Shown here in pieces: positions 1 to 64,000 of a stretch of DNA of 64,000 bases. Positions within the stretch are counted from its first letter, which is position 1, and every line of letters begins with the position of its first letter. The DNA is from an uncultured virus (IMG/VR IMGVR_UViG_3300007539_000017) (lineage: Duplodnaviria > Heunggongvirae > Uroviricota > Caudoviricetes). Position numbers and translations under genes: made by a program. The DNA lies in IMG/VR virus record IMGVR_UViG_3300007539_000017, one strand, 5' to 3'. A model generated the notes under the pieces. That model was not told the DNA's origin. It searched no databases and worked only from the letters and a program-made list of their open reading frames with translations.

Positions 1-71
1 TCAAAGAGTGGTTTGAGCAACCACCAACAATGTATTATGATATCTGGGAAGACGAAATTTATTACAAATAA
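1..71 (+). CDS. 3' end of a small membrane protein duplicated in the inverted repeat
   Basis: Reads ...KEWFEQPPTMYYDIWEDEIYYK*, identical to the end of the ORF at 15163-15279 (-). Confidence 0.6.
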   Translation, partial: KEWFEQPPTMYYDIWEDEIYYK

Positions 72-94
72 CTAATTCACTATATATTGTGTAT
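1..94. repeat. Inverted repeat copy A (may extend beyond the window start)
   Basis: 1-94 is the exact reverse complement of 15140-15233 (compared base by base; first mismatch at 95/15139). Confidence 0.95.
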
Positions 95-104
95 ATGTTA
101 TAAT
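76..104 (+). promoter_or_regulatory. Sigma70-type promoter overlapping an NrdR-box-like palindrome
   Basis: TTCACT-17 nt-TATAAT with extended TG; CACTATATATTGTG at 78-91. Confidence 0.6.
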
Positions 105-107
105 TAA

Positions 108-190
108 AGTAGTATCAGTCATCGGATACTACTAAACCAACGTGATATACGTATAATAAAGGGGGGCTCTGCCCAGCCCCTCTTTTTTTT
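108..190 (+). ncRNA. Candidate ~80-nt small RNA
   Basis: Starts just after the promoter; 9-bp hairpin AGTAGTATC/GATACTACT; ends in a GC hairpin plus T-run; no ORF. Confidence 0.4.
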
Positions 191-191
191 T
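158..191 (+). terminator. Intrinsic terminator
   Basis: G-rich/C-rich stem (GGGGCT-CTGCCC-AGCCCC) followed by a long T-run. Confidence 0.75.
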
Positions 192-222
192 ATGCTATAC
201 TACATATAGTAGAAAGGCATAT

Positions 223-828
223 ATGCAACAAGAAAGTCCATATGATATCAAAGATTTTATCTTTATTGATGTCGAAACAACAGGTGCAAACATACACGAT
301 AGTTCAAACTATCTGGATAAACACATAATTAAAAAGGATTTAACCCAGATTGGTCTGGCGTGGATGGAAGGGGAGAGGATACAATCGGCTTATACATACG
401 TAAAACCACCAGAAATATACTTTCAACATGTAGATAAATGGTGGAAAAGTGGTGGAAAAGTCAATAGTAATCCCGATTTGGTTGCGGCTGCTCCGACCTG
501 GGATGAATTATATCCATACATAATGGCGCAGATTGGTAACAAACTACCAGTTGCACACAACGCAAACTTTGACGCACAAGTTTTAAATGATACATCATTT
601 CATTATGGTCTTAGGTTTTTAGAGAGAGGTTTCTGGAAATGTACTTTTGAAGATAGTAGAAGTTTACTTAAAAGCTCTTTAGATAGTTATAGTTTAAAAA
701 GTGTTTGTAAGTTCTTTGATATTAATATTGGTAATCATCATGACGCTAGAGATGACGCTATTGCTTGTTTAAGAGTATTCGAAGCTTTACAAGGATTTAG
801 AGCTAGACCCGATTGGATTTTTGTTTAA
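223..828 (+). CDS. DEDDh 3'-5' exonuclease (DNA Pol III epsilon-like)
   Basis: FIDVETTG, VAHNANFD and HDARDDA motifs. Confidence 0.9.
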   Translation: MQQESPYDIKDFIFIDVETTGANIHDSSNYLDKHIIKKDLTQIGLAWMEGERIQSAYTYVKPPEIYFQHVDKWWKSGGKVNSNPDLVAAAPTWDELYPYIMAQIGNKLPVAHNANFDAQVLNDTSFHYGLRFLERGFWKCTFEDSRSLLKSSLDSYSLKSVCKFFDINIGNHHDARDDAIACLRVFEALQGFRARPDWIFV

Positions 829-1060
829 TTAAAATTCTTCTAGAGTTTTGTAGTACTCCACCCCATATTCCATATTCTTGTTCGTGTCTAACAAAAAAAT
901 CTAAACAATCTTCTATAACAGGACAAGTTCGGCAAATTGCTTTAGCTTTTCTAGTAGAAGCTCCTCTTTCTGGAAAAAATATATCTTGCTCTTGACTTAA
1001 ACACAACCCATCTTTGTACCAAGTTTCATTAATTAAATCTATTATCATCTGTCTAACCAA
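803..1060 (-). CDS. whiB: WhiB-family Fe-S transcription factor
   Basis: C...FFPERG...AKAICRTCPVIEDC...GIWGG. Confidence 0.92.
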   Translation of the reverse strand: MVRQMIIDLINETWYKDGLCLSQEQDIFFPERGASTRKAKAICRTCPVIEDCLDFFVRHEQEYGIWGGVLQNSRRILIKQKSNRV

Positions 1061-1404
1061 TCTCCACTTTCAACTTTAGGCATATGACCATATTCTTTTC
1101 TCGGTAAAAAATAAGCTTGTACTCCTTCTATACCTTCTAAATCTATATCTTCTCTTTTGTAAAACCTTGGATGTCCTTCAATAATATCACAAGACTTTAA
1201 TGTATCCCTATCAACTTCATAAACTTCACCTGTTACAACATTTTGTCCGTCTTTTAATAGGCCTGGGAAAGACCTTAGATTAATCATGTCATACTTAGGT
1301 TTAGTCTTATATTTACCTAGAAAGGTTGATGTAGCCATAATACTATGTCTTAAATGGCCACCTTCCTGTCTTAATGTCCCATAAACAAATAACTTTTTAT
1401 TCAT
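1045..1404 (-). CDS. Gamma-glutamylcyclotransferase (AIG2/GGCT-like)
   Basis: LFVYGTLR, GEVYEV, IEGHP..YKR; start moved to the ATG at 1404 (SD AAGGAG). Confidence 0.9.
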   Translation of the reverse strand: MNKKLFVYGTLRQEGGHLRHSIMATSTFLGKYKTKPKYDMINLRSFPGLLKDGQNVVTGEVYEVDRDTLKSCDIIEGHPRFYKREDIDLEGIEGVQAYFLPRKEYGHMPKVESGDWLDR

Positions 1405-1483
1405 TTTTCTCCTTACAGGCAACACAAATGGTACATACATTGCCTTCTATTTCTTCATTACAAATAATACAATAATGTTTCAT
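1397..1483 (-). CDS. 28-aa Cys-rich microprotein
   Basis: MKHYCIICNEEIEGNVCTICVACKEKNE; overlaps the GGCT start; below the ORF-track cutoff. Confidence 0.5.
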   Translation of the reverse strand: MKHYCIICNEEIEGNVCTICVACKEKNE

Positions 1484-1490
1484 AAACTTT

Positions 1491-1544
1491 GGGGGAAGCC
1501 GTACCCCTACGTGCAGAGCGTGTCCAAACAACTCTTACCTCCCC
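1491..1544 (-). ncRNA. Candidate three-way-junction RNA element
   Basis: GGGGAGGT/GCTTCCCC closing stem enclosing two hairpins; GC-rich island in AT-rich DNA. Confidence 0.4.
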
Positions 1545-1593
1545 AGACACATTGGTAACCTCGAGACTTTTTTTCTCTCCTAATGTGCCTTCG

Positions 1594-1670
1594 TGGACGT
1601 GGAGGGAATCGAACCCTCGTAAACTAATACTGTAACCAACACACTATTTAGTTCTATACCTATCACGCCC
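1594..1670 (-). ncRNA. tRNA-like RNA resembling the tmRNA tRNA-like domain, with no tag ORF
   Basis: Acceptor GGGCGTG/CACGTCC with G3:U70 and discriminator A; T arm GAGGG-TTCGATT-CCCTC; no D stem; long irregular helix in the anticodon position. Confidence 0.7.
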
Positions 1671-1734
1671 TAAAATTTTTTAATGTTGCAGTGTTATAAC
1701 CTAAATTGTAGAAATATTCTTCCTGTTTAAAAAT

Positions 1735-1795
1735 GTGGTGGAGGAAAATTCCTTTAAGAAAGGAGGCAGAACTTAAAGGCGAAACCCTCCACCAC
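1735..1795 (-). ncRNA. Long hairpin RNA with an anti-SD loop
   Basis: GTGGTGGAGG/CCTCCACCAC plus CCTTTAAG/CTTAAAGG; minus-strand loop TTCTGCCTCCTTT. Confidence 0.5.
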
Positions 1796-1843
1796 TGAAA
1801 TCTTAATCTCATGGTAGCGTTCATGCTCCTAATTAAAGGTTTT

Positions 1844-2092
1844 TTACTCAAAGTCATCTTCTTCATAACCAGATATATCTTCAATATAGTTTGTAATATT
1901 TATTATAGTATTTGCACTAATAGTAATCTCGCTAGCTATTGCTTGACGAGTGCTTGAATTCCAATCTAACTCAGCTGAATCATACTGATAAATCAACTCA
2001 GTCAAGTTTTTACGTAATACTCTGCGAGACTCTATTAGTAATCCTATTTCTGGGTCATCATAACTTCCAAGAAAGTCTGGAACATTACTCAT
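1844..2092 (-). CDS. Hypothetical protein
   Basis: Coupled ORF in the minus-strand operon. Confidence 0.65.
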   Translation of the reverse strand: MSNVPDFLGSYDDPEIGLLIESRRVLRKNLTELIYQYDSAELDWNSSTRQAIASEITISANTIINITNYIEDISGYEEDDFE

Positions 2093-2531
2093 TGTCTAGA
2101 GCTTTTTCCAGTTGTTTATCTAAGAAGTATTCTGATTTACCTTCGAATTGTGACCATAAGTGTAGTCCTACACCACAAGCCATAGCACATCTTTTTACTC
2201 CGTCAGAGATTGCATCTTTCATACGAGCACCATCTGTTTTCCAGTTAAGTGGTTGTTCGCATTCGCCTGCCTCTTCTATAGTAACAAGTTGTCCATCAAT
2301 TTCTACAGTTAAAGCTAAGATAACACCTGTTACTACATGTTGTGTTTGTCCCTGCTTATCAACAATATCTTCTTTTAAGATATGTTTTACTTCTTGTGAG
2401 TAAGGACCAACAACACTTAGTAATCGTTGTCTGATAACAGAGTGTTGTATATAGTCTCCAAATTTTCCTTTAGGAGCTTTATGTATAAACTCTTTAGGAA
2501 ATGGTCTACTCAATTCATGTAACTGTTCCAT
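2085..2531 (-). CDS. Rad52/Sak-like single-strand annealing protein
   Basis: L.RPFP, DYIQH..IRQRL..VVG, KDAISDGVKRCA...GVGLHLW. Confidence 0.82.
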   Translation of the reverse strand: MEQLHELSRPFPKEFIHKAPKGKFGDYIQHSVIRQRLLSVVGPYSQEVKHILKEDIVDKQGQTQHVVTGVILALTVEIDGQLVTIEEAGECEQPLNWKTDGARMKDAISDGVKRCAMACGVGLHLWSQFEGKSEYFLDKQLEKALDNE

Positions 2532-2719
2532 TACTTTCTCCTTTTTTCAAATTCTTGTTCTCCTAATCGAAAACAAGTATTGCATAAATTATGTTCATCT
2601 CTTGTAGTTTTTATACCACAGAACATACATCTGTTCTTATTAGGTTTACTTTTAAACTTTCTTTTCTTTAACTGTAAAGCCCACCAAAATGGTGTAAAAG
2701 GTTTAGAACGGTCTGTCAT
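2531..2719 (-). CDS. Small Zn-finger protein
   Basis: CMFC...CNTC. Confidence 0.6.
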   Translation of the reverse strand: MTDRSKPFTPFWWALQLKKRKFKSKPNKNRCMFCGIKTTRDEHNLCNTCFRLGEQEFEKRRK

Positions 2720-2906
2720 TGGACACTTCTACTTCATATTCAACTAATGGTTGCGTATCTTGATATTCTGAGTCAGTCATGTGACATCTAGCACAAACCT
2801 CATTAGTATATGGATAAGGATATGGATTAATCCATTCATGCTTATCATCAACACATTTAGGTGTATCTTTTATAGGTACAAATTTCTTTCCTGTCATAAT
2901 ATCCAT
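2703..2906 (-). CDS. Small Cys/His protein
   Basis: C...HEW...CARC. Confidence 0.55.
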   Translation of the reverse strand: MDIMTGKKFVPIKDTPKCVDDKHEWINPYPYPYTNEVCARCHMTDSEYQDTQPLVEYEVEVSNDRPF

Positions 2907-2918
2907 TTTACATCAATC

Positions 2919-3818
2919 CTATTCATTTGTCCAATCATTTAATTTACTAGCAGTAGTAATTTTTGATTGAAGTTTCTGTAGTTCTTTAGGGTCTACTTTA
3001 GGTTTAGGTTGTCTTAAATCTGCCCAATGCTTTACTAAAGCTAATGGTGTAGGTTTCCAACCATAAGTTAAAATAAAGTTTTGTGCTCTTACTTGTATGT
3101 CGTGAGCAGTTGCACCAACTTCTTTTAACTCTTTAGCAGCCTTATTTAACTGCCCCCTAGTAGATTTAGTAAGGTCATTTACATCATATTCAAAGATATC
3201 TACTAAAGAAGTAAAGATATTTCCGTGAGAAACACTATTATCATTGACTATTTCAACTTCTTGTTGAATTATCTCAATATGTTCCGAAGGAACAATATCT
3301 ACTCTCTTCTCTTCTCCTCTCTTCTCCTCTCCTCTCACGTAGGACGGTGTCTGGACATCCTCTGGACGTCCGACGGACATCCTACGGACATCGCTAGTAG
3401 TATTATCAAGAGAGTCATCATCTCTACCATCCCAATCCCACTCACGATTTGCAGAGTTTTTAGAGTTAGTAGAATTTCTAGCTTTACGCTTACGTTCTCT
3501 ATCTGCTTCTCTTACAGTTTCTAATTTACCAGTCCATTCCATCCAGTCGTGGATAATTAATTCATCATCAATCTCATCGACCCAACCGAACTCAATGAGT
3601 GCTTTGGTAAACTCTTCACCATCACCCTCCCATTGTGCGGCCATTGGAATGTATTCTCTATATCTTGTTATATATCCATCTTTACAGTAATCAAGTGCCC
3701 ACCACCAAAGCAAATGGATATGCCCTATTGCTTCTGGAACGCTAATGTTTAGCCTATTAGCCAACATTAATGTTTTAGGATGGGAAGCTACTTCCTGCGA
3801 TGATTTAATCCAAGCCAT
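2919..3818 (-). CDS. Phage replication initiator / replisome organiser
   Basis: N-terminal MAWIK...HPKT...GHIHLLWWWALD winged-helix pattern, IHDW, charged RGEEKR linker, internal iterons. Confidence 0.8.
   Translation of the reverse strand: MAWIKSSQEVASHPKTLMLANRLNISVPEAIGHIHLLWWWALDYCKDGYITRYREYIPMAAQWEGDGEEFTKALIEFGWVDEIDDELIIHDWMEWTGKLETVREADRERKRKARNSTNSKNSANREWDWDGRDDDSLDNTTSDVRRMSVGRPEDVQTPSYVRGEEKRGEEKRVDIVPSEHIEIIQQEVEIVNDNSVSHGNIFTSLVDIFEYDVNDLTKSTRGQLNKAAKELKEVGATAHDIQVRAQNFILTYGWKPTPLALVKHWADLRQPKPKVDPKELQKLQSKITTASKLNDWTNE
3301..3393. repeat. Putative replication origin: four 11-bp tandem iterons next to a purine/pyrimidine-skewed tract
   Basis: TCTGGACATCC, TCTGGACGTCC, GACGGACATCC, TACGGACATCG at 3350-3393; CT-only tract at about 3302-3336. 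Confidence 0.7.
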
Positions 3819-4221
3819 CTTCTTCTCCTTCTTGTTTCCATAATGATTTGAGTTCTTCTACTATATCACGAAGTTGTGAGATTCTGCAAATGAACAAGCC
3901 ATCTTTTGTACCATGTGGCATCATTAGCATAGAGAATAATTCTCTCTGTTCATCTTTAGTTAATTCAAACTCCCAACTTTGTGATTCAGCATGCTCAAAT
4001 TTAGTGACTGTTTCACTAACTTGTTTTCCGCTTTTAACCTCAAACCTTATCTTCCCAGAGTTCCAATATTCTTCATCAGAAGATGCAGTATATTTATTAT
4101 CTGGTATTCCTAATAGTTCTTTGGCTAAATCTTGTGAAGCTCTACCTTGTACTCTAGAGATAGAGTTTTTTCTTTTAATCTGTTGTTCTTTTATTGCTTT
4201 TAATCTATCGTTTATATCCAC
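3805..4221 (-). CDS. PD-(D/E)XK-like (Hjc-type) nuclease, putative
   Basis: R..G..Q N-terminal pattern and the IRFEVKSG motif. Confidence 0.5.
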   Translation of the reverse strand: MDINDRLKAIKEQQIKRKNSISRVQGRASQDLAKELLGIPDNKYTASSDEEYWNSGKIRFEVKSGKQVSETVTKFEHAESQSWEFELTKDEQRELFSMLMMPHGTKDGLFICRISQLRDIVEELKSLWKQEGEEDGLD

Positions 4222-4561
4222 GCAATAGCTCCTTTAATAAATCTTCATCAATAATATATAAAGTAGAAATGCCATCAGCTGTGCGCTTTTTGTTATTGCC
4301 CTGGCGTAAAAGCTTCTTCCATGCCAACACTAATGGCTTAGAACCTGCTTTTTCTTTAGCTTTTGCATAAGTTTGGTGTATGTTTAAGGCTTGTCTTGCC
4401 TTACATTCGAAAATCATTTCTTCTGGTAGTTCTACTTGGACATCGCCTTCATCGGACATACCACCTTCGGCTAATCTATATGCTTTATATCCCCAAGACT
4501 GAAGTAATTCTTTTGTTTGAGTCTCGAATCTAGTTCCCTGTATCTTTGGTTTGTTGACCAT
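4205..4561 (-). CDS. Holliday junction resolvase (Hjc-like PD-(D/E)XK)
   Basis: K..GT.FE, DEGDV, IFECKAR; probable start MVNKPK at 4561. Confidence 0.8.
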   Translation of the reverse strand: MVNKPKIQGTRFETQTKELLQSWGYKAYRLAEGGMSDEGDVQVELPEEMIFECKARQALNIHQTYAKAKEKAGSKPLVLAWKKLLRQGNNKKRTADGISTLYIIDEDLLKELLRGYKR

Positions 4562-5027
4562 CTGCGTCCTTTCTTTGTACAACTCTGTTCCAAACTTCTG
4601 TTTCAAACAAATTCCAAGTTTCTTTTCTTGGTCCAGTTTTTTGTGGTCGATTCAACTCAATCCATAAAAGATAATAATTTTCGTACATAGAAGTGTTTTT
4701 AATAAAATGCAAAACATCTTTAGCTTTCTTTAACTTTCCAACATCAAATAAAGCTTGAGCAAAGTTACCTATTTCTATGTAATCTTTTTGCATAGTTTCA
4801 AATCTAGTTGTAGCAAGAAACTCATCTTTGTTATCTTTTAATTTTTTCATGTATTCCATTGCAGATTTAGTAATAGAATTTGTCATGATATTGATTATGT
4901 CAGCGTCCATTATAAAAATTTCTTCGCCAGCTGGAACAGGACAGTTAGGATGATGTTCCATATTTGAAGGAGCACCACAAACGTTACATTCTATTTCTTG
5001 TTCATTGTCTGGAGGATACATGCTCAT
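4530..5027 (-). CDS. Hypothetical protein with N-terminal CxxC/HxxxC motif
   Basis: CNVC...HHPNC; start uncertain (track gives 5120). Confidence 0.6.
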   Translation of the reverse strand: MSMYPPDNEQEIECNVCGAPSNMEHHPNCPVPAGEEIFIMDADIINIMTNSITKSAMEYMKKLKDNKDEFLATTRFETMQKDYIEIGNFAQALFDVGKLKKAKDVLHFIKNTSMYENYYLLWIELNRPQKTGPRKETWNLFETEVWNRVVQRKDADGQQTKDTGN

Positions 5028-5052
5028 ACTCAAGCATACATCAATACCTTTT

Positions 5053-5577
5053 TTAGTTGCGTCTTTGTCCATCGCCAAGCTCTTGAGCCCACTTAGGAGC
5101 ATACTTACCATCTGGGTCAATGACTTGGAGTTTAGGAGCCTCGTCCCATTCTTTATCTAAAAATGTATCTCTTATACTTTGAGGATTTAAACCTCGTCTA
5201 GTTGCAACTGCGTCTAAACCTCTTAACTTAGGTAAAAATGTTTCACCAAGTATGGCTTTGATATCACTTACTACATCTTGTGGTAAGTTTCTTTCAGTCA
5301 TCCATTGAATTAAATTATCTAAGTTTTGTACTTTAGTTTTATAACCTTTAGAAAAGTTGTACACTTTACCGTTCATCTTGACTGCACCTTTTTCTTCTAC
5401 ATCTAATGCAATCTTGTTGTCAGCAAAATCTCTAACTTGTCTTGTCTTGTAGTTACCAAAGTCAGCTACTGAACGACAAACAACAAAGTCTTCAATCTTA
5501 TTTAGTGATTGAAGTTCTGAGTTTTCTAAATCATGGTCGTTCTTAGCGATATCATATACTGTATCTTTTATATTCAT
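5053..5577 (-). CDS. Hypothetical phage protein
   Basis: Long ORF in operon. Confidence 0.7.
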   Translation of the reverse strand: MNIKDTVYDIAKNDHDLENSELQSLNKIEDFVVCRSVADFGNYKTRQVRDFADNKIALDVEEKGAVKMNGKVYNFSKGYKTKVQNLDNLIQWMTERNLPQDVVSDIKAILGETFLPKLRGLDAVATRRGLNPQSIRDTFLDKEWDEAPKLQVIDPDGKYAPKWAQELGDGQRRN

Positions 5578-5678
5578 GCTTTTGTAATCCTTCCTACTTG
5601 TGTTTGACGGTTTCTATTTAATCCTAAATATTTACCACCTTTTTTAGATTTTTGAGCTCTACGTTCTGCTCTGTTCAT
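5574..5678 (-). CDS. 34-aa basic peptide (NRAERRA motif)
   Basis: MNRAERRAQKSKKGGK...; SD AGGAGG; stop overlaps the next ATG. Confidence 0.6.
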   Translation of the reverse strand: MNRAERRAQKSKKGGKYLGLNRNRQTQVGRITKA

Positions 5679-5711
5679 AACTATTACCTCCTGTTAATGA
5701 AATCAAGAATA

Positions 5712-6257
5712 CTACATATTCTTTTCTCTTGCAACTAATCTATTAAATTTTTTTGCATTCTTCCAACACCAATCACTAGAACTCCAGTCATTCCACCTTA
5801 CATATGAATACATATCTTCAACTAATAAACTTGCCATAAGAATGTTGTAGTAAGGAGTAAACTGTACTCGTTCTTGTGTAAAGCCATAACTACTTTTAGA
5901 TGTTGGTCCTGTGTATGGTCTTCCTTGATACATAATTACCCAATCATTCCACATTGGTAAGTCGTGTGCCTCTGCTACCCAGTTCCATGTCCACGACACA
6001 AACTGAAAGTATCCACTATCGTAGTTTCCTTCTGCAGTTCTTAATGCGTCTGAATTATGTCTTGATTCACACCAAGATACTCTAACTGCAGTATCCCAAT
6101 TTATCGGCTCAAAGAATTCTTGTATTAAATCAAAATGTTCTCCTGCCTTATCTGGCACTAAATCTTGACAATACTTATATTCTTGAAGCATATCTGGAGT
6201 TACCACCCCATTTGTTGGAAACATTGTTCCTAATATGATTAAACATTCTGCTATCAT
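5712..6257 (-). CDS. Lytic transglycosylase (SLT/lysozyme-like) with hydrophobic N-terminus
   Basis: WCES, GYFQF...TW, NI..A motifs. Confidence 0.75.
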   Translation of the reverse strand: MIAECLIILGTMFPTNGVVTPDMLQEYKYCQDLVPDKAGEHFDLIQEFFEPINWDTAVRVSWCESRHNSDALRTAEGNYDSGYFQFVSWTWNWVAEAHDLPMWNDWVIMYQGRPYTGPTSKSSYGFTQERVQFTPYYNILMASLLVEDMYSYVRWNDWSSSDWCWKNAKKFNRLVAREKNM

Positions 6258-6319
6258 AAATCTATTTTTTCGTAAGCTATCGCCTATGCCTCCTGTTATG
6301 TTTTAAATTCGCTTAAGTT

Positions 6320-6547
6320 TTAGACTTTATCTAAAACTATATCCTTAGCTCTTTGCAGTGCAATCCCCTGTGTCTTACCACCTATAGTAGTAAAGTAATG
6401 GAGTTGCCCAGAGTTGTCAGACTTATAAATGTCAGCGTCAAACTCTAGTAACATAGAGTTGAAACGGACAGATATTAAGTACTGGCCGAACCAAACTTCT
6501 GTTGGCTCTTGGCCTCTGTCAACAGCTAATTCAACTGTATCTCTCAT
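6320..6547 (-). CDS. Hypothetical protein
   Basis: Probable start MRDTVEL at 6547. Confidence 0.55.
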   Translation of the reverse strand: MRDTVELAVDRGQEPTEVWFGQYLISVRFNSMLLEFDADIYKSDNSGQLHYFTTIGGKTQGIALQRAKDIVLDKV

Positions 6548-6627
6548 CTTGTCTTTAATAATACCATTAATAAAGATATATTGTGTCATTTTTTTGTATA
6601 CTTTGTGAAAATATGCACAAAATAAAT

Positions 6628-6656
6628 TTGACATACTATATGTTGTGGTATATACT
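6628..6656 (+). promoter_or_regulatory. Consensus sigma70/SigA promoter with an NrdR-box-like spacer
   Basis: TTGACA-tactatatgttgtggta(17)-TATACT. Confidence 0.8.
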
Positions 6657-6662
6657 GCTATC

Positions 6663-6952
6663 AAGCACTTAATCACAACATGAAAGTATCCATAGAGTGT
6701 GGAGAAATGTGATAAGTGCGTAAAGCTACTTAGTAGGAGTGCTTGGCGTTAAAAGCGATGTTTTACGGATGTCAATTAAAGTCAACATAAGTAAAAGTAT
6801 TCACGAGTACTCGGAGGAGTGGCTTTACGCACTAAACGCATGTGCTTTAGGTCTAGAAGGTCTGAAACCCATATGAAGGGTGACAGCCTTCTTTACTTTA
6901 ATTTTAGAGGAGAGAGTCTGAAACGACGAGGAGTGACAGCTCTCTCTTTCTA
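6663..6952 (+). ncRNA. Candidate ~290-nt structured non-coding RNA
   Basis: Back-to-back helices with G-U pairs favouring the + strand; no substantial ORF; two similar 3' hairpins. Confidence 0.55.
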
Positions 6953-6972
6953 ATTTCTGCTATAATTTATAT

Positions 6973-7302
6973 ATGTACAATTCAGATGACCAACCATTAG
7001 GAGTTTCAGAAGTAGCAATAGTTTTATCAGTCAAGCCAGATACTGTTTCATCATGGCAAATTAGAAAAATGATGCCTATACCAGACGCATTAATTAATGA
7101 TGGCCGAACAAGATTGTGGCGTATGAAGACAATATTAGACTGGGCTAGTGCAACTGGTCGCAATCAAAAAGGTATTGACTCACGCAAAGCCGTCTCCTTG
7201 TTGGCACAACATGACAATAAAGGTAAAAACATTGAAGATTTTACATCACGTGCATCTGGATTTGATGACCAATGGGGTAATTTAGGAGACTATAAAGAGT
7301 AA
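6973..7302 (+). CDS. HTH DNA-binding protein (excisionase/AlpA-like), probably leaderless
   Basis: LGVSEVAIVLSVKPDTVSSW...P.PD...RLW....I..W; TATAAT 6 nt before the ATG. Confidence 0.8.
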   Translation: MYNSDDQPLGVSEVAIVLSVKPDTVSSWQIRKMMPIPDALINDGRTRLWRMKTILDWASATGRNQKGIDSRKAVSLLAQHDNKGKNIEDFTSRASGFDDQWGNLGDYKE

Positions 7303-7478
7303 AAGCCACCTCACAGGGTGGCCTTATTTACTCTATATTAGTACTCTGAAAGCGAGGGAAACAGGAAAGTAAATCTGTTTATAACCCTTTTCCGTTGCTC
7401 TTGCGAGTTCCGTTCCTGACTTAAACTTTCAGTAAGGAGGACTATGTTCCTTTTATAAAGAAACACAATGCCTTGTAA
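7297..7478 (-). ncRNA. Candidate small RNA: 5' hairpin, CCUCCUU, structured domain, terminator
   Basis: TTGACA (7509-7504) and TATTAT upstream; CTGAAAG/CTTTCAG helix; GCCACC/GGTGGC terminator plus T-run. Confidence 0.5.
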
Positions 7479-7572
7479 TAAATAATACATAAATTAAATT
7501 TATTGTCAAATCATATTATTAAATTATTTTTTTAAAATTTGTTTGCATATATTGTTTAAGTGACTATATTAA

Positions 7573-7761
7573 ATGATTATGAAAGACAAACTAACAAAAG
7601 AAGAACAACAGTTTGTGGAGAACACTTTACATAGACTTGAATATGAAAGAGGAATGTATATGCCACTTACTGACCAAGAGTTAAGAGAGCTATCACCAGA
7701 ATTAAGAGAAGCTGTTTTGATAGCTAGAGATAGAGCTATGGTAACAGGATATGATGAATAA
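7573..7761 (+). CDS. Hypothetical protein
   Basis: ORF after an AT-rich promoter region. Confidence 0.6.
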   Translation: MIMKDKLTKEEQQFVENTLHRLEYERGMYMPLTDQELRELSPELREAVLIARDRAMVTGYDE

Positions 7762-7850
7762 AATGAAAGAGGGTCTTTCGACCCTCAATCATATATATCA
7801 TAACAGGAAGGAGTCACTTGACATGGAAATGTCGATTGACTTCTTATACA
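7760..7850 (-). ncRNA. Candidate small RNA: hairpin ending in CUCCUUCC, then terminator
   Basis: TTGTCA...TAATCT promoter-like site upstream; GAGGGTC-GAAA-GACCCTC-TTT terminator. Confidence 0.45.
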
Positions 7851-7914
7851 GGAAGATTAACACACTTCTTGTTTTTATGACAACTTTATTTACGCAAAAA
7901 GAAGGAGAAACAAA

Positions 7915-8184
7915 ATGGACATAGGTCAAACTATGAGTGAGTTGCCTACTTATCACACAGGTGGAGCACCATCAATTCTAGAAAGGAACTCTGAATGGGT
8001 AGAAATGATGGACAGAGCACCTCGTAATGAGTGGGTTGTGTTAGAAAAACTAACTAATAATGTTGTTGCAAACAACACAAGAATAAGAAACAGGGTATGG
8101 TCATTAAATAGAAAGCAAGATGATTTCGAGTTTACATCCCGTACACTCAATGATGAAATCATTATGTTTGGAAGGAGAAAATAA
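7915..8184 (+). CDS. Hypothetical protein
   Basis: SD AAGGAG; coupled to the next gene. Confidence 0.7.
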   Translation: MDIGQTMSELPTYHTGGAPSILERNSEWVEMMDRAPRNEWVVLEKLTNNVVANNTRIRNRVWSLNRKQDDFEFTSRTLNDEIIMFGRRK

Positions 8185-9152
8185 TGCCAGCCAATGTAGA
8201 AACAATGTACAGTGCGGTAGAAACACCATGGCACAGAATTGGTACAGTTACTACCGAAGCAGTTAATTCAAAGCAAGCACTTAAGATTGCAGGATTAGAT
8301 TGGAAAGTAAGTACTAGACCTATCTTTACAGGTGGTATAGATGCAGGTGGACAAGAGCACTCTATAGAAATTCCAGATACATTTGCTACTGTTAGAGATA
8401 GCGATGACACCATCTTAGGTGTTGTTGGTGACAGATATCAAGTCGTACAAAACAGACAATGTTTTGATTTCTTAGACACTGTTGTAGATGATAGCGAAGC
8501 TACATACGAAACAGCAGGTTCACTAAATAATGGAAAGATTGTTTGGATGATGTTGAACCTAGGAAAAGAAATCAAAGTAGATGAGGACAAAACAGTTCCT
8601 TATCTTTTAATGGTTAACTCACATGATGGTAGTACATCATTAAGAGGATTACCTACACCTATTCGAGTTGTGTGTCAAAACACTTTAAGACTTGCTTTAA
8701 ATAGTCAAGCTTACAAAGGTTTTTCATTTAGACATACACAAAACATAGATGGAAGAATTGCACAAGCAAGAACTCTTCTTAATCTTAGTTACGAATATGT
8801 TGATGGATTCCAAGAAGAAATGAATAAATTATTAGATACAACTGTAACTGATGATAAGTTCTACGATATCTTGGAAACTCTTATGCCTATTCCAATGGCT
8901 AAAGAGAATAATGCAAGCCAAGTATCACGAGTAAATCAACAAAGAGCAACAATTGAAAAATTGTGGTACGAACCAGAGTATTCGAATCAACAAGGAACTG
9001 CATGGTCATTACTTAATGCAGTATCCAATTATGAACAATGGCAGTCCCATTTACGTGGTAATACATCACGAGATGAGAGAATTGCTTTGAAAACAGTAAC
9101 AAATACTGAAAGCCCACTAACCCAAAAAGCTTGGAACTTAGTAAGGGTATGA
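8184..9152 (+). CDS. DUF932 / phage-plasmid TIGR03299-like protein
   Basis: VETM....PWH..G, AGLDW.V, QN..CF.F, NSHDGS, RVVCQNTL. Confidence 0.9.
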   Translation: MPANVETMYSAVETPWHRIGTVTTEAVNSKQALKIAGLDWKVSTRPIFTGGIDAGGQEHSIEIPDTFATVRDSDDTILGVVGDRYQVVQNRQCFDFLDTVVDDSEATYETAGSLNNGKIVWMMLNLGKEIKVDEDKTVPYLLMVNSHDGSTSLRGLPTPIRVVCQNTLRLALNSQAYKGFSFRHTQNIDGRIAQARTLLNLSYEYVDGFQEEMNKLLDTTVTDDKFYDILETLMPIPMAKENNASQVSRVNQQRATIEKLWYEPEYSNQQGTAWSLLNAVSNYEQWQSHLRGNTSRDERIALKTVTNTESPLTQKAWNLVRV

Positions 9153-9478
9153 AGTATTTAAAACCATTAGATGATTGGCTAAGTAGAAACCCATTGCCTA
9201 GAAATGCAATGACGGATTCCTCAGCCATTCATCTTGGGGTTACTTTAGGTTTTGCAAACATACCAAGAACAGAAGCAGAAAATATAGCTAATGCTAGTGC
9301 AACATACTTTTCAATAATTAAACACGATTTAAAAAATGAAAAGTTTACTAAAAGATACAAGCCAGAAGTTTATATTGATAGCGCAATGAAAGTCTATGAC
9401 TTTATGTTAAGTGAGTGGATTGTTATGAATGATTCACCACTGTTTAAAATTATGGACGGAATGGAAGAGGAGGAATAA
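9149..9478 (+). CDS. Hypothetical protein
   Basis: ATGA overlap with the upstream gene. Confidence 0.65.
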   Translation: MKYLKPLDDWLSRNPLPRNAMTDSSAIHLGVTLGFANIPRTEAENIANASATYFSIIKHDLKNEKFTKRYKPEVYIDSAMKVYDFMLSEWIVMNDSPLFKIMDGMEEEE

Positions 9479-9658
9479 TAGATATAATAACATTAGAAGA
9501 ATTTATAGAACAAGGTAGTTCTATAGATGATTATTGGAATTATTTAAATACATTAGAGGAGGAATAATGATTATTATTGATGACAATAATACTTGCAAAT
9601 GTGGTGCTTATTATCAAAGTAATAATTATTGCACTAATGGACATATAGAGGAGGAATA

Positions 9659-9853
9659 ATGAGTGAAGTTTATAAATATGAAAGTATTGACCCAAAGCAA
9701 ACAAGAAATGAATTAAGTGTTACTTTTAGCTTTGATACTGACACTGATTTGTCTAAAGCAGAAGCATATATCACATCTTTACTTACTGAAATAGATAAGG
9801 GTGTTGAATATAGTTTTGATATTTGGACATTAGCTAGTGAGGATTACTCTTGA
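9659..9853 (+). CDS. Hypothetical protein
   Basis: SD GAGGAGG. Confidence 0.65.
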   Translation: MSEVYKYESIDPKQTRNELSVTFSFDTDTDLSKAEAYITSLLTEIDKGVEYSFDIWTLASEDYS

Positions 9854-9932
9854 TAAATCTAGTAGTAGAAGAAACTTTACATTTTACACCATTCATGTTA
9901 GGCTTATTAGTGAACAGGAGGAGTAATTAAAA

Positions 9933-10478
9933 ATGATTTATGAAACAATTACCAAACAAGAGTGGTTGACTATAGTACAATGGATTTCTCTTAGATGGGA
10001 GCATATCAAATGGGAAGAAGAACAAATTAAATCTTTTTACGAAGATTTTAAAATGTTTCCTGCTGATGTAGTATGGACATCACTTAATCGTTATTATGAC
10101 AATGGTCACAAGTATTTTAATACAGTTGAATTTCGCAAAGCATGTTTAGATGAATATCAATTCTTTGCACAAGATTTAGATAATAAATTTAAATTAACTA
10201 CAGGTGAAATTGTAGAAAAAAATGCAGGTGGCTTAATTGAGTTTTTAAAATTAAATGGCTATGAATCATTTGCACATGGTGCATGGGCAATGTTAATGAA
10301 TAGACTCAACAACAATAAGTTAGAAAAATATGAAAGACATATGTCTGATGTATTTGAAAAAAATGAATCATGGGAGTCTGCTAAAGACAAATGGTTACAA
10401 ATGTTTCAACCAGAGTGGCGTGTTGAATGGTTGGAAGAAAGAAGAGAAGCACGTGATAAGGAGAAATTAAATGGCTAA
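9933..10478 (+). CDS. Possible helicase loader/inhibitor (G39P-like N-terminus)
   Basis: Helical W...F...P.DVV..SL..Y....YF...EFR pattern; adjacent to ssb. Confidence 0.45.
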   Translation: MIYETITKQEWLTIVQWISLRWEHIKWEEEQIKSFYEDFKMFPADVVWTSLNRYYDNGHKYFNTVEFRKACLDEYQFFAQDLDNKFKLTTGEIVEKNAGGLIEFLKLNGYESFAHGAWAMLMNRLNNNKLEKYERHMSDVFEKNESWESAKDKWLQMFQPEWRVEWLEERREARDKEKLNG

Positions 10479-10935
10479 TAATAATAGTGTTACTTTGGTT
10501 GGAAATATGATGCAACCAGAGATTAGAAATACACAAACTGGAAAAATGGTTGCTAAAGCTAGAATGGTTGTTAAGACCCCTGGCGAAAACAATGATGATA
10601 TGTGGGTTAGTGTTACTGCTTGGGAAAACCTAGCTAATAACTTAAACTATTCATTTCCTAATGACAGTAAAACTATCAGAGTTATGGTAACTGGTAGATT
10701 ACAAGAAGATAAATGGACAGGACAAGACGGAAGCGAAAAGAAAGCTATGAATATAGTAGCCGACCAAATCGCTGTATGTCTTGACTATCAAGTAGCTAGT
10801 GGTATTACTTATGCAGGAGACGGAGCAGATAAAAGCAGAAGTCAATATGCTAACAATACAGAAATGGCACAGGACATTTTAAATGCACAACCTGTTGCTA
10901 GAACTGACTACGGAGAGAATGAAGCACCATTCTAA
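10471..10935 (+). CDS. ssb: Single-stranded DNA-binding protein
   Basis: VTLVGN...PEIR, VTAWENLA, RVMVTGRL...W, acidic tail ending EAPF. Confidence 0.92.
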   Translation: MANNNSVTLVGNMMQPEIRNTQTGKMVAKARMVVKTPGENNDDMWVSVTAWENLANNLNYSFPNDSKTIRVMVTGRLQEDKWTGQDGSEKKAMNIVADQIAVCLDYQVASGITYAGDGADKSRSQYANNTEMAQDILNAQPVARTDYGENEAPF

Positions 10936-11234
10936 TGAATTGGCAAAGTTTATCTGATTGGGCTAATGAGGAAAGTGACATTCTTGAAGAATTGTCTCCA
11001 GAAGAAACATTAGCCCAGATGAACCAAATGGATAAAGTTAAGTGGTTATTCCTTAACAATCCAGAAGGTGTGTGTCATAACGTGTTCATGGAGTACTATA
11101 TCCCACGATTTGGTGCTTTAATCTGGACTTTAAGACATGAAGAAAATTGGATAATAGAAAAAGTAAAATGTGACTTGCACGATTACCACAAGTCGCTACA
11201 ATATAAGTATATATATCAAGGAAGGAGCATTTAA
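10935..11234 (+). CDS. Winged-helix-like protein
   Basis: IPRFGALIWTLRHEE.W.IE pattern. Confidence 0.5.
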   Translation: MNWQSLSDWANEESDILEELSPEETLAQMNQMDKVKWLFLNNPEGVCHNVFMEYYIPRFGALIWTLRHEENWIIEKVKCDLHDYHKSLQYKYIYQGRSI

Positions 11235-11235
11235 A

Positions 11236-11934
11236 ATGCTAAAAGAAAAAGTAAAACATAGTTCTAGTAAATACTTTGAAACTATGGAAGTAATGGATTC
11301 TCGTAAAAATTTTGAAGACATGTCTCCATGGATATTTAATTTTTATAAAGGAGATGATGTCGGTTGTACTATAGTAGCTCAACCACCAGAATTTGACAAA
11401 AAGCAAGAAGCTTTTATGCACATACTTAACTTATTAACTTTTGATAAGTTTGATTATGTAACTGTAAGTTTAGATACTTGGTTTGTAAAACAAGACAAAG
11501 ATAATCCAAACTTTAATATTCGACCTAGTGAATCTTTAGAAAGAGAAGAAGCAATAATAACTCTTGGTGCTAGTAGTGATGAGCTTGAACAAGCAATGCT
11601 TATTTATGGAAGAAACGATAATGGTAAAATCTATGAAAAAGAACATATAACTGAAGGCTCAAGCAATTTTGAAGGTTGGATGCAAGAAGTAATTTTAAAA
11701 GCTATGAACTTTCCAGTAACAATGGAAGAGTTAGTAGTTATGGCTAAAAATAATACTGAAATATTTGATGATGTTAAAGATAAACCAACGTCTGAACTTA
11801 TTCATAATTTAAAGCAAGAATGGATAAATCTACTAACAGAAAACAATTGTATGATTGCTTTCTCTGAATCATGTGATTCATTCAATGAATTAGAAGGATA
11901 TGAAGCAATCTATATAAATGGAGAGGAAGAATAA
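11236..11934 (+). CDS. Hypothetical protein
   Basis: SD AAGGAG before the ATG at 11236. Confidence 0.7.
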   Translation: MLKEKVKHSSSKYFETMEVMDSRKNFEDMSPWIFNFYKGDDVGCTIVAQPPEFDKKQEAFMHILNLLTFDKFDYVTVSLDTWFVKQDKDNPNFNIRPSESLEREEAIITLGASSDELEQAMLIYGRNDNGKIYEKEHITEGSSNFEGWMQEVILKAMNFPVTMEELVVMAKNNTEIFDDVKDKPTSELIHNLKQEWINLLTENNCMIAFSESCDSFNELEGYEAIYINGEEE

Positions 11935-12128
11935 TGGATAATATTATATATGAAAAAGATACTTGTGTTAAGTGTGGAACAAAAGAAGAAATAGTTCACT
12001 CTGGAACAGACGGCATATTGCTTGGAGTTTTAAATGAGCTACACCATATTTGTTATCCATGCGCTAACGAACATTATATGTCAGATATTAATAATAAAAT
12101 TGAAGATATATTAGGTGAAGAAGAATGA
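11934..12128 (+). CDS. Small Zn-finger protein
   Basis: CVKC...CYPC. Confidence 0.6.
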   Translation: MDNIIYEKDTCVKCGTKEEIVHSGTDGILLGVLNELHHICYPCANEHYMSDINNKIEDILGEEE

Positions 12129-12245
12129 ATTGGCTACAGAAATGGTTTTACCTTCGTAGAGAAGAAAGATTAGATAGAGAGCGAGCAAGAAATAATACTT
12201 GGCTTGAAGAATATAGTGAAGATATGAAAAAAACTTTGAGAGGAG

Positions 12246-12458
12246 ATGTGTTTGAAGATGAGTGATATATACCAAAGTGGTAGTAAAACTAGATACTACA
12301 CTAGAAAAAATAGAGTATATGCTAAAGGTAGAGTCTGTACTGAAGAAGGTTGTGACCAAGTTTTATCACAATATAATAATCGTAAGCAATGTTTTCAACA
12401 TCACAAATTTAAGCAACCACGAGTTCGTGGAATGATAGACCCAAGAGAGAGGGAATAA
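12246..12458 (+). CDS. Small Cys/His Zn-binding protein
   Basis: RVCTEEGC...LSQYN....CFQH. Confidence 0.65.
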   Translation: MCLKMSDIYQSGSKTRYYTRKNRVYAKGRVCTEEGCDQVLSQYNNRKQCFQHHKFKQPRVRGMIDPRERE

Positions 12459-13108
12459 TGCCTAACTGGGTAGATAATGTAATGATAATTAAGGCAGACC
12501 CTAGTACTCTGTCTGAATTGCGTACAAAAATAAAAACAGATAAAAGAGATGAACAATATGTAAATATTGCTACAAGTCTATATCCAATGCCACAAGATTT
12601 ACGATATGTAGTTGGTAGTGACAGAGACAATCTTAAATATTGTAAAGTTCATAACAAAATCGTACTACCTCCTTCTGATTTAGAAATTATGTCTAGAGAG
12701 TCTGGCTATGATATGTTAATTGGTAAGTCAAAAAAGTTTGAGCAAACTGAATTTGAATTAGTTGAATTATCTGAAGCAGAAAAGCGAGCACTTGAAGAAG
12801 AGCATGGTGCTACAAACTGGTATGACTGGAACATAAAAAACTATGGTTCTAAATGGCCAGATTGTTATACACATGCACAAACAGTTCAAAACGGAAACTT
12901 ATTGTTTCAATTTGAAAGTGCTTGGGCTCCCTTAGTAACCTTAGCTAAAAGAATTAGTGAAGACTATAACTGTAAGGTAGTTTTAAAATATATGTCTATA
13001 GATAATTGTGATAAAGGAGAATTAAGATTTGATTCTGGAATGACTTACTATGATAAGTGGGAATTTTGGGATGTTCAAGGAGTCTTGATTAAAGAGGAGG
13101 AAGAATGA
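12458..13108 (+). CDS. DUF1281 / YubB ferredoxin-like domain protein
   Basis: MPNWVDN start, NWYDWNIKNYGSKW, FESAWAP. Confidence 0.75.
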   Translation: MPNWVDNVMIIKADPSTLSELRTKIKTDKRDEQYVNIATSLYPMPQDLRYVVGSDRDNLKYCKVHNKIVLPPSDLEIMSRESGYDMLIGKSKKFEQTEFELVELSEAEKRALEEEHGATNWYDWNIKNYGSKWPDCYTHAQTVQNGNLLFQFESAWAPLVTLAKRISEDYNCKVVLKYMSIDNCDKGELRFDSGMTYYDKWEFWDVQGVLIKEEEE

Positions 13109-13413
13109 CAGAAATATATGAAATTCAAGGTTGGAGTGAGTATGGATACGCTTCAATACATAAAGACTCATTAGATGAGCATTTTGTTTATGAGCAAGAC
13201 GAAGAATATCCGTCTTTAAAAAAATCTGTTACCAAAGTGTATTTCAACAAAAAAGGATACGATGATGTCTTTTATATTATAGTTGATGAAAATGGTATAA
13301 AGATAGAGTTAGAAATGTCATCAGACAACGAATCAGTAACAAAAGAAATGGATAAATCTTACGAAGTTTTGTTTAGTGAATTTATGGAAAGAGATTTTAA
13401 AAATGATATTTAA
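13105..13413 (+). CDS. Hypothetical protein
   Basis: SD GAGGAGG; coupled. Confidence 0.65.
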   Translation: MTEIYEIQGWSEYGYASIHKDSLDEHFVYEQDEEYPSLKKSVTKVYFNKKGYDDVFYIIVDENGIKIELEMSSDNESVTKEMDKSYEVLFSEFMERDFKNDI

Positions 13414-13900
13414 TGCCTACGAAGAATGGACTAATGATAAGATTAATGATATAAGACCACATAAAGTTAATTTAAATCATTACTCGTTGCTAGTTAATAA
13501 CATTGGCGAACTGGAAATTAAAATGTTTCAAACAGAGAATCATTGTGGTAAATCATGTGATAAAGATTGTTTAAGATTTCATTTCACACCTACACATTAT
13601 CTTTGTTTAGACGGATATCCTTTAGCAAAACTTGTAGGAGTTGATGAGTTAAATCATATCATTTCAGAAGTTGAGGCTGACGAGCACGAATTAAAAAGAA
13701 GGGAAGCATGGAAAGAGCTAACAGATTACGATTATAGAAATCAATATACAACTACATTACCTGTAAAAATGGAGGAAATGTTAGATAGATTTGATGACGA
13801 TAATATTGTAAATAGAGAAATGAACTTTCTTAGTAATAAAGAAACTTTAGAAGTTGACGGCATGGAAATTGAAATACGATTTTCTGAGGAGGAAGAATGA
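13403..13900 (+). CDS. Hypothetical protein
   Basis: Coupled ORF. Confidence 0.65.
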   Translation: MIFNAYEEWTNDKINDIRPHKVNLNHYSLLVNNIGELEIKMFQTENHCGKSCDKDCLRFHFTPTHYLCLDGYPLAKLVGVDELNHIISEVEADEHELKRREAWKELTDYDYRNQYTTTLPVKMEEMLDRFDDDNIVNREMNFLSNKETLEVDGMEIEIRFSEEEE

Positions 13901-14117
13901 CAGATATAAATACTAAAAAGTATTTTGATAAAAATAGAAAGTATATTGCTACTAAATTATATGTTGATTGGAAAGTAGATAAAGAAGTAGCAGAAAATTT
14001 ATTAGGAGTTAAGTTAACTGATGTGTAGTAAATGTAAAATTAGAAACAAAGTTAATCGATTTCAAGTTGACCCAAGCATAGAAGAATTGCTAGAAGAACT
14101 GAGACAAAGTGGAATAG

Positions 14118-14306
14118 ATGCAAGAGAGGGGCACCCTTTTGGCTAGAATACCTTATTTAGACCATATTGTTGATGGCGTTGAAAGACAAATTAAAGATTT
14201 TGATTTAAGCAAAGAACAATTAATGGATTTGGTTGTAAGATTAAACGATATGATTGCAGATGTCAATTACACAAGAGTATTTGAAGAAGCAATATTAAAG
14301 GATTAA
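14118..14306 (+). CDS. Hypothetical protein
   Basis: ORF track; helical composition. Confidence 0.5.
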   Translation: MQERGTLLARIPYLDHIVDGVERQIKDFDLSKEQLMDLVVRLNDMIADVNYTRVFEEAILKD

Positions 14307-14469
14307 CAATTAGAAAATATTATTATTGGTACAAATTAAAGAAGTTATTATTCATAAATAACTTTTTAGCCAAGTATTTTTATGATTATTGGATTACTTG
14401 GTATGACCATATACATTTATTAACTGAGGTATACTTATGGGAGTGGGAAAACGCAGGAGATGAAGAAGA

Positions 14470-15129
14470 ATGATTCGTGTAGAATATATTGATTTAGATG
14501 AGATAGTTGAAGCAGATATAAACCCTAAAGACCATGATTTAGGTGTTATCTATCAATCAATTAACAGATTTGGTTTTAACAACCCCATCATAGTTAACGA
14601 CTCAAACGGCAAATTACTTGTAGGACATGGTCGTTTACACGCGTTAAAAATGATTAGAGATGCTGGTGAAGAAGCACCAGAACGAATTGTTGTTGAAGAA
14701 GGTGTCTGGAAAGTTCCTGTCATAAAAGGCGTAAACATTGATAATCCAGCTGAAGCACAAGCATATTTACTTGCAGATAACAGACTTACTGAGCTTGGTG
14801 GTTGGAAAAACATGGATTTAATAGAAAGTTTAAATGAAATTCTGGAAGAGACTGGCGACTTAGACGGCACAGGATATGACTTAGAAGATGTAGATACAAT
14901 ATTAAAAAGTTTAGAAAACACTAGCATTTTTGAAGAGGAAGGAAGCAGCGCGACAGAATCGGCAGAAATATTGGATGAAACAGAAGTTTCTATTGCAGTT
15001 GGTCGTTATAAGTTCAAAGTTCCAGCAGAAGATTTTTATGAGTGGGAAGAAATGGTTAAGAGTTCCTCTGGTTCACAAGATGTAGTGGGTATATCTCTCT
15101 GGATAAAAGAAAGTCTGGGCTTAAATTAA
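14470..15129 (+). CDS. ParB/Srx-like N-terminal domain protein
   Basis: NPKDHD...SI.RFGF..PIIV...LLVGHGRL.A...AYLLADNRL.E..GW. Confidence 0.88.
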   Translation: MIRVEYIDLDEIVEADINPKDHDLGVIYQSINRFGFNNPIIVNDSNGKLLVGHGRLHALKMIRDAGEEAPERIVVEEGVWKVPVIKGVNIDNPAEAQAYLLADNRLTELGGWKNMDLIESLNEILEETGDLDGTGYDLEDVDTILKSLENTSIFEEEGSSATESAEILDETEVSIAVGRYKFKVPAEDFYEWEEMVKSSSGSQDVVGISLWIKESLGLN

Positions 15130-15139
15130 CCCAGACCTC

Positions 15140-15233
15140 ATACACAATATATAGTGAATTAGTTATTTGTAATAAATTTCGTCTTCCCAGATATCATAAT
15201 ACATTGTTGGTGGTTGCTCAAACCACTCTTTGA
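15140..15233. repeat. Inverted repeat copy B
   Basis: Exact reverse complement of 1-94. Confidence 0.95.
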
Positions 15234-15279
15234 TAATATAACCAACAGCGATGGCTAATAAAACTATTCCTACGGACAT
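15163..15279 (-). CDS. 38-aa single-TM membrane protein
   Basis: MSVGIVLLAIAVGYIIKEWFEQPPTMYYDIWEDEIYYK; SD AGGAGG; own promoter. Confidence 0.7.
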   Translation of the reverse strand: MSVGIVLLAIAVGYIIKEWFEQPPTMYYDIWEDEIYYK

Positions 15280-15308
15280 AATTCCTCCTATTACTAATAC
15301 TATTAAGA

Positions 15309-15337
15309 ACTATACTACCAGATATAGTTTTTGTCAA
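15309..15337 (-). promoter_or_regulatory. Consensus promoter with an NrdR-box-like spacer
   Basis: TTGACA-aaaactatatctggtag(17)-TATAGT. Confidence 0.75.
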
Positions 15338-15488
15338 GCCAGACTGAAAAAAAACCTGAACCTGAACTCCAGACAGCGAAACGACAAAATCGGCAAAAAA
15401 CCTTTATTACTAGCCATTATTGTCGTACTGACTGTGTAAACCTGATGCAAAACAACAAAACACAACATCTGGGGGGTAAAGGACACAT

Positions 15489-15505
15489 ACCACTATATAT
15501 AGTGT
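15489..15505. promoter_or_regulatory. NrdR-box-like palindrome
   Basis: acCACTATATATAGTGt, perfect 14-bp palindrome core. Confidence 0.55.
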
Positions 15506-15663
15506 GGAAAACTAGGAAAAGACACAATTCTCCTGTTACCCTTGCGAAACCAAGCCCTATAGGGTCGCGGTCAAACTTGATTTAGGCATAACTCACCTAT
15601 TGCAGTACCAAAAAGCAAGTTTATACTAGCTTTCTAACAATCTATTTAAGGCCTATAGATACT

Positions 15664-15686
15664 ATAAGGCGTTCCGAAGAACGCCC
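15664..15686 (-). terminator. Terminator-like hairpin after the amidoligase operon
   Basis: GGCGTTC-TTCG-GAACGCC on the minus strand; short T tail. Confidence 0.55.
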
Positions 15687-15710
15687 TAACTACCTATAGA
15701 GTATTCAGTT

Positions 15711-15884
15711 CTAAGAGTAGATTCTCCTTAGATATCTAAAGAGTATGTATAGAAGTACCACAGGCAACATAAGCACATAAAGCAATGCTTTGTATAAGTC
15801 TGGATACTCTACCATCGATATGAGTATTGCAGTTACAAATAAGGTTACTAAGAAGCCACCCATTGTAACTGTTAATAACTCCAT
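15711..15884 (-). CDS. 57-aa two-TM membrane protein
   Basis: MELLTVTMGGFLVTLFVTAILISMV...LLYVLMLPVVLLYILFRYLRR; abuts the upstream stop. Confidence 0.65.
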   Translation of the reverse strand: MELLTVTMGGFLVTLFVTAILISMVEYPDLYKALLYVLMLPVVLLYILFRYLRRIYS

Positions 15885-16217
15885 TTAATTACCCCAATCT
15901 GTTATGTTCCAATCTGAATCATAATATTCTGAGTCACCATAATATGGGTCGTCATCATCATATTGGTCAACCATACCATCCGCAACGAATTCTGAGATAG
16001 CATCACGTATAGTATCTTGGTCAAGTTCGTCACCTTCATTGAGATAACCATCATCAATTAAGGTTCCGACTGTTATAGTATGAGATACATTATATGTAAC
16101 CATTTGAGTTTCGGTTACACTTGTCTCAAAACTAACCTCTCTATCTCTTTCGATAGGTGCAGGTTCTTCTGAGTCGATTAGCCAGGCTGGAACGCCTGGG
16201 TCTCCATGTCTAACCAT
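15885..16217 (-). CDS. Very acidic small protein in the amidoligase operon
   Basis: Asp/Glu/Tyr-rich C-terminus DDDDPYYGDSEYYDSDWNITDWGN. Confidence 0.75.
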   Translation of the reverse strand: MVRHGDPGVPAWLIDSEEPAPIERDREVSFETSVTETQMVTYNVSHTITVGTLIDDGYLNEGDELDQDTIRDAISEFVADGMVDQYDDDDPYYGDSEYYDSDWNITDWGN

Positions 16218-16218
16218 T

Positions 16219-17388
16219 TTAGACTCTCCCTTCTGCGTGTGCGATAGAATCTACAAACAACGCTTTGTAAGCATCAACTTCTTCCAACATTGTTTTGCTT
16301 CTATCTTTTCTAGTGACACAACCGATACCATTGTAATGTCTACGCAAGTATCTCTTAAGTTCTGGCCATCTATTTTGCTCATTAACAAACTGTACAAATT
16401 TGTCAACATCAAAGATGTCCAATACTTTAGTAACGTCAGTATATGCTAACTGCTCAATCATGTATGTATAGTTATACATAGCATTGAGGAAGCTAGTACG
16501 CATAATTGCACGCTCTGAGCTATAAGTACCTTTAGGGAACCTAAGCTCAATAGTATTGTGACGTGTTCTCATTACAATGTAGTTTCTAGTTGTATTAAGT
16601 CCACGTCTGTTATCACGTGATATGTCACTAAATAGTGTTTCAACACTAGGTAGTCTGTACCATCTAGCCCAACCACCAAGCTTGCGTTGTCCAATCAATT
16701 GAATGAACCTTGCAGCTCTTTCTGGGCTATGGTGTCCTTGAACATATAACCTTGCATCAGCAAAATGCTCAATCAACTTGTAGAATAGAACAAGTTGTTG
16801 GTCGCTGAATGCACCAAGTGGTATATGCATATGACCACCAGTATTTTCACCATAATGGCCTTGCCATAGGTATGTACTGAATGTTGCTTCGAACACACTA
16901 TAAGCGTTTGATTCTCTAGCAAAATCAGGTGTCATAGGTGCGAACACAAACTCACGGCCACCATTATTAAGTGAACCATCAGTCTTAACAGTACACATAG
17001 GCTTGTATCTAAATTGTTCCCAACCTTTAGTAGTAGATTGGTTTCTTAGATAGTTGCGAATGTTTCTATTAGCTTTCGCCACAACAATGTTGAACTCTAA
17101 GTCTTGGTCACTTCTATTCAATGAGTGAATCACAGACCCATCTTCAACTTCTAGTTCTGACTCAAAACCAACTGGTAGGCCATAGCGTACCAATTGCTCT
17201 CGCAATGGTCTGAGCTCATCTGGTTGAATAGATATGCTATCAATAGGAGCATATAAATTACCATTAAGCCCATAAACCATAGACCTACCTGCTAATTGTT
17301 CAGTGCCTAAGCGTTGTTCTCTGCTAAAGAAATCACGCTCTGGCGCATCAACACGTACTCTGTTGCCTTTCGGCTTTAGTGTAGCCAC
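16219..17388 (-). CDS. Putative amidoligase (COOH-NH2 ligase, glutamine-synthetase fold)
   Basis: GFESELE, KTDGSL..GGREFV..P, TGGHMHI, NTIELRF..GT. Confidence 0.85.
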   Translation of the reverse strand: MATLKPKGNRVRVDAPERDFFSREQRLGTEQLAGRSMVYGLNGNLYAPIDSISIQPDELRPLREQLVRYGLPVGFESELEVEDGSVIHSLNRSDQDLEFNIVVAKANRNIRNYLRNQSTTKGWEQFRYKPMCTVKTDGSLNNGGREFVFAPMTPDFARESNAYSVFEATFSTYLWQGHYGENTGGHMHIPLGAFSDQQLVLFYKLIEHFADARLYVQGHHSPERAARFIQLIGQRKLGGWARWYRLPSVETLFSDISRDNRRGLNTTRNYIVMRTRHNTIELRFPKGTYSSERAIMRTSFLNAMYNYTYMIEQLAYTDVTKVLDIFDVDKFVQFVNEQNRWPELKRYLRRHYNGIGCVTRKDRSKTMLEEVDAYKALFVDSIAHAEGRV

Positions 17389-17392
17389 TGTC

Positions 17393-18511
17393 TTAGTCCT
17401 TTCCGAACAACTTCTGTTGTTCTATAATTAGTGCTTCTTGTGCTGTGATGTCTTCTTCATCCTCAACACTTCCAGTTATGAACCAGTCTTCACTAATGTC
17501 ATCTGCACTTTCTGGAATATAATATTTAGGGTCATCGACCTCAATATCAATTGCTTCCAAATGCTCGCCGTCTGTATAATTTACACAGTCGGCTCCACAA
17601 TCTGGCCAGTATTGGTTGACGTCCATCTCAGCATTGCACTTCTGACATTTAATCTTATTGTCACGTACATGCCATTGGAAGTCTTCCATCATGTCTTGTG
17701 GAGCATCATAACCATAAGCCACCATCATTTCCACAATCATGTCAGCACATTCTTCGTCTGACCATGCATCCTGTGGGATAAGACCCCATTGGTCGCATAA
17801 TTCAACATCGAATAGCTGAATAGTAGCTTCTGGTTCGTCACCAATTGTGCATGAAGCACCTTGGTCACGATTGACTGGCTTAGACTTAGCTGGTTCTGTT
17901 AGTTTATTGACGTAGGACTTAGTACCCCACTTCATCTTGGCTGAATACTCCAAGTATGAATCGTTTGAATACCAAACGCCATCTGACCACTCACCACTAG
18001 CCTCGTTGATAATGTAGGAATCTCTACGCAACTTAGGATTAGCTGTGAGAATGACTAGCTTGTTATAGCTACCAATCACATTACCCAAGTGGTCGATGTA
18101 CCTACTGTCATCAAGTGCAGTTAGTTTCTGGTACTGCAAGAACGTTTCATTAAAGTAACGAGTGTCACTTATGTCACGCTTTGCAGGTGGATGAAACTGA
18201 TGTGGCAATATACCGTTGTGTGCAAATACTGTTTGAGTATCTACATTGAACGGATGATTATTATCCATACATACTGAACCATGAGTTGCTATTCTCATGT
18301 GAACAAGTACGTCAGCATCATCACCATATTTGTCAATTACTTCGTTGAACTTACTAATAAATGGTTTAAGTTTCATAGTCTTAAAGACTCGAATCTTACC
18401 TTTATCATCAATCCAACTAATGCCACCACCATCACTATTATGTTTCCACATAGTTTCAAGTGTTGCATTGTCTATTTTTGCACCCTTAGGGATGCTTGCT
18501 ATTATACACAT
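17393..18511 (-). CDS. Class II (Ntn) glutamine amidotransferase with acidic C-terminal extension
   Basis: N-terminal MC, N.DG.G, HMRIATHG, HPF, HNG, SDT. Confidence 0.9.
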   Translation of the reverse strand: MCIIASIPKGAKIDNATLETMWKHNSDGGGISWIDDKGKIRVFKTMKLKPFISKFNEVIDKYGDDADVLVHMRIATHGSVCMDNNHPFNVDTQTVFAHNGILPHQFHPPAKRDISDTRYFNETFLQYQKLTALDDSRYIDHLGNVIGSYNKLVILTANPKLRRDSYIINEASGEWSDGVWYSNDSYLEYSAKMKWGTKSYVNKLTEPAKSKPVNRDQGASCTIGDEPEATIQLFDVELCDQWGLIPQDAWSDEECADMIVEMMVAYGYDAPQDMMEDFQWHVRDNKIKCQKCNAEMDVNQYWPDCGADCVNYTDGEHLEAIDIEVDDPKYYIPESADDISEDWFITGSVEDEEDITAQEALIIEQQKLFGKD

Positions 18512-21393
18512 TAGAGTGTACCTCCTTCTTCTGTTATTAATTCCAGAGTGTCAAGATGGTCAACGACCATTCCACGCTCTGTTGTATCAGCAAACAACCT
18601 ACTTAGGTCGTAGCTGTTTGTTTCTCTACCAAGCTTGATAAGGTTTTGGTATCTGTTTCTATTACCTTCTGTTGATAATATATAGAACCATAGCTTATCA
18701 TCCCAGTAGCTAACTGTCAAATCGTTGAAGAACTCACGATAAAAACCGTTTTGTTCTCCATCGGTTGTGTTGTAATATGGCAATTCAGAAGCAACTAAGT
18801 TCTTAGTCATTCTGTAAACTGCATCTACAAACTCAACTCTAGCTAGGACTCTGTCCTTGACAGTAGTAGAGTTGAAATATCTAAGCTCGATAGTATTCTC
18901 TTTAACTAAGTTAAAGCCATCATACTTACCATCGCCACCTCTATCAGTACGTCTACGTAAAGCAGTTGCTGCAATAATATCATTTGTATTACTGAGCACT
19001 CTGTTTCTACGCTCATGATATGGCATGCGCCAGTGAGCCCATCTATCTGAATGTCTCTGAGCAACTTTGTACAACAAAGTATTCTCAGATGCAACTTGAC
19101 CATCATTTATAAATACATCATGTTGTCTCATGAAGTAATCAATGAAAGCCCAAAGATGTCCAGTAGTAAATGCATCATGGTCAATATGTATATGAATACC
19201 ATTGCCAAAGTTTCTACCTCCACCTTCGTTGAACATTGCAACATATTTGTCTTTCAACAATTGCCAGAAGTCATCTGGTACTTGTTGCCATGCATCTAGG
19301 TTCATTGGTTGTGTAACAACCTCTTGACCCCAAGCAGAACCAGAGTCAACTGAACTATCTTTGACTCGGTATGCTAACTGAACGCGTGAGCGTTGTACTT
19401 CACTCCATGCTGGGTGAAAGAGCTCAATTAGTCTACGATGTGTATTTTCCATATCGTTTGCATCTTGATGCTCATTTCTTCTACCAACAATCTCTAACTC
19501 CATACCATAGAATGGACCCATCTCTGAGTTTATGATATGTGATTGAGTAATAGGACTTCCACTACTCATAGAGCGAGAAAATGTCATCGATTGTTGATTA
19601 GACATTAGCTCTGTGTTGGTCCAAGTAATTTGTCCAACAGGCTTAATCAATCTACCATCTGAATGTGTAGATGTACTAACCTGCCAAACAGGGAATGTAA
19701 AGTCCCAACTATTTTTCTCTAGATTCATCTCTGGTAATCCATGTCGAATTACATGTATAGGTGTTCTAGATACTCGTATCACTCTTCTGAGATTTGGTCT
19801 AGCTGACCCATTGTATCTTTGAGATAGATAATTCGAGAATTGACTCGCATCATATATCGTAAGGAACATGCTGTGGTCATATATGCTATTACCATCATCA
19901 TCTTGAGTAGCAAGGTCTTCATCAAAATACAGTGCGGTGTATCCTGTTGAACGTACTAGACCTTGTTCAAGGTCATCGGCATTCATATCCAATGTCTCTT
20001 CTCTAGTGAATAGTTGGAATCCACCATCTTGTAATATATCCCAAGCTTGTACTGACTCTGCTTCACCCATATCAGAATATGAATACCAGTCAAAGGTATT
20101 ACCGACATGGCCAATAGACTCATATGCACATTCATCAGGTCTAAAGATATCCTCTTCTGAAGCCCATGATAAATACTTCCTAGCTTCAAGACTAAGTTCC
20201 ACTGTTGGACCATAGTTGTTCTCTTCTAAGAAGTCACATGGATAGGCTGTCACGTCTTCCCATTGATAGGCAGATGAGTTTCTAGTTGTAGGAACTCTAC
20301 GCCAGAAAGGAACTAGTGTTTGATTATAAATCCAACCAGTTCTATCCCCATCTTCGTCCATCATGATTGAACGTAGGAATTGCCTTGTAGGTCTTTGCTC
20401 ACGACCGACACCGTAAGGGAATCTTACGAATGCATTGGTATGTGGGTCAAAGCCAGCAGTATATGTAGATGCACATAGAAAGCAGATTGAGTATCTGCTT
20501 GCATTGCGCTCCATGTTAATTGCAAACACAGTATTGTTTTTGTTAACATGTGACATACATATTTTGCATTCCTTATACTGTCTGAGACTACTACGAGTAC
20601 TAGGCTTGTAGATAACTTGTTCAAAGATGTCCCACTTGAACGTATCGTAGTAACCCCAGAATGGAGTAGCTTCTTCGTTCAATGAATAGGATATATTGTG
20701 ACTAATCTTAGTCACACCATCTTCAAAGTAAGGAATGATGTAAGACGTTGAGAAACATCTATCTACGCCATTCTCATCTTGAATGATTGTGAATATATAG
20801 TAGATATTACTCGCTGCTACATCTTGAGCATTTTGTCTGTAGTACTTATGTTTAATACTGTTATTAAACGGATTACTAAGAAACCTCTGCTGAAATTGCT
20901 TTTCAAGGCTTTCAGCTACTTTATACAAGTAATAAGGTTGCTCAACTATACCTGCGTTATTAAATGAACTAGCAGGAACCTGACGAGTTTCGTTCATGTT
21001 AGCAAAAGCATTAGCTAATCTATGAATCTCGTCATGTTCATGATGAACAGTCCTACCCAATAGTGGAGTAGGGTCTTCATTTTCTGCACGACTTTTAATA
21101 CAACTACACATAGTAAGCATACGTTGTATGTTCTTATGTGATACGATATAGATTTTAGACTCAGACCAAAGGCCGTAGTCTATAACGTCTGTATCAGTTC
21201 TTTCACTATAAGGAACCCTATAGTCTGCTACTTCGTGTAAGTGCTGGTTTCTCAACCTGTCATACAGATAATCCCAGTTAATATCAGCATCGGTAATGTT
21301 ACCTCTGTTGTGATATGTGGTTTCATCATGTAATGAGAACAAAGTTGGAAACTGTTCTTTTACTTCTGTAATGGAATTAAGTGTCCAAAACAT
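18511..21393 (-). CDS. Large putative amidoligase (~620-aa N-terminal extension plus C-terminal ligase domain)
   Basis: YGMELEI, KDSSV, EVVTQP, GIHIHI, NTIELRYFNSTT; CxxC...CxxC in the extension. Confidence 0.83.
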   Translation of the reverse strand: MFWTLNSITEVKEQFPTLFSLHDETTYHNRGNITDADINWDYLYDRLRNQHLHEVADYRVPYSERTDTDVIDYGLWSESKIYIVSHKNIQRMLTMCSCIKSRAENEDPTPLLGRTVHHEHDEIHRLANAFANMNETRQVPASSFNNAGIVEQPYYLYKVAESLEKQFQQRFLSNPFNNSIKHKYYRQNAQDVAASNIYYIFTIIQDENGVDRCFSTSYIIPYFEDGVTKISHNISYSLNEEATPFWGYYDTFKWDIFEQVIYKPSTRSSLRQYKECKICMSHVNKNNTVFAINMERNASRYSICFLCASTYTAGFDPHTNAFVRFPYGVGREQRPTRQFLRSIMMDEDGDRTGWIYNQTLVPFWRRVPTTRNSSAYQWEDVTAYPCDFLEENNYGPTVELSLEARKYLSWASEEDIFRPDECAYESIGHVGNTFDWYSYSDMGEAESVQAWDILQDGGFQLFTREETLDMNADDLEQGLVRSTGYTALYFDEDLATQDDDGNSIYDHSMFLTIYDASQFSNYLSQRYNGSARPNLRRVIRVSRTPIHVIRHGLPEMNLEKNSWDFTFPVWQVSTSTHSDGRLIKPVGQITWTNTELMSNQQSMTFSRSMSSGSPITQSHIINSEMGPFYGMELEIVGRRNEHQDANDMENTHRRLIELFHPAWSEVQRSRVQLAYRVKDSSVDSGSAWGQEVVTQPMNLDAWQQVPDDFWQLLKDKYVAMFNEGGGRNFGNGIHIHIDHDAFTTGHLWAFIDYFMRQHDVFINDGQVASENTLLYKVAQRHSDRWAHWRMPYHERRNRVLSNTNDIIAATALRRRTDRGGDGKYDGFNLVKENTIELRYFNSTTVKDRVLARVEFVDAVYRMTKNLVASELPYYNTTDGEQNGFYREFFNDLTVSYWDDKLWFYILSTEGNRNRYQNLIKLGRETNSYDLSRLFADTTERGMVVDHLDTLELITEEGGTL

Positions 21394-21506
21394 ATTATTT
21401 TCTCCTTCCCTGTGCTACTGCATTTCTGCTAATAACACTGTTATGTATTGATATATTGCTATTAAGAATAACAGATATCTATACAAAGGTCAAGTAGTTT
21501 ATCTAC

Positions 21507-21941
21507 TTAACGTTTGTCATCACCTGCTTCCCATCCAAGCATTGCCTGCTCGAATTCAGCATCAAAGGCTAAACCCTCCTGCTGTGTTTGAGATAATTCA
21601 TTCTCAATTTCTGCAACGTAGCGTCTGACAAGCTTACCTGTGTAACCTTTACGTCTCCACTCGCTGGTTTTTAGACCAAAGACATGATACTTCTTGCCTT
21701 TACTGTCTGTATGGTCGAACCATTTGTAACAATCTGATATATCCATATCTTCTGGAATATCATTTAAGTTAGCTGGTACGTGTAACCATCTGGCTTTGCC
21801 TCCACTAACTGCGTTAGCTTTGACTTTACCATCTGGTTTTAACTCCAACTCCCCTCTTAGATAAGCTCCCATGAACTCATCTAATGAGTAGGAATTAGAG
21901 GCTTTAGCTGCGGAGTCAATGACTCCCTTGCGATTAGCCAC
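21507..21941 (-). CDS. Hypothetical protein
   Basis: GTG start with SD AAGGAGG. Confidence 0.7.
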   Translation of the reverse strand: MANRKGVIDSAAKASNSYSLDEFMGAYLRGELELKPDGKVKANAVSGGKARWLHVPANLNDIPEDMDISDCYKWFDHTDSKGKKYHVFGLKTSEWRRKGYTGKLVRRYVAEIENELSQTQQEGLAFDAEFEQAMLGWEAGDDKR

Positions 21942-22169
21942 TATTGGCCTCCTTTACTCTGAGAATATCATCCACTGCATGTAGAACATCAGCGTAATTC
22001 ATTCCCTGCATTTCCCTGATTGCGTCAGGATTCGCGTCTAAGTAAGATAAAATCTCCTTAAACCTCTTATTAGATAAACGAACTGGGTTCGTCATATTAC
22101 TTCTATTCCTTTCCTGTTAACTGTAGAATCCGAAATTGAATTCTCACCATGCTAACACTGTTTTGTTTA

Positions 22170-22221
22170 GGGGTAACATTCCTCTAGACCACTGAAACTT
22201 GGTTTACAGGAATGCTACCCC
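22170..22221. other. Long intergenic hairpin (possible RNA processing site or terminator)
   Basis: GGGGTAACATTCCT...AGGAATGCTACCCC with inner TAGACCA/TGGTTTA. Confidence 0.5.
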
Positions 22222-22232
22222 AGAGTTAGCTA

Positions 22233-22370
22233 TTATCCTTTGAACATGCGTTTACCTAACTTGTTAGCTAAGTACATGCATGTACCTTGAAACATTATAA
22301 GAAATGCCCATGCACTAACATTTAAGTTAAGCAAACCTAGTACAAATTCCTCTATGAATATTGCACCCAT
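22233..22370 (-). CDS. 45-aa hydrophobic peptide
   Basis: MGAIFIEEFVLGLLNLNVSAWAFLIMFQG...; SD AAGGAGG. Confidence 0.55.
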   Translation of the reverse strand: MGAIFIEEFVLGLLNLNVSAWAFLIMFQGTCMYLANKLGKRMFKG

Positions 22371-22494
22371 TAGAACCTCCTTCCATATTTCTTCTGTTCA
22401 TTTTTCTGAGCTCTAATTATTAGTAATAATCCTATTACTCCTAATAATCCTATGTATAAAGGGAACATTTGTTACCTTCCTTTCTAGATTGATG

Positions 22495-22626
22495 TTACTT
22501 ACATTTGCAGTACTGACTTACGTCAGACTTACAAATGTTTGAGTCTTTACATTCACGACACACATCATCACCTTTGAACCATTGTGATTCAGGCAACATG
22601 TGTTCGCAATGATAGCAATTCAACAT
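22495..22626 (-). CDS. 43-aa Cys-rich peptide
   Basis: MLNCYHC...CREC...; SD AAGGAG. Confidence 0.55.
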   Translation of the reverse strand: MLNCYHCEHMLPESQWFKGDDVCRECKDSNICKSDVSQYCKCK

Positions 22627-22629
22627 TTG

Positions 22630-22797
22630 CTAACTCCTTTCTCCTATTGATAGCTTATTCTTATGTGCGAAATTGACTAACTCGTCCATCGCATGATACC
22701 TACACAGCACTTTTCCTTTCTCCAGATTGGACTGGATATATGGAGGAAAGCTACATCTCTCCTCAGTGTGTGTTGGATTATTTCTGATACATTTCAT
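22630..22797 (-). CDS. 55-aa Cys/His peptide
   Basis: MKCIRNN...C...LCRYH; SD GAAAGGA. Confidence 0.5.
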   Translation of the reverse strand: MKCIRNNPTHTEERCSFPPYIQSNLEKGKVLCRYHAMDELVNFAHKNKLSIGERS

Positions 22798-22818
22798 ATC
22801 AATTGTTCCTTTCTGTTA

Positions 22819-23175
22819 TTACTCCCACTCAACCCAAGATATTACTCTTGGAAAGTGTTTGATAATTCCTTCAGCTCCAGGTAATGACAAGAATCGTTCT
22901 CTGTCATATTCCCAGAACAGGTACAAGTCTTTGACTTTGTCGTCAAAGATAAGCTCTTTGTATGACACCAACATTGGTTGGTGAGATTCAGCTTTTTCTT
23001 TTGTATAATCCACTAAGAATGGATTAGTAAAGTCAAGCTGTTTCTCTGCAATCATCTGAGCTAATATCCAGTAATCATGGATAAGTTGCCCAGTATCATG
23101 CAGGCCAAGGTCATACTCAGCTGCTTTAACTATTGCTAGTTTGCTATATAATGTGGAAAAGTCTCCCCACTTCAT
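22819..23175 (-). CDS. Hypothetical protein
   Basis: SD GGAGGTG. Confidence 0.7.
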   Translation of the reverse strand: MKWGDFSTLYSKLAIVKAAEYDLGLHDTGQLIHDYWILAQMIAEKQLDFTNPFLVDYTKEKAESHQPMLVSYKELIFDDKVKDLYLFWEYDRERFLSLPGAEGIIKHFPRVISWVEWE

Positions 23176-23298
23176 ATTATTTCACCTCCTTCTTATCTGT
23201 TCCAATGGTTTTGGTCCAACCTGGGAAGAAATGGTTTACTATTCCATTCTCTCCAGTTAGTCCGTGTATTACTAATGCACTGAATAGTGCAACTCCGA

Positions 23299-24246
23299 TT
23301 AACTCTTCCATGAGTTTATCCTTTCTGTTAATGCACGTGCTTCATCTTCAACACGTACTCTTTCTTTTATTATTTTGTTTAGTACTGATTGGTGAACATG
23401 CACCATACTAAACTTAACTTCATCATCCAGTAAGTCCCAATACTCTTCAATTGTATCGTTACTCATAATCTGTTTGTAGAAGTCGTTGTACAAGCTAATG
23501 TAAGCTGAGTTCCAATCAAAGTCAATAAACTTATCGTTTACATATTCTCTGTAGTTAAACAACTCACCATATGTTTCTTTCTCAACAATGATGCTGGTAT
23601 CAAATACAATAACTTGTCTCATGTGTAGGTCATACACATCAGAATAGTTATCGAAGAAGTTTTGAGTAATATACATAGCTTTGTAGTTCTCTTGTATGTA
23701 ATCCCATGCATGATAGTCTTTGTAATGTTCAAGAGCACCAACCATCTTAATTTTATCTATAAGAGTATCTCTTTCTTCTTTAGTAAGTCGGTCTTTGTTA
23801 ACGTCAGGCTTACCTATTTCCTTTCTAAAGTCTTTCTCAACAACACTAGACAACCTAGCAAGTTGTTCTGTCTTACGACCATGCTCAAAGTTAGGATTAG
23901 GTAAATCGTCTATAGTATTGATTATATAAACATCGTTTTCGTTACACTCTATTGTTAGTTTGTGTCTAAAGTTCCAGTTCTTCTCTGTAACCATGTCTTT
24001 ATAAATTCTTTCTGCTTTGTTGACACCTTTAAATCTCCAGTCCATGTACTCATTGCCAAAGCCTAAGTAAAGACCAGCAGGCTTCCAAGTAGGCCATCTG
24101 GACTTAACATTCCAGTTAGAAAACTCAGTACCTTTGTATTTCTCTGGTCTCCACCTGATGAAGTCTGACTTACTGAAGTGTGTTAAATTAATCGTAATCA
24201 TTTCATTATTAGAATCAGCATGGAAGTTGGTTTTGCCTAAAGCCAT
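23299..24246 (-). CDS. Hypothetical protein
   Basis: Probable start MALGK (SD AGGAGGAG); aromatic-rich. Confidence 0.75.
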   Translation of the reverse strand: MALGKTNFHADSNNEMITINLTHFSKSDFIRWRPEKYKGTEFSNWNVKSRWPTWKPAGLYLGFGNEYMDWRFKGVNKAERIYKDMVTEKNWNFRHKLTIECNENDVYIINTIDDLPNPNFEHGRKTEQLARLSSVVEKDFRKEIGKPDVNKDRLTKEERDTLIDKIKMVGALEHYKDYHAWDYIQENYKAMYITQNFFDNYSDVYDLHMRQVIVFDTSIIVEKETYGELFNYREYVNDKFIDFDWNSAYISLYNDFYKQIMSNDTIEEYWDLLDDEVKFSMVHVHQSVLNKIIKERVRVEDEARALTERINSWKS

Positions 24247-24259
24247 TTTCTCCTCCTTG

Positions 24260-24937
24260 TTAGCCACTGTATGTTTCACTTTCTGTAAGGTCTTGCATTG
24301 GGTAGTGAACCTTGATTTCCCTTACTCTCTTGCCAGTCTGTCTAGCATAAGCTGCTGCGTAGATTCGGCATTGGTTGAGGTGAGCTTGTATGTCTTGCTC
24401 TGTAAGCTTGCTGTAGTTCTTATAGTCAATCACTGTGAAGCTGTCATCACTGTGTAGCTCGATAAGGTCAGCAGAACCTTCGTACAAGATACCAGCAACT
24501 GGTGCCTTAACTACATGCTCTGTAAGATACTCTGCGTTGTGGTCAATGATTCCAAGGAATCTATTGAATAAAGTTACTGCGTAACTTTCCTCAACTTCGT
24601 TGAGTTCGATGACTACGTCATTGTCAAGCTTGCTTTTAGCTAATGTGTAATCACTTAGCTTGTGATTAACTGCAGCCTCAAACACTTCGTGCATGTATGA
24701 ACCAAACTCTGTCATGTTAGCTTCGAAACCTTCTGGTTTATCTGCTGTGTGTAGAACTTGGTTGTCATACTCACCAAGTCTGTATGACATCTTTGATGGT
24801 GAAGCAGGAACTTGGTTCTCCTGTTGCATTCTGTAGTAATTTGTGTACATCATTTCCATATCATTCTCACCATCGAACTGGGATTCCGCGAACCCGAGTT
24901 TGTCCCTTCGCTCATTCATAATGTCGTGCATAGTCAT
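24260..24937 (-). CDS. PD-(D/E)XK nuclease (RecB/Cas4-like)
   Basis: GSYMHE..E, G.ADL, VIDYK, Q...YA. Confidence 0.85.
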   Translation of the reverse strand: MTMHDIMNERRDKLGFAESQFDGENDMEMMYTNYYRMQQENQVPASPSKMSYRLGEYDNQVLHTADKPEGFEANMTEFGSYMHEVFEAAVNHKLSDYTLAKSKLDNDVVIELNEVEESYAVTLFNRFLGIIDHNAEYLTEHVVKAPVAGILYEGSADLIELHSDDSFTVIDYKNYSKLTEQDIQAHLNQCRIYAAAYARQTGKRVREIKVHYPMQDLTESETYSG

Positions 24938-24997
24938 ACTTGTTTCTCCTTAGGTAGGGGCCTCAGTAAATTAAAAGGCCTTTTTTACACTACCGTT

Positions 24998-25029
24998 TAA
25001 GTGGTCCGTACAAATTTTTTGGGTTTTCC
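24998..25029. repeat. Direct repeat 1 flanking the terS-like gene
   Basis: TAAGTGGTCCG...ATTTTTTGGGTTTTCC; second copy at 25527-25559. Confidence 0.7.
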
Positions 25030-25067
25030 AAATCCACCTCAGGTGTGCAAAATAGGCTAAAATTACC

Positions 25068-25529
25068 TTGTATATGGGTAGAAAGACTAAATTAACTCCT
25101 GAAATTCAAGAGACCATATGTAATTGGCTTAAATTAGGCTATTACCAAGAAGATGCAGCCGTTATGGCTGGTATTGCTCCGTCTACTTTCTATGATTGGC
25201 TTAAAAAAGGCGCAGAAGAAGACAGTAAGCAAGAGGAAATAAAGGCCTTGACTGATGGAGGTACCTCTTTACCTGCAATTCCTGAGGGTAGTGACCTAGA
25301 GGTTGCTTATATTTATTCGGAGTTTTCGGAGGCTGTAGCAAGGGCTCGAGCTGAGGCTGAGGGTGCTCATATAAAAAACATTAGAAGAGCTGCTGATAAT
25401 GGGACATGGCAAGCTAGTGCTTGGTTCTTAGAGCGAAGTTTTCCTAAGAAGTGGGGTAAGAGGTCATCTCTAGAAATAGACGCACAGGGAGATGAACCTA
25501 TTAAATTTCAGATTTCATACGGAGACTAA
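25068..25529 (+). CDS. Terminase small subunit-like HTH protein
   Basis: GRKTKLTPE, AA..AGI..STFYDW, WQASAWFLER..PKKWG. Confidence 0.75.
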   Translation: MYMGRKTKLTPEIQETICNWLKLGYYQEDAAVMAGIAPSTFYDWLKKGAEEDSKQEEIKALTDGGTSLPAIPEGSDLEVAYIYSEFSEAVARARAEAEGAHIKNIRRAADNGTWQASAWFLERSFPKKWGKRSSLEIDAQGDEPIKFQISYGD

Positions 25530-25559
25530 GTGGTCCGCGCATTTTTTTTGGGTTTTTCC
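25527..25559. repeat. Direct repeat 2 flanking the terS-like gene
   Basis: TAAGTGGTCCG...ATTTTTTTTGGGTTTTTCC. Confidence 0.7.
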
Positions 25560-25675
25560 TGCCCATCCCAAAATAATTATCTTTATATCGAACATTTGTT
25601 CGAACATAGTATATAGCCTTTATTTTGTCTTAATAGTCCTAGCATTGCATAGCTATCCTGTAGTTAAATCTACTT

Positions 25676-25975
25676 ATGGAAAAATATGACTTACATAGTG
25701 ACTTAGATGATGTTATGTCTGTACCTGGGTTTTATAAGAAAGCTGCTTGTAAAGGACATGATAATCAAGATGATTTCTTTCCAGAGCGAGGAGGTTCTAC
25801 TATTGTTGCTAAGGCTATTTGTGGAAAATGCCCTGTTCAAAAAGAATGTTTGGAATATGCTGTAGAGCGAAAAGAACGTTTTGGAATTTGGGGAGGTAAA
25901 TCAGAAAGAGAAAGACGCGCCATTAGACGAGAAAGACGCCTTAAGGCAAATCGTCCTCGTCCAAATGGTAAATAG
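25676..25975 (+). CDS. whiB: WhiB-family transcription factor (second copy)
   Basis: AAC...FFPERG...AKAICGKCPVQKECLEYA....RFGIWGG.SERERR. Confidence 0.95.
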   Translation: MEKYDLHSDLDDVMSVPGFYKKAACKGHDNQDDFFPERGGSTIVAKAICGKCPVQKECLEYAVERKERFGIWGGKSERERRAIRRERRLKANRPRPNGK

Positions 25976-26301
25976 CATCTAGTTGTTCTACTGAGAATCT
26001 ACCTAAGTAGCGACCTTCTGCTCTTTTAGATTTTTTTGGTTCGAACTTTGCTCGTTCTATTTCACGTTTACTAGCAAGCCCTAAGCCAATCATTCCTAAT
26101 ATACTCATAATATCTCCTATAATTAAAGATTTATAGTAACACTTAAATAAAACAGTGATAGTTTTTAATGTTAAAAATATGTTAAAAATTTTTTATTTTT
26201 TTTACTTTTCATTCATACCAATGTGGTATTCTTATAAAGCCTCAACAAAAGTTGTAGGTATAAAGGAAAGTCAAAGACTTTCACGGAAATAGGAGAATAC
26301 T

Positions 26302-27483
26302 ATGAGTAGTAGTAAAGACTTTATAAAAATAAAGTTAAATACATTAGGGGTAAGAACATTACCTCATCCATTCGCTAAAGACATACAAGAAATTTATTGT
26401 TATGTTCAGGCTCAATCGTTAAAGGAAATAGATATCCCTAACGACCCAAATCCAAGAGACCCAATTACAGATAAGAAATCATTTGATGAATTGTCTGAAA
26501 TTGTTGCACAAGCTGATACACACCCAGATATGTTTGGGTATGCTGCAATTGGATTACACATTTATGCAAGTGAAGCTGAATTAGATAATAAAACAGGTGA
26601 ACTTACATTAAGTCTATCTAAATCAAAAACAACTAGAGATGGTCTTGTAAATGGTAATCACTTATTAAAAGCAATTCAAGATGCAGATGAAGTTCCAGAG
26701 GACAGATTTGTTAGAGCATTTATTATGACAAAAGTTCCAGAACTTAAAAAACTTGACATATCAGTTGGGTTGAATTCATCTAATGAAGTATCCAAAGAAT
26801 CTATTTGGAACTATCAAGGTAAACTTGATTGGATTAAAAAATCTCTTAAAAATACTGAGTGGGAAGATTTAGTTGTTTATCACCAAGGTGACACAGGTAA
26901 TTTTCCAGTAAGAGATATTCTTACAACTCTATATACATTGAGAATTGATGGAACTGAAATGAAATTCAAACCTGAAATAGATACTGTTGGTTATGGTCGT
27001 AAACATACAGTTATGAGCATATATGATAACGATGAGAATATTGATTTATTTTCTGTTAGAGATAAAGATTTAGCGAAAATCTTAAAATTTCAAGACTATA
27101 TGCAATTTACTGCTGAAAAGCTTTGGAAAGAAGCTGGTGGTGATGAAGAGACATATATGTTTAAAACATATTCTGCAGCAAAATGTCCTAGCAATCCTAC
27201 AGAAGGAAAGCCAGACCGAATGTTACAAAATGGTGTATTAGTGCCATTGTTAGCAGCCTTTAGAGCTTTAATAGCTTTTGATGGAAAGTTTGATTACCAT
27301 AAAGCAAAAACTATTTGGGATTCTATTGGTGCAGAGTTAATGTTAGAACCACACATGACAGCAAACAATTATGGTGAGCTAAGACCTGTTGGTTATGACA
27401 AAACTTTCTGGATGAACTCTTTTATGAAAGTTCTAAAAGAAGCAAAAATGCAATATCCAAAGTACAAAAAAAAGAGTGCTTAA
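26302..27483 (+). CDS. AIPR-family protein (ParB-like fold), putative
   Basis: NPRD, G..I.A, GLVNGNH, ISVGLNSSN pattern; stand-alone unit with its own SD and terminator. Confidence 0.6.
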   Translation: MSSSKDFIKIKLNTLGVRTLPHPFAKDIQEIYCYVQAQSLKEIDIPNDPNPRDPITDKKSFDELSEIVAQADTHPDMFGYAAIGLHIYASEAELDNKTGELTLSLSKSKTTRDGLVNGNHLLKAIQDADEVPEDRFVRAFIMTKVPELKKLDISVGLNSSNEVSKESIWNYQGKLDWIKKSLKNTEWEDLVVYHQGDTGNFPVRDILTTLYTLRIDGTEMKFKPEIDTVGYGRKHTVMSIYDNDENIDLFSVRDKDLAKILKFQDYMQFTAEKLWKEAGGDEETYMFKTYSAAKCPSNPTEGKPDRMLQNGVLVPLLAAFRALIAFDGKFDYHKAKTIWDSIGAELMLEPHMTANNYGELRPVGYDKTFWMNSFMKVLKEAKMQYPKYKKKSA

Positions 27484-27507
27484 AGATATTATCCTTCACT
27501 AAGAATT

Positions 27508-27538
27508 TACCTCGTCTAAAATGGCGAGGTATTTTCTT
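27508..27538 (+). terminator. Intrinsic terminator
   Basis: TACCTCGTC/GGCGAGGTA stem followed by TTTT. Confidence 0.6.
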
Positions 27539-27586
27539 ATCTTTAAATACCACACCCTATCTTTTGAAATGTTAAAGTAATGTTAA

Positions 27587-27640
27587 GTCGGCATCCACAC
27601 CGACCTCCTCCCATCATCGGCTCTCTTAGGAGAGCTGTAT
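27587..27640 (+). ncRNA. Candidate small RNA with a CCUCCUCCC motif
   Basis: GTCGG/CCGAC hairpin, CCTCCTCCC (27604-27612), CGGCTCTC-TTAG-GAGAGCTG hairpin. Confidence 0.45.
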
Positions 27641-27669
27641 CTAAAATACTAATCTGCTAAGATTTTATT

Positions 27670-28656
27670 ATGTCAATATTTATAGCAATGCCAACAATGC
27701 ACGATACGGAATTTGAAGCCACGATATTAGATGCATTTTCAAAAGCAAATAAACCAGAAGATATTTATTTTGGTATACGCTCTATGTCTTCATCTGATAA
27801 AGAAAAAGAAAAGCTAGATAAAGTTAAGAATCAATTTGGTAAAAGAATAAGAGGTTACGTTGATACTATTTCTGAACACAATAGATTAGAAAAATTAGGT
27901 ACAGGTATTGCAAGAAAAGCTGTAGCAGAATTGTACGATGGTGAAGATTATATTTTAAGTATTGATAGTCATACTTTGTTTATTGATGGTTGGGATTCTT
28001 TATTAATTAAAATGTACAAAGAAGCAGTAGTTGAAACTGGTAATTTAAAATCAATACTTACTGCATATCCTTCTAAATATAAATATATTAACGGAGAAAG
28101 AAAATTTTTAGATAGCAATATGCTTTATCCGTACATAGGTTGGGAACAGAATTGGACCTTAGATGAATTTCCTTTTTTATCTAGACCATTATGGGAGGGT
28201 TGCTTGCCTTGGATGGTAAAACCATTAGAACATTCAGTAAAAAAATTTTTACCAACTGGTAAATTTAGTTATAATTTTTCTTTTAGTGGTCAAATGTTTC
28301 TTTATGATGAAGACACTGAAATTGTAATAATGGAAGAAGATATGATTAAAACTTTTAAATTGCTTCATGATGGTTGGGAATTAGTACATCCCAATATTGG
28401 AGAACCTATTATTGGTCATATGTATTTAACAGAAATTGATATAAATGGTGGAAGTAGAGCTTACTGGCATATGTTCTGTAGCGAAGAAGAAAAGCAAATG
28501 CTTGAAAAAAAAGAACTAGAAAATTTTTATAGATACTACAACGACCCTAAGTATTCTGACACTATAAATAAATATGAAGATTGGATGAAAGCTTCTTTTA
28601 AAGAACAATCTCAACATAATTATCATATTCCTAAAGATTGGTTTCAAAATGTCTAG
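27670..28656 (+). CDS. GT-A glycosyltransferase resembling the Skp1 GlcNAc transferase family (GT60)
   Basis: SIFIA....D.E...TI.D.F.KA..PE.I.FGI, G.G.AR, Y.GEDY.LSIDSH..F..GWD. Confidence 0.8.
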   Translation: MSIFIAMPTMHDTEFEATILDAFSKANKPEDIYFGIRSMSSSDKEKEKLDKVKNQFGKRIRGYVDTISEHNRLEKLGTGIARKAVAELYDGEDYILSIDSHTLFIDGWDSLLIKMYKEAVVETGNLKSILTAYPSKYKYINGERKFLDSNMLYPYIGWEQNWTLDEFPFLSRPLWEGCLPWMVKPLEHSVKKFLPTGKFSYNFSFSGQMFLYDEDTEIVIMEEDMIKTFKLLHDGWELVHPNIGEPIIGHMYLTEIDINGGSRAYWHMFCSEEEKQMLEKKELENFYRYYNDPKYSDTINKYEDWMKASFKEQSQHNYHIPKDWFQNV

Positions 28657-29032
28657 AGTAGAGTGGGATTCAGAAAACGAAACATATTCAGAATTTAAAA
28701 AACGAAGAAGCAAGTCTCATGGTATATCTGGTATGGGACAAAAAAAGCGAGAAGGGACAGGAAAAATAAATAAATCTGCACTTCGTGAAAAAGCTTTGAA
28801 ACGTGCAAATTACAGGTGTGAGTGGCCTGAATGCAACGATACACAGTGGCTGGAGATGGCACACATTACTGGAATTGGGATGGGAGGCAAAAATAGAGAC
28901 ATCTCTAATGATGAAGGTAATGTGGCTATCTTTTGTAAATTTCATCACGATATTTTTGATGGTAAAACAATATCTGGACAAAAAAGAGAGTACACTAAGT
29001 TTGTAAGAGCTTACTTGGGGAGATATGCCTAG
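28649..29032 (+). CDS. HNH endonuclease
   Basis: RCEWPEC...AHI...G.GG...N...CKFHH. Confidence 0.8.
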   Translation: MSRVEWDSENETYSEFKKRRSKSHGISGMGQKKREGTGKINKSALREKALKRANYRCEWPECNDTQWLEMAHITGIGMGGKNRDISNDEGNVAIFCKFHHDIFDGKTISGQKREYTKFVRAYLGRYA

Positions 29033-29264
29033 ATATGATTATAAGTGTTTAGTTTGTGAACACGTTTATGAGATAGAACATAAAATTACTGAGGACCCAG
29101 ATATTATGTGTCCTAAATGTATTTTTAAATGTCAAAGACAAATTTCAACAAATGTTATGTTTGAAACACCAATGGATGCAGATTTTGTACAAGACCCTGC
29201 AACATTAAGTGCTAAATCATTAGCCCAAGTTGAAAAAGCTAAAAAACAAAAATTTAGATGGTAG
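29025..29264 (+). CDS. FmdB-family zinc-ribbon protein
   Basis: MPRYDYKC..C...E....CPKC. Confidence 0.85.
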   Translation: MPRYDYKCLVCEHVYEIEHKITEDPDIMCPKCIFKCQRQISTNVMFETPMDADFVQDPATLSAKSLAQVEKAKKQKFRW

Positions 29265-29270
29265 GAGATT

Positions 29271-29477
29271 ATGGATTATCAATTTATTACTGAAGAAGAT
29301 AAAAAAACTATTGTGGAATCACAATTAAAAAAATTAGAAGCAGACCACTTTGCAATGTTATTACTTGAACCAAACAAGTTGCAAGATTCGCAAAATCATT
29401 TATCTTGGCAACAAGCAAAAACTGGTATAGAGAATTCTATAGAAAGGCTAAGAAACAAATCAAAAAATTTAATTTAA
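29271..29477 (+). CDS. Small helical protein (paralog of 63423-63698)
   Basis: YQF...K.......E..HF pattern shared. Confidence 0.65.
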   Translation: MDYQFITEEDKKTIVESQLKKLEADHFAMLLLEPNKLQDSQNHLSWQQAKTGIENSIERLRNKSKNLI

Positions 29478-30695
29478 ATGCCAATATACGCACCAGAATT
29501 ACCTTCATTACATGAAGCACAAAAAAAAGTTGCAGAAAGTGATGCACGTTGGAAAATACTTTGTGCTGGTCGTAGGTTTGGTAAGACTAGACTTGGTGTT
29601 CAATTATGTCTCCAAACTGCCCTTAATGGTGGAAGAGCTTGGTGGGTTGCTCCTACTTTTTCTATTGCTAGGGTTGGCTGGAGAGCACTCGAAGCAGCAG
29701 CAATGTCCTTTCCTAGAGAAATTGAACCAAAAGTTTCAATCGCTAACATGGAAGTTCTTTTTCCAAATGGTGGTTTTATTGCTTGTAAGTCTGCTGATAA
29801 TCCTCAACGTCTAAGAGGTGAAGGTTTAGATTTTATTGTTATTGATGAGGCAGCATTCGTAAAGCCAGAAGTTTGGCAAGAAGTATTAAGACCTACCTTA
29901 ACTGAAAGAAAAGGTTCTGCATTATTTATTAGTACTCCACTTGGTATTGGTAATTGGTTTTATGACCTTTGGGAAACTGCTGGAGAACAAGATAATTGGG
30001 AAAGATTTAGATTTACCACACTTGATAATCCTGCTATTGACCCTGAAGAGTTAGAATCAGCAAAAAGAGAAGTAGGCTCTATTGTCTATGCACAAGAATA
30101 TATGGCAGAATTTGTAGAAGCAGGACAAGGACTATTTAAACCAGAGTGGGTATCTTATTTTGATGTAAATACAAATGGTTTTTATGTAGGTGGTGGAGGA
30201 CAATGGGACCCAAATGATTTAGAACATTTTGGAGCAGTTGATGTTGCAGTTACTACTGAAAAATCTTCTGACTATACAGTAATAATGTCTTTTGCAAGAA
30301 CTCCTAGTAATCAACTTTTCTTAGAAGATTTAGTAAGAGTAAAAATGGAGGGACCTGATATTGTTCCTGCAATGCAAAGACAATCTCATAAACATAATTG
30401 GAGATATGTACTTATGGAAAATCAGGGATTCTCAAAAGCATTTATACAACAAGCGCAAAGGGCAGGATTGCGTGTAAAAGAAATGCGTGCAGAAAAGGAT
30501 AAAATAACCAAAGCTTTACCACTAAGTGCTAGGATGGAGGCAGGCGAAGTTATGTTTCGTAAAGATTCAGCTTGGCTTACGGAATTAGAGAGAGAGTTAT
30601 TGACTTTTCCTGTTGGAGCACATGACGACCAAGTCGATGCTCTGGGTCTCGCAGCACAGTCAGTACAAACTAGACGAGAATGGACAGCTTACTAG
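29478..30695 (+). CDS. terL: Terminase large subunit
   Basis: GRRFGKT Walker A, IVIDEAA Walker B, ISTP, C-terminal HDDQVDAL. Confidence 0.96.
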   Translation: MPIYAPELPSLHEAQKKVAESDARWKILCAGRRFGKTRLGVQLCLQTALNGGRAWWVAPTFSIARVGWRALEAAAMSFPREIEPKVSIANMEVLFPNGGFIACKSADNPQRLRGEGLDFIVIDEAAFVKPEVWQEVLRPTLTERKGSALFISTPLGIGNWFYDLWETAGEQDNWERFRFTTLDNPAIDPEELESAKREVGSIVYAQEYMAEFVEAGQGLFKPEWVSYFDVNTNGFYVGGGGQWDPNDLEHFGAVDVAVTTEKSSDYTVIMSFARTPSNQLFLEDLVRVKMEGPDIVPAMQRQSHKHNWRYVLMENQGFSKAFIQQAQRAGLRVKEMRAEKDKITKALPLSARMEAGEVMFRKDSAWLTELERELLTFPVGAHDDQVDALGLAAQSVQTRREWTAY

Positions 30696-33527
30696 ATGGA
30701 AGAAAAAAATAGATTCCAGAAGGCTCTGGATTTCATTATTCCTAGAAGAGGGAATAGTGAGCAAAAACTACAAGGTAATTTTAACCAGCACTTTGGCAAT
30801 GATGCTTCTATATATGGATATAACAGCTCAGCTGGTTTTTTTGAATCACAGAAATTAAAAGAAATTGGTGATGGCTCAGGTAATTCAGCTGTAGTCGCAT
30901 GTCTTAATGTACTAGCAACCTCATTTTCAGAACCTAAGCTACAAGTAATAAGAAAAGACACAAAGTATTTAGATAGTGAAATAATTCAAGAACATCCACT
31001 ATCAAAATTATATTCAAGACCTAATCCTTTTATGTCAGCTAACCTATTATCACATTATATAGTTTTAGCTTTAAATACATTAGGAGATGCGTTCCTTTAT
31101 AAGAACAGAGATAAAAATGGTAAAGTTGTAGAGCTTGTTCCATTGATGCCACATTTAGTAGAAGTAAGAGGTAATGAAAATAAATTAATTACACATTACG
31201 ATTATTACTTATATGGTAAAGGCGACAAGATAGAACTTCCAGAATCTGATGTAGTTCATATAAGACAAGGTATAGACCCAAATGACCATCGTAGAGGACA
31301 TGCTCCTCTAAAAACAGTTTTAAGAGAAATTTTAGGTGATGAATCTGCTGGCCAGTTCACAGCGGCACTATTAAATAACATGGCTGTGCCAGGCGTAGTA
31401 CTCACACCTAGAAATGATGGATTTGGTGGACCTACTAGAGAAGAAGCAGAAGCAATATCTCAAATGTATAAAGAAAAATTTGGTGGACAAAATCGTGGTG
31501 CTCCAATGGTATTGTCTGGTGCAATGAACATTGATATTGTATCTTTTTCTCCAGACCAAATGAAGTTAGCAGAACTTAGAAGAATCCCAGAAGAAAGAGT
31601 ATCTGCAGTTTTAGGCGTGCCCGCAATTCTCGCAGGCCTCGGGGCTGGATTGGATTCGGCCACCTATAACAATACGAAGGAATTAAGAGAGTTTTTTACA
31701 GAGCAAAAACTTGTTCCTATGTGGAGAACAGTAGCTGCTGAATTGACTCATCAATTATTAATACCAGATTTTAAAGATGAAGGTTTTGAGTGTATGTATG
31801 ATATTCAAGGCGTAAGAGCTTTACAGACAGATATGGACAATCTTTACAAAAGAGTAAATATGGGCGTATCTGGTGGTTGGATAACCATTGGTGAAGCTAG
31901 ACAAGTCGTTGGATTAGATGTAGATGAAAAACATGATGTATATCTAAGACCATTAAATATGATTCAAGTAGATACAAATGGTAATGCAATTCTTAATGAC
32001 ACTCCGCAAGAAAATAGAAGCCAAGCTGCACAAGTGGCTAGATTACCAGAAGCTGCTGGATACAATGATGAAGTAAGTATTAAAGCTACTACTGACTCTA
32101 CTCAGTATCCAATTGAATCTACTAGACAACCTAGAATACAACAAAATGAAGAACCTCGTAATGAAGAAAAATATATTGCAAAAATGCCTAATGGTGCATT
32201 CTGTGTAATTAGTCATGACACAGGAAAAGTAATTAAATGTTTTGATACGGAAAAAGAAGCTGAAAAGTTTTTAGGTAAAAAATCAGGACACCCAGATAGA
32301 AATACTTCTAGCAATATGTGGATGTATGACACAATAGAAGCTGCTGAAAGAAGAGCTAAAGAAATTGGTTGCGAAGGTTATCACGAACATGAAGTAAGAG
32401 GTACTACTTACTATATGCCTTGTGCAAGCCATGAACAAATGGAAAGGTCAAAAAAATCTTATCTTGTTGATATAATGGAAGAACTCAAAGTAAGTTTAGA
32501 AGAAGCAGAAGTTATTATGGAATCGCAATTTAGTATTGAACCAGAAAACATAAAAGAAAAACCTAAAAAAGATAGAACAAATTTTCCAAGTCCAGGTGAT
32601 GATAAACAAGTATCACTTTCAAATTCAAAATATAAGCAATTTCCATATGGGTATGCTAAAGACCTAAAAGAAAATTGGCCTGAGATTTGGAGAAGAGCTG
32701 GTAACGGAGGTAACCCTCCTACATCATTTACAGGAAATGATGCCTTCGCTAATTGGACTAAATACAAGTCTGGTGATAGAAGTGAATCAGTTCTTAACTG
32801 GGTTCGTAGAAGAGAACGTTTTATGGGTAGACATCAAAACAATAACAGACTTAATGGCACTATTGCCAATATTAAGTGGGGTGGTGTTTCTAACATAGGT
32901 GTTCCTGCTATGAAAAAAATTATTAATGACCAAAAAGAAATTGTTAGAGCTAGGAGAAAAAATGCATCTGATTTAGCAGAAATTATGGCAGATGATATTG
33001 CTTTAAAATCTGTTTCTTCAAGAGTAAGAAAAATACTTTCTGAAAAGACAAAAAATCATAATGCTAAAAATCCAAAGCATAGAACAAATACCAGAACTTT
33101 GGTCTCAGTTTTTAATAGAGGTGTCGGTGCTTACAAGACTAATCCTTCTTCAGTTAGAGGTAATGTTACTTCAGCTGACCAATGGGGAATAGCCAGAGTA
33201 AATGGGTTCTTACACGCTTTGCGTACTGGACGATTTAAGAGAAAGCCTTATGACCAAGACTTACTACCTTCTTCCCACCCTCTCTCATCTAAAAAGAGTG
33301 GAGAGAAAGCAGCTAGTGTTAGAGTAGGACAATCTGTTAGTTGGTCTATAAACAAGGACCCAGACCCACCCTCAACTGTTCATGGAGTAGTCACATCAGT
33401 AAGTGACGGAGAAGCCACTATGCAAGTCTATGCAATAATGGAAGACGGAAAACATAAAAAGACTGACAGAAAAGTAACAATGCCAGTTTCAAAACTCACA
33501 GTTATAAAAGATATAAAAGACGAATAA
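30696..33527 (+). CDS. HK97-type portal protein with ~500-aa C-terminal extension
   Basis: HPL..L..RPNP.MS, VVHIR, G.APL, V.AVLGVP, GWIT..EAR; extra domains follow. Confidence 0.92.
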   Translation: MEEKNRFQKALDFIIPRRGNSEQKLQGNFNQHFGNDASIYGYNSSAGFFESQKLKEIGDGSGNSAVVACLNVLATSFSEPKLQVIRKDTKYLDSEIIQEHPLSKLYSRPNPFMSANLLSHYIVLALNTLGDAFLYKNRDKNGKVVELVPLMPHLVEVRGNENKLITHYDYYLYGKGDKIELPESDVVHIRQGIDPNDHRRGHAPLKTVLREILGDESAGQFTAALLNNMAVPGVVLTPRNDGFGGPTREEAEAISQMYKEKFGGQNRGAPMVLSGAMNIDIVSFSPDQMKLAELRRIPEERVSAVLGVPAILAGLGAGLDSATYNNTKELREFFTEQKLVPMWRTVAAELTHQLLIPDFKDEGFECMYDIQGVRALQTDMDNLYKRVNMGVSGGWITIGEARQVVGLDVDEKHDVYLRPLNMIQVDTNGNAILNDTPQENRSQAAQVARLPEAAGYNDEVSIKATTDSTQYPIESTRQPRIQQNEEPRNEEKYIAKMPNGAFCVISHDTGKVIKCFDTEKEAEKFLGKKSGHPDRNTSSNMWMYDTIEAAERRAKEIGCEGYHEHEVRGTTYYMPCASHEQMERSKKSYLVDIMEELKVSLEEAEVIMESQFSIEPENIKEKPKKDRTNFPSPGDDKQVSLSNSKYKQFPYGYAKDLKENWPEIWRRAGNGGNPPTSFTGNDAFANWTKYKSGDRSESVLNWVRRRERFMGRHQNNNRLNGTIANIKWGGVSNIGVPAMKKIINDQKEIVRARRKNASDLAEIMADDIALKSVSSRVRKILSEKTKNHNAKNPKHRTNTRTLVSVFNRGVGAYKTNPSSVRGNVTSADQWGIARVNGFLHALRTGRFKRKPYDQDLLPSSHPLSSKKSGEKAASVRVGQSVSWSINKDPDPPSTVHGVVTSVSDGEATMQVYAIMEDGKHKKTDRKVTMPVSKLTVIKDIKDE

Positions 33528-33614
33528 AATACCACTCTTTTTAAAAGCTTCTGCAAAAATTACTATATAGCGTACCTTTTAATAAATCTGTTAACAGAGG
33601 AGATATTAATAGCT

Positions 33615-34784
33615 ATGTCTGAAAAAGAAGTAAAGGCAATCGACTTCGAATTGAAGGACGATGCCGAAGGTAAAGTTTCTGCCGTATTTTCAGTATTCAA
33701 TAGTCTAGATTCCGATGGAGATGTTGTTCTCCCAGGTTCAATCAAATCAGGTTTTAAATCTGGTGATGTCCCTATGGTATGGGCTCATAAATGGGACATG
33801 CCAATTGGTAAAGGAAGAATTGAAGAAGACGAAGGAAAAGCTACCTTTAATGGTCAGTTTTTCTTAGATACTGATTCTGGACAAGAAGCTTATAAAATAG
33901 TAAAAAACATGGGTGACATGCAACAATGGTCATTCGGTTATAGAGTCAATGATGCTGAAAGAGCACCTTTTAAAAGTGCTAATTCAGATGAAGAAGTTGA
34001 CGCAAGATATTTAAAAGATTTAACAGTCTTTGAAGTTTCACCAGTATTAGTTGGTGCAAACCAAGAGACTTATACTATGGCAATTAAATCCAATAAAGAA
34101 TTACTAGAAGATTTAGTTGAAGATGAAGTTAAAAATGTTTTAGGTTCTGAATCTTTTGAAAAAGAAGAAGAATCTGAATCTTCTGAAGAGCCAGTAGTTG
34201 CACACAATGCAAATGCTGAAACTTGTGAACATTGTGCAAAAATGTTAGAAAACCCTGCGGTTTATCTAAAAGAATTGATAGATGCACAAGATTCTGAAGA
34301 AGAAATAGAGGTGTCCGAGAAAAGTCAAACTTTCTCAGAACAAGTCAAAGATGTGCTTGCTGCATTGAACGACTTGATGGTACGAGCTACCGCCATTGCG
34401 ATGTTGCGTGCTAAAGATGGAAGAAGCCTCGGAGTAAAAGCAACTGAAGCGCTAAGAGCAGTACAAGACGATTTAAATGATGCATGGGTCGAATTAGACC
34501 AATTTATCGAAAACGTTGGAACTGAAGGTGCTTTGGAGTTAGAAGTAGAAGAACAACAACCTGTTGAAGACGACATTGAAGATGAAGACCCATCTGATGA
34601 CGTTGAGGCTGTAGAAGAGGTAGAATCTTCAGAGGAACCTGAAGTTGAATTACCTGAAGCCGTTGCAGATGATAACAGTGAATCCTTTGACGATGGTTTT
34701 GATGCCGAGTGGTCAGAAGGTCAGCAATTATTAGCTGACACAGTGGATATTGACATAACAGAAGAGGACGAGCCTGTCCTCTAA
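33615..34784 (+). CDS. HK97 prohead protease with acidic extension
   Basis: SVFNSLDSDGDVV.PG, WAH, WSFGY, EVSPVLVGAN. Confidence 0.93.
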   Translation: MSEKEVKAIDFELKDDAEGKVSAVFSVFNSLDSDGDVVLPGSIKSGFKSGDVPMVWAHKWDMPIGKGRIEEDEGKATFNGQFFLDTDSGQEAYKIVKNMGDMQQWSFGYRVNDAERAPFKSANSDEEVDARYLKDLTVFEVSPVLVGANQETYTMAIKSNKELLEDLVEDEVKNVLGSESFEKEEESESSEEPVVAHNANAETCEHCAKMLENPAVYLKELIDAQDSEEEIEVSEKSQTFSEQVKDVLAALNDLMVRATAIAMLRAKDGRSLGVKATEALRAVQDDLNDAWVELDQFIENVGTEGALELEVEEQQPVEDDIEDEDPSDDVEAVEEVESSEEPEVELPEAVADDNSESFDDGFDAEWSEGQQLLADTVDIDITEEDEPVL

Positions 34785-34819
34785 AATATAAACCAAATAT
34801 ATAGGAGAAGTAACCAATA

Positions 34820-36076
34820 ATGAGTAAAGTTAAAGAGCTCAAAGAGCAAATAGCTAAATCTCGTGAAGAGCTTAAAGAAGCTTTCGTTCCTTCAGAAGAC
34901 GGCAAGTACACACCTGAAGCCAAAGAGAAAATCAAAGGCCTCAACTCTGAACTTGCAGAACTTGTTGAAGATTTAAAAATCGAAGAATCAAAAGCTCGTA
35001 ATGAGAAAGCAATGGAAGTTGCTGCAGAAGCACCTGTCAATGCTATCCCAAATGCTATGCCTGAATCACAAAATGGTCCAAAATCTATTGGACAACAATT
35101 TGCTGAATCAAAAGCATATAATGCATACTTGGAAAATGGCGTTAAAGGTGTAGATTCTCAAGCAGAATTCAAAACAACTTTAAATACAACTGGTTATCCA
35201 CCAGAGAGCATGAGAGCTCCAGGAATCCTAGAGACCGCTCTTCGTAATCCAGATAGCGTTATAGGTTTGTTTGACCAAATTCAAACACAACAAAACGCTT
35301 GGGTTTACTTAGAAGAGACAACTTTCACTAACAATGCAGGTTCTATTGCAGAATCAGGAGATATCTCCACTGCAAACGAATCAGCACTTGCATTTACAGA
35401 AAGAACAGAATCCATCAGAAAGATGGCTACATTCTTACCTGTAACTGACGAGTTGTTAGCTGACGTCTCTGGTATTCAAGGATATGTCAACTCACGTTTA
35501 CAAACAATGATGAGATTGAACTTGGATAATCAATTAATTAATGGTAACGGTACAGCTCCAAACCTAACAGGTGTATTGAACAAATCAGGTATCAATACAT
35601 TCGATTACACAGGTGACCCATATGGTGGGGAACTTGGTAAGTTAGGACAAATTTATCAAGCAATCACAGAAATCAGAAAAGATGCTTTCGTAGAAGCAGA
35701 TTCTATCGTAATGCATCCATCTGACTGGTATCAAATTGTAACAGCTGTCAACGATTTTGCAGGAACAGATTCAGCAGGTTATGCTGCTAAGAATCCTCTT
35801 TTCGTTGTAGCAGGCGGATTTGGTGCTGATGTGACTCCAAGAATTTGGGGTCTTAGAGTAGTTCCTTCAACAGTTATTGCTGAAGGTACAGCTTTAGTTG
35901 GTAAGTTTGGTGGTGGTGACGCAGCTCAAGTAGTAATGAGAGAAGGCGTTGACCTAGCTGTTTCCGACAGCCATAGCGATTTCTTCGCAAAGAACCAATT
36001 GGCAATTAGATTAACTATGCGTCTTGGCTTTGTAGTATATCGCCCAACAGCATTCTGTTCTATAACAAACATATAG
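34820..36076 (+). CDS. Major capsid protein (HK97 fold)
   Basis: N-terminal coiled-coil delta domain, VTDELLAD, LINGNG..PNL.G, F.KN..AIR...R. Confidence 0.95.
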   Translation: MSKVKELKEQIAKSREELKEAFVPSEDGKYTPEAKEKIKGLNSELAELVEDLKIEESKARNEKAMEVAAEAPVNAIPNAMPESQNGPKSIGQQFAESKAYNAYLENGVKGVDSQAEFKTTLNTTGYPPESMRAPGILETALRNPDSVIGLFDQIQTQQNAWVYLEETTFTNNAGSIAESGDISTANESALAFTERTESIRKMATFLPVTDELLADVSGIQGYVNSRLQTMMRLNLDNQLINGNGTAPNLTGVLNKSGINTFDYTGDPYGGELGKLGQIYQAITEIRKDAFVEADSIVMHPSDWYQIVTAVNDFAGTDSAGYAAKNPLFVVAGGFGADVTPRIWGLRVVPSTVIAEGTALVGKFGGGDAAQVVMREGVDLAVSDSHSDFFAKNQLAIRLTMRLGFVVYRPTAFCSITNI

Positions 36077-36093
36077 GACTAATTTGTTTTCTA

Positions 36094-36119
36094 GAGGGGT
36101 GGTTTCGTAAGCACCCCTC
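36094..36119 (+). terminator. Hairpin after the capsid gene
   Basis: GC-rich GAGGGGTG...CACC stem-loop; no U-tract. Confidence 0.4.
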
Positions 36120-36137
36120 AGAAGACTAGGAGAAAAA

Positions 36138-36296
36138 ATGAATCCAGAAGACGTTAAAAATCAAATACAACAATATGGCGGAATTGTTAGAGATAAAGAA
36201 TTTTTTAAAAAAGCAGAAGAAACATTAAAACAGTTTATGAAAACTAAATCTGAACCTGAAGAAGAACCTGAAGAAGAGGAATTTTTAGATGCCTAG
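36138..36296 (+). CDS. 52-aa protein with acidic tail
   Basis: MNPEDVKNQ...EPEEEPEEEEFLDA; SD AGGAG. Confidence 0.6.
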   Translation: MNPEDVKNQIQQYGGIVRDKEFFKKAEETLKQFMKTKSEPEEEPEEEEFLDA

Positions 36297-36399
36297 AGGT
36301 AGACCAAAATCATACGGAAGACCTGGTAGGATGAAGATGGGTGGTAGAGTCAGACCAATGAAGCGTGGTGGACGCATTCGTAAGCCTAGGAGAAGATAA
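36289..36399 (+). CDS. 36-aa Arg-rich peptide
   Basis: MPRGRPKSYGRPGRMKMGGRVRPMKRGGRIRKPRRR; SD GAGGA. Confidence 0.6.
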   Translation: MPRGRPKSYGRPGRMKMGGRVRPMKRGGRIRKPRRR

Positions 36400-36459
36400 T
36401 TGTCTTACCATAATAAACCAAAGAAAGGTCCTAAAAAACCTAAAAAACGTGGTAAGTAA
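36400..36459 (+). CDS. 19-aa Lys-rich peptide (TTG start)
   Basis: MSYHNKPKKGPKKPKKRGK; SD AGGAG. Confidence 0.4.
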   Translation: MSYHNKPKKGPKKPKKRGK

Positions 36460-36473
36460 GTTAGGATAACATT

Positions 36474-36749
36474 ATGTATACAATACCAGAACAAAACATA
36501 TATAAATTACCTGACGGAAAAATCTGGAAAGGTGTTCCTGCAGATTTACCAGTGAGTAATGCTGATTTAATAGCTAAAGCTGGAAAGGAATATCCAACCG
36601 AGTGGTTGAAAGAGCAAGGTGCTTTAGATGCTCCTGTGAAGAAAGAATCTTCCAAGAAAGCAGCTCCAGCAAAAAAGAAAGCTCAAAAACCAGTTGAAGA
36701 TAAATCCGCTAAGGTAGAAGAAGTTAAAGATTTCGACTCAGAAGAATAG
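36474..36749 (+). CDS. Hypothetical head-region protein
   Basis: Position; K/A-rich C-terminus. Confidence 0.65.
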   Translation: MYTIPEQNIYKLPDGKIWKGVPADLPVSNADLIAKAGKEYPTEWLKEQGALDAPVKKESSKKAAPAKKKAQKPVEDKSAKVEEVKDFDSEE

Positions 36750-36758
36750 GAGGTCTAA

Positions 36759-37412
36759 ATGGCTTTCTCAACTGCTGCAGATGTTGAAACATTTGCATTA
36801 ATTGATTTTCATTCTGATTTAGAAACACATTTAACTAATAATATAATACCTTTAATAGATGACGCTATTAGAGAGTATGTTGGCTATGACGTAGATTATG
36901 CTACTCATACAGAAACATTCTCAGGTAATCAAACTAAAGAACTATTTTTAGAACAAAGACCAGTACTTAGTGTTACATCTGTAGTTGAAGACGGAACTAC
37001 TCTTACATACGGAAATCAAGAAGATTATTTATGGTATGAGAATGGACGTATTAGAAGAATAGGTAGTAGATGGTCTTTTGCTTATCCAGATAATATAACA
37101 GTTACTTATACTGCTGGATATAATACAGGTGGAGGACAAGGTAGAACACTACCTAATGCATTTAAATATGTAAGTGCTAGAGCTTCAGCTAGGTTACTAG
37201 AGTCACAATTAGTATTATCAGCACAACAAGAAGCTGGTGAAATAGTAGCACAATCATCTTCCCAAGTTTCAAATTTCACCGCAGCAGACTCAGAATCTCT
37301 AGGAGATTATTCAATAAGTTATGTTGGAAATATAGGTATGAATTCAGTAACTTTATTAGCTGGTGCTGACCTACAAATTTTAGGTAAATATAGAAAAACT
37401 TTCTTTTTATAA
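36759..37412 (+). CDS. Head-tail connector (gp6-like)
   Basis: RPV.SVTSV, ITVTYTAGY, SESLGDYSISY, IL.KYR. Confidence 0.85.
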   Translation: MAFSTAADVETFALIDFHSDLETHLTNNIIPLIDDAIREYVGYDVDYATHTETFSGNQTKELFLEQRPVLSVTSVVEDGTTLTYGNQEDYLWYENGRIRRIGSRWSFAYPDNITVTYTAGYNTGGGQGRTLPNAFKYVSARASARLLESQLVLSAQQEAGEIVAQSSSQVSNFTAADSESLGDYSISYVGNIGMNSVTLLAGADLQILGKYRKTFFL

Positions 37413-37426
37413 GATATAATTAGGCT

Positions 37427-38044
37427 ATGCCTAATAGAAAAGCACCTACATTAGAAGAAGCAAAAGCTTTATTTTTAAAAGAGCCTAATAAAACTTTATC
37501 TCAATTCGCTGATGAATGGGGTATATCTTCAGAAAGAGTACGACAAATACGGCATGAATGTGGACTTGGTGCTGTATTTAGTGTAGATTATGAAATTGTT
37601 GAAAAAGTAGCATATCTTATAGAAAATAACATTTCATCACTAACTAACCTAAAAACATTTGAAGACTTACCTATAGGAAGAGATGCTTTTCACACATGGA
37701 TGAGAGATGATATAGATGTTGCAAAAAGAATACAAGAAGCACAAGCTACTGCAAAAGCTAAAAGACTTGACCCGAATGAAAAAAAATGTTCATTGTGTAA
37801 AGAAATAAAATCTATAGATAATTTTAGTAGGACACAAAAATATCAAGATGGTTATAACAAGTTTTGTATAAATTGTATTGAAAGTATAAAAAATAATAAA
37901 AAAGAAACTCCTAGTAAAAGAACTTGTTTGATGTGCAGAAAAGATTTATCACTAGGAAGTTTTGATTCAAAATCTCATTTTTGTAAAAATTGTAAGTCTA
38001 AAAGTAGAAGAGCTAAAAGAGCATTAAAACTCAAAACACAATAA
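37427..38044 (+). CDS. HTH plus Zn-finger protein
   Basis: TLSQFADEWGISSERVRQI; four CxxC pairs. Confidence 0.75.
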   Translation: MPNRKAPTLEEAKALFLKEPNKTLSQFADEWGISSERVRQIRHECGLGAVFSVDYEIVEKVAYLIENNISSLTNLKTFEDLPIGRDAFHTWMRDDIDVAKRIQEAQATAKAKRLDPNEKKCSLCKEIKSIDNFSRTQKYQDGYNKFCINCIESIKNNKKETPSKRTCLMCRKDLSLGSFDSKSHFCKNCKSKSRRAKRALKLKTQ

Positions 38045-38072
38045 TTTTCGTTTCGCCTGTTAATCTAAAATC

Positions 38073-38423
38073 ATGGCAGGTCAACTACATAAAAGATTAT
38101 TTAGAGACACTATAAACGTTCAAAGAATTTCAGAGACTACTGTTGATGAACGTGGAATAGAAAGTCAGTCATGGCAATCTCATTTAAATGGGGTTACTTG
38201 TAAAATAGATTCAGCTGGTACAACAGAAGCCAAAGGAGACAGAAATACAGTACTTGAAAATTTTACAATTTACTTTCATGGAAATGTAGACGTAAAAGCA
38301 AATGATAGATTTCAGAGCTCTTCTGATTCAAATATTTATTATGAGATTGATTCTATAAGAAAATCTAAAAACAGGTCAGGAAATATAATTGGTGTAGTAG
38401 CTTCAGCACACTTATTTGACTAA
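38073..38423 (+). CDS. Head closure / head-tail adaptor
   Basis: DERG....W, DV...DR, YEI; synteny. Confidence 0.75.
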   Translation: MAGQLHKRLFRDTINVQRISETTVDERGIESQSWQSHLNGVTCKIDSAGTTEAKGDRNTVLENFTIYFHGNVDVKANDRFQSSSDSNIYYEIDSIRKSKNRSGNIIGVVASAHLFD

Positions 38424-41400
38424 TGGCTATTCCAAGACCTGCGTTATTTGCAGGACCTGGAAGAGTAGGTTTATTTAAATCTCTTAAAAATCTTAGAGGT
38501 TCCGAATTAAGATACGCAATAGGTTACAACATGTCTACGTTGCGTATGCTTGGTGTTCCATTGGCTGGTTTGGTTTCTTTACCTTATGATATACAACAAA
38601 CAATGAACACATTTAAAAGGTTTAGTAAAACTGCAACAACTGGTTCATTAATGCCATCAGCTCAACGTATTGGTGTTTTATCTTATGCTAAAAATATTGT
38701 TCCAAAAGCAAGAGGAGCACTACCTAAAACAAATATAGGAGCTATTGATAGATATACAAGTTTATATTTTGGTAGACAATCCAGACAAGTTATAAAACAA
38801 ATTAACAGAGGTGCAGGTAAGAAAGCTGCACTTAAAGCATTTTTTAATCCAGAAGTCGTTGATAGAGAAACACAAAAGCAAGCTAGAAGACCAACTCAAC
38901 AGAACATGTTACACAACTGGCAAATGGCTACTTATATGAGAGCTATTACTGGAGCTCCTGACCCAATAAGAAATAATGCATTTATGCAAGCTAAACAATA
39001 CATGGCAAGAAGTAAAAATTCTAGACAAATTACTCCATTTACTTTAAATGCAAGACAAGGAATTGTAGATTCAAAAAATGAACACATAATGATGGCTAAT
39101 GAAAGATTTGAACAAATAATGGGTGGGTTAGAAGTAGGAGCATTTACTAATCCTGAAGCACATATAAAAAGTGTAATGGATAACCAAATGATGAACTACA
39201 TGTTAGAAACAATAGATAAAGACTCTGCTCATTTAAGAACTAATCTTTCTAAACAAGCTAGAGCAGCTCATAAGGCAAGAAGAACTAATACAGTACAGGC
39301 ATATTATGCACAGTCTGGTATAGACAGAGCTGATGGAGTTGGAAATAGATATAATTTGAGCCAAGATAGTTACAGAATTAATGAAATAAGAAATCCTTAT
39401 AATGGTATGCTAGCTGGTTATTCTACAGATGACCTTGAGACTTTTGCAAATAAAAATATACACACTGGGTTAAAAGAAGCTATCAATACTGAGCCTAGGC
39501 TTAAGCAAGCAATGCAAGGAGGTATGAATGACCCTACTTTTGCAGGATTGGTAAACAATTTAGCAGTAGAACTTGGATTTAGCTCTCAAACAGTAGGTAA
39601 TAATACACCAGGTGCAACTATTGACCAACTACTTATGTCTCTAAGTAATCTTGGTATTACTATGAGTTTAGACACAACAGATTTTGCAAAAGCTGCAAGA
39701 AATGCAACTTTAAACTTTAACACTCAAGTAAAAAGTATTGTCAATTTTACAAGAGAAGTAAATAAATTAGGAATGACAAGTTTGTCAGATGCATTAACAA
39801 AAATGATAGTTTCTCAAGAAGGATTAAAAGAATTAGGACAAACAGGAGCTTTAGAAGCTTTAGAGTTTTCACTTACTGCTGGTAATTTAGATTCAGATTT
39901 AAGGTCTGTAACTGGTGGTTTAGGTGAAGCATTTTTCCAAAACAAAAATTTAATAGAAGGAGATTTAATAAAGGTAAGACAAGCTGCGAATAATGAGCTT
40001 GTAGAACATTTGAGAGGTGGTGGAGGTATGGTAAATACTAAAACTGGAACAAAGTTAGGAAACTATTTTTATAGTCCTCACATGAAATCAGGAGGTATGG
40101 GAGTAGTAGAATCAGCATTACATTTTTATTACGATGACGAAAGAGATATTAATAAACAAAGATATTATAGAAGTTACCAATCTTTGCGATATGCGGAAAA
40201 TAAAAGAAGAGCTCTTACAGCTGCTAAAAAAGGTAACAGTACTGTTATTAATGGAGAAAGATATATAACTCAAGGTGGTAAAGCTTACAAAATTCAAAAT
40301 ATTAAAGAACATATAAAAATTGATGCAGGTGATGGAACTATAAGAAGTATAAACTTAATAGATGGCAGTTTACAAAGTGCTATTAAAAGAAAAGTAGAAA
40401 ATTTAAGAAAAATTATTAACGACCCTAGAGTAGAAGCTTCTTACGGTAGGGGAATACAATCTTTAAAATATGAGTTAGCAATGTTAACCCATATAGAATC
40501 TGAACTTGTCAAAGGTGCTATGTCTATGAAGTTTAATGGAATGGGTAATAATAAAAAAACCGTTAACATTCAAAAAATTAATGCTCACTCAAAAATGATT
40601 GAAGCTGAAGGATTAAAAATGAAAGTAGGTACTAGTAAACATGGTGATATAACAGGAAATTTTAGTGCTCATAGAGTTCTACAGTCTAGACCAGATAAAG
40701 GACATGAATTTGCTACTGCCTTAATGGAAGGTTCACAAATACCAAACGAACTTACAGGTTGGAATAGGTCAGGCAATGCATTTCAAGGTGGAGTTACTGT
40801 TAGTAACGAAGCCCAAAGAAGAAGTGAAAACAGAAGAACAAGAAAACCTGGTGAAGACAATTTCATACCTAATAAATTAGATATTGCTAAATCTATACAT
40901 ATTATTCCTTTAAACAGCAAGGAAGCTAGAAAAGGTCCAGGTATGCTTGCAGCAGCAGTTGTAGCTGGTACTTCTGATGCTAAAAGAAATGTAAAAGCAG
41001 ATGCTGTTAGAGATATAGTGGCGCTTGAATATGGTGGACCAGCTACAGATTCTAGTGGTGGATATTCTAGAAGAACAGATGGCATGTTTTATTTACCTTC
41101 TTATTTCTTTACAAGAGCTGCTATAGAGTCAGCTGCTTATTTAGGTTTAGACCCTGGAAATGTAGTAAAAAATAATGAAAAATCATTAGGTAGAAGTATG
41201 ACAATGTATCTTAAAGATACTGACCCAAATCGTAAAAGAGCAAGAATGGATGCTCGTCAAACTGATAGAGGATTAAAAGAGATTAGAAAAGGACAAAAGA
41301 ATTTAAGACGTGCTCAAAATGCTTTTATTGCTGCTCAAAGAAAATTTGCTAGACGTTCTCAAGATGAAGTTATGAGAGCTATGAATAGAAGAAGTATGAA

Positions 41401-43435
41401 AGCATTTCAAACAATGGAAGGAAAGGCTGATGGTATGGTTGGTAATGATAGGTTTATTGACCCTAATTCTTTACTGATGGAATCTCAGGATAGATTTTTA
41501 GCTGAAGGTTTAGCAGGAATGGGTGCTAGAGAATTTAATATGACCTCTTTAGGTATAGTTAAAAGACAAATAGGACAAGCTGGCATAGGTGGTGGATTTG
41601 TTATGAGTAAATCTACTGGGAAAATGACAGAAATTACTCCTGCTCAACATACAAGCGTATATGAAGTAGAAGGTCAAAGTATAGTTGGAAGACTTCCTTA
41701 TATGCCAGTGTTTGATGCACAGATATATAAAAGATTATTAAGAACAAATAGTGATGAAGCTAGAAGATATTTAAGTAATACTAGAACTAGAATTGGTAAA
41801 TTTCAACCTGAATATACACAAGCAGTAGGAGATTTATTAAATAACTCTAAATTTATGATGCAAGGTTTGTTAGGAGTTAATCAGTTTCAAACATTAAAAA
41901 ATATGATTGGAACTAGAGCCTCTGAAGTTAGAAAAGGATTGGCTAATGCAATTGGTTTGAATAGGATAGAAATACCTAATTACCAAACAATGATAGGTTT
42001 ACCACAAGGACCTAATTCAGAAATTGGAATGATTAGAGAAGCACTTTCTGGCGGTAGAGCTAAAAGTAATTTAACAACTTTATATTTATCAGAAATGGAA
42101 AAAGCTTTAAAAGATGTTATGAAAATGTTACCAGAAAGTGAAAGAGCTATAATTCAGCAAAAGGTTAGATATATTGCTGCAAGTACTGCAAGTAAAGTAG
42201 GTAATGCAATACAAACCGTTTGGTCAAGATTATCTGCTGGAGGTTCTTTTGATACTCCAGGAAATATGATGAATGCATTAGAAAGAACTTCAATTCTTTT
42301 AGAGCAAGGGTTTGCAGCTACTACTGATACTACAGGTTTATTAAAAGCAGCATTCGACATGGCAAGAACCCATCAAGATAAATTAAAAGTAGCACAAAGT
42401 TTATTAGATGTTAATAAATCAAGATTTATTATTAATAATATGAATACAAATAGAATTATTGAAAAAGTAATAGATTCAGATGTAGTTATACAAATTGGTG
42501 AAGAAGGATTACAAGATGTTATTCAACAAGCTATTGAAGAAGACGATAGAATTGCACAACGTGAATTAGATGATGATTTTGTTGGTAACACTGTAAATAA
42601 GGTAAATTACAAATCTGACAATATTAAAGTAGAAAAAGGTGTAGTGAGTATAACTTCTGGTGCAGACATGGACGAAGTTATAAAAGAAATGAAAGAAATT
42701 ATTTTTGAAGATGATGCTGCATATCAAGGAACACAAGAAATAGCTAGACAACTATCTTACAAGTTTAGTTTTAGTACCAGAGAAGGTATCTATGCTGAAA
42801 AACTTATGGCGTATTATGAAAGAAAAGGAAAAACACCACATCTTGACAATATTGGCTCTATTGATGGTAGAAGTAGAGATGGTTCTGGTGTCCACGTACA
42901 CGATGCTAGAAAAGTTTCTCCTAGTGAAAAATTTAAAAACAAACAAGGTAAGCTACCTGAAGATGTTGTTAATTTTTCATCATTTACAAACAATGCAATA
43001 TCAGAAATATTAACTCCTGAAAATTTAGCTAAAGATTTTTTTGATAAAGACTTACATTTATTTGTGGACCCTGAAGACTCTTTGTACGATAACTTTAAAC
43101 AAACAAGATTAAGAACTGGTCATACTGGTCTTGGTGCAATTGAATATTCTAAATTTGAAGGTGTAATAGGTGCATATTTCCAAAAAGTTGGATATGAAGA
43201 TGCTAAAAGATTTATATTATCTTTAGTAAATGAAGCAAGAAAAGGTAAAGGTGGTTCAGTTCAACAAAACAAAAAAGTATTTATTGAAAAGTTTCTTACT
43301 CATCCTGGAGTTGGATTACATTTACTTGAAGCAGAGCTTAATGGTAGAAAAGGTTTAGATACTTCAAATAACTCAATTCGAGATATATTTTACTATTATA
43401 AAAATAAAGCAAATAGACAACTACGGAGCTATTAA
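38423..43435 (+). CDS. 1670-aa protein at the HK97 gp10-like position
   Basis: Lies between head closure and tail terminator; internal ALEYGG...LPSYFFTRAA resembles the gp10 motif. Confidence 0.55.
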   Translation: MAIPRPALFAGPGRVGLFKSLKNLRGSELRYAIGYNMSTLRMLGVPLAGLVSLPYDIQQTMNTFKRFSKTATTGSLMPSAQRIGVLSYAKNIVPKARGALPKTNIGAIDRYTSLYFGRQSRQVIKQINRGAGKKAALKAFFNPEVVDRETQKQARRPTQQNMLHNWQMATYMRAITGAPDPIRNNAFMQAKQYMARSKNSRQITPFTLNARQGIVDSKNEHIMMANERFEQIMGGLEVGAFTNPEAHIKSVMDNQMMNYMLETIDKDSAHLRTNLSKQARAAHKARRTNTVQAYYAQSGIDRADGVGNRYNLSQDSYRINEIRNPYNGMLAGYSTDDLETFANKNIHTGLKEAINTEPRLKQAMQGGMNDPTFAGLVNNLAVELGFSSQTVGNNTPGATIDQLLMSLSNLGITMSLDTTDFAKAARNATLNFNTQVKSIVNFTREVNKLGMTSLSDALTKMIVSQEGLKELGQTGALEALEFSLTAGNLDSDLRSVTGGLGEAFFQNKNLIEGDLIKVRQAANNELVEHLRGGGGMVNTKTGTKLGNYFYSPHMKSGGMGVVESALHFYYDDERDINKQRYYRSYQSLRYAENKRRALTAAKKGNSTVINGERYITQGGKAYKIQNIKEHIKIDAGDGTIRSINLIDGSLQSAIKRKVENLRKIINDPRVEASYGRGIQSLKYELAMLTHIESELVKGAMSMKFNGMGNNKKTVNIQKINAHSKMIEAEGLKMKVGTSKHGDITGNFSAHRVLQSRPDKGHEFATALMEGSQIPNELTGWNRSGNAFQGGVTVSNEAQRRSENRRTRKPGEDNFIPNKLDIAKSIHIIPLNSKEARKGPGMLAAAVVAGTSDAKRNVKADAVRDIVALEYGGPATDSSGGYSRRTDGMFYLPSYFFTRAAIESAAYLGLDPGNVVKNNEKSLGRSMTMYLKDTDPNRKRARMDARQTDRGLKEIRKGQKNLRRAQNAFIAAQRKFARRSQDEVMRAMNRRSMKAFQTMEGKADGMVGNDRFIDPNSLLMESQDRFLAEGLAGMGAREFNMTSLGIVKRQIGQAGIGGGFVMSKSTGKMTEITPAQHTSVYEVEGQSIVGRLPYMPVFDAQIYKRLLRTNSDEARRYLSNTRTRIGKFQPEYTQAVGDLLNNSKFMMQGLLGVNQFQTLKNMIGTRASEVRKGLANAIGLNRIEIPNYQTMIGLPQGPNSEIGMIREALSGGRAKSNLTTLYLSEMEKALKDVMKMLPESERAIIQQKVRYIAASTASKVGNAIQTVWSRLSAGGSFDTPGNMMNALERTSILLEQGFAATTDTTGLLKAAFDMARTHQDKLKVAQSLLDVNKSRFIINNMNTNRIIEKVIDSDVVIQIGEEGLQDVIQQAIEEDDRIAQRELDDDFVGNTVNKVNYKSDNIKVEKGVVSITSGADMDEVIKEMKEIIFEDDAAYQGTQEIARQLSYKFSFSTREGIYAEKLMAYYERKGKTPHLDNIGSIDGRSRDGSGVHVHDARKVSPSEKFKNKQGKLPEDVVNFSSFTNNAISEILTPENLAKDFFDKDLHLFVDPEDSLYDNFKQTRLRTGHTGLGAIEYSKFEGVIGAYFQKVGYEDAKRFILSLVNEARKGKGGSVQQNKKVFIEKFLTHPGVGLHLLEAELNGRKGLDTSNNSIRDIFYYYKNKANRQLRSY

Positions 43436-43905
43436 TGCCTACAACTAACCAACCAGTACCACCAGACGCTGAAATTATTTTCAGACAGTTTTTGCTTAAT
43501 AAAACAAGCATAACTGATTTAGTTGGAACAAGAATAGCTACAAGATTACCAAGAGATGCTGAAATGCCTTTTATAACTTTTCAAAGAGCTGGTGGTAGTT
43601 TAGTAAGACCAACATCACAAGTACATATACAATCAGCAATTATACCTGTTCAATGTTTTGCAGGACAGTGGGGTGGAGATGGAAATACATCAGCTCCTGA
43701 TTATGGAAAAGCTATGGAAGTTGCTAACGCTATAGTACAAGAATGTTTCAATATGGAAAATGAATATATCACAACAGACACTACATCAACTAGAGCAAAA
43801 ATCATTGGTATAGATATTCCTCAAATGCCTACAAGAGTAAATGAAAATCAAACTGGTTTGGGTAGATACGATGTAGGTATTGCAATGATGTATCGAGCTG
43901 TATAA
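43435..43905 (+). CDS. Tail terminator protein
   Basis: P.DAE, LVGTRI...LP....PFITF.R.GG; synteny. Confidence 0.75.
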   Translation: MPTTNQPVPPDAEIIFRQFLLNKTSITDLVGTRIATRLPRDAEMPFITFQRAGGSLVRPTSQVHIQSAIIPVQCFAGQWGGDGNTSAPDYGKAMEVANAIVQECFNMENEYITTDTTSTRAKIIGIDIPQMPTRVNENQTGLGRYDVGIAMMYRAV

Positions 43906-43948
43906 ACTTTTTTTAAATACCACTACTTTTATAAACATCCTATAACAT

Positions 43949-44296
43949 TTGAGTATTATGTTTAACAATAATAAAGATAAACAAAAAGATTCGAAAGTAA
44001 AGATTAAGGTTAGTCCTTTGTTCACAAAGGCAGATACTGTCCGTGATACAGTGACTGGCATGACCTTTACTTCGAAAGAATGGGTCGAGGTTGAGGCGAA
44101 AGACGCTGAACGCCTACTTAATAACAACATGGATATATTCATTGTTGATATTGAGGAAGACGAAGCAGTACTTGATGAAGCTGATTCTACTGTGGAAGAC
44201 GATGAAGCAGTAGAAGATAATGAGGATACGATTGAAGAGTCTCACGAAGATGAGGCTATCTTCGAAGATAGTATCGGATTAGACGAGCAGGAGTAG
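43949..44296 (+). CDS. Acidic hypothetical protein
   Basis: ORF before the major tail gene; start may be the ATG at 43958. Confidence 0.65.
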   Translation: MSIMFNNNKDKQKDSKVKIKVSPLFTKADTVRDTVTGMTFTSKEWVEVEAKDAERLLNNNMDIFIVDIEEDEAVLDEADSTVEDDEAVEDNEDTIEESHEDEAIFEDSIGLDEQE

Positions 44297-44300
44297 ATAA

Positions 44301-44960
44301 ATGGCTACATATACAAGTGGTGCAATTAATGAGGTATTAGTTGGTACTGGTGTTCTTTATGTTGCAGATAGAGCTGCTTCAGGATTAGCTTATCCAGGTG
44401 ATGATGGTTCAAGCGCTTTTGAAAGCGTTTCAACAGCATCAGCATCTTGGAGAGACATTGGATATTCTGAAGATGGTTGGACTCTCGAAATGGATAGAAC
44501 TTTCGAGGACATTCTAGTTGCAGAAGAAATAGACCCAATTAAAACCATTAAAACTGCTCAGGAAGCAAGACTAATGGGTGAACTTTCACAAGCTTCACTT
44601 AAAAACCTTTCAGTAGCAATGGGACAAACTGACAGTTATGTCAGTGAAGACGATTCAGACTACGCAGCAGGATATGATGTTGTCAAAGCACCTATTACTG
44701 ACTCTTTCAGCGAATTAGCAGCATTGCTAATTGCAGAAGGACCAGCAGGTGCAGACAGACATGTTCAAATGCCTAGAGTAGTATCAGTCGGTGCATTCTC
44801 AATGTCACACGCAAAGGCTCCACAAAAAGTGGTAATTGCAACTGAGTTTAAGTTGTTAGTTCCTGATTCAACATTTAACGTTGGAAGCACAGGTGGTAAA
44901 TATCACCTTTTCAAGATTGTTGATAACACTAACGACACAACAACATTTGATGTCAACTAA
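44301..44960 (+). CDS. Major tail protein
   Basis: VLVGTG.LYVA, W.D.GYSEDG.T; synteny. Confidence 0.85.
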   Translation: MATYTSGAINEVLVGTGVLYVADRAASGLAYPGDDGSSAFESVSTASASWRDIGYSEDGWTLEMDRTFEDILVAEEIDPIKTIKTAQEARLMGELSQASLKNLSVAMGQTDSYVSEDDSDYAAGYDVVKAPITDSFSELAALLIAEGPAGADRHVQMPRVVSVGAFSMSHAKAPQKVVIATEFKLLVPDSTFNVGSTGGKYHLFKIVDNTNDTTTFDVN

Positions 44961-45001
44961 TAGTTGATATAGTATTAATTTACAATAGGAGATAGGTCGG
45001 T

Positions 45002-45361
45002 ATGGTCGACAAAAAATATAAAGACTTTGATGCTGCAATAACAGAAGCAGATAAAAAGCCAATTAAATTCAAAATGGCGGGTTCAGAATATGAACTTCCT
45101 TCACAACTACCAGCTAGAGTAGTTCTAACTCAAATGAGATTTATGGACGAATCTGGTGGTATGGCTACAAACTCATTACCAGAATGGTTAGAGTCATTAG
45201 TAGGTAAAGAAAATCTACAAAATATGTTAGACGATGGTGCTACATGGAATCAATTAGATGAATTACTTCAATGGCTTCTTAACGAATATGGTATTGGTGG
45301 CGATGATGATGAAGTTGAAATGGAAGTAGCTGAAGAAGGTTCAGACGACCCAAAAGAATAA
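45002..45361 (+). CDS. Tail assembly chaperone (G)
   Basis: Position before the tape measure gene; ends in a slippery site. Confidence 0.85.
   Translation: MVDKKYKDFDAAITEADKKPIKFKMAGSEYELPSQLPARVVLTQMRFMDESGGMATNSLPEWLESLVGKENLQNMLDDGATWNQLDELLQWLLNEYGIGGDDDEVEMEVAEEGSDDPKE
45349..45355 (+). other. Programmed -1 frameshift site
   Basis: C CCA AAA (X XXY YYZ) in the G frame; the -1 frame is open into 45373-45717. Confidence 0.8.
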
Positions 45362-45372
45362 ACTTCTCACTC

Positions 45373-45717
45373 ATGGATGTAATCTATGAGTGGAACAAAC
45401 TAGAAGCTGATTTTTTACGATGGTATAAAATCGAAAGTCCCTTAGATATAACTTGGCGTAGGTTCTTATTACTCATGGCAGGATTACCTATGGATAAATC
45501 TCTATTTTTTGCTAAACACTACGAACAAGCAATGAGAGATAAAGGTTTGATTGATGATGACGATGATTACAATCCATCATCAGGTCGTTCAAATTATAAA
45601 GCTGAATTAGATGCGAAAGCAAACAGAAGAGGAAGGCCTCGTAGTAGAATGAGTCTAGACCAATTCATTGCTCAGTCGGATGGTCTCGGTGCTAGAACAA
45701 ATTTAAACGATTTATAG
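45373..45717 (+). CDS. Tail assembly chaperone frameshifted part (T)
   Basis: W..LEADF.R.Y.I...ITWRRF..L..GLP..S. Confidence 0.8.
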   Translation: MDVIYEWNKLEADFLRWYKIESPLDITWRRFLLLMAGLPMDKSLFFAKHYEQAMRDKGLIDDDDDYNPSSGRSNYKAELDAKANRRGRPRSRMSLDQFIAQSDGLGARTNLNDL

Positions 45718-45725
45718 GTAATTAA

Positions 45726-48700
45726 ATGGCCAGAAATAGCGTTACAGCATACTCTCTTGAAGCTAGAATAGTAATGGGCTTTGACGATAAAACGTTAAAG
45801 CAAGCCAACCAACAGATAAAAAGAGAAGCTGCAAGAATACAACAATCCACAGCTGCTGTATCTAATACATTAAGAGGATTAATGTCTGCATCAGGTGCAG
45901 CTTTTGGTGCTGTTGCTGGTGGTATGACTATAGCTGCCGCTACTGCATCTAGATTTGAAGAATCTTTTGTAGCTGTTAAGAAAACATTAAATATTGGTCC
46001 AGAAGTAAAAGATGTTGATAAAGCATTCAAACAAATTGCAGATTCATTAATAACACTTTCAAAAATATCTCCAGTCACTACTAGAGAATTAAATGAGATT
46101 GCAGCTGTTGGTGGTCAGTTAGGTGTAAGTGCAAAAGATATTGTTTCTTTTACTAAAGTAATACAGAAATTAACAGTAGCCACAAACTTAGGTGCAGAAC
46201 AAGCTGCACTATCAATGGCTAGACTTCAAGAAATAACAGGAAGTTCAGTAGATGAATTAGATAACTTAGGTGCAACATTAGTTGACTTAGGTAACAACTT
46301 TGCTGCAACTGAATCTGAAATTGTAAATGCAGCTATGCAAATTGCTACAGCTACTGCACAGATATCAGGAACTTTAAATAATGCTGCTGTAGATGCTTTA
46401 GCTTTTTCAACTGCTTTAAGAGCTATTGGTCAGCCAGCACAAGCAGGTGCAACTGCAATAGTTAGGTTAATGAATGAGGCTAGTACTGCAGTAGAATTAG
46501 GTGGAAGTAAATTAGAAATATTCGCAGCAACTGCTGGAGTTTCTATGAAAGAATTCGTAGATTTATTCGCTGTTGATTCTACAAAAGCAATTGCTTTATT
46601 TATTAAAGGATTAGACGACACATCAAAAGTTGGTAAGACAAGTTTAGAAATATTATCTGAATTAGGACTAGGACAAGTCAGAAGTAGAAAAGCAATACTT
46701 GCTTTATCTAAAGCTAACAATACATTATTTGATGCTATAGATACTGCTAATAGAGCTTTCATAGAAAACAATGCACTTAACTTAGAAGCAGAAAGAAGAT
46801 ATGATACTTTAGCTTCACAAATAGCAAGATTAAAAAATATTACTTCAGCAGGATTTTTAAATTTAGCACAAGATACTGGAAGTTTAGAGACAGCTAAAGC
46901 TTTAGTTGAAGAAATATCAAATATTACATATTTAATTATGGATAATTTTGAAAAAATAAGTTTTACTGTTGCTAAAGTATTAGGACCTCTTTTAGCTATA
47001 TCAACAGTATTTAAACAAATGAATTCGAATGTAAGAGATATGGCTGTTGCTTTAAGAGTATTTGAAAATGCATCAGAAAGTATTAATGCTTTAAATAGTG
47101 TCGCTGCTCAGAGAGGTGTTCCTACAGGTAAATCATTTGAATCAAGTGTTTTATATGACGAAAAAACTGGTGCAGGATTTGGAATGAGAGGGCTTCAAGG
47201 TTCTAGAATATCAATGATGGATAAAGTTATGGCTATGCCTGGAATGGGATTACTTAATATGTTTGGATTCACAGGTGGTAAAAGAAGAAGACAAGAAAAT
47301 TTAGCAAGACAACAATATTTTAGAAATAGGCCAATAGCAGACGCATTCATGCAAGGTATTGACCCATTCTCAATACAAGCAAAAGCTCCACAAACTTTAG
47401 ATGAATTTTTATCTCCATTTGATAAGGATACTGGTAAAGGTGGTGGAAACATAATGTCTAGACTACTAAGAGATTTATCAGCAGGAACTATTACAAAAGA
47501 AATGTTTGATGAAATAACTACTCAAGTAGTAGAAAATGTATCAGACATTTACAATGAAGCAGGCGAAATTATATCTCAAGGTTCAATTACAACTATGCGA
47601 ACTGAAAAAGATATGATTCAACAATACAGAAATAAGATTGCATCTGGAGAAATTATAGAAGGCCAAACAGAAATGGCAGAAAATGCTTTAGAGTTTAATA
47701 GAAAACTAGGTGCTTTAAATTATCAAAATTTAACTTTATTCGATAAGTTTATATATTCAATACAAAGACAATTATCTGGTAATGCTGAATTGTTTGGAAA
47801 ACTAAGAACACTTATGCTAAAAGCACAATTAGCAATGTTTAGAACATTGTCAGGAATTCCAACAGAAGCAATCGGAATGGCAAAGAAATTATCTTTTATA
47901 GGACCGATGAGGAACATAAGGGGCATGATGCCGAAACAATTACCTCAACTACCTTCAGGGCAATACGCTGGTGCAACAGACTTCAAAATTCCAAGATTAC
48001 AAAAACTTTTGGATATGTTATTTTCCGCCAGAAATATGCGTCAACTACCTGGCACAAGACAATTACAATTATCAAGCAGACAATCATTCGGACAATTACC
48101 TGCAAGAGCAGGCTCTAGAGCTTTAGCAACTATTCCAGGAGTAACTGGAACAAGGGGACTAGAAGCTACTTACCCTGCAGCAATTATACTATTTACTAAA
48201 TTTGAAAAAATATTACGCGCTTTAAATGCGCAAGTAGCAAGACTACTAATTCCACTCAAAGCATTTGGTTCTGCAATGAAGGATATATTCCAAACTTTAA
48301 TTGCTTCCATGAGAGGACAGTTTGCATCTTTAGCAGAACGTCCAATGTCAAGAAGAGAAGAGTTAGTTAGAAGACTTGCTAGACAAAGAGATAGAGTTAC
48401 ACAATCAGCTACTAGAGGTCCTGGTATTGCCGATATAAGAGCTGAAGCTGCAAGAAATATTGCAAGAAGAGCACGTATTAGACAAATAAAGGAAAATAGA
48501 GCAGTTATTGAAGACGCTAAGCGTCAAATGAGAATTGACAAAATTCTTAATAGAAGAAGAAAGATGATACGTGATGCCAATTACTTTGAAAGTACTAAAG
48601 GCGATGGAACTCTCTTTGAAGCAAGTAGAAAATATCCTAGAGGAACACAAATACCATCAGCAGGTGGAGGTAGGTTACAAAAACTACGTTTTGACCCTGA

Positions 48701-51700
48701 AGCTGGAAATGTTTATGGAGCTGATAGGTTTGGAACTTATGGTCCTCAACCTCCTAATGCAATAATAAGAATGCAACAAAGAGTTAATAAAGCATATGCT
48801 GCATTATCAGATGCAATTATGTTACAAACTGTAAAACTTTCTAATGTATTAAATGCTGCAGCAGCAAGAGTAGGAGCAGCATTCATTAATCTAGGTGGTG
48901 CATTTGCTGGTATAGGATTTATTCTTAAAAACCTAAAGAGTTTAATACAATTCGCAAGAAGTAACTTCCAATTTGATTTTGCAAAAATGGGTAGGTCATT
49001 TATACAGAATATGGCTTTGCGTGCTCCTAAAGCATTACCTTCAGGAAGAGTGCCTAAAGCTTTACCTGCACCAAAACCTAGAATTCCAGTAACAGCACAT
49101 GGTAAAAAACCATTTGGACAATTACCAGCTTCTACTGGAGCACAAGATGTTCTTAGAGTTGAACCATCACGAACTGCTGCAATGCGTGCAAAATTATTAG
49201 AAAAACAACGTTTAATTATTGAAAGATTAAATAAAGTTGAAGCTAGAGGAGCAGTTATTAAAAAAGTTAAAGCTGCTGCTGAAAAAGTTGAAACAAAAGT
49301 AAAAGCTACAAGTGTTACAGTTACTGAAGCTGCTGAAAAGGTTGAAAAGAAAACTTTAGCTAATAAATTTAAAGAATTTGCTGCTAGAAAAGCAAACGCT
49401 GCTGCTCTAAGAATAGAAGAAAGAGCTCAGGCTAAACTTAATAGAACAAAAGCTAAAGAAGCTTTACCTAAGTTAGGTGACCTTAAGAGACAACTAAGAG
49501 ATTTACAAACTGCTGCTGGCCCAGTAAGTAAAAGAAGCGCTACTAAACAATTAGATGAGTTCCTTGATGGATTATATGGAAAAGGTAATAAGAGCTTTAC
49601 TAGAGGTAGAAGAAAATTAATACTAAGAGGATTAGATTCTGAAGTAGCAGCAATGGTAGAAAAATCTAGACAGTTAGCTTCTACTGGTGGATTTGAAACT
49701 ATGAAATTCAGAGGTAAAGATGTTAAAGTTACAGCAGATTTAGCTAAGAATTTTGATAAAGCAACAGTAGCTGGTGCAAAGTTTGTAGGAATATTTAAAG
49801 GCATATTTAAGTTTGGAGGTATGGCTTTACTTGTAATGCGTGTAATTGCTCCACTAATAAAGATGATTGCTAGAGCAGGTGCAGAAGCAAAAGGATTAGA
49901 AGAATATAAAAACTCATTAAGAGAAATTACTAACGAATTCCAAGAGCTTCAATCTAATACAGTCAAGCTAGCTGAAGCTCGAAAACTTTTAGCAAAAGAA
50001 CAAAATGTATTTTCACCTGATGGAAAAACTACAATTGCTGAGACTTTAGAAGAATATGTAAAAGAGCAAGAGAAAGCATTAGCTAAACAAAATAAAAATA
50101 TTTCTGAGCAATTAGGTAAAGCATTTTTAGATGGAATGCTACTTGTTGAAAATCAAGTTGATGAAGGAGCATTAGCAAAAAACTACTTCAAACTACTTGA
50201 AAAAGTAACTGGTGATACAGAACAACAAATAAAAGATAGAATAGCTGTTCCAGTTGGAGAAGCTATTAGAGGCATATTTGAAATGGGTGAAATACCTACA
50301 TTCCAAAATATATTTGATGAATTACTCTTCTCTGAAGATATTGATGGAACTTATTTATCATCTTACTTTAAAGGTACAAGTAGAGAAATAATTGATGCAA
50401 TGATTGGAGATGATAATCCATTTAATGTATTCCAAGACTTATATACAGAAGCAATGGCAGATATGGATTTGAACTCATTTGGACTTGCTTCTGCCGATAT
50501 AGGTACAGGACTCTTTAATGTATTAGATAAATACACTGCATTTACACAAATAAAAGGTGATGAACTAGCTGCAAGAATAGGACAAGGTAATTTATTCCAA
50601 GGATTAAATGAACAACTAATAGCAAATATTGGTGGTTCAGATTTTCTTGAGCATGAATTAAATCAAGTATTTACAAGTTTAGCAGATGCATTCAGAGTAA
50701 AAATGCCAGATGCTACTGACACTGAAGTTGGTAAGGCAATATTAGACTTCTTAGTTTTCATGGAAACATTTAACAATCTTGCTGGTAAGAGTATTTCTGA
50801 TATTGCAGATACATTAGAAATGCTACCTGAAGACTCTGATGCAATGGGTGCATTGAGAGATATGTTAGAAATTTATTTAGACGAAATGACAACTGCAGGT
50901 TATTTAACTGAAAGAGAAGTTTTAGCAGCTGGCGATAGTACAACTAAGATGTTACAGCTTTACAAGAATGCTCAATTAGCAATATCTAATGAAATAACAG
51001 ACGCTAACAAAAAGATGCAAGACGAATTTGGCATAACAGCCGAAATGTCATTAAGACTTGCAATTAAAGCTAAAGAGGCTTTCAAACAAATAAGAGAAGC
51101 TGCTACTGCACTAGGAAAACCATTAGAAGACGCAGAATTAACAGATGTATCATTCGGTAAACTTTTAAATAATTTACAAGATAACAGAAAAGCTATAGAA
51201 GCGTATGAAAAAGATATTGCACAATTAAGAGCAAAAGGATTTGAATTTACAGCAGATAGATTACTACAAATGGGTCTAGGTGGTAGAGATATAGCGGCTA
51301 GAGCTTTAGAAGACCCAATGGCTGCACAGGCTTTAGAGTTTGAATTAATTAAAACTGCTCCTGCAACTGCTTCTGATGTAGGTGTTAAGTCTCCATTAAT
51401 GGATGATGCCTATATGGACCAAATGAACAACTTGGGTATTCAGATAACAGAAAGCTTTGTAAAAGGTATAGAAGATGGATTCCCAATTATAAGACAAATG
51501 TTTGGAGAAATGGGTGAAGAGGTTGTAGCCGCACTTAGAGAAGCACTTGGATTCGGTTCACCATCTAAAGTTATGATTCAATTTGGTAACTGGACAAGTG
51601 GTGGATTTGCACAAGGTATAAAAGAAGGAATACCAAAAACTGAATTAGCTATGCAGGATATGGCTAAAAATAGTGCGGAAGCATTTAGAGCAATACTAGG

Positions 51701-53939
51701 AATTAATTCAAACTCTAAATTATTTACACAATACGGACAAAATGTAGCAAATGGTTTTGTAGATGGTTTAAGAGGAGCTTTTGGGTCAGCTGGTGGAGTA
51801 AATGCAGCATTTGATGACTTTGCAGAATTAATAAAAAGATTCGGTGGAAACGTAGAAGCATTTTCAGCATTCATAGCCTCTACTTATGGTGAAGGAAATT
51901 TCCAAACATTCCTTGAAGCATTTATGGATGGTGTTTCTACTAAAGCACAAAAATACACATCTGACCAACAAAAAGCTTTCCAGATGGTAACTCAATTAAC
52001 AGGAGCTGAAAGAGCTAGAAACTCTGCTTTATTAAATGTAATGCAATCTAAAGCAGCTTACGCGAAACAATTAAGAGACGAAGCTTCATTACAAGATAGA
52101 ATTGGAGATACTTTAGAGAGGCTAAATAAATTAGAACAAGAAGGTAAACAAGGTAACGTAACTGTTAAAGAACGTATTGGAATATTACAAAAACTACTTT
52201 CTTTAAGAGAGATGGAAAAGAGAGCTGCTGGTGAATATACTGCAAAAGAAGCTCTCGCGATACAGGATAAAGAACAAGAGGTTAATACTCTTGCAAGAAT
52301 GTACGATAAAGGTGTCATAAGTGCATTAGAGTTCCAAGCTGCACAAGAAGAACTTTCTGAAATGAAAGGTGAATTTAAAACACAAGAAGATAAAGAGTTG
52401 TTTTTCTTACAACTAGCTGATGCTCAAACAGAATATGAAGATGCACAAGCTGCTGCTTTAAAAATAGACCAAGAGCTTGTATCTACAAGAGAAGAATATT
52501 TTGGATTACTAGATGAACAAGAGCAAATGACTCTAAGAGTAAAAACAGCACAAGATAAATATTCAGCAGCTACTGAAGGTGCAGTAGAAGCTGATTTAGC
52601 ACTAACATCTGCAATATTATATTTTGAAGAGAATATTGGTCCTCATATAGATACACTTTCTACTTTAGCTGAATCATATGGAGCTATCACAACAGAGGTA
52701 GATGGATTAATTGATGCATTAGAAAAATATAAAGAAGGAAGTATTGATAGCATATTTGGACCTGATGGTGCTGAGATAACAAAACCATCTATATATGATG
52801 AAAACAAAAATAAAGCTGTCGAAGAAGAATTCAATGAATATGTATCAGATGTTAATACAGCTCAACTGGGCGATAAAATGAGTTACCAAGAAGCTATGAA
52901 TACATTTAAAGGTTCTTTTGAAGAAGCAGGACTATTAGATGAATATCAGAAATTTATATACAATCCACTTTTATCTCCAATTTTTAAACAAGGAACTGCT
53001 CTTAATATGGAATCTAATAGATTAAGAGAAGAAGAGCAATTCATGACTAATGCTGATTTAAAAAATATAAAAAATATTCTTGATGTATTTAACAATCAAG
53101 GTCTAAACAGAATCTTTAGAGAAGAGTCTGGAACTACAATACTAAAACAATTTATTGAATCATTAGGTCTTAACTTAACTAGAAAGACTGATGGTTCTGG
53201 ATACACCTTCTTTGAGAAAAACTTAAAATCTGTAGAAGATAAATTAGGAATATCACTAGGAAAATTTTTAGAAAACTTTGGAGATACTTTTACTGGAATT
53301 ACAAAACAATCTGCAGACGAGATGTCTTCTTCTGCAAAAAATCAAGCATACATTGAAAAAGTATTAAGTGGCTCACCAGTACATCAAGAAATGGATATGG
53401 GTGTAGAAGTAGCTGAAGATAATGGAACAATATATGTTCCACCAGGTTCTGCTTACCCTGCAGTATATATAAATTCAGCTGGTGAAGAAAGAATTGTAAC
53501 AAATGATGCTGCAAGACAAGCTGCACTTAGAGCTGGATATAGAGATACTGGAAGAAGACCTTCTGGATATGTTCCTCAAGGAATGATGGGGCTAAGAACA
53601 AAAGGTTATAAAATGGGTGGAAGAATTCCAGATATGTCACATATTAAACCTAAAAAATATGCAATGGGTGGTAGAACTCAAGACCACATGATGAAGCGAG
53701 CTCTTGTTGGAGAATATGGCCCAGAAGAAGTAAGATTTGTTCCAGGTTCAGGTTTCTTAGTAAAACCACTTACAACAGGTGGTAGGGGTAATAACACCAT
53801 AGTTCAAAATTTATCTGTTAATGTTACTGGTATACCAGTAGATAATGCTTCTGCTAGAAAAGCAGCAATTCAAATCAAAAAAGCATTACAAAGATTAGAT
53901 AGAGAAGGTAACGCTGGTGGAGGTATAAGGAACGTATAA
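45726..53939 (+). CDS. Tape measure protein (2737 aa)
   Basis: TP901-type core (FE..F..VKKT, LGNNFAATESEI), SPSK..QFG motif, C-terminal ALVGEYGPE. Confidence 0.93.
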   Translation: MARNSVTAYSLEARIVMGFDDKTLKQANQQIKREAARIQQSTAAVSNTLRGLMSASGAAFGAVAGGMTIAAATASRFEESFVAVKKTLNIGPEVKDVDKAFKQIADSLITLSKISPVTTRELNEIAAVGGQLGVSAKDIVSFTKVIQKLTVATNLGAEQAALSMARLQEITGSSVDELDNLGATLVDLGNNFAATESEIVNAAMQIATATAQISGTLNNAAVDALAFSTALRAIGQPAQAGATAIVRLMNEASTAVELGGSKLEIFAATAGVSMKEFVDLFAVDSTKAIALFIKGLDDTSKVGKTSLEILSELGLGQVRSRKAILALSKANNTLFDAIDTANRAFIENNALNLEAERRYDTLASQIARLKNITSAGFLNLAQDTGSLETAKALVEEISNITYLIMDNFEKISFTVAKVLGPLLAISTVFKQMNSNVRDMAVALRVFENASESINALNSVAAQRGVPTGKSFESSVLYDEKTGAGFGMRGLQGSRISMMDKVMAMPGMGLLNMFGFTGGKRRRQENLARQQYFRNRPIADAFMQGIDPFSIQAKAPQTLDEFLSPFDKDTGKGGGNIMSRLLRDLSAGTITKEMFDEITTQVVENVSDIYNEAGEIISQGSITTMRTEKDMIQQYRNKIASGEIIEGQTEMAENALEFNRKLGALNYQNLTLFDKFIYSIQRQLSGNAELFGKLRTLMLKAQLAMFRTLSGIPTEAIGMAKKLSFIGPMRNIRGMMPKQLPQLPSGQYAGATDFKIPRLQKLLDMLFSARNMRQLPGTRQLQLSSRQSFGQLPARAGSRALATIPGVTGTRGLEATYPAAIILFTKFEKILRALNAQVARLLIPLKAFGSAMKDIFQTLIASMRGQFASLAERPMSRREELVRRLARQRDRVTQSATRGPGIADIRAEAARNIARRARIRQIKENRAVIEDAKRQMRIDKILNRRRKMIRDANYFESTKGDGTLFEASRKYPRGTQIPSAGGGRLQKLRFDPEAGNVYGADRFGTYGPQPPNAIIRMQQRVNKAYAALSDAIMLQTVKLSNVLNAAAARVGAAFINLGGAFAGIGFILKNLKSLIQFARSNFQFDFAKMGRSFIQNMALRAPKALPSGRVPKALPAPKPRIPVTAHGKKPFGQLPASTGAQDVLRVEPSRTAAMRAKLLEKQRLIIERLNKVEARGAVIKKVKAAAEKVETKVKATSVTVTEAAEKVEKKTLANKFKEFAARKANAAALRIEERAQAKLNRTKAKEALPKLGDLKRQLRDLQTAAGPVSKRSATKQLDEFLDGLYGKGNKSFTRGRRKLILRGLDSEVAAMVEKSRQLASTGGFETMKFRGKDVKVTADLAKNFDKATVAGAKFVGIFKGIFKFGGMALLVMRVIAPLIKMIARAGAEAKGLEEYKNSLREITNEFQELQSNTVKLAEARKLLAKEQNVFSPDGKTTIAETLEEYVKEQEKALAKQNKNISEQLGKAFLDGMLLVENQVDEGALAKNYFKLLEKVTGDTEQQIKDRIAVPVGEAIRGIFEMGEIPTFQNIFDELLFSEDIDGTYLSSYFKGTSREIIDAMIGDDNPFNVFQDLYTEAMADMDLNSFGLASADIGTGLFNVLDKYTAFTQIKGDELAARIGQGNLFQGLNEQLIANIGGSDFLEHELNQVFTSLADAFRVKMPDATDTEVGKAILDFLVFMETFNNLAGKSISDIADTLEMLPEDSDAMGALRDMLEIYLDEMTTAGYLTEREVLAAGDSTTKMLQLYKNAQLAISNEITDANKKMQDEFGITAEMSLRLAIKAKEAFKQIREAATALGKPLEDAELTDVSFGKLLNNLQDNRKAIEAYEKDIAQLRAKGFEFTADRLLQMGLGGRDIAARALEDPMAAQALEFELIKTAPATASDVGVKSPLMDDAYMDQMNNLGIQITESFVKGIEDGFPIIRQMFGEMGEEVVAALREALGFGSPSKVMIQFGNWTSGGFAQGIKEGIPKTELAMQDMAKNSAEAFRAILGINSNSKLFTQYGQNVANGFVDGLRGAFGSAGGVNAAFDDFAELIKRFGGNVEAFSAFIASTYGEGNFQTFLEAFMDGVSTKAQKYTSDQQKAFQMVTQLTGAERARNSALLNVMQSKAAYAKQLRDEASLQDRIGDTLERLNKLEQEGKQGNVTVKERIGILQKLLSLREMEKRAAGEYTAKEALAIQDKEQEVNTLARMYDKGVISALEFQAAQEELSEMKGEFKTQEDKELFFLQLADAQTEYEDAQAAALKIDQELVSTREEYFGLLDEQEQMTLRVKTAQDKYSAATEGAVEADLALTSAILYFEENIGPHIDTLSTLAESYGAITTEVDGLIDALEKYKEGSIDSIFGPDGAEITKPSIYDENKNKAVEEEFNEYVSDVNTAQLGDKMSYQEAMNTFKGSFEEAGLLDEYQKFIYNPLLSPIFKQGTALNMESNRLREEEQFMTNADLKNIKNILDVFNNQGLNRIFREESGTTILKQFIESLGLNLTRKTDGSGYTFFEKNLKSVEDKLGISLGKFLENFGDTFTGITKQSADEMSSSAKNQAYIEKVLSGSPVHQEMDMGVEVAEDNGTIYVPPGSAYPAVYINSAGEERIVTNDAARQAALRAGYRDTGRRPSGYVPQGMMGLRTKGYKMGGRIPDMSHIKPKKYAMGGRTQDHMMKRALVGEYGPEEVRFVPGSGFLVKPLTTGGRGNNTIVQNLSVNVTGIPVDNASARKAAIQIKKALQRLDREGNAGGGIRNV

Positions 53940-55297
53940 TGCATCAAATACATTTAGGAAGAATTAGTTTTATATCTCCAGGAACACTACAACTTAGTGC
54001 AGGACCTGATGGAAAAAGTTTGTCTATCAGTGGTAAATTTGGTGGTGTTGAACATACTATTGACCATATAAAATACTTAAGAGATGAGCTTCAATCAATG
54101 TCAACTATGGATGAACATGTCCCTTTTATTTACGATGGTGATACTACATTAAATGGATATGTTAAAGTAGTTAGTTCTAGTGTGGATATACAAAAATATT
54201 TACAAGGTGGAATTAGCTATGATATTAATTTAGAATACATAGGTAAAGTAGGTGATGTACAATTTGAATCAAGACTTACTGGAGCTTTATTAGAAAACGA
54301 TTTTATAACTACAGCAACAAATCAACAATTTCATGCTGCACCAGGAAATAACTTTGCTTTTATACATAATTCATTACCTGGAAGAGCATTAAGAGTTGCT
54401 AGAGATTTAACAAGCAGTACAGCATCTGATACAACAAATTTATATATAAATCAATCAAGTATATTGAGAAATAATAACTCTATATATAATTTGGATATTA
54501 GTGATTACTACAAAGGATGTTGTCAAATAAGAATGGGAGAACATATGGAAAAATCTTCTCCAGGAGCTTCTGATACAGTAGTTCAAAGTATCAAATGTGG
54601 TAAATACGCTGGAGACTGGTCTGTAGGAGATACATTAGTTCTTGATAATGGAATTATAAAAATGGTTTTAGGAACAAGTACTGCTACTTCCAGTTTTAAT
54701 ACTTTTATATGGGATGTAAATCAATATGCTACAGAACAAGAATGGGTATTTTCCGAAGGAGACCCAGCCTCAGCCTCTGACCAACATGGTGAATTATTCT
54801 TAGGTTGGCACAGAGTACAAATACTCGTTAATAGACCAGAATTAGTTGTAGTTAGATGTACTACTTATAAAGATAGTGATACAAGAGGTAAAAGACTTGT
54901 GGTAGACTTTTCATTAAGAAGAGGAGCGCATCACATAGGCGTAATAACAAATTACTACACTGCTGGTACAAAAATAAATATTGCTTTAGAGTCAGCTCCA
55001 TCAACTGCTCCAGATGTAACAAATATATTAAATGGTTTTATTAAAGATGGTTCTTCTTCTCCAGAAGATGGAAATTATTGGATTCTAGGTGGGTTAAAAT
55101 CTTTAGATTCAGATACATCTATAACAGACAGAGGTATGTTGAGAAACAATGCTAATGGTTCTGTTTTTGGTTTTATGGTTGGATATGAATTAATTGACCC
55201 AAATACAAATGCTGCTTTATCTCACAATACTGCTAGCAATGTATACAAACAATATGTTGACAATATAAATGAATTTCAAAAAATGGTAAAAGCATAA
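53939..55297 (+). CDS. Minor tail protein
   Basis: Follows the tape measure gene; beta-rich. Confidence 0.7.
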   Translation: MHQIHLGRISFISPGTLQLSAGPDGKSLSISGKFGGVEHTIDHIKYLRDELQSMSTMDEHVPFIYDGDTTLNGYVKVVSSSVDIQKYLQGGISYDINLEYIGKVGDVQFESRLTGALLENDFITTATNQQFHAAPGNNFAFIHNSLPGRALRVARDLTSSTASDTTNLYINQSSILRNNNSIYNLDISDYYKGCCQIRMGEHMEKSSPGASDTVVQSIKCGKYAGDWSVGDTLVLDNGIIKMVLGTSTATSSFNTFIWDVNQYATEQEWVFSEGDPASASDQHGELFLGWHRVQILVNRPELVVVRCTTYKDSDTRGKRLVVDFSLRRGAHHIGVITNYYTAGTKINIALESAPSTAPDVTNILNGFIKDGSSSPEDGNYWILGGLKSLDSDTSITDRGMLRNNANGSVFGFMVGYELIDPNTNAALSHNTASNVYKQYVDNINEFQKMVKA

Positions 55298-55989
55298 TGC
55301 CTATTACAGAAAAATTAATGTCACAAGGTCAAGTAATAGTAACTTTAGATTTATCTTTGGTGCCAAATTATATTTTGAATTCTATACAGCCATGGGACCA
55401 AATTGTAATAACAGACTCAGAAATGGAAGCAGCAGAGTGGATAGATAGTGTAATGTTACCTTCATCAGAATATGTAGGTGTAATACAGTCTTTATCTATT
55501 GAGCCAGAAACAGCAGAAATTGAAGGAGTTGGTATATCTGTTTACCTTGGAGATTCTGACAATAAAGGATTAGGTGTGAGTGAAATACAAAACGATGGTT
55601 CATCTTCTAGAGTCTATGAAGATAATACATTAGAATACGTAATTAATAATAATAATGGACAACCTTATGGATTGCTTAGAAATAATGACAGCGGAAGATT
55701 AAGAAGTGTTTGGCCTGGAACTATAACTGAAAAAACTATTCAAGATACCGACTTACTTTTAAATTTTGAAGGCACAGATGGTGATACAGATTATGACGAT
55801 GAGACCGATTTAGAACATAACTTAGAATTTTACGACACAGCAAAAATATCAGACGACCAAGCAAAATTTGGTAATACAAGTTTATATTTAGATGGTGATG
55901 GTTATGTATTAGTTGACTATCACCCAGGATTTCATCCTGCAAAAAATGACTTTACAATAGAGTGGTGGGAGTACAGGTTACAACCGTGA
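55297..55989 (+). CDS. Minor tail protein N-terminal part, ending in the first strands of a LamG domain
   Basis: LLLNFEG.DG...QAKFGNTSLYLDG...DFTIEWW then stop. Confidence 0.7.
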   Translation: MPITEKLMSQGQVIVTLDLSLVPNYILNSIQPWDQIVITDSEMEAAEWIDSVMLPSSEYVGVIQSLSIEPETAEIEGVGISVYLGDSDNKGLGVSEIQNDGSSSRVYEDNTLEYVINNNNGQPYGLLRNNDSGRLRSVWPGTITEKTIQDTDLLLNFEGTDGDTDYDDETDLEHNLEFYDTAKISDDQAKFGNTSLYLDGDGYVLVDYHPGFHPAKNDFTIEWWEYRLQP

Positions 55990-55993
55990 TAGT

Positions 55994-58900
55994 ATGCCTC
56001 AATTTGATTTAGAAAACGCTGAAGTAAGTTCAAACTTTGTTGATAGATTAATACTTAATGAAGCTATCGTTCCTTTTGTATATTGGGATTTAAAAAATGC
56101 AGGTCAAACTGTTCTTAAAACTGGAGCAGCTCCTGACCCAAATATAAGTAAGTTTCAACAAAGTGGTACTGGAATGACTGGTGCTGGATATTGGTCCAAA
56201 TGCCCTCTTGACCCAAATAGACATGTTATGGACTTATTAAAAAACACTACTCCTACTTTTGGTATAGGAAATACATTAGATGCTTTTATAAAACCAGGTA
56301 CTACGTCACCATGGCCTAAGAATGCTGAGGGTCTTAAGTTTAGTAATGATAACCATAGATTAAATCTTTATGACGTTTTACATGACGAAGATAAAGGTAT
56401 AGCTGTAATAATAAATGGAACTTGGTACAACATATACTTTCCAATAGAACATGATTTATCATACGCTACTAATAGTACAGGCGGAGGCTGGATAGATACT
56501 AACCAAAGTGGTACAGATGATGATGGAGTTGGTAACACAGGTGTAGTACAAAACAATGAACCAATACCTATAAGATATACTGGAGATGGAAGTTCAGTAA
56601 CCAGAAGTGATGGGATAACTATAATAAAAGCTAGACCATCTTATGCTCTTTTAAAACAATTAGTAGCAACTCCTGTAACAGTCAAGTATGCTGTTGGAGT
56701 TAAAGAAGCTTTTTACAGATGGGATAAAACAGGTTCTGTATGGGTTAAAGAATTAGATTCCAATAATAACACCATATTAGAAGCTGATTGTTTTCCTTAT
56801 GACACAACAATAGCTCAAGAACATTTTGATATGATGGTTGATATAGCTTGGCATAAAGGAACTGGAGGTTTTAAACATTCATGGTTTGTACAAGTTTATA
56901 AATATGATGGTACAGAAGATACGTTAAGAGATGGTAGTCAGATAACTTCTGCTTCTGATTTGGAGGCATACAAGGATGCTGCTTATGCAATGGGATTTTT
57001 TGGTGTAGTTTATGACAAAAATACAAAAAAATATTATTTTAAACAATGGGCTGTAGATAGATACAGAAAACATATTCAAACTTTACTAAGAGGAAGTCAT
57101 TTTAGTGGAAACTTATCTACAATGACTCCTCAGTTTGGAGTTGACCCAAATCCAATTGCTGATTCTAGGAACTGGTATCAAGGACATGACATAAATAAAA
57201 ACTGGTTTTACGCACCTGATGCTTGGTATGGTGGATATTTTACTGCCCCAGGTGGTGTAAATGGCTGGAGTGTAAGAGGTGGTCAAGCAGCACAAGGTGG
57301 TGTTAGTAACCCATCTAATATTGCAGACTCGGCAATTAACCCAAATACTATTACTGAATCAGCAGATAATTCACCAATAACTATAGAAAATTTAATAGAA
57401 AATTTAGAAACCTTACCATTACCTTCTACAGACTTTTGGCAAGGTAAAAACTCTACAGGAGCAAATGTCGACTATTCAGATTATTATTCAGGAGCTCGTT
57501 CTATATTTGATTCAGATGCTGGAACTGTTGATTATTGGAGTACTGACCCAAACTTTCAAGCTTATTATTCTAAATATTGGCAAGATGGTTCATCATGGTT
57601 TCATGGAACTACTGCTTATTCAAAACCTAGAGCTAAAACTAAATGGGGTGCTGTATTAGCATCTACGCAACATAATTCACTTCCTTCTTTTATGATTGGA
57701 CTTAATGAAAATGGTCAAGGAACATCTAAAGTCTATATGAGGTCAGTAACGTCAACTAGTAAGGTTTTAAATGGTGTAGCTACTGATGATTGCTTTGACA
57801 TAGCTAATGGAAAATCTTTAGGAACAATTGACTATGGTCAATGGAATCACTTTGCTATTACAAGAGAAGGAAACAACTTTTACACATTTAAAAATGGAAC
57901 TATGGTAGATAGTTGGAGAAGCGACAAAACAATTAAAATACCACAACCTGATACAAAATTATGGTTATCTACTGGATTAAATTTATCAATTGGTTTATCA
58001 CAAAATGCAGACCACTTTTATGGATATTTAGATGGTTTAAGAATTACTAAAGGAACTGCTAAACATCAAACAGATACTAGCACAGGAATAGTAAGCTACA
58101 GTGTTCCAACTAGCGCACCAGAAACAGAAGATGCACAAACTAGTTATAGTGGAACTCATTATTTGGAAACAGTGTTAACTGCTTTAAATAGAATTGCAAC
58201 ACAACTAGATATTGAGTGGAAAGTAAGAATAGGTACAACAGCAGATGATACAGATAGGCCAATACCTTCAGGAACTAACGTTGGAAAAGTTTTATTAGAT
58301 ATTGGACCTAGAACAAGTCTTTTTGTTGGTCATGGTGTAAATGAATATGCAGAAACTATTGTTGTTAGGGGAACTTCTGGTGAAGACCCAACAATAACAG
58401 GTATAGACCCATCAAGTATTAAATCATCTTTTGATGCTAGAGAATATGTTTCTACAGTAGAGTATCTTGAAACAATAGGTGGACAAAACTTTGATACATT
58501 AGATGTTACCGATGATGCAATACCTTACCGCGACATAAACGGCAATTTACTTGAAAGAGTTGTTTATGCTTCAGAACCTCAACATCCACATATATCTAAA
58601 GAAGAAAGAGCTAGAGCTTTCTTAAAAGAACTTAAGAGAGTTAAAAGGTCAATAGATTTAGATTTGGATTATTACGATATTCAAGGTGATTTTGAAGTTG
58701 GAGATAATATATTTATTTATGACCCTGAGCTAGGTTTTGAAGATAATGAAGCTAAGAGAATTGAAGATGGAAGAACAGCTTTATTCGAAGTTGCTTTTCA
58801 AGGCGAATATATAAATCCAGAAAAAATAAGAGTTACCTCAATTACACATCCTATTAAATCAGGTATGGGTATTTATTTAAGAAGACTAAGAACCCCATCT

Positions 58901-60331
58901 TCTCAAGAAGTAGAATATATAGATTTGACACCATATGTACAATTTGAATCTGGTGGTGCAAGGCTTGAAGTTGGAGACCTTCCACTTAAATTAGGTGATG
59001 ACTTAAGATTTTCTCCTACAGTAACTGGTATTACAGCAGGTTCTAAAGTAACATTTCCTGGAAAAGTTAGAGACCCAGATAATACATCTACTAATGGTAT
59101 TAATTTGACATCTGGATTTATTCAAGATGCTTTAGGTGCTCAACAAGCAATAATAAAAATAGAATGGGTTGTACCTTTAAATGAGGACGGCTCAATAATA
59201 CAAAATGGTTCTCATTACAATATTAGATATAGAAAAACAGGAACTACTGACCCTTATACCGAAAGCGCAGTAACTTGGGGTCAAGAAACTTATACAATAG
59301 AAGGATTAGCTTTAGATACACAGTATGAAGTAGGGGTTCAACCAGTAAACTCTAATGGAGCAACAGGAGATTACGTAACTGATTACATAACAACTGCCGT
59401 AGATACAGTAGCTCCACTTAAACCAGACCAAGCCGTAACAATAGCTCCTGGTGCAACACGTGTGCAAATAATACACAATTTAGGAGCAGCAGAAGATATA
59501 AATAGAAATCCTGTTTCTAATGTTATTGATTTTACACTCCAAAATGATATTGACCATTTAAATGTTTATTACTCACAATCATCAGGTTTTTCTATATCTG
59601 GTATGACACCTAAAGGACAAATACCTGTAACTGCTTCACATTTAAGAAATGAAATACCTGCTATAGGTGAAGTACAAGTAGCTAATGGTGAAAATTATTA
59701 CTGGAGATTTACTGTAGTTGACAAAGCTGGAAATGAGTCAGACCCTTCTGAAGAACAAGAAGCTAGAGGTAATTTAGTAGAAACACAAAATATAGGAACC
59801 GCTGCTATTACTGAAGCTAAGATTGCTAATTTAGCAGTTACTACTGCAAAGATTGTAGATGCTGCTATAACTAATGCTAAGATTGATGACACTATTCAAT
59901 CTGATAATTACCAGCAAGGTGTACAAGGTTGGATAATACAAAAACAAAATGCTAATTATCCAAATGGATATGTGGAGTTTTCTGATGGTGTTTTTAGAGG
60001 TAGCCTTACAGCCGAAACTGGTTCTATTGGTGGATGGGATATATCTGAAGATACTTTATCTGCTGATTACACTACAGGCGGTACAACTTATTACCTAACT
60101 CTTGATGCTACTGCTGGTACAATAGAGGGTAACTATACTGCTGGTAGTTCAGGTTGGAAAATTGCTGCTGATGGTTCTGTAGAGTTTAATGATGGAAACT
60201 TCAGAGGAGATATAACTGGTGCTACTGGTACTTTTAGTGGAGGAATAAATATTGGAAATGGAACATTTGTTGTAAATTCTCAAGGTGGTGTAACCTTAAG
60301 TGCAATAACTGGATTCCATATAACACCTTAA
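55994..60331 (+). CDS. Multidomain tail protein (lysozyme-like N-terminus, LamG C-half, FN3-like, fibre repeats)
   Basis: NE....YWD / TFGIG / FDMMVDIAW.KG; WNHFAITR.G / GYLDGLRITKG; TIEGL.....YEVGV; AAITEAKI repeats. Confidence 0.75.
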   Translation: MPQFDLENAEVSSNFVDRLILNEAIVPFVYWDLKNAGQTVLKTGAAPDPNISKFQQSGTGMTGAGYWSKCPLDPNRHVMDLLKNTTPTFGIGNTLDAFIKPGTTSPWPKNAEGLKFSNDNHRLNLYDVLHDEDKGIAVIINGTWYNIYFPIEHDLSYATNSTGGGWIDTNQSGTDDDGVGNTGVVQNNEPIPIRYTGDGSSVTRSDGITIIKARPSYALLKQLVATPVTVKYAVGVKEAFYRWDKTGSVWVKELDSNNNTILEADCFPYDTTIAQEHFDMMVDIAWHKGTGGFKHSWFVQVYKYDGTEDTLRDGSQITSASDLEAYKDAAYAMGFFGVVYDKNTKKYYFKQWAVDRYRKHIQTLLRGSHFSGNLSTMTPQFGVDPNPIADSRNWYQGHDINKNWFYAPDAWYGGYFTAPGGVNGWSVRGGQAAQGGVSNPSNIADSAINPNTITESADNSPITIENLIENLETLPLPSTDFWQGKNSTGANVDYSDYYSGARSIFDSDAGTVDYWSTDPNFQAYYSKYWQDGSSWFHGTTAYSKPRAKTKWGAVLASTQHNSLPSFMIGLNENGQGTSKVYMRSVTSTSKVLNGVATDDCFDIANGKSLGTIDYGQWNHFAITREGNNFYTFKNGTMVDSWRSDKTIKIPQPDTKLWLSTGLNLSIGLSQNADHFYGYLDGLRITKGTAKHQTDTSTGIVSYSVPTSAPETEDAQTSYSGTHYLETVLTALNRIATQLDIEWKVRIGTTADDTDRPIPSGTNVGKVLLDIGPRTSLFVGHGVNEYAETIVVRGTSGEDPTITGIDPSSIKSSFDAREYVSTVEYLETIGGQNFDTLDVTDDAIPYRDINGNLLERVVYASEPQHPHISKEERARAFLKELKRVKRSIDLDLDYYDIQGDFEVGDNIFIYDPELGFEDNEAKRIEDGRTALFEVAFQGEYINPEKIRVTSITHPIKSGMGIYLRRLRTPSSQEVEYIDLTPYVQFESGGARLEVGDLPLKLGDDLRFSPTVTGITAGSKVTFPGKVRDPDNTSTNGINLTSGFIQDALGAQQAIIKIEWVVPLNEDGSIIQNGSHYNIRYRKTGTTDPYTESAVTWGQETYTIEGLALDTQYEVGVQPVNSNGATGDYVTDYITTAVDTVAPLKPDQAVTIAPGATRVQIIHNLGAAEDINRNPVSNVIDFTLQNDIDHLNVYYSQSSGFSISGMTPKGQIPVTASHLRNEIPAIGEVQVANGENYYWRFTVVDKAGNESDPSEEQEARGNLVETQNIGTAAITEAKIANLAVTTAKIVDAAITNAKIDDTIQSDNYQQGVQGWIIQKQNANYPNGYVEFSDGVFRGSLTAETGSIGGWDISEDTLSADYTTGGTTYYLTLDATAGTIEGNYTAGSSGWKIAADGSVEFNDGNFRGDITGATGTFSGGINIGNGTFVVNSQGGVTLSAITGFHITP

Positions 60332-60335
60332 AATT

Positions 60336-62198
60336 ATGGCTGATGGATTTCACATAGATGGTAGCGGAAACCTTTGGATAGGTTCTGCTTCTAATACATT
60401 TACAACTTCTGCACCATTCTATGTAGAAACTGATGGAACTATACATGCAGAGCAAGGAGATATTGGTGGACTTGATATTGGTGCAACTTATATACAATCT
60501 TCTAATTTTAGTGCTAATAATCAAGTAGGATACAGACTTCAATCAGATGGTGACGCAGTATTTTATGGTTCATTAATTGCTAATTCATTATCTGCTTCTG
60601 GTGCAAACATATCAGGAAATATAACTGCTACTGATGGAACTATTGGTGGAACACAAATAAATTCAAGCAACATTGAGTCAACTACTTTTGACGCTAATAC
60701 AGGTTATCAAATAGGGGCTAACTCTGCAACATTTCATGATGTAACTATTACAGGTACAATATCTGGTGCAAACATAGATGGAACTATAGATGGAGAAATA
60801 AGAACTGCTTCTGGAAATACTTATATTGAATTATCTAGTGATAGCGGAAGTACAATGTCGTATGTTAAAGGTGGTGGAACATTTGGAACATTACAAGATA
60901 ACGCTGGAAATTTTGCTTTACAAAGCGACATTTACGCAAGTGGTCTTACATTAAGCTCTGCTGTTGGACCAGTAAGATTAGTCCCTGCCGCAGGTTTATA
61001 TATTGGTGGAGATGTAGGAACTTCAAGTAAAGTATTAATAGGAGGTACTTCTCCTGGTTGGGGCAACGTTCCTGCTAACGCAGGTGTAACATCAGTAACC
61101 GCAGTTGGTAGTATTGTAGCAACTGGTAATTCTAACACTGGTGCTGTTATCATAACTGATAACCATGAAAGTCATAATAATTTAGCAAACTCTGGCCACA
61201 ACCATAATGCTACTAATACAAATAATCTTGCAGGCCTTGATGATAGTCATAATCATACTTCTACAAATGCAGCAGGTTCTTTTACAGGAATAGATTCTGC
61301 AAATGTTTTAGTTAATAGTACTACAAACAATAATGCTGGAGTTTATCACTCTCATACAACTGGTAACGTAACTTCTGTTCAAGTTCAAGGTAACATGTTA
61401 AGTCAAGGAAATAGTAATTCTGCAATATTGATTTATGATAACCATGGTACTGACCATCATTCATCTTCTGACCATACAGGAAATAACAATAATAACTTAG
61501 CAACAGTTGGATATGTAAACTCAAGAGGTTTTACAAGTAATAATGGTAACTCTAACTTAGGTACTCATGGTAATGAAAGTCATAATAATTTAGGTTTTGG
61601 AACTGGTAACTCAAATATAAGTTCTGCAGATGTAAACAGTCTTATAGATAATAATGTGAAAGTAAATACTGGATGGTCCCATGCTGGGTCAGTACATAAT
61701 AATGGTAATGGTAATGGTAATATGAATCAGACTAATCATTTTAATGGTAACATTTCTGTAACTACACATTATCACCCAAACCCTATTATTCACGATTCAA
61801 GATTATTAAATATTAATGCAAATACTGTTCCTGGTATAAATTTTGTAAATAGATTAAATCCAGTACAAACAAACTTTATAGGAAATGTAGAAACAAGGCT
61901 TACTAGTAAAGAAAATTTATCTGGATATATTACTGAACACTTAACAGCTACAGCTTTTACATTAACAGCACAAGATGTGAAACAAGCTCTGACTGATGAT
62001 GGATATACAGATAGTTTTGGTATGGTTTTAGATAATGTAGATTATTACACAGAGGAACATAGTTCAGATTTAGAAGAAGGAGAAACAGTAAAAGGTTTTT
62101 CTCAAGAACATATGGTTCCTATTTTAGTACAAGCAATAAAAGAATTATCTGCTAAGATAGAAACATTAGAAGATAGAATAACAACCTTGGAGGGTTAA
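60336..62198 (+). CDS. Tail fibre with C-terminal peptidase S74-like chaperone domain
   Basis: G/N/S/T-rich, HxH repeats, DSRL...LNPV...AQDV...LVQAIKEL coiled coil. Confidence 0.8.
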   Translation: MADGFHIDGSGNLWIGSASNTFTTSAPFYVETDGTIHAEQGDIGGLDIGATYIQSSNFSANNQVGYRLQSDGDAVFYGSLIANSLSASGANISGNITATDGTIGGTQINSSNIESTTFDANTGYQIGANSATFHDVTITGTISGANIDGTIDGEIRTASGNTYIELSSDSGSTMSYVKGGGTFGTLQDNAGNFALQSDIYASGLTLSSAVGPVRLVPAAGLYIGGDVGTSSKVLIGGTSPGWGNVPANAGVTSVTAVGSIVATGNSNTGAVIITDNHESHNNLANSGHNHNATNTNNLAGLDDSHNHTSTNAAGSFTGIDSANVLVNSTTNNNAGVYHSHTTGNVTSVQVQGNMLSQGNSNSAILIYDNHGTDHHSSSDHTGNNNNNLATVGYVNSRGFTSNNGNSNLGTHGNESHNNLGFGTGNSNISSADVNSLIDNNVKVNTGWSHAGSVHNNGNGNGNMNQTNHFNGNISVTTHYHPNPIIHDSRLLNINANTVPGINFVNRLNPVQTNFIGNVETRLTSKENLSGYITEHLTATAFTLTAQDVKQALTDDGYTDSFGMVLDNVDYYTEEHSSDLEEGETVKGFSQEHMVPILVQAIKELSAKIETLEDRITTLEG

Positions 62199-62405
62199 AT
62201 GGCTTACGAAGATTTTAAATTTTTTATACCTGAAGAAAAATCTATTGAAGAGCAACTAAATGATTTAAGAAGTGATATATTTTCTTTAGAAGTTTCTTAC
62301 TATAAATTAGGTACTAGTGAAGAAATGCAAAAAGATAGAGAAATAGTTGAATCTCAAATTATGGCAAAACGTCAAGAATACGAGGACTTAGGTGGGACAT
62401 ACTAA
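62199..62405 (+). CDS. Small helical protein
   Basis: Ends YEDLGGTY, compare YRSLGGSF in 63423-63698. Confidence 0.65.
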   Translation: MAYEDFKFFIPEEKSIEEQLNDLRSDIFSLEVSYYKLGTSEEMQKDREIVESQIMAKRQEYEDLGGTY

Positions 62406-62635
62406 TGCCAGATTTTTTATTCTATGACCCAGATGAAGCTGTAGATTGGGTTGAAAAAGCTCAAAATAAAAGATATGAAATAAGAGATTGTGAAATCATT
62501 ATTAATGAAGAAAGCTCAACATGGACAGAACAACAAGCAGCAGATTTTGATGTTATATATCAAAGAAAAATTTCTGAATACAATGAAATATGCCAAAATT
62601 TACCAGAAGACCATGAGTGGTATCAAGCTCCATAA
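62405..62635 (+). CDS. Hypothetical protein
   Basis: Coupled ORF. Confidence 0.65.
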   Translation: MPDFLFYDPDEAVDWVEKAQNKRYEIRDCEIIINEESSTWTEQQAADFDVIYQRKISEYNEICQNLPEDHEWYQAP

Positions 62636-62639
62636 ATAA

Positions 62640-63398
62640 ATGAAATTTAAACTAGGAGGCAATCAATATATAGAGTTTGCTACTGATGTAGCTGGACTTG
62701 AAGATATTGCTAGAGTAAAACCATCTAAATTCTTTATACCTCAATGGTTTAAAGATATGAAAGAAACTATCAACACTCCTGCTTCACCTGATGGTAGTGT
62801 TCCTGGAAGATTTGAAAGAAGTGGAGATACAGCAAAAAAATGGACAAGTGGAACTGTAAAAAGATGTCCAGCTATTGTAGATTTAATTAGCGAAGGTTTT
62901 ATAATACCAATGTGGTCTGATTTTCTTTTACAAAATGATGGCACAATATTGGAATGGGATAATAAAAATTTTCCATATGGTATTGAGTTTCATAATACAG
63001 CTCAAATATATAACTGGCCATTAAAGAAAAATGACTTTCCAGAAGGTGTTAAATTTACAAATCCTTGGAGAATATATACGCCACCAGGTTATTCAGTTAT
63101 GTTTACACAACCTACATACCAATTTGAAAAAAGATTTACAGTACTTCCTGGAATTGTAGAAACTGATTCATATCATCATATAAACTTTCCAACTATAATT
63201 CATACAAAAAAAGATATAATAATTGAAAGAGGTACCCCATTTATACAAGTTATTCCTTTTAAAAGAGATGATTGGAAATTTCAAGTAGGACAAATGACAG
63301 AAAAGCAAAAGTATCAAGACATAACACATAAAACACATTTAAGTTCAAAATTTAAGAATGCATACCGTTCAATTACCTCTAGTTTCAAAAACTCATAG
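62640..63398 (+). CDS. DUF6065-like / dUTPase-fold-like protein
   Basis: P.WFK, TVKRCP, G..IP.W.D, W.I.TP.GYS, PG.V.TD, GTP..QVIPFKR. Confidence 0.6.
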   Translation: MKFKLGGNQYIEFATDVAGLEDIARVKPSKFFIPQWFKDMKETINTPASPDGSVPGRFERSGDTAKKWTSGTVKRCPAIVDLISEGFIIPMWSDFLLQNDGTILEWDNKNFPYGIEFHNTAQIYNWPLKKNDFPEGVKFTNPWRIYTPPGYSVMFTQPTYQFEKRFTVLPGIVETDSYHHINFPTIIHTKKDIIIERGTPFIQVIPFKRDDWKFQVGQMTEKQKYQDITHKTHLSSKFKNAYRSITSSFKNS

Positions 63399-63422
63399 TA
63401 GAATCTCCATGAGGAGATAAGG

Positions 63423-63698
63423 ATGTCTGAAGATAATAATCAACCAGAACCTAAAAAAGATTATGAGATTGAATATAGGTTTGTTGACCATGAGTACAAA
63501 ATGCAGTTTATACTTAGTAGAATTGCTGAAGCTGAACAAATGCATTTCGAATTAATGGTAGATAGACTAGATGAAAATCACAGTGCTTATCCAGATTGGT
63601 ATGATGCTGTGAAACAAACCATTCAAGAAATAGATAGGCTAAAACATATCTATAGAAGTTTAGGAGGTTCTTTCGGTTCTGAATTTACTAGAGGATAG
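63423..63698 (+). CDS. Small helical protein (paralog of 29271-29477)
   Basis: YRF...K.......E..HF...W......IDRL. Confidence 0.65.
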   Translation: MSEDNNQPEPKKDYEIEYRFVDHEYKMQFILSRIAEAEQMHFELMVDRLDENHSAYPDWYDAVKQTIQEIDRLKHIYRSLGGSFGSEFTRG

Positions 63699-63702
63699 GT
63701 AA

Positions 63703-64000
63703 ATGGCAGAAGTAACCCATAGCTCTACGAGCTATATGAAAGGTTCAGCAGATGCTGACCATATATTAGACGGAAGTTACGGATATACAACAAGTCAAGC
63801 AGTAGTTAATGTTTCTGATTCGGAACATAATTTATACATAGATGGACAAACATTAGTTTCTGACGGTACATTTGTTATTGGTACTACAGATAGTAAATCT
63901 ATAATATTTGCAACAGATTCTACCGTTGCTGCACACATAAATACAGATGGAGCTTTTGATTTAAAATCAGGTAAGTTTTTATTAGATGGAACAACAGGAA
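63703..64000 (+). CDS. Partial ORF, probably tail fibre-like
   Basis: MAEVTHSSTS...; open to the window end; beta-rich. Confidence 0.55.
   Translation, partial: MAEVTHSSTSYMKGSADADHILDGSYGYTTSQAVVNVSDSEHNLYIDGQTLVSDGTFVIGTTDSKSIIFATDSTVAAHINTDGAFDLKSGKFLLDGTTG

Follow-up and report, generated by a model that had tools for sequence, protein, structure and literature searches.

A candidate phage gene for a mini-tmRNA consisting of the tRNA-like domain with a capped P2 stub

Results

Genome setting of the element

The stretch analysed here, 64,000 nucleotides of an uncultured virus genome and hereafter called the window, belongs to a tailed phage, with genes for terminase, portal, protease, capsid and a tape measure protein of 2737 aa (45726-53939, plus strand). 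Eighty-six ORFs of the window were scanned for known families, 30 with PHROGs and 59 with Pfam, three of them with both; neither an integrase nor SmpB was found among them in Pfam or PHROGs. Two WhiB-family genes are present (803-1060, minus strand, E 2.5e-20; 25676-25975, plus strand, E 3.2e-21). According to PMC10202952, WhiB occurs exclusively in Actinobacteriota and is a marker of actinophages, so that an actinobacterial host is indicated. The relatives of the capsid protein, all at 35% identity or less and from mixed hosts, were of no help in naming this host, and a megablast of 8 kb of the window against cultured phages gave no match. The stretch is present in public sequencing runs labelled aquatic, freshwater or salt-marsh.

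The feature under study, a putative mini-tmRNA gene (a tmRNA reduced to its tRNA-like domain, TLD), occupies positions 1594-1670 on the minus strand. It sits in a replication/recombination module, downstream of the gene for a Rad52/Erf-like annealing protein and of a small ORF. About 55 nt upstream of the element, at 1727-1795 on the minus strand, a strong hairpin (-30.5 kcal/mol, z -5.39) followed by ACAUUUUU has the appearance of a terminator for this small ORF, and a terminator scan selected its inner part. No sigma-70-like site was found upstream of the element on the minus strand by a promoter scan that omits the actinobacterial promoter types. The next gene downstream (1045-1440, minus strand) encodes a GGACT/AIG2-like gamma-glutamyl cyclotransferase (Pfam PF06094, E 1.1e-21).

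Some other genes of the window deserve mention in their own right. A GATase_4 class-II glutamine amidotransferase-like gene (17393-18511, minus strand) is followed in the coordinates by a gene for a 960-aa protein with an Amidoligase_2 domain (18511-21393, minus strand). The trio of GATase_4, Amidoligase_2 and GGACT/AIG2-like proteins has reportedly been predicted by comparative genomics to make or remove gamma-glutamyl-type peptide modifications. An ORF at 26302-27483 (plus strand) gave a weak match to the AIPR abortive-infection family (25.3 bits for a cut-off of 25), and a protein of 1670 aa without any PHROG or Pfam family is encoded at 38423-43435 (plus strand).

Sequence and fold of the element

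The element is 77 nt long, from G1 (1670) to the discriminator A (1594), and its minus-strand letters are identical to those given in an earlier note on this DNA. The minimum-free-energy fold has an energy of -27.5 kcal/mol (z -3.64), and 2 of 200 shuffled sequences were equally stable. In this fold, the 5' strand GGGCGUG (1664-1670, G3 at 1668) and the 3' strand CACGUCC (U70 at 1597; 1594-1601 when the discriminator A is included) form a 7-bp acceptor stem containing the pair G3:U70, which is also evident from the sequence and from the variant alignment described below. Together with A73, G3:U70 makes up the alanine identity set. The D arm is replaced by nine unpaired bases starting at A8, AUAGGUAUA (1655-1663), which include a GG doublet. 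Positions 17-50 of the element (1621-1654) then form one long irregular hairpin, a P2-like helix capped by a short loop, which takes the place of the mRNA-like domain and of the pseudoknots. No more than 34 nt separate the D loop from the linker, and this hairpin takes up all of them. The linker leads into the T arm GAGGG-UUCGAUU-CCCUC (1602-1618), with a stem of 5 bp and the loop UUCGAUU.

The alignment with the tmRNA consensus follows the same architecture: the D-loop analogue AUAGGUAUA aligns with GAucuGGaUUCGAC of the consensus and the T arm with GGGUUCGAuUCCC. The stemless D loop with its GG doublet, the purine at position 8 and the tmRNA-type T arm are therefore all present. The junction with P2 is near to the tmRNA consensus without being equal to it, reading GGUAUAGAAC...UUUAC in the window, GGAUAGAC...GUAAC in the relatives and GGaUUCGAC...GGAC in the consensus. 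The three bases after the discriminator A are CGA, so CCA is not encoded, as the earlier note had already stated. The fold likewise reproduced the G3:U70 pair, the discriminator A, the A8, the stemless D loop, the long irregular P2-like helix and the canonical T arm that had been recognised there by eye; the linker, which had been read as 3 nt, is 2 nt long in the fold.

Searches with tmRNA and tRNA models

When permissive thresholds were set, the tmRNA model of Rfam (RF00023) aligned with the element from end to end, covering model positions 1-374 with about 290 internal positions deleted. The score of 39.3 bits lies below the gathering cut-off of 47, with E-values of 3.6e-14 in a search of 701 bases and 3.3e-12 over the whole window. 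On the element, tmRNA beat four overlapping matches of the tRNA/tmRNA clan, which were left out by Rfam clan competition, and it was also the top family in 5/5 other variants tested (35.9-42.1 bits). The proposal that the element is an alanine-type tmRNA tRNA-like domain thus agrees with the best Rfam family for the element and for its variants. Compared to a full tmRNA, the resume codon, the tag reading frame with its stop codon and the pseudoknots are missing; with some 290 model positions gone and a short variable loop closing the helix, P2 is simply capped, as had been claimed. When the element was compared by BLAST to 50,697 cultured-phage records, the top partial matches were the 3' ends of annotated phage tmRNA genes, and no record covered 80% of the element. 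No match to the Rfam mt-tmRNA family was listed for the element at permissive thresholds.

A two-piece (permuted) tmRNA was considered and rejected. The two halves of the element are in standard order, the helix is closed by a loop, and the separate coding piece that the earlier note had asked about was found neither by ARAGORN nor by Rfam in the 64-kb window. The Rfam model of two-piece tmRNA (RF04321) gave only 14.9 bits over part of the element region, and no second tmRNA-type match was present across the window at E up to 0.5.

Standard annotation does not see the element. At curated cut-offs, Rfam had no match in the window, and ARAGORN with default settings reported no tRNA and no tmRNA in the 64 kb. 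When relaxed, ARAGORN called a tRNA-Val(UAC) in bacterial mode with a lowered threshold and a tRNA-Gln in mitochondrial mode, two weak and conflicting calls. Neither ARAGORN nor the Rfam cut-off reports the element, and this constitutes an annotation gap.

These relaxed calls would suit an aberrant decoding tRNA devoid of a D arm, as in some mitochondria, and with the tRNA model of Rfam a close relative (L068) scored 29.5 bits, which is right at the cut-off. The two calls disagree, however, on the anticodon, ARAGORN is silent by default, the hairpin loops of 3-6 nt are not conserved between variants, and tmRNA outscores the overlapping clan matches; we give this reading practically no credence. 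A decoding function is contradicted by the lack of a 7-nt anticodon loop, by the variation of the hairpin loops and by the silence of ARAGORN at default settings. The normal cloverleaf tRNA which the earlier note had held up against its own reading was not found either, with 0 ARAGORN genes by default and only the weak, contradictory relaxed calls.

Conservation of the element

Relatives of the element were collected by pattern searches. An exact 27-mer retrieved 4 viral contigs, a first degenerate pattern retrieved the identical 4, and a slightly looser one gave 47 metagenome loci and 3 genome loci. A covariance model (R1), made from eight 80-nt copies, was then run on 55 sources. It scored at least 49 bits in 28 of them, namely the window (53.1 bits), the 4 viral loci and 23 of the 47 metagenome loci, and at most 27.5 bits on the remaining matches, including the genome loci. 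Several metagenome contigs are the same records as viral contigs, so that the fair count is 13 distinct sequences. These variants come from aquatic viral and metagenome contigs and are 77, 80 or 94 nt long. On three of the contigs the family model also gave a weak second match (L021:265-313, L024:297-345 and L056:297-345, plus strand; 16.9 bits, GC 0.63), about 1.2 kb from the element and on the opposite strand. The nearest virus record (G001) had no tmRNA match; the whole region of the element is absent there, which makes this record uninformative.

Each of the 13 variants folded alone into the same architecture. In the model-fitted alignment, 99.7% of the paired cells were filled by pairs, compared to 47-53% when partners were slid by one to three columns. 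Changes on both sides were seen in 12 of 26 pairs, mostly in the hairpin (11/14), once in the T stem (1/5; the compensatory change is in variant L017) and never in the acceptor stem (0/7). The covariation values were matched by 0/500 shuffles. An alignment fitted to a structure is biased in favour of it, yet the separate folds and the slid controls argue against an artefact. The hairpin loops, of 3-6 nt, vary in size and sequence among the variants.

The acceptor stem behaves differently: its 7/7 pairs, G3:U70 among them, and A73 are letter-identical in 13/13 variants. The borders of the element are sharp, the flanks of the copies being unrelated and unalignable, and the adjacent GGACT proteins are just 41-53% identical between the main lineages. 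An invariant acceptor beside such diverged neighbours indicates strong purifying selection on the sequence and not merely on the shape. Altogether, these results demonstrate that the element is a real, selected RNA gene.

Downstream of the element, a GGACT homologue is present in 8 of the 13 variant types and absent in 5. In the wider class described below, 0/113 nearest ORFs among the matches listed encode a GGACT protein; we interpret its presence as lineage synteny and not as a functional link. The GGACT protein was accordingly rejected as a working partner of the RNA, and no recurrent partner was seen in that class.

The end of the upstream ORF coincides, in several relatives, with the first base of the element or lies within a few bases of it, with another gene on that strand 125 nt further downstream. 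The simplest reading of the ORF ending at the element is co-transcription followed by tRNA-type processing. Such an arrangement, together with the position of a member of the wider class between prohead protease and capsid genes in some high-GC contigs, could also be that of a punctuation signal, in which the fold is just an RNase P/RNase Z cleavage site that splits the flanking mRNAs and the released RNA has no role. But cleavage needs a shape and not a sequence, whereas the acceptor is letter-identical in 13/13 variants from lineages whose proteins are about 45% identical, and the GG of the D loop has been preserved too, as has the T loop of tmRNA type. We therefore regard punctuation as very improbable.

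Phages and islands often integrate at the 3' end of ssrA and carry that end with them. The element could then be a dead remnant, either an ssrA fragment left by faulty prophage excision or the attP core for a host tmRNA gene, and ssrA fragments in prophages are indeed mentioned in PMC9004378. Against this, both ends of the domain are present, and the helix between them shows compensatory changes. The element lies in a replication/recombination module, and no integrase was found among the 86 window ORFs scanned. A search for the family pattern in a representative prokaryote collection of 185,579 species gave 3 matches and 0 members, a result which, with so narrow a pattern, does not prove absence. 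Taken together, these observations make a dead remnant barely credible.

A wider class in viruses

A loose pattern was also used, which fixed GGG at the 5' end, the D-loop GG, the AC linker and UCCA at the 3' end, with 30-60 nt between, as well as the first and last pairs of the T stem and UUCGANU in the T loop. It matched at least 119 viral loci. The 4 free acceptor pairs and 3 free T-stem pairs were all formed in 89 of the 119 matches listed, for a chance level of about 0.1% by our own arithmetic (seven independent pairs at about 0.375 each). Among these 89 well-formed elements, 85 have a single middle hairpin. The matches listed are 69 to 94 nt long, and the GC content of their loci ranges from 0.30 to 0.71. 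Among the well-formed elements listed are 75 distinct sequences, whose free pairs in acceptor and T stem show many Watson-Crick forms. In 71 of these 75, A73 is followed by C, and the three bases following A73 are CCA in 22, CUA in 20, CAA in 10 and CGA in 3. Thus 55/75 read C-N-A, and the tail is CCA-like even where CCA is not encoded.

An ARAGORN call overlapped only 5 of the 89 well-formed elements listed (2 tmRNA, 2 tRNA-Ala and 1 tRNA-Cys), and there was none for the other 84. The first 20 well-formed loci were submitted to Rfam. A global tmRNA alignment was obtained in 8, in 5 of them over the cut-off; the rest gave a partial tmRNA-type match (4), a tRNA match at 29.5 bits (1) or nothing at E up to 0.01 (7). 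These mixed outcomes show that the class is heterogeneous and that the curated model recognises only some of its members as tmRNA. R1 matched 87 of the first 100 class loci at E up to 0.001, a figure that is not independent of the pattern.

As to the surroundings, the 113 nearest ORFs in the wider class, among the matches listed, revealed no recurrent neighbour gene. Other tRNA genes were found in the examined flanks of 23 of the 89 well-formed elements listed, often a tRNA-Met gene 2-190 nt away, as in the low-GC viral contigs L186, L206, L212, L226, L231, L232, L234, L257, L284 and L297. The high-GC contigs L184, L185, L215 and L223 carry a mini-tmRNA in an odd place for a tRNA-like gene, between the prohead protease and major capsid genes; in L204 and L238, also of high GC, only the prohead protease was seen beside it. 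In the lineage of the window, the mini-tmRNA is the sole tRNA-like gene of the phage.

Two longer tmRNA genes were also observed in phages. Cellulophaga phage phi40:1 (L062:269-630) has an unannotated full-length one-piece tmRNA (87.6 bits), and Stenotrophomonas phage vB_Sm_QDWS359 (L063:570-864) a permuted two-piece tmRNA (108.7 bits) beneath an annotated 'hypothetical protein'.

Presence in RNA libraries

Contigs from the RNA-library run X10 span positions 1580-2238 of the window, including the element, with zero differences. Coverage in run X9 was restricted to 1000-1532, plus a 35-nt match from a different member of the class, and runs X18 and X19 were without coverage of the element; uncovered stretches are uninformative. 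Since these contigs show no ends, strand or level and may derive from DNA, they are weak evidence of expression. The different class member in X9 is a 151-nt contig placed on window positions 1586-1620. It matches only the T arm and the acceptor, with 3 differences, and runs on into a hairpin resembling those of L092 and L163, two class members. Its sequence thus points to a different mini-tmRNA in an RNA library.

Discussion

Proposed action of the mini-tmRNA

We think it probable that the element is a phage gene for a tmRNA cut down to its tRNA-like domain with a capped P2 stub, and that its RNA competes with host tmRNA and lowers tagging. The RNA would be excised from a longer transcript by the tRNA enzymes of the host, RNase P at the 5' end and an endonuclease or exonucleases at the 3' end, and CCA would be added by the host CCA-adding enzyme; as CCA is not encoded, activity would depend on this host maturation. 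Host AlaRS would charge the RNA with alanine, and the RNA would bind host SmpB and EF-Tu. In the absence of a resume codon and of a tag frame, trans-translation cannot be finished by a mini-tmRNA. It would thus be a competitor of host tmRNA for both SmpB and stalled ribosomes, and the tagging of stalled products would fall during infection. In the wider class, the tRNA genes near 23 of the 89 well-formed elements listed provide a translation-linked setting in line with such a role. The alanine marks are strictly conserved, a hint that charging is important, which would favour an action on the ribosome over pure sequestration. Two points call for caution. At the P2 junction, the reported site of SmpB binding, the sequence deviates from that of the tmRNA consensus, so that SmpB binding is not assured. 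Moreover, blocked ribosome rescue could also harm phage translation, which counts against competition.

The experimental basis for such competition comes from a related molecule. Table 2 of PMC4131195 names a 'Mycobacterium phage DS6A (TLD only)' tmRNA, and the same source, citing Mao et al. 2009, states that a DS6A-TLD-like molecule is a strong inhibitor of tmRNA irrespective of chargeability, with titration of SmpB as a possible cause. According to PMC11915505, expression of the DS6A form in E. coli results in inhibition of the endogenous tmRNA. The molecule of the cited experiment is thus a different one from the window element, studied in E. coli. The earlier note had put forward three roles, namely an SmpB sponge, tag-free rescue and a decoy, and only the first of these has published backing, for a similar molecule.

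The same structural evidence also fits a productive rescuer, in which the alanine-charged mini-tmRNA and SmpB accept the nascent chain, and drop-off or a host release factor frees the ribosome. The phage would benefit if its proteins made from broken mRNAs were released without a degradation tag. The strictness of G3:U70 and A73 in 13/13 variants fits a need for charging, whereas a pure SmpB sponge needs none, inhibition by the DS6A-like molecule being independent of chargeability (PMC4131195). In addition, tmRNAs without a coding sequence (CDS) are kept together with SmpB in jakobid mitochondria, where they are thought to aid with incomplete mRNAs (PMC11915505). On the other hand, the ribosome is offered no stop codon, so that an additional step would be required for release, and no gene for a release factor, an ArfB-like protein or a peptidyl-tRNA hydrolase was found among the window ORFs scanned. 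The sole experiment cited in these sources shows inhibition and not rescue. We consider productive rescue unlikely, and hold the release of untagged phage proteins as its outcome to be equally unlikely.

An action off the ribosome was also considered, in which the RNA would be a decoy or binder that soaks up a host nuclease or defence protein (for instance RNase R or tRNA-targeting toxins), or the RNA cofactor of a phage protein. A class with GC contents from 0.30 to 0.71 and, among the matches listed, no recurrent neighbour is what a universal host target would lead one to expect, and tRNA and tmRNA fragments bound by a phage anti-CRISPR protein are reported to bind RNase R (PMC11662646). No such partner is indicated in the window, however, and the conserved positions are those recognised by AlaRS, EF-Tu and the ribosome, not a nuclease target loop. 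The anticodon loop, which is the usual target of tRNA toxins, is absent. A decoy role is in our opinion quite unlikely, and competition with host tmRNA remains the reading that we prefer.

Beyond the window, the TLD-only form of tmRNA is evidently common in phages. A search of the full-text literature, which leaves most subscription journals outside, found no paper calling such RNAs widespread in phages. It is tempting to generalise further, and we do so only tentatively: tag-less mini-tmRNAs may be among the commonest small RNAs of phages, a general device for taking over or silencing trans-translation which arose repeatedly by loss of the message domain and was kept alanine-chargeable because it acts on the ribosome and is not just an SmpB sponge.

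Bacteria rescue stalled ribosomes mainly by trans-translation, a path that is being explored as an antibiotic target. If phages use a compact RNA against this path or in place of it, such an RNA would reveal to what extent rescue can be prevented or separated from tagging. The 13 variants, in which the alanine-type acceptor is invariant while the stub covaries freely, amount to a natural experiment that marks the bases that matter. The principle is not new, as one phage example with an inhibition experiment is already in print; more useful than the gene itself, which is ordinary for its kind, are the findings that the class is broad and that standard annotation misses it.

Comparison with known systems

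The element shares with bacterial one-piece tmRNA (RF00023) the D-loop GG, the AC linker, the T arm and the acceptor. The bacterial molecule differs in having about 290 more model positions and in its consensus P2 junction (GGaUUCGAC...GGAC). In common with tRNA-Ala, the element has G3:U70 and A73, a T arm and an expected maturation by tRNA enzymes; unlike the element, which ARAGORN skips by default, tRNA-Ala has a D stem, an anticodon stem-loop and a variable loop.

CDS-less tmRNAs are described from jakobid mitochondria and, as genes of about 65 bp, from Mallomonadaceae plastids (PMC11915505). Like the element, these organellar RNAs are reduced to the tRNA-like domain, have no tag frame and are still conserved. 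They are reported there to co-occur with a nucleus-encoded SmpB, whereas the viral element would act on the system of its host. The precedent of a mitochondrial tag-less form, invoked in the earlier note, is thus borne out by this source; the direct phage precedent, DS6A, had been missed.

Two actinobacterial phages carry elements of the same kind, both unannotated in their records, which repeats the annotation gap seen for the window element. In Microbacterium phage Vitas (MN183281 39269-39356; L061:540-627), a TLD-only tmRNA-like gene aligned globally with RF00023 at 31.5 bits. Its architecture, G3:U70, A73 and actinobacterial host are as in the window, and the linker with the T stem, ACGAGGG...CCCUC, is identical. 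It differs in being GC-rich, in an encoded CCA and in the T loop UUCGACU, and it heads a tRNA cluster, directly upstream of tRNA-Asn, tRNA-Gln and tRNA-Lys.

The element of phage DS6A was pinpointed at JN698994 28478-28560. Like the window element, it is phage-borne, belongs to a phage of an actinobacterial host, is about 80 nt long, has a 7-bp acceptor with G3:U70 and A73 as well as a stemless D loop with GG, shares the T loop UUCGAUU and has a single capped helix where a full tmRNA has the mRNA-like domain. Neither of the two encodes CCA, the DS6A discriminator being followed by CUA, and both give a global Rfam tmRNA alignment just below the cut-off (43.2 bits for DS6A, 39.3 bits here). The two elements differ in GC content (0.69 in DS6A, 0.44 in the window) and in acceptor, D loop and helix, and no sequence relationship is detectable beyond the generic domain; the DS6A element lies beside a DNA polymerase III gene, without a GGACT neighbour, in a phage with an integrase. 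Inhibition of tmRNA is reported for this kind of molecule, to which the window element is assigned from its sequence and fold: a complete tRNA-like domain with a capped P2, under about 100 nt in all and without a tag frame.

What the first reader, a model, noticed from the sequence alone, without database searches (positions are those of the whole stretch)
7297..27640. Recurring small-RNA architecture: 5' hairpin, CUCCU motif, 3' hairpin or terminator
Seen: 7297-7478(-) has CCUCCUU after a 5' hairpin; 7760-7850(-) has CUCCUUCC at the 3' end of a hairpin; 27587-27640(+) has CCUCCUCCC between two hairpins. Each has a promoter-like site, lacks an ORF and ends in a GC hairpin; 1735-1795 adds a fourth anti-SD element. 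Established: C-rich anti-SD motifs drive target pairing in S. aureus RNAIII and in alphaproteobacterial CCUCCUCCC ('cuckoo') sRNAs. Inference: a phage-encoded set of anti-SD sRNAs that represses SD-dependent translation of host or early phage genes. With the tmRNA mimic and the leaderless genes, this could be an RNA-based translation-control system.
Basis: partly seen in the sequence, partly recalled or inferred. Interest (0 to 1): 0.7.

Follow-up and report, generated by a model that had tools for sequence, protein, structure and literature searches.

The report
One conserved phage small RNA, three unrelated look-alikes
Of four proposed "anti-ribosome-binding-site" small RNAs in this phage, one belongs to a widespread, undescribed phage RNA family with an invariant exposed UCCUCCCAUCA, one is a different conserved structured RNA whose CUCCU is not conserved, and two are ordinary features.

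Summary
A covariance model of element 3 finds only itself in the window: 88 bits, next best 8.8.

- **Element 3 (27587-27637, +) is real.** Of these, 119 carry UCCUCCCAUCA even though 6-9 of those bases were left free. A conserved TAnnnT -10 box sits 5-9 nt upstream. Hairpin 2 covaries and carries UNCG or GNRA loops. In one subgroup hairpin 2 is a canonical terminator, so there the element is a stand-alone RNA of about 55 nt. In the window it has no U-tail and reads toward the late genes.
- **Element 1 (7302-7475, -)** has a strong promoter and a terminator. Its core is a different conserved structured RNA. Its CCUCCUU is absent from all relatives and predicted to be base-paired.
- **Element 2** is the reverse complement of the ribosome-binding site of a 33-codon + strand ORF.
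- **Element 4** is a very stable hairpin, absent in the four relatives that hold that region.

CCTCCT is not enriched once true ribosome-binding sites are removed. The "coordinated system" is not supported. An anti-SD pairing role for element 3 is plausible but untested.

The parts
27570..27578 (+). P1: TGT + TAAAGT, an extended -10-type box, 8 nt before the first base of element 3
   Evidence: TAnnnT lies 6-8 nt before GTCGG in 34 of 34 unique aligned sequences, 16 of them with TGn. T19, A20 and T24 are invariant columns. In the wider set it is present in 38/38, 22/22 and 24/24 sequences of the three groups. The sigma-70 consensus scan does not call it.
27587..27604 (+). Element 3, hairpin 1 (GUCGG / CAUCCACA / CCGAC), at the inferred transcript start
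   Evidence: The stem is invariant apart from one G-C to G-U change. Six loop versions occur among the 120 matches.
27605..27618 (+). Element 3, single-stranded linker CUCCUCCCAUCAUC. UCCUCCCAUCA (27606-27616) is invariant.
   Evidence: Unpaired probability is 0.89-1.0. UCCUCCCAUCA is present in 119 of 120 pattern matches although 6-9 nt there were left free.
27619..27636 (+). Element 3, hairpin 2 (GGCUCUC / UUAG / GAGAGCU). It has no U-tail in the window.
   Evidence: The stem is 7-9 bp in 30 of 30 unique variants, with 2-4 pair types at levels 5-7. Loops are UNCG in 8 and GNRA in 8 of the 30. G-U pairs fit only the + strand. 99.6% of cells are paired, against 36-51% when the partner is slid. 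Group B relatives add a U-rich tail in 19 of 22; one search scores one as a terminator.
27655..27672 (+). P2: TGC-TAAGAT-N6-ATG, a promoter-like box placed so that the glycosyltransferase mRNA would start at its ATG (leaderless)
   Evidence: TGnTAnnnT-N5-8-ATG occurs in 22 of 34 sequences and in 29 of 39 group A sequences. Group C sequences have an SD plus start codon instead (22 of 24). The leaderless start is an inference.
7482..7509 (-). Promoter of element 1 (TTGACA-16-TATTAT)
   Evidence: 11 of 12 consensus matches.
7434..7471 (-). Element 1, 5' hairpin (7471-7439) and CCUCCUU (7440-7434)
   Evidence: The motif's mean unpaired probability is 0.05-0.18. The motif is absent from all 5 other sequence versions of the family.
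7346..7432 (-). Element 1 conserved core: P0 7432-7425 / 7353-7346; GUCAGGAA 7420-7413; GCAA hairpin 7407-7398; P3 7388-7384 / 7359-7355; invariant UAUAAACAGAUUNACUUUCCUGUU 7383-7360
   Evidence: 86% identical to relative G002 over 7352-7422, against 66-69% for the neighbouring gene stretches (5743-6095, 6973-7167, 8173-8840). P0 is 8-9 bp in 6 of 6 sequences with 5 different sequences. P3 is 4-5 bp in 5 versions. P2 has 4 versions. Model R2 scores 99 bits.
7302..7325 (-). Intrinsic terminator of element 1, shared in both directions with gene 6973-7302
   Evidence: 9 pairs plus tail on the - strand; 7 pairs on the + strand.
7806..7813 (+). GGAAGGAG, the Shine-Dalgarno site of a 33-codon ORF.
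   Evidence: It lies 9 nt before ATG 7823.
7823..7924 (+). Probable small gene (33 aa, hydrophobic centre), overlapping the start of gene 7915
   Evidence: codon score 0.22, which is borderline. No homologue was found in the fetched loci.
7769..7786 (-). GC hairpin with a U-tail on the - strand only
   Evidence: No credible promoter feeds it.
1735..1795 (-). Element 4: two-tier hairpin (11 bp + 8 bp) with CCUCCUU (1766-1760) in a 13-nt loop, followed by AUUUUU
   Evidence: -30.5 kcal/mol, z -6.9. Loop unpaired probability 0.98. Absent upstream of the tRNA-like element in 4 of 4 relatives.

Best explanation
The four elements are four different things.

**(1) 27587-27637(+) belongs to a conserved RNA family.** The family occurs in a large group of aquatic siphoviruses. 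These phages encode WhiB, so the hosts are probably Actinobacteria. The element sits between the small-terminase/WhiB genes and the HNH-large-terminase genes. It is transcribed from its own TAnnnT -10 box, so the RNA begins with hairpin 1, exposes the invariant UCCUCCCAUCA, and ends with hairpin 2, which covaries. In one subgroup hairpin 2 is an intrinsic terminator, which gives a free RNA of about 55 nt. In the window's subgroup there is no U-tail, so the RNA is also, or mainly, the 5' end of a late transcript. A second promoter-like box then sits directly before the first ATG.

The conserved single-stranded seed between variable hairpins is what base-pairing sRNAs look like. My committed mechanism is therefore pairing with a G-rich, SD-type sequence (...UGAUGGGAGGA...) on a conserved target, probably in the host, which blocks ribosome binding. 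This is inferred, not shown.

**(2) 7302-7475(-) is a promoter-to-terminator unit with a different conserved RNA at its core.** The core has an outer stem, a GCAA hairpin, a possible pseudoknot and 24 invariant bases. In relatives it lies at the 5' end of early mRNAs, so it is most likely a cis-acting regulatory RNA. The CCUCCUU beside it is specific to this phage.

**(3) 7806-7813** is the SD of a small + strand ORF.

**(4) 1735-1795(-)** is a strain-specific stable hairpin downstream of the last gene (1844-2092) of the leftward gene block. It probably acts as a terminator or stabiliser.
For: **Not one family.** Model R1 of element 3 scores 88 bits on itself and at most 8.8 bits elsewhere in the window.

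**Element 3.**
- Found once, on the TerL strand, in 63 of 80 TerL-related loci with TerL identity of 66-100%.
- The P1 box is present in 34 of 34 sequences and in 84 of the 84 that have enough upstream flank.
- Hairpin 2 covaries: 3 pairs change on both sides and 99.6% of cells are paired. It has 7-9 bp in 30 of 30 variants, with UNCG or GNRA loops in 16 of 30.
- U-rich tails follow hairpin 2 in 19 of 22 group B variants, and the scan calls one a terminator.
- The - strand reading frame is broken or meaningless in groups A and C, and GAT GGG AGG shows no synonymous change in 119 sequences.
- No Rfam match.

**Element 1.** Promoter and terminator. Core 86% identical to G002, where it follows a TTGACA-16-TAATAT promoter. 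Compensatory stems. The motif is buried and not conserved. The ORF's codon usage looks non-coding.

**Element 2.** SD, 9 nt, then ATG.

**Element 4.** Absent in 4 of 4 relatives.

**Motif counts.**
Against: - No strand-specific transcript data exist for any element, and no target of element 3 was found. The best complementary sites in the window are ordinary coding sequence, at -22.8 kcal/mol or weaker, and TGATGGGAGGA-like sites are at chance level, 13 against 12 expected.
- In the window's own subgroup hairpin 2 lacks a U-tail (2 of 39 have one), so a discrete sRNA is not shown here.
- In group C an SD-led gene follows directly, which fits a cis-leader as well as a trans-acting RNA.
- In about 11 of 18 group B variants a conserved small basic protein on the opposite strand reads through the element. 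Part of the U-tail signal there could come from its lysine codons.
- The element 1 family has only 6 distinct sequences. The ORF overlapping it keeps its frame in G002.
- The actinobacterial host is inferred from WhiB alone.
Confidence: 0.75

Rival explanations
1. All four elements are trans-acting anti-SD sRNAs that form one phage system. Together with the tmRNA-like RNA and the leaderless genes, they shift translation away from SD-led mRNAs.
For: - The motif is exposed in elements 3 and 4.
- Two early genes and the first gene after element 3 have promoter boxes placed for leaderless starts.
- A tmRNA-type tRNA-like domain lies about 65 nt downstream of element 4 on the same strand (39.3 bits).
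Against: - The elements share no homology.
- Element 2 is an SD on the other strand.
- Element 4 is absent in 4 of 4 relatives that keep the tRNA-like element.
- The element 1 motif is buried and not conserved.
- The motif is not enriched beyond real SD sites.
- About half of the late genes themselves carry SD sites (my reading).
Confidence: 0.04
2. Element 3 acts only in cis, as the 5' leader of the late (HNH-terminase-structural) transcript. Its invariant bases would be read by RNA polymerase, Rho, a nuclease or a phage protein, as in antitermination, attenuation or mRNA stabilisation. On this view the likeness to an anti-SD is incidental.
For: - It is promoter-proximal and holds a fixed position before the late genes in 63 of 80 loci.
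- Groups A and C have no terminator tail.
- A C-rich, G-poor unpaired stretch is what a Rho loading site looks like (recalled knowledge).
- A two-hairpin, promoter-proximal layout recalls the put RNAs of HK022 (recalled).
Against: - In group B the element is closed by a terminator and followed by a gene on the other strand, so it leads nothing there.
- Terminator-like sites inside the late operon are not above chance, 11 against 8.1 expected.
- In group A the next gene appears to have its own promoter placed at its ATG.
Confidence: 0.3
3. Conservation of element 3 reflects something other than a + strand RNA: a protein coded on the - strand (...ADDGRKSV), or a DNA site such as cos/pac or an operator.
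For: - A conserved small basic ORF on the - strand ends inside the element in about 11 of 18 group B variants.
- The element lies among the packaging genes.
Against: - That reading frame has no start codon, or is cut by stops, in groups A and C and in 7 group B variants.
- Wobble positions never vary across 119 sequences.
- Compensatory changes in hairpin 2 alter the encoded amino acids on both sides.
- The G-U pairs and the UNCG/GNRA loops make sense only as + strand RNA.
- Recurrent contig ends fall roughly 750-1250 nt upstream of the element, not at it (my reading).
Confidence: 0.05
4. Element 1 encodes a small protein (42-50 aa, 7466/7490 to 7338) rather than an RNA.
For: - The ORF fills the unit between promoter and terminator.
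- tblastn finds 58% identity over 31 aa in G002, in the same frame.
Against: - The codon score is -0.36 to -0.49, below all 729 real-gene windows.
- The ATG at 7490 lies upstream of the -10 box. The GUG at 7466 has only AAGG, 4 nt away.
- In the L168 type the frame is shifted by a 1-nt length difference and hits an in-frame UAA (my reading).
- Variation falls in paired stems with compensation, while 24 consecutive bases never vary.
- No Pfam or PHROG hit.
Confidence: 0.07

Closest known systems
'Cuckoo' sRNAs of alphaproteobacteria (RSs0680 / SmelC397 / NfeR1 group)
   Same: The literal CCUCCUCCC string, an anti-SD-like C-rich motif, hairpin modules, and a proposed block of ribosome binding (abstract and passages of PMC4615179).
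   Different: - Cuckoo RNAs have 2-4 hairpins, each carrying the motif in its loop. Element 3 has the motif once, in the linker between two hairpins.
- Only group A has CCUCCUCCC. Groups B and C have CUUCCUCCC and AUAUCCUCCC.
- The invariant part extends into CAUCA.
- The setting is a phage and probably Actinobacteria, not Alphaproteobacteria.
- No Rfam hit.
C-rich-loop sRNAs of Gram-positive bacteria (S. aureus RNAIII and RsaE; actinobacterial 6C/B11). Recalled, not read here.
   Same: Short RNAs whose unpaired C-rich stretches pair with G-rich SD regions. 6C occurs in the presumed host phylum.
   Different: Those motifs sit in hairpin loops and are host-encoded. No family scored at E <= 10 apart from chance-level hits to unrelated families.
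put RNAs of phage HK022 and other promoter-proximal antitermination RNAs. Recalled.
   Same: About 60-70 nt with two stem-loops, lying directly downstream of a phage promoter at the head of a long operon.
   Different: No sequence likeness. The group B copies are themselves terminated. No excess of terminators to be read through. Function was not testable here.
Riboswitch-like or protein-binding 5' leaders (compared with the element 1 core)
   Same: A block of invariant bases framed by stems that covary, sitting promoter-proximally just before the SD of a gene in relatives.
   Different: No Rfam family matches. The ligand or protein is unknown. In the window the core is detached from any gene and is followed by a terminator.

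Membership tests
Cuckoo RNA family | 2 to 4 adjacent hairpins, each with CCUCCUCCC in the hairpin loop | tested here: not met
   Definition taken from PMC4615179. In element 3 the motif occurs once and lies between the hairpins. The hairpin loops are CAUCCACA and UUAG.
Cuckoo RNA family | CCUCCUCCC is the conserved sequence across members | tested here: not met
   The linker is CCUCCUC in 58, UAUCCUC in 34 and CUUCCUC in 27 of 120 matches. The conserved string is UCCUCCCAUCA.
Cuckoo RNA family | Alphaproteobacterial host | tested here: inconclusive
   The phage encodes WhiB (PF02467, E 3.2e-21), which points to Actinobacteria. The host itself was not identified.
Any Rfam 15 family | Covariance-model score at or above the gathering threshold | tested here: not met
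   No hit at gathering threshold in the window. E-value scans of the four elements gave only sub-threshold hits to unrelated families. Relatives of element 1 gave no hit at E <= 0.1, and relatives of element 3 none at E <= 1.
Stand-alone bacterial/phage sRNA gene | Own promoter | tested here: met
   Element 1: 11 of 12 consensus matches. Element 3: conserved TAnnnT. Elements 2 and 4: not met.
Stand-alone bacterial/phage sRNA gene | Intrinsic terminator at the 3' end | tested here: inconclusive
   Met for element 1. For element 3 it is not met in the window (no U-tail; 2 of 39 in group A) but is met in 19 of 22 group B relatives.
Stand-alone bacterial/phage sRNA gene | No translated ORF | tested here: met
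   Codon scores of the overlapping ORFs look non-coding. The - strand frame through element 3 is broken in groups A and C. Translation itself cannot be tested here.
Stand-alone bacterial/phage sRNA gene | A transcript of the predicted size and strand exists | not testable with these tools
   Only unstranded contigs from RNA libraries could be laid on the sequence. See Tried and rejected.
Anti-SD base-pairing regulator | Exposed C-rich seed complementary to SD sequences | tested here: met
   Met for element 3 (unpaired 0.89-1.0) and element 4 (0.98). Not met for element 1 (0.05-0.18). Partly met for element 2 (0.45).
Anti-SD base-pairing regulator | An identified target whose translation is repressed | not testable with these tools
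   No outstanding site in the window. The host genome is not known.

The most novel reading that the evidence does not exclude
Element 3 is the founding member of a phage-borne regulator conserved across aquatic actinophage-like siphoviruses. It is made at the switch to late genes. Its invariant UCCUCCCAUCA imitates the 3' tail of 16S rRNA. It would either soak up SD-bearing host and early mRNAs, or act as a decoy for a factor or defence nuclease that recognises the anti-SD tail. Late genes that start leaderless (TGnTAnnnT-N6-ATG directly downstream) would escape. This would be an RNA-based take-over of start-site selection.
Probability: 0.12. Interest if true: 0.85.

Novelty: new variant of a known kind. 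Interest (0 to 1): 0.6.

Why it matters
Phage-encoded regulatory RNAs are few, and almost none are known from phages of the abundant, hard-to-culture aquatic Actinobacteria. Element 3 is short and sharply defined. It is present in at least 119 viral contigs, and its 11-base exposed seed does not vary even where the large terminase has drifted to about 60% identity. Constraint that strong points to a conserved partner, and the seed states what to look for: UGAUGGGAGGA. The element also marks a conserved promoter at the head of the packaging and structural genes. It sits beside what looks like a leaderless start, which makes the choice between SD-led and leaderless translation during infection directly testable. 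The core of element 1 adds a second RNA motif that is not in Rfam. Knowing that elements 2 and 4 are ordinary saves follow-up work.

Tried and rejected
- **RNA-library contigs.** Four metatranscriptome runs were laid on 1400-8200, as Logan contigs, which are unstranded. No contig covered 7308-7600. In run X11 one contig stopped at 7307 and the next began at 7601.
- **Close relatives for comparison.** Megablast and blastn against GenBank phages gave no match. Proteins 6973-7302 and 7915-8184 gave no relatives in viral contigs. The DUF932 loci (70 loci, mostly 30-39% identical; the weakest, L071, 44% over 42 residues) held none of the elements. The metagenome scan with a 21-mer from element 1 returned only a 100% identical copy.
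- **Genome collection scan for element 3.** It gave 7 matches, about the number I estimate by chance. Five of the 7 lie inside long ORFs of GC-rich genomes, and model R1 gives them only 12-22 bits, so I treat them as chance.
- **Targets of the element 3 seed.** No outstanding duplex in the window. TGATGGGAGGA with up to 2 mismatches occurs 13 times against 12 expected. A 9-nt complement inside the HNH gene recurs as at least 8 nt in only 16 of 48 relatives and in no group C relative, so I dropped it.
- **Antitermination idea.** Terminator-like sites at 27600-47000 number 11 against 8.1 expected.
- **The relaxed pattern for the element 1 core** mostly hit coding DNA by chance. Only the 7 loci already known were real.
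- **Literature.** The seed strings gave only unrelated primer-type matches among the 15 of 279 papers listed. 'phage-encoded' + 'small RNA' + 'anti-Shine-Dalgarno' gave one unrelated paper.

Full report
**Setting.** The window is a siphovirus genome. The genes on the left are early, replication and recombination genes: Rad52-like, SSB, DUF932, a replication initiator and ParB-like. A block at 16-21 kb on the - strand encodes an amidoligase and a glutamine amidotransferase. From 25 kb onward come the small terminase, WhiB, an AIPR protein, a glycosyltransferase, an HNH endonuclease, the large terminase, portal, protease, capsid and a 2737-aa tape measure. Most genes carry AGGAG- or GGAGG-type Shine-Dalgarno (SD) sites. 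WhiB (PF02467, E 3.2e-21) points to an actinobacterial host. That WhiB is confined to Actinobacteria and their phages is recalled knowledge, in line with the listing of PMC8612146 (listing and abstract start only). GenBank phages hold nothing close.

**The observation.** The motif count alone means little. CCTCCT occurs 28 times on both strands against 17.7 +/- 4.3 in shuffles. Thirteen of the 28 lie 3-13 nt before a start codon that opens an ORF of at least 30 aa, so they are ordinary SD sites seen from one strand or the other. The remaining 15 are at expectation.

**Are the four related?** No. A covariance model built from element 3 and its relatives scores 88 bits at 27585-27648 and at most 8.8 bits anywhere else in the window, with filters off. 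Each element therefore has to be judged on its own.

**Element 3 (27587-27637, +): conservation.** A large-terminase scan of viral contigs returned 80 loci with TerL identity of 66-100%.
- A pattern for the element matched 63 of the 80, once each, always on the TerL strand and about 0.5-1.9 kb upstream.
- Thirteen of the 17 loci without it have under 700 bases of upstream sequence. The other four (L089, L093, L094, L102) have 848-1735 bases and may truly lack it.
- The order of genes is conserved: small terminase, (p65), WhiB, variable inserts (AIPR in the window), the element, a variable gene or none (glycosyltransferase in the window), HNH, zinc-ribbon protein, p68, large terminase.
- The element is 98% identical in phages whose TerL is only 71% identical.

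**Element 3: the invariant seed.** A last, looser scan left free the 6-9 bases in front of CCATCA. Of those matches, 119 had UCCUCCCAUCA. The one exception has no second hairpin and looks like chance. Three groups emerge by the bases in front of the seed: A (CCUCCUC, which includes the window), B (CUUCCUC) and C (UAUCCUC).

**Element 3: evidence that it is a + strand RNA.**
- Hairpin 2 has 7-9 base pairs in 30 of 30 distinct versions, with two to four pair types at three stem levels.
- Thirty of its cells are G-U or U-G pairs, which would be mismatches on the other strand.
- Its loops are UNCG in 8 and GNRA in 8 of the 30.
- On an 18-sequence alignment, 99.6% of cells pair against 36-51% when the partner is slid, and three pairs change on both sides.
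- Hairpin 1 is nearly invariant, so it says nothing about structure.
- A TAnnnT box lies 6-8 nt before the first G of hairpin 1 in 34 of 34 aligned sequences. Only the T, A and T are invariant, which is the pattern expected of a -10 box. Sixteen also have TGn. In the wider set, at 5-9 nt, it is present in 84 of the 84 sequences with enough flank.
- The sigma-70 consensus scan missed it because there is no -35. That actinobacterial promoters are typically TANNNT without a strong -35 is recalled knowledge.

**Element 3: what follows hairpin 2 differs by group.**
- **Group B (22 variants):** 19 have a U-rich tail. In L318 the scan calls hairpin 2 a terminator (9 pairs, then TTTTCTTTTT), with another terminator just upstream of the unit. 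The next gene is on the other strand. There the element is an insulated RNA gene of about 55 nt.
- **Group C (24 variants):** an SD and start codon of the HNH gene follow in 22.
- **Group A (39 variants, includes the window):** only 2 have a U-rich tail. In 29, TGnTAnnnT-N5-8-ATG follows. In the window this is TGC-TAAGAT-TTTATT-ATG at 27655-27672, a promoter-like box placed so that the next gene's mRNA would begin at its ATG.

**Element 3: the protein-coding alternative.** Read on the - strand, the seed encodes DGR. In about 11 of 18 group B variants a conserved small basic ORF ends ...ADDGRKSV inside the element. In the other group B variants and in all of groups A and C that frame is short, lacks a start, or is nonsense. 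The nine bases GAT GGG AGG never change at wobble positions. The compensatory changes in hairpin 2 alter the encoded residues on both sides. I conclude that the constraint is on the RNA.

**Element 3: known families.** The element matches no Rfam family. The full-text searches listed nothing relevant to its seed string.

**Element 3: how it works.** This part is inference. An invariant unpaired stretch between hairpins that are free to vary is the usual anatomy of a base-pairing sRNA seed, and the group B copies show that the RNA can stand alone. The seed's complement, UGAUGGGAGGA, contains a strong SD. I therefore put about 0.5 on base pairing and about 0.35 on the target being a ribosome-binding site, most likely in the host. 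The window holds no outstanding partner, and a partial complement in the HNH gene is not general. A purely cis role as leader of the late transcript remains a serious rival for groups A and C (0.3). An excess of internal terminators that would call for antitermination was not seen.

**Element 3: the cuckoo family.** It is not a cuckoo RNA. That family is defined by 2-4 hairpins, each with CCUCCUCCC in the loop (PMC4615179, abstract and passages). Here the motif is single, lies in a linker, and is CCUCCUCCC in only one of the three groups.

**Element 1 (7302-7475, -).**
- The unit is well formed: TTGACA-16-TATTAT (11 of 12), a 5' hairpin, and a 9-pair terminator with a U-tail shared with the convergent gene 6973-7302. 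The fold z-score is -4.1.
- The 50-codon ORF starts upstream of the -10 box and has non-coding codon usage.
- In relative G002 the stretch 7352-7422 is 86% identical, while the neighbouring gene stretches (5743-6095, 6973-7167, 8173-8840) are 66-69% identical. It is inverted relative to those genes, so it lies on their strand. It follows a TTGACA-16-TAATAT promoter and sits about 335 nt before the homologue of gene 6973.
- Pattern scans found four more sequence versions. In those, the motif lies about 10-15 nt before the SD of a homologue of the window's 89-aa protein 7915-8184 (pairwise E 4e-9).
- Across the six distinct sequences, the outer stem (8-9 bp) has five different sequences at a fixed position. 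A GCAA-capped hairpin has four versions. A third stem (4-5 bp) has five versions. GUCAGGAA and 24 consecutive bases never change. CAGGAA could pair with UUCCUG to make a pseudoknot with the third stem, but both are invariant, so this is untested.
- No Rfam family matches. Model R2 found no further copies in 74 sources.
It is predicted to be paired (unpaired probability 0.05-0.18) and is absent from every relative.
- My reading is a cis-regulatory RNA of early transcripts. In this phage it has become a separate promoter-terminator unit. Read-through of its terminator would run antisense to gene 6973-7302.

**Element 2 (7760-7850, -).** CUCCUUCC is the complement of GGAAGGAG at 7806-7813. That site lies 9 nt before ATG 7823 of a 33-codon + strand ORF, which overlaps the start of gene 7915. 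The ORF's codon score is borderline (0.22), and no homologue was found in the fetched loci. The only - strand promoter-like matches are 9 of 12 and would start at about 7790, downstream of the motif. The hairpin at 7769-7786 does have a U-tail on the - strand only, and I cannot explain that.

**Element 4 (1735-1795, -).** This is a very stable two-tier hairpin (-30.5 kcal/mol, z -6.9) with CCUCCUU in a 13-nt loop, followed by AUUUUU. It lies downstream of gene 1844-2092, the last of the leftward gene block, and about 65 nt before a tmRNA-type tRNA-like element. It has no promoter of its own. The 73-codon ORF across it looks non-coding. In the four relatives that keep the tRNA-like element, the hairpin is absent. 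A contig from an RNA library spans it (X11, 1640-4029, unstranded). A terminator or stabiliser of the leftward operon is the simplest reading. An exposed anti-SD loop acting in trans is not excluded, but it has no support from conservation.

**Verdict.** The common motif led to grouping them with two ordinary features, and the proposed system does not hold. Element 3 deserves follow-up as a new, sharply conserved phage RNA with an anti-SD-like seed.

Noticed in passing
window 1591-1670 (-): A tRNA-like element of about 80 nt matches the two ends of the tmRNA model (39.3 bits, E 2.6e-14, below the gathering score of 47). It has a 7-bp acceptor stem with a G-U at the third pair and a T-arm, but no mRNA-like part. 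ARAGORN does not call it. It is 82% identical in relative G003, occurs in 4 viral contigs, and in 3 of the 5 sequences examined (window, L154, L194) is followed by a gamma-glutamyl cyclotransferase-like gene.
   Followed up: partly
window 6663-6972 (+): A leader of about 310 nt runs from a TTGACA-17-TATACT promoter (11 of 12) to gene 6973. It holds two look-alike hairpins (about 6857-6895 and 6911-6949) whose loops are alike (UCUGAAAC...GUGACAG) while their stems differ with compensation (AGAAGG/CCUUCU against GAGAGAG/CUCUCUC). It also holds four orphan GGAG sites. Gene 6973 itself follows TGCTATAAT-N6-ATG, which suggests a leaderless start.
   Followed up: no
window 6280-6540: In three RNA-library runs the deepest contig on 1400-8200 is a piece of about 255 nt with nearly the same ends (6281-6537, 6280-6535, 6288-6540). 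It covers the 3' two-thirds of the - strand ORF 6320-6592 and 40 nt beyond it. The contigs are unstranded, so this is only a hint of an abundant RNA.
   Followed up: no
window 7542-7581 (+): TTTGCA-17-TATATT is followed within 2-8 nt by two in-frame ATGs (7573, 7579). The first gene of the rightward early operon may be leaderless.
   Followed up: no
L196 / L197 (relatives), about 95 nt upstream of their tRNA-like element: The string UGAUGGGAGG occurs there, a perfect 10-nt complement of the invariant seed of element 3. It is not present at the matching place in the window or in L194/L195, so it may be coincidence.
   Followed up: partly
L318 4029-4199 (-), L319 4169-4312 (-) and other group B relatives: A conserved small basic protein of 47-56 aa (...NRKxRRxLAxKIRxDL...ADDGRKSV) is encoded antisense to element 3. 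Its last roughly 14 codons lie inside the RNA gene, and its stop codon sits in the loop of hairpin 1.
   Followed up: partly
window 26302-27483 (+): A gene of the AIPR (abortive-infection-related) family (PF10592, 25.3 bits, just over the cut-off) with its own terminator sits as an insert just upstream of element 3. L098 has a 39% identical homologue at the same place; the other 13 relatives examined show none.
   Followed up: no
window 1045-1440, 16219-21393 (-), 27670-28656 (+): Genes for a gamma-glutamyl cyclotransferase-like protein, a class-II glutamine amidotransferase, a 960-aa amidoligase-domain protein and a GlcNAc-type glycosyltransferase. The set resembles phage DNA-hypermodification modules (the link to hypermodification is recalled).
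   Followed up: no
whole stretch 1400-8200: The same sequence is held, with all or nearly all sampled words, by runs labelled freshwater, aquatic and salt-marsh from about 20 studies in 2017-2018, including RNA libraries. This is either a very widespread phage or a shared laboratory or reagent source.
   Followed up: no
window 27667-27694 (-): A - strand promoter-like site (TTGGCA-16-CATAAT with TG, 10 of 12) would transcribe antisense through element 3. On that strand GGGAGGAGG is followed 9 nt later by ATG-CCG-ACT-TAA, a three-codon ORF.
   Followed up: no
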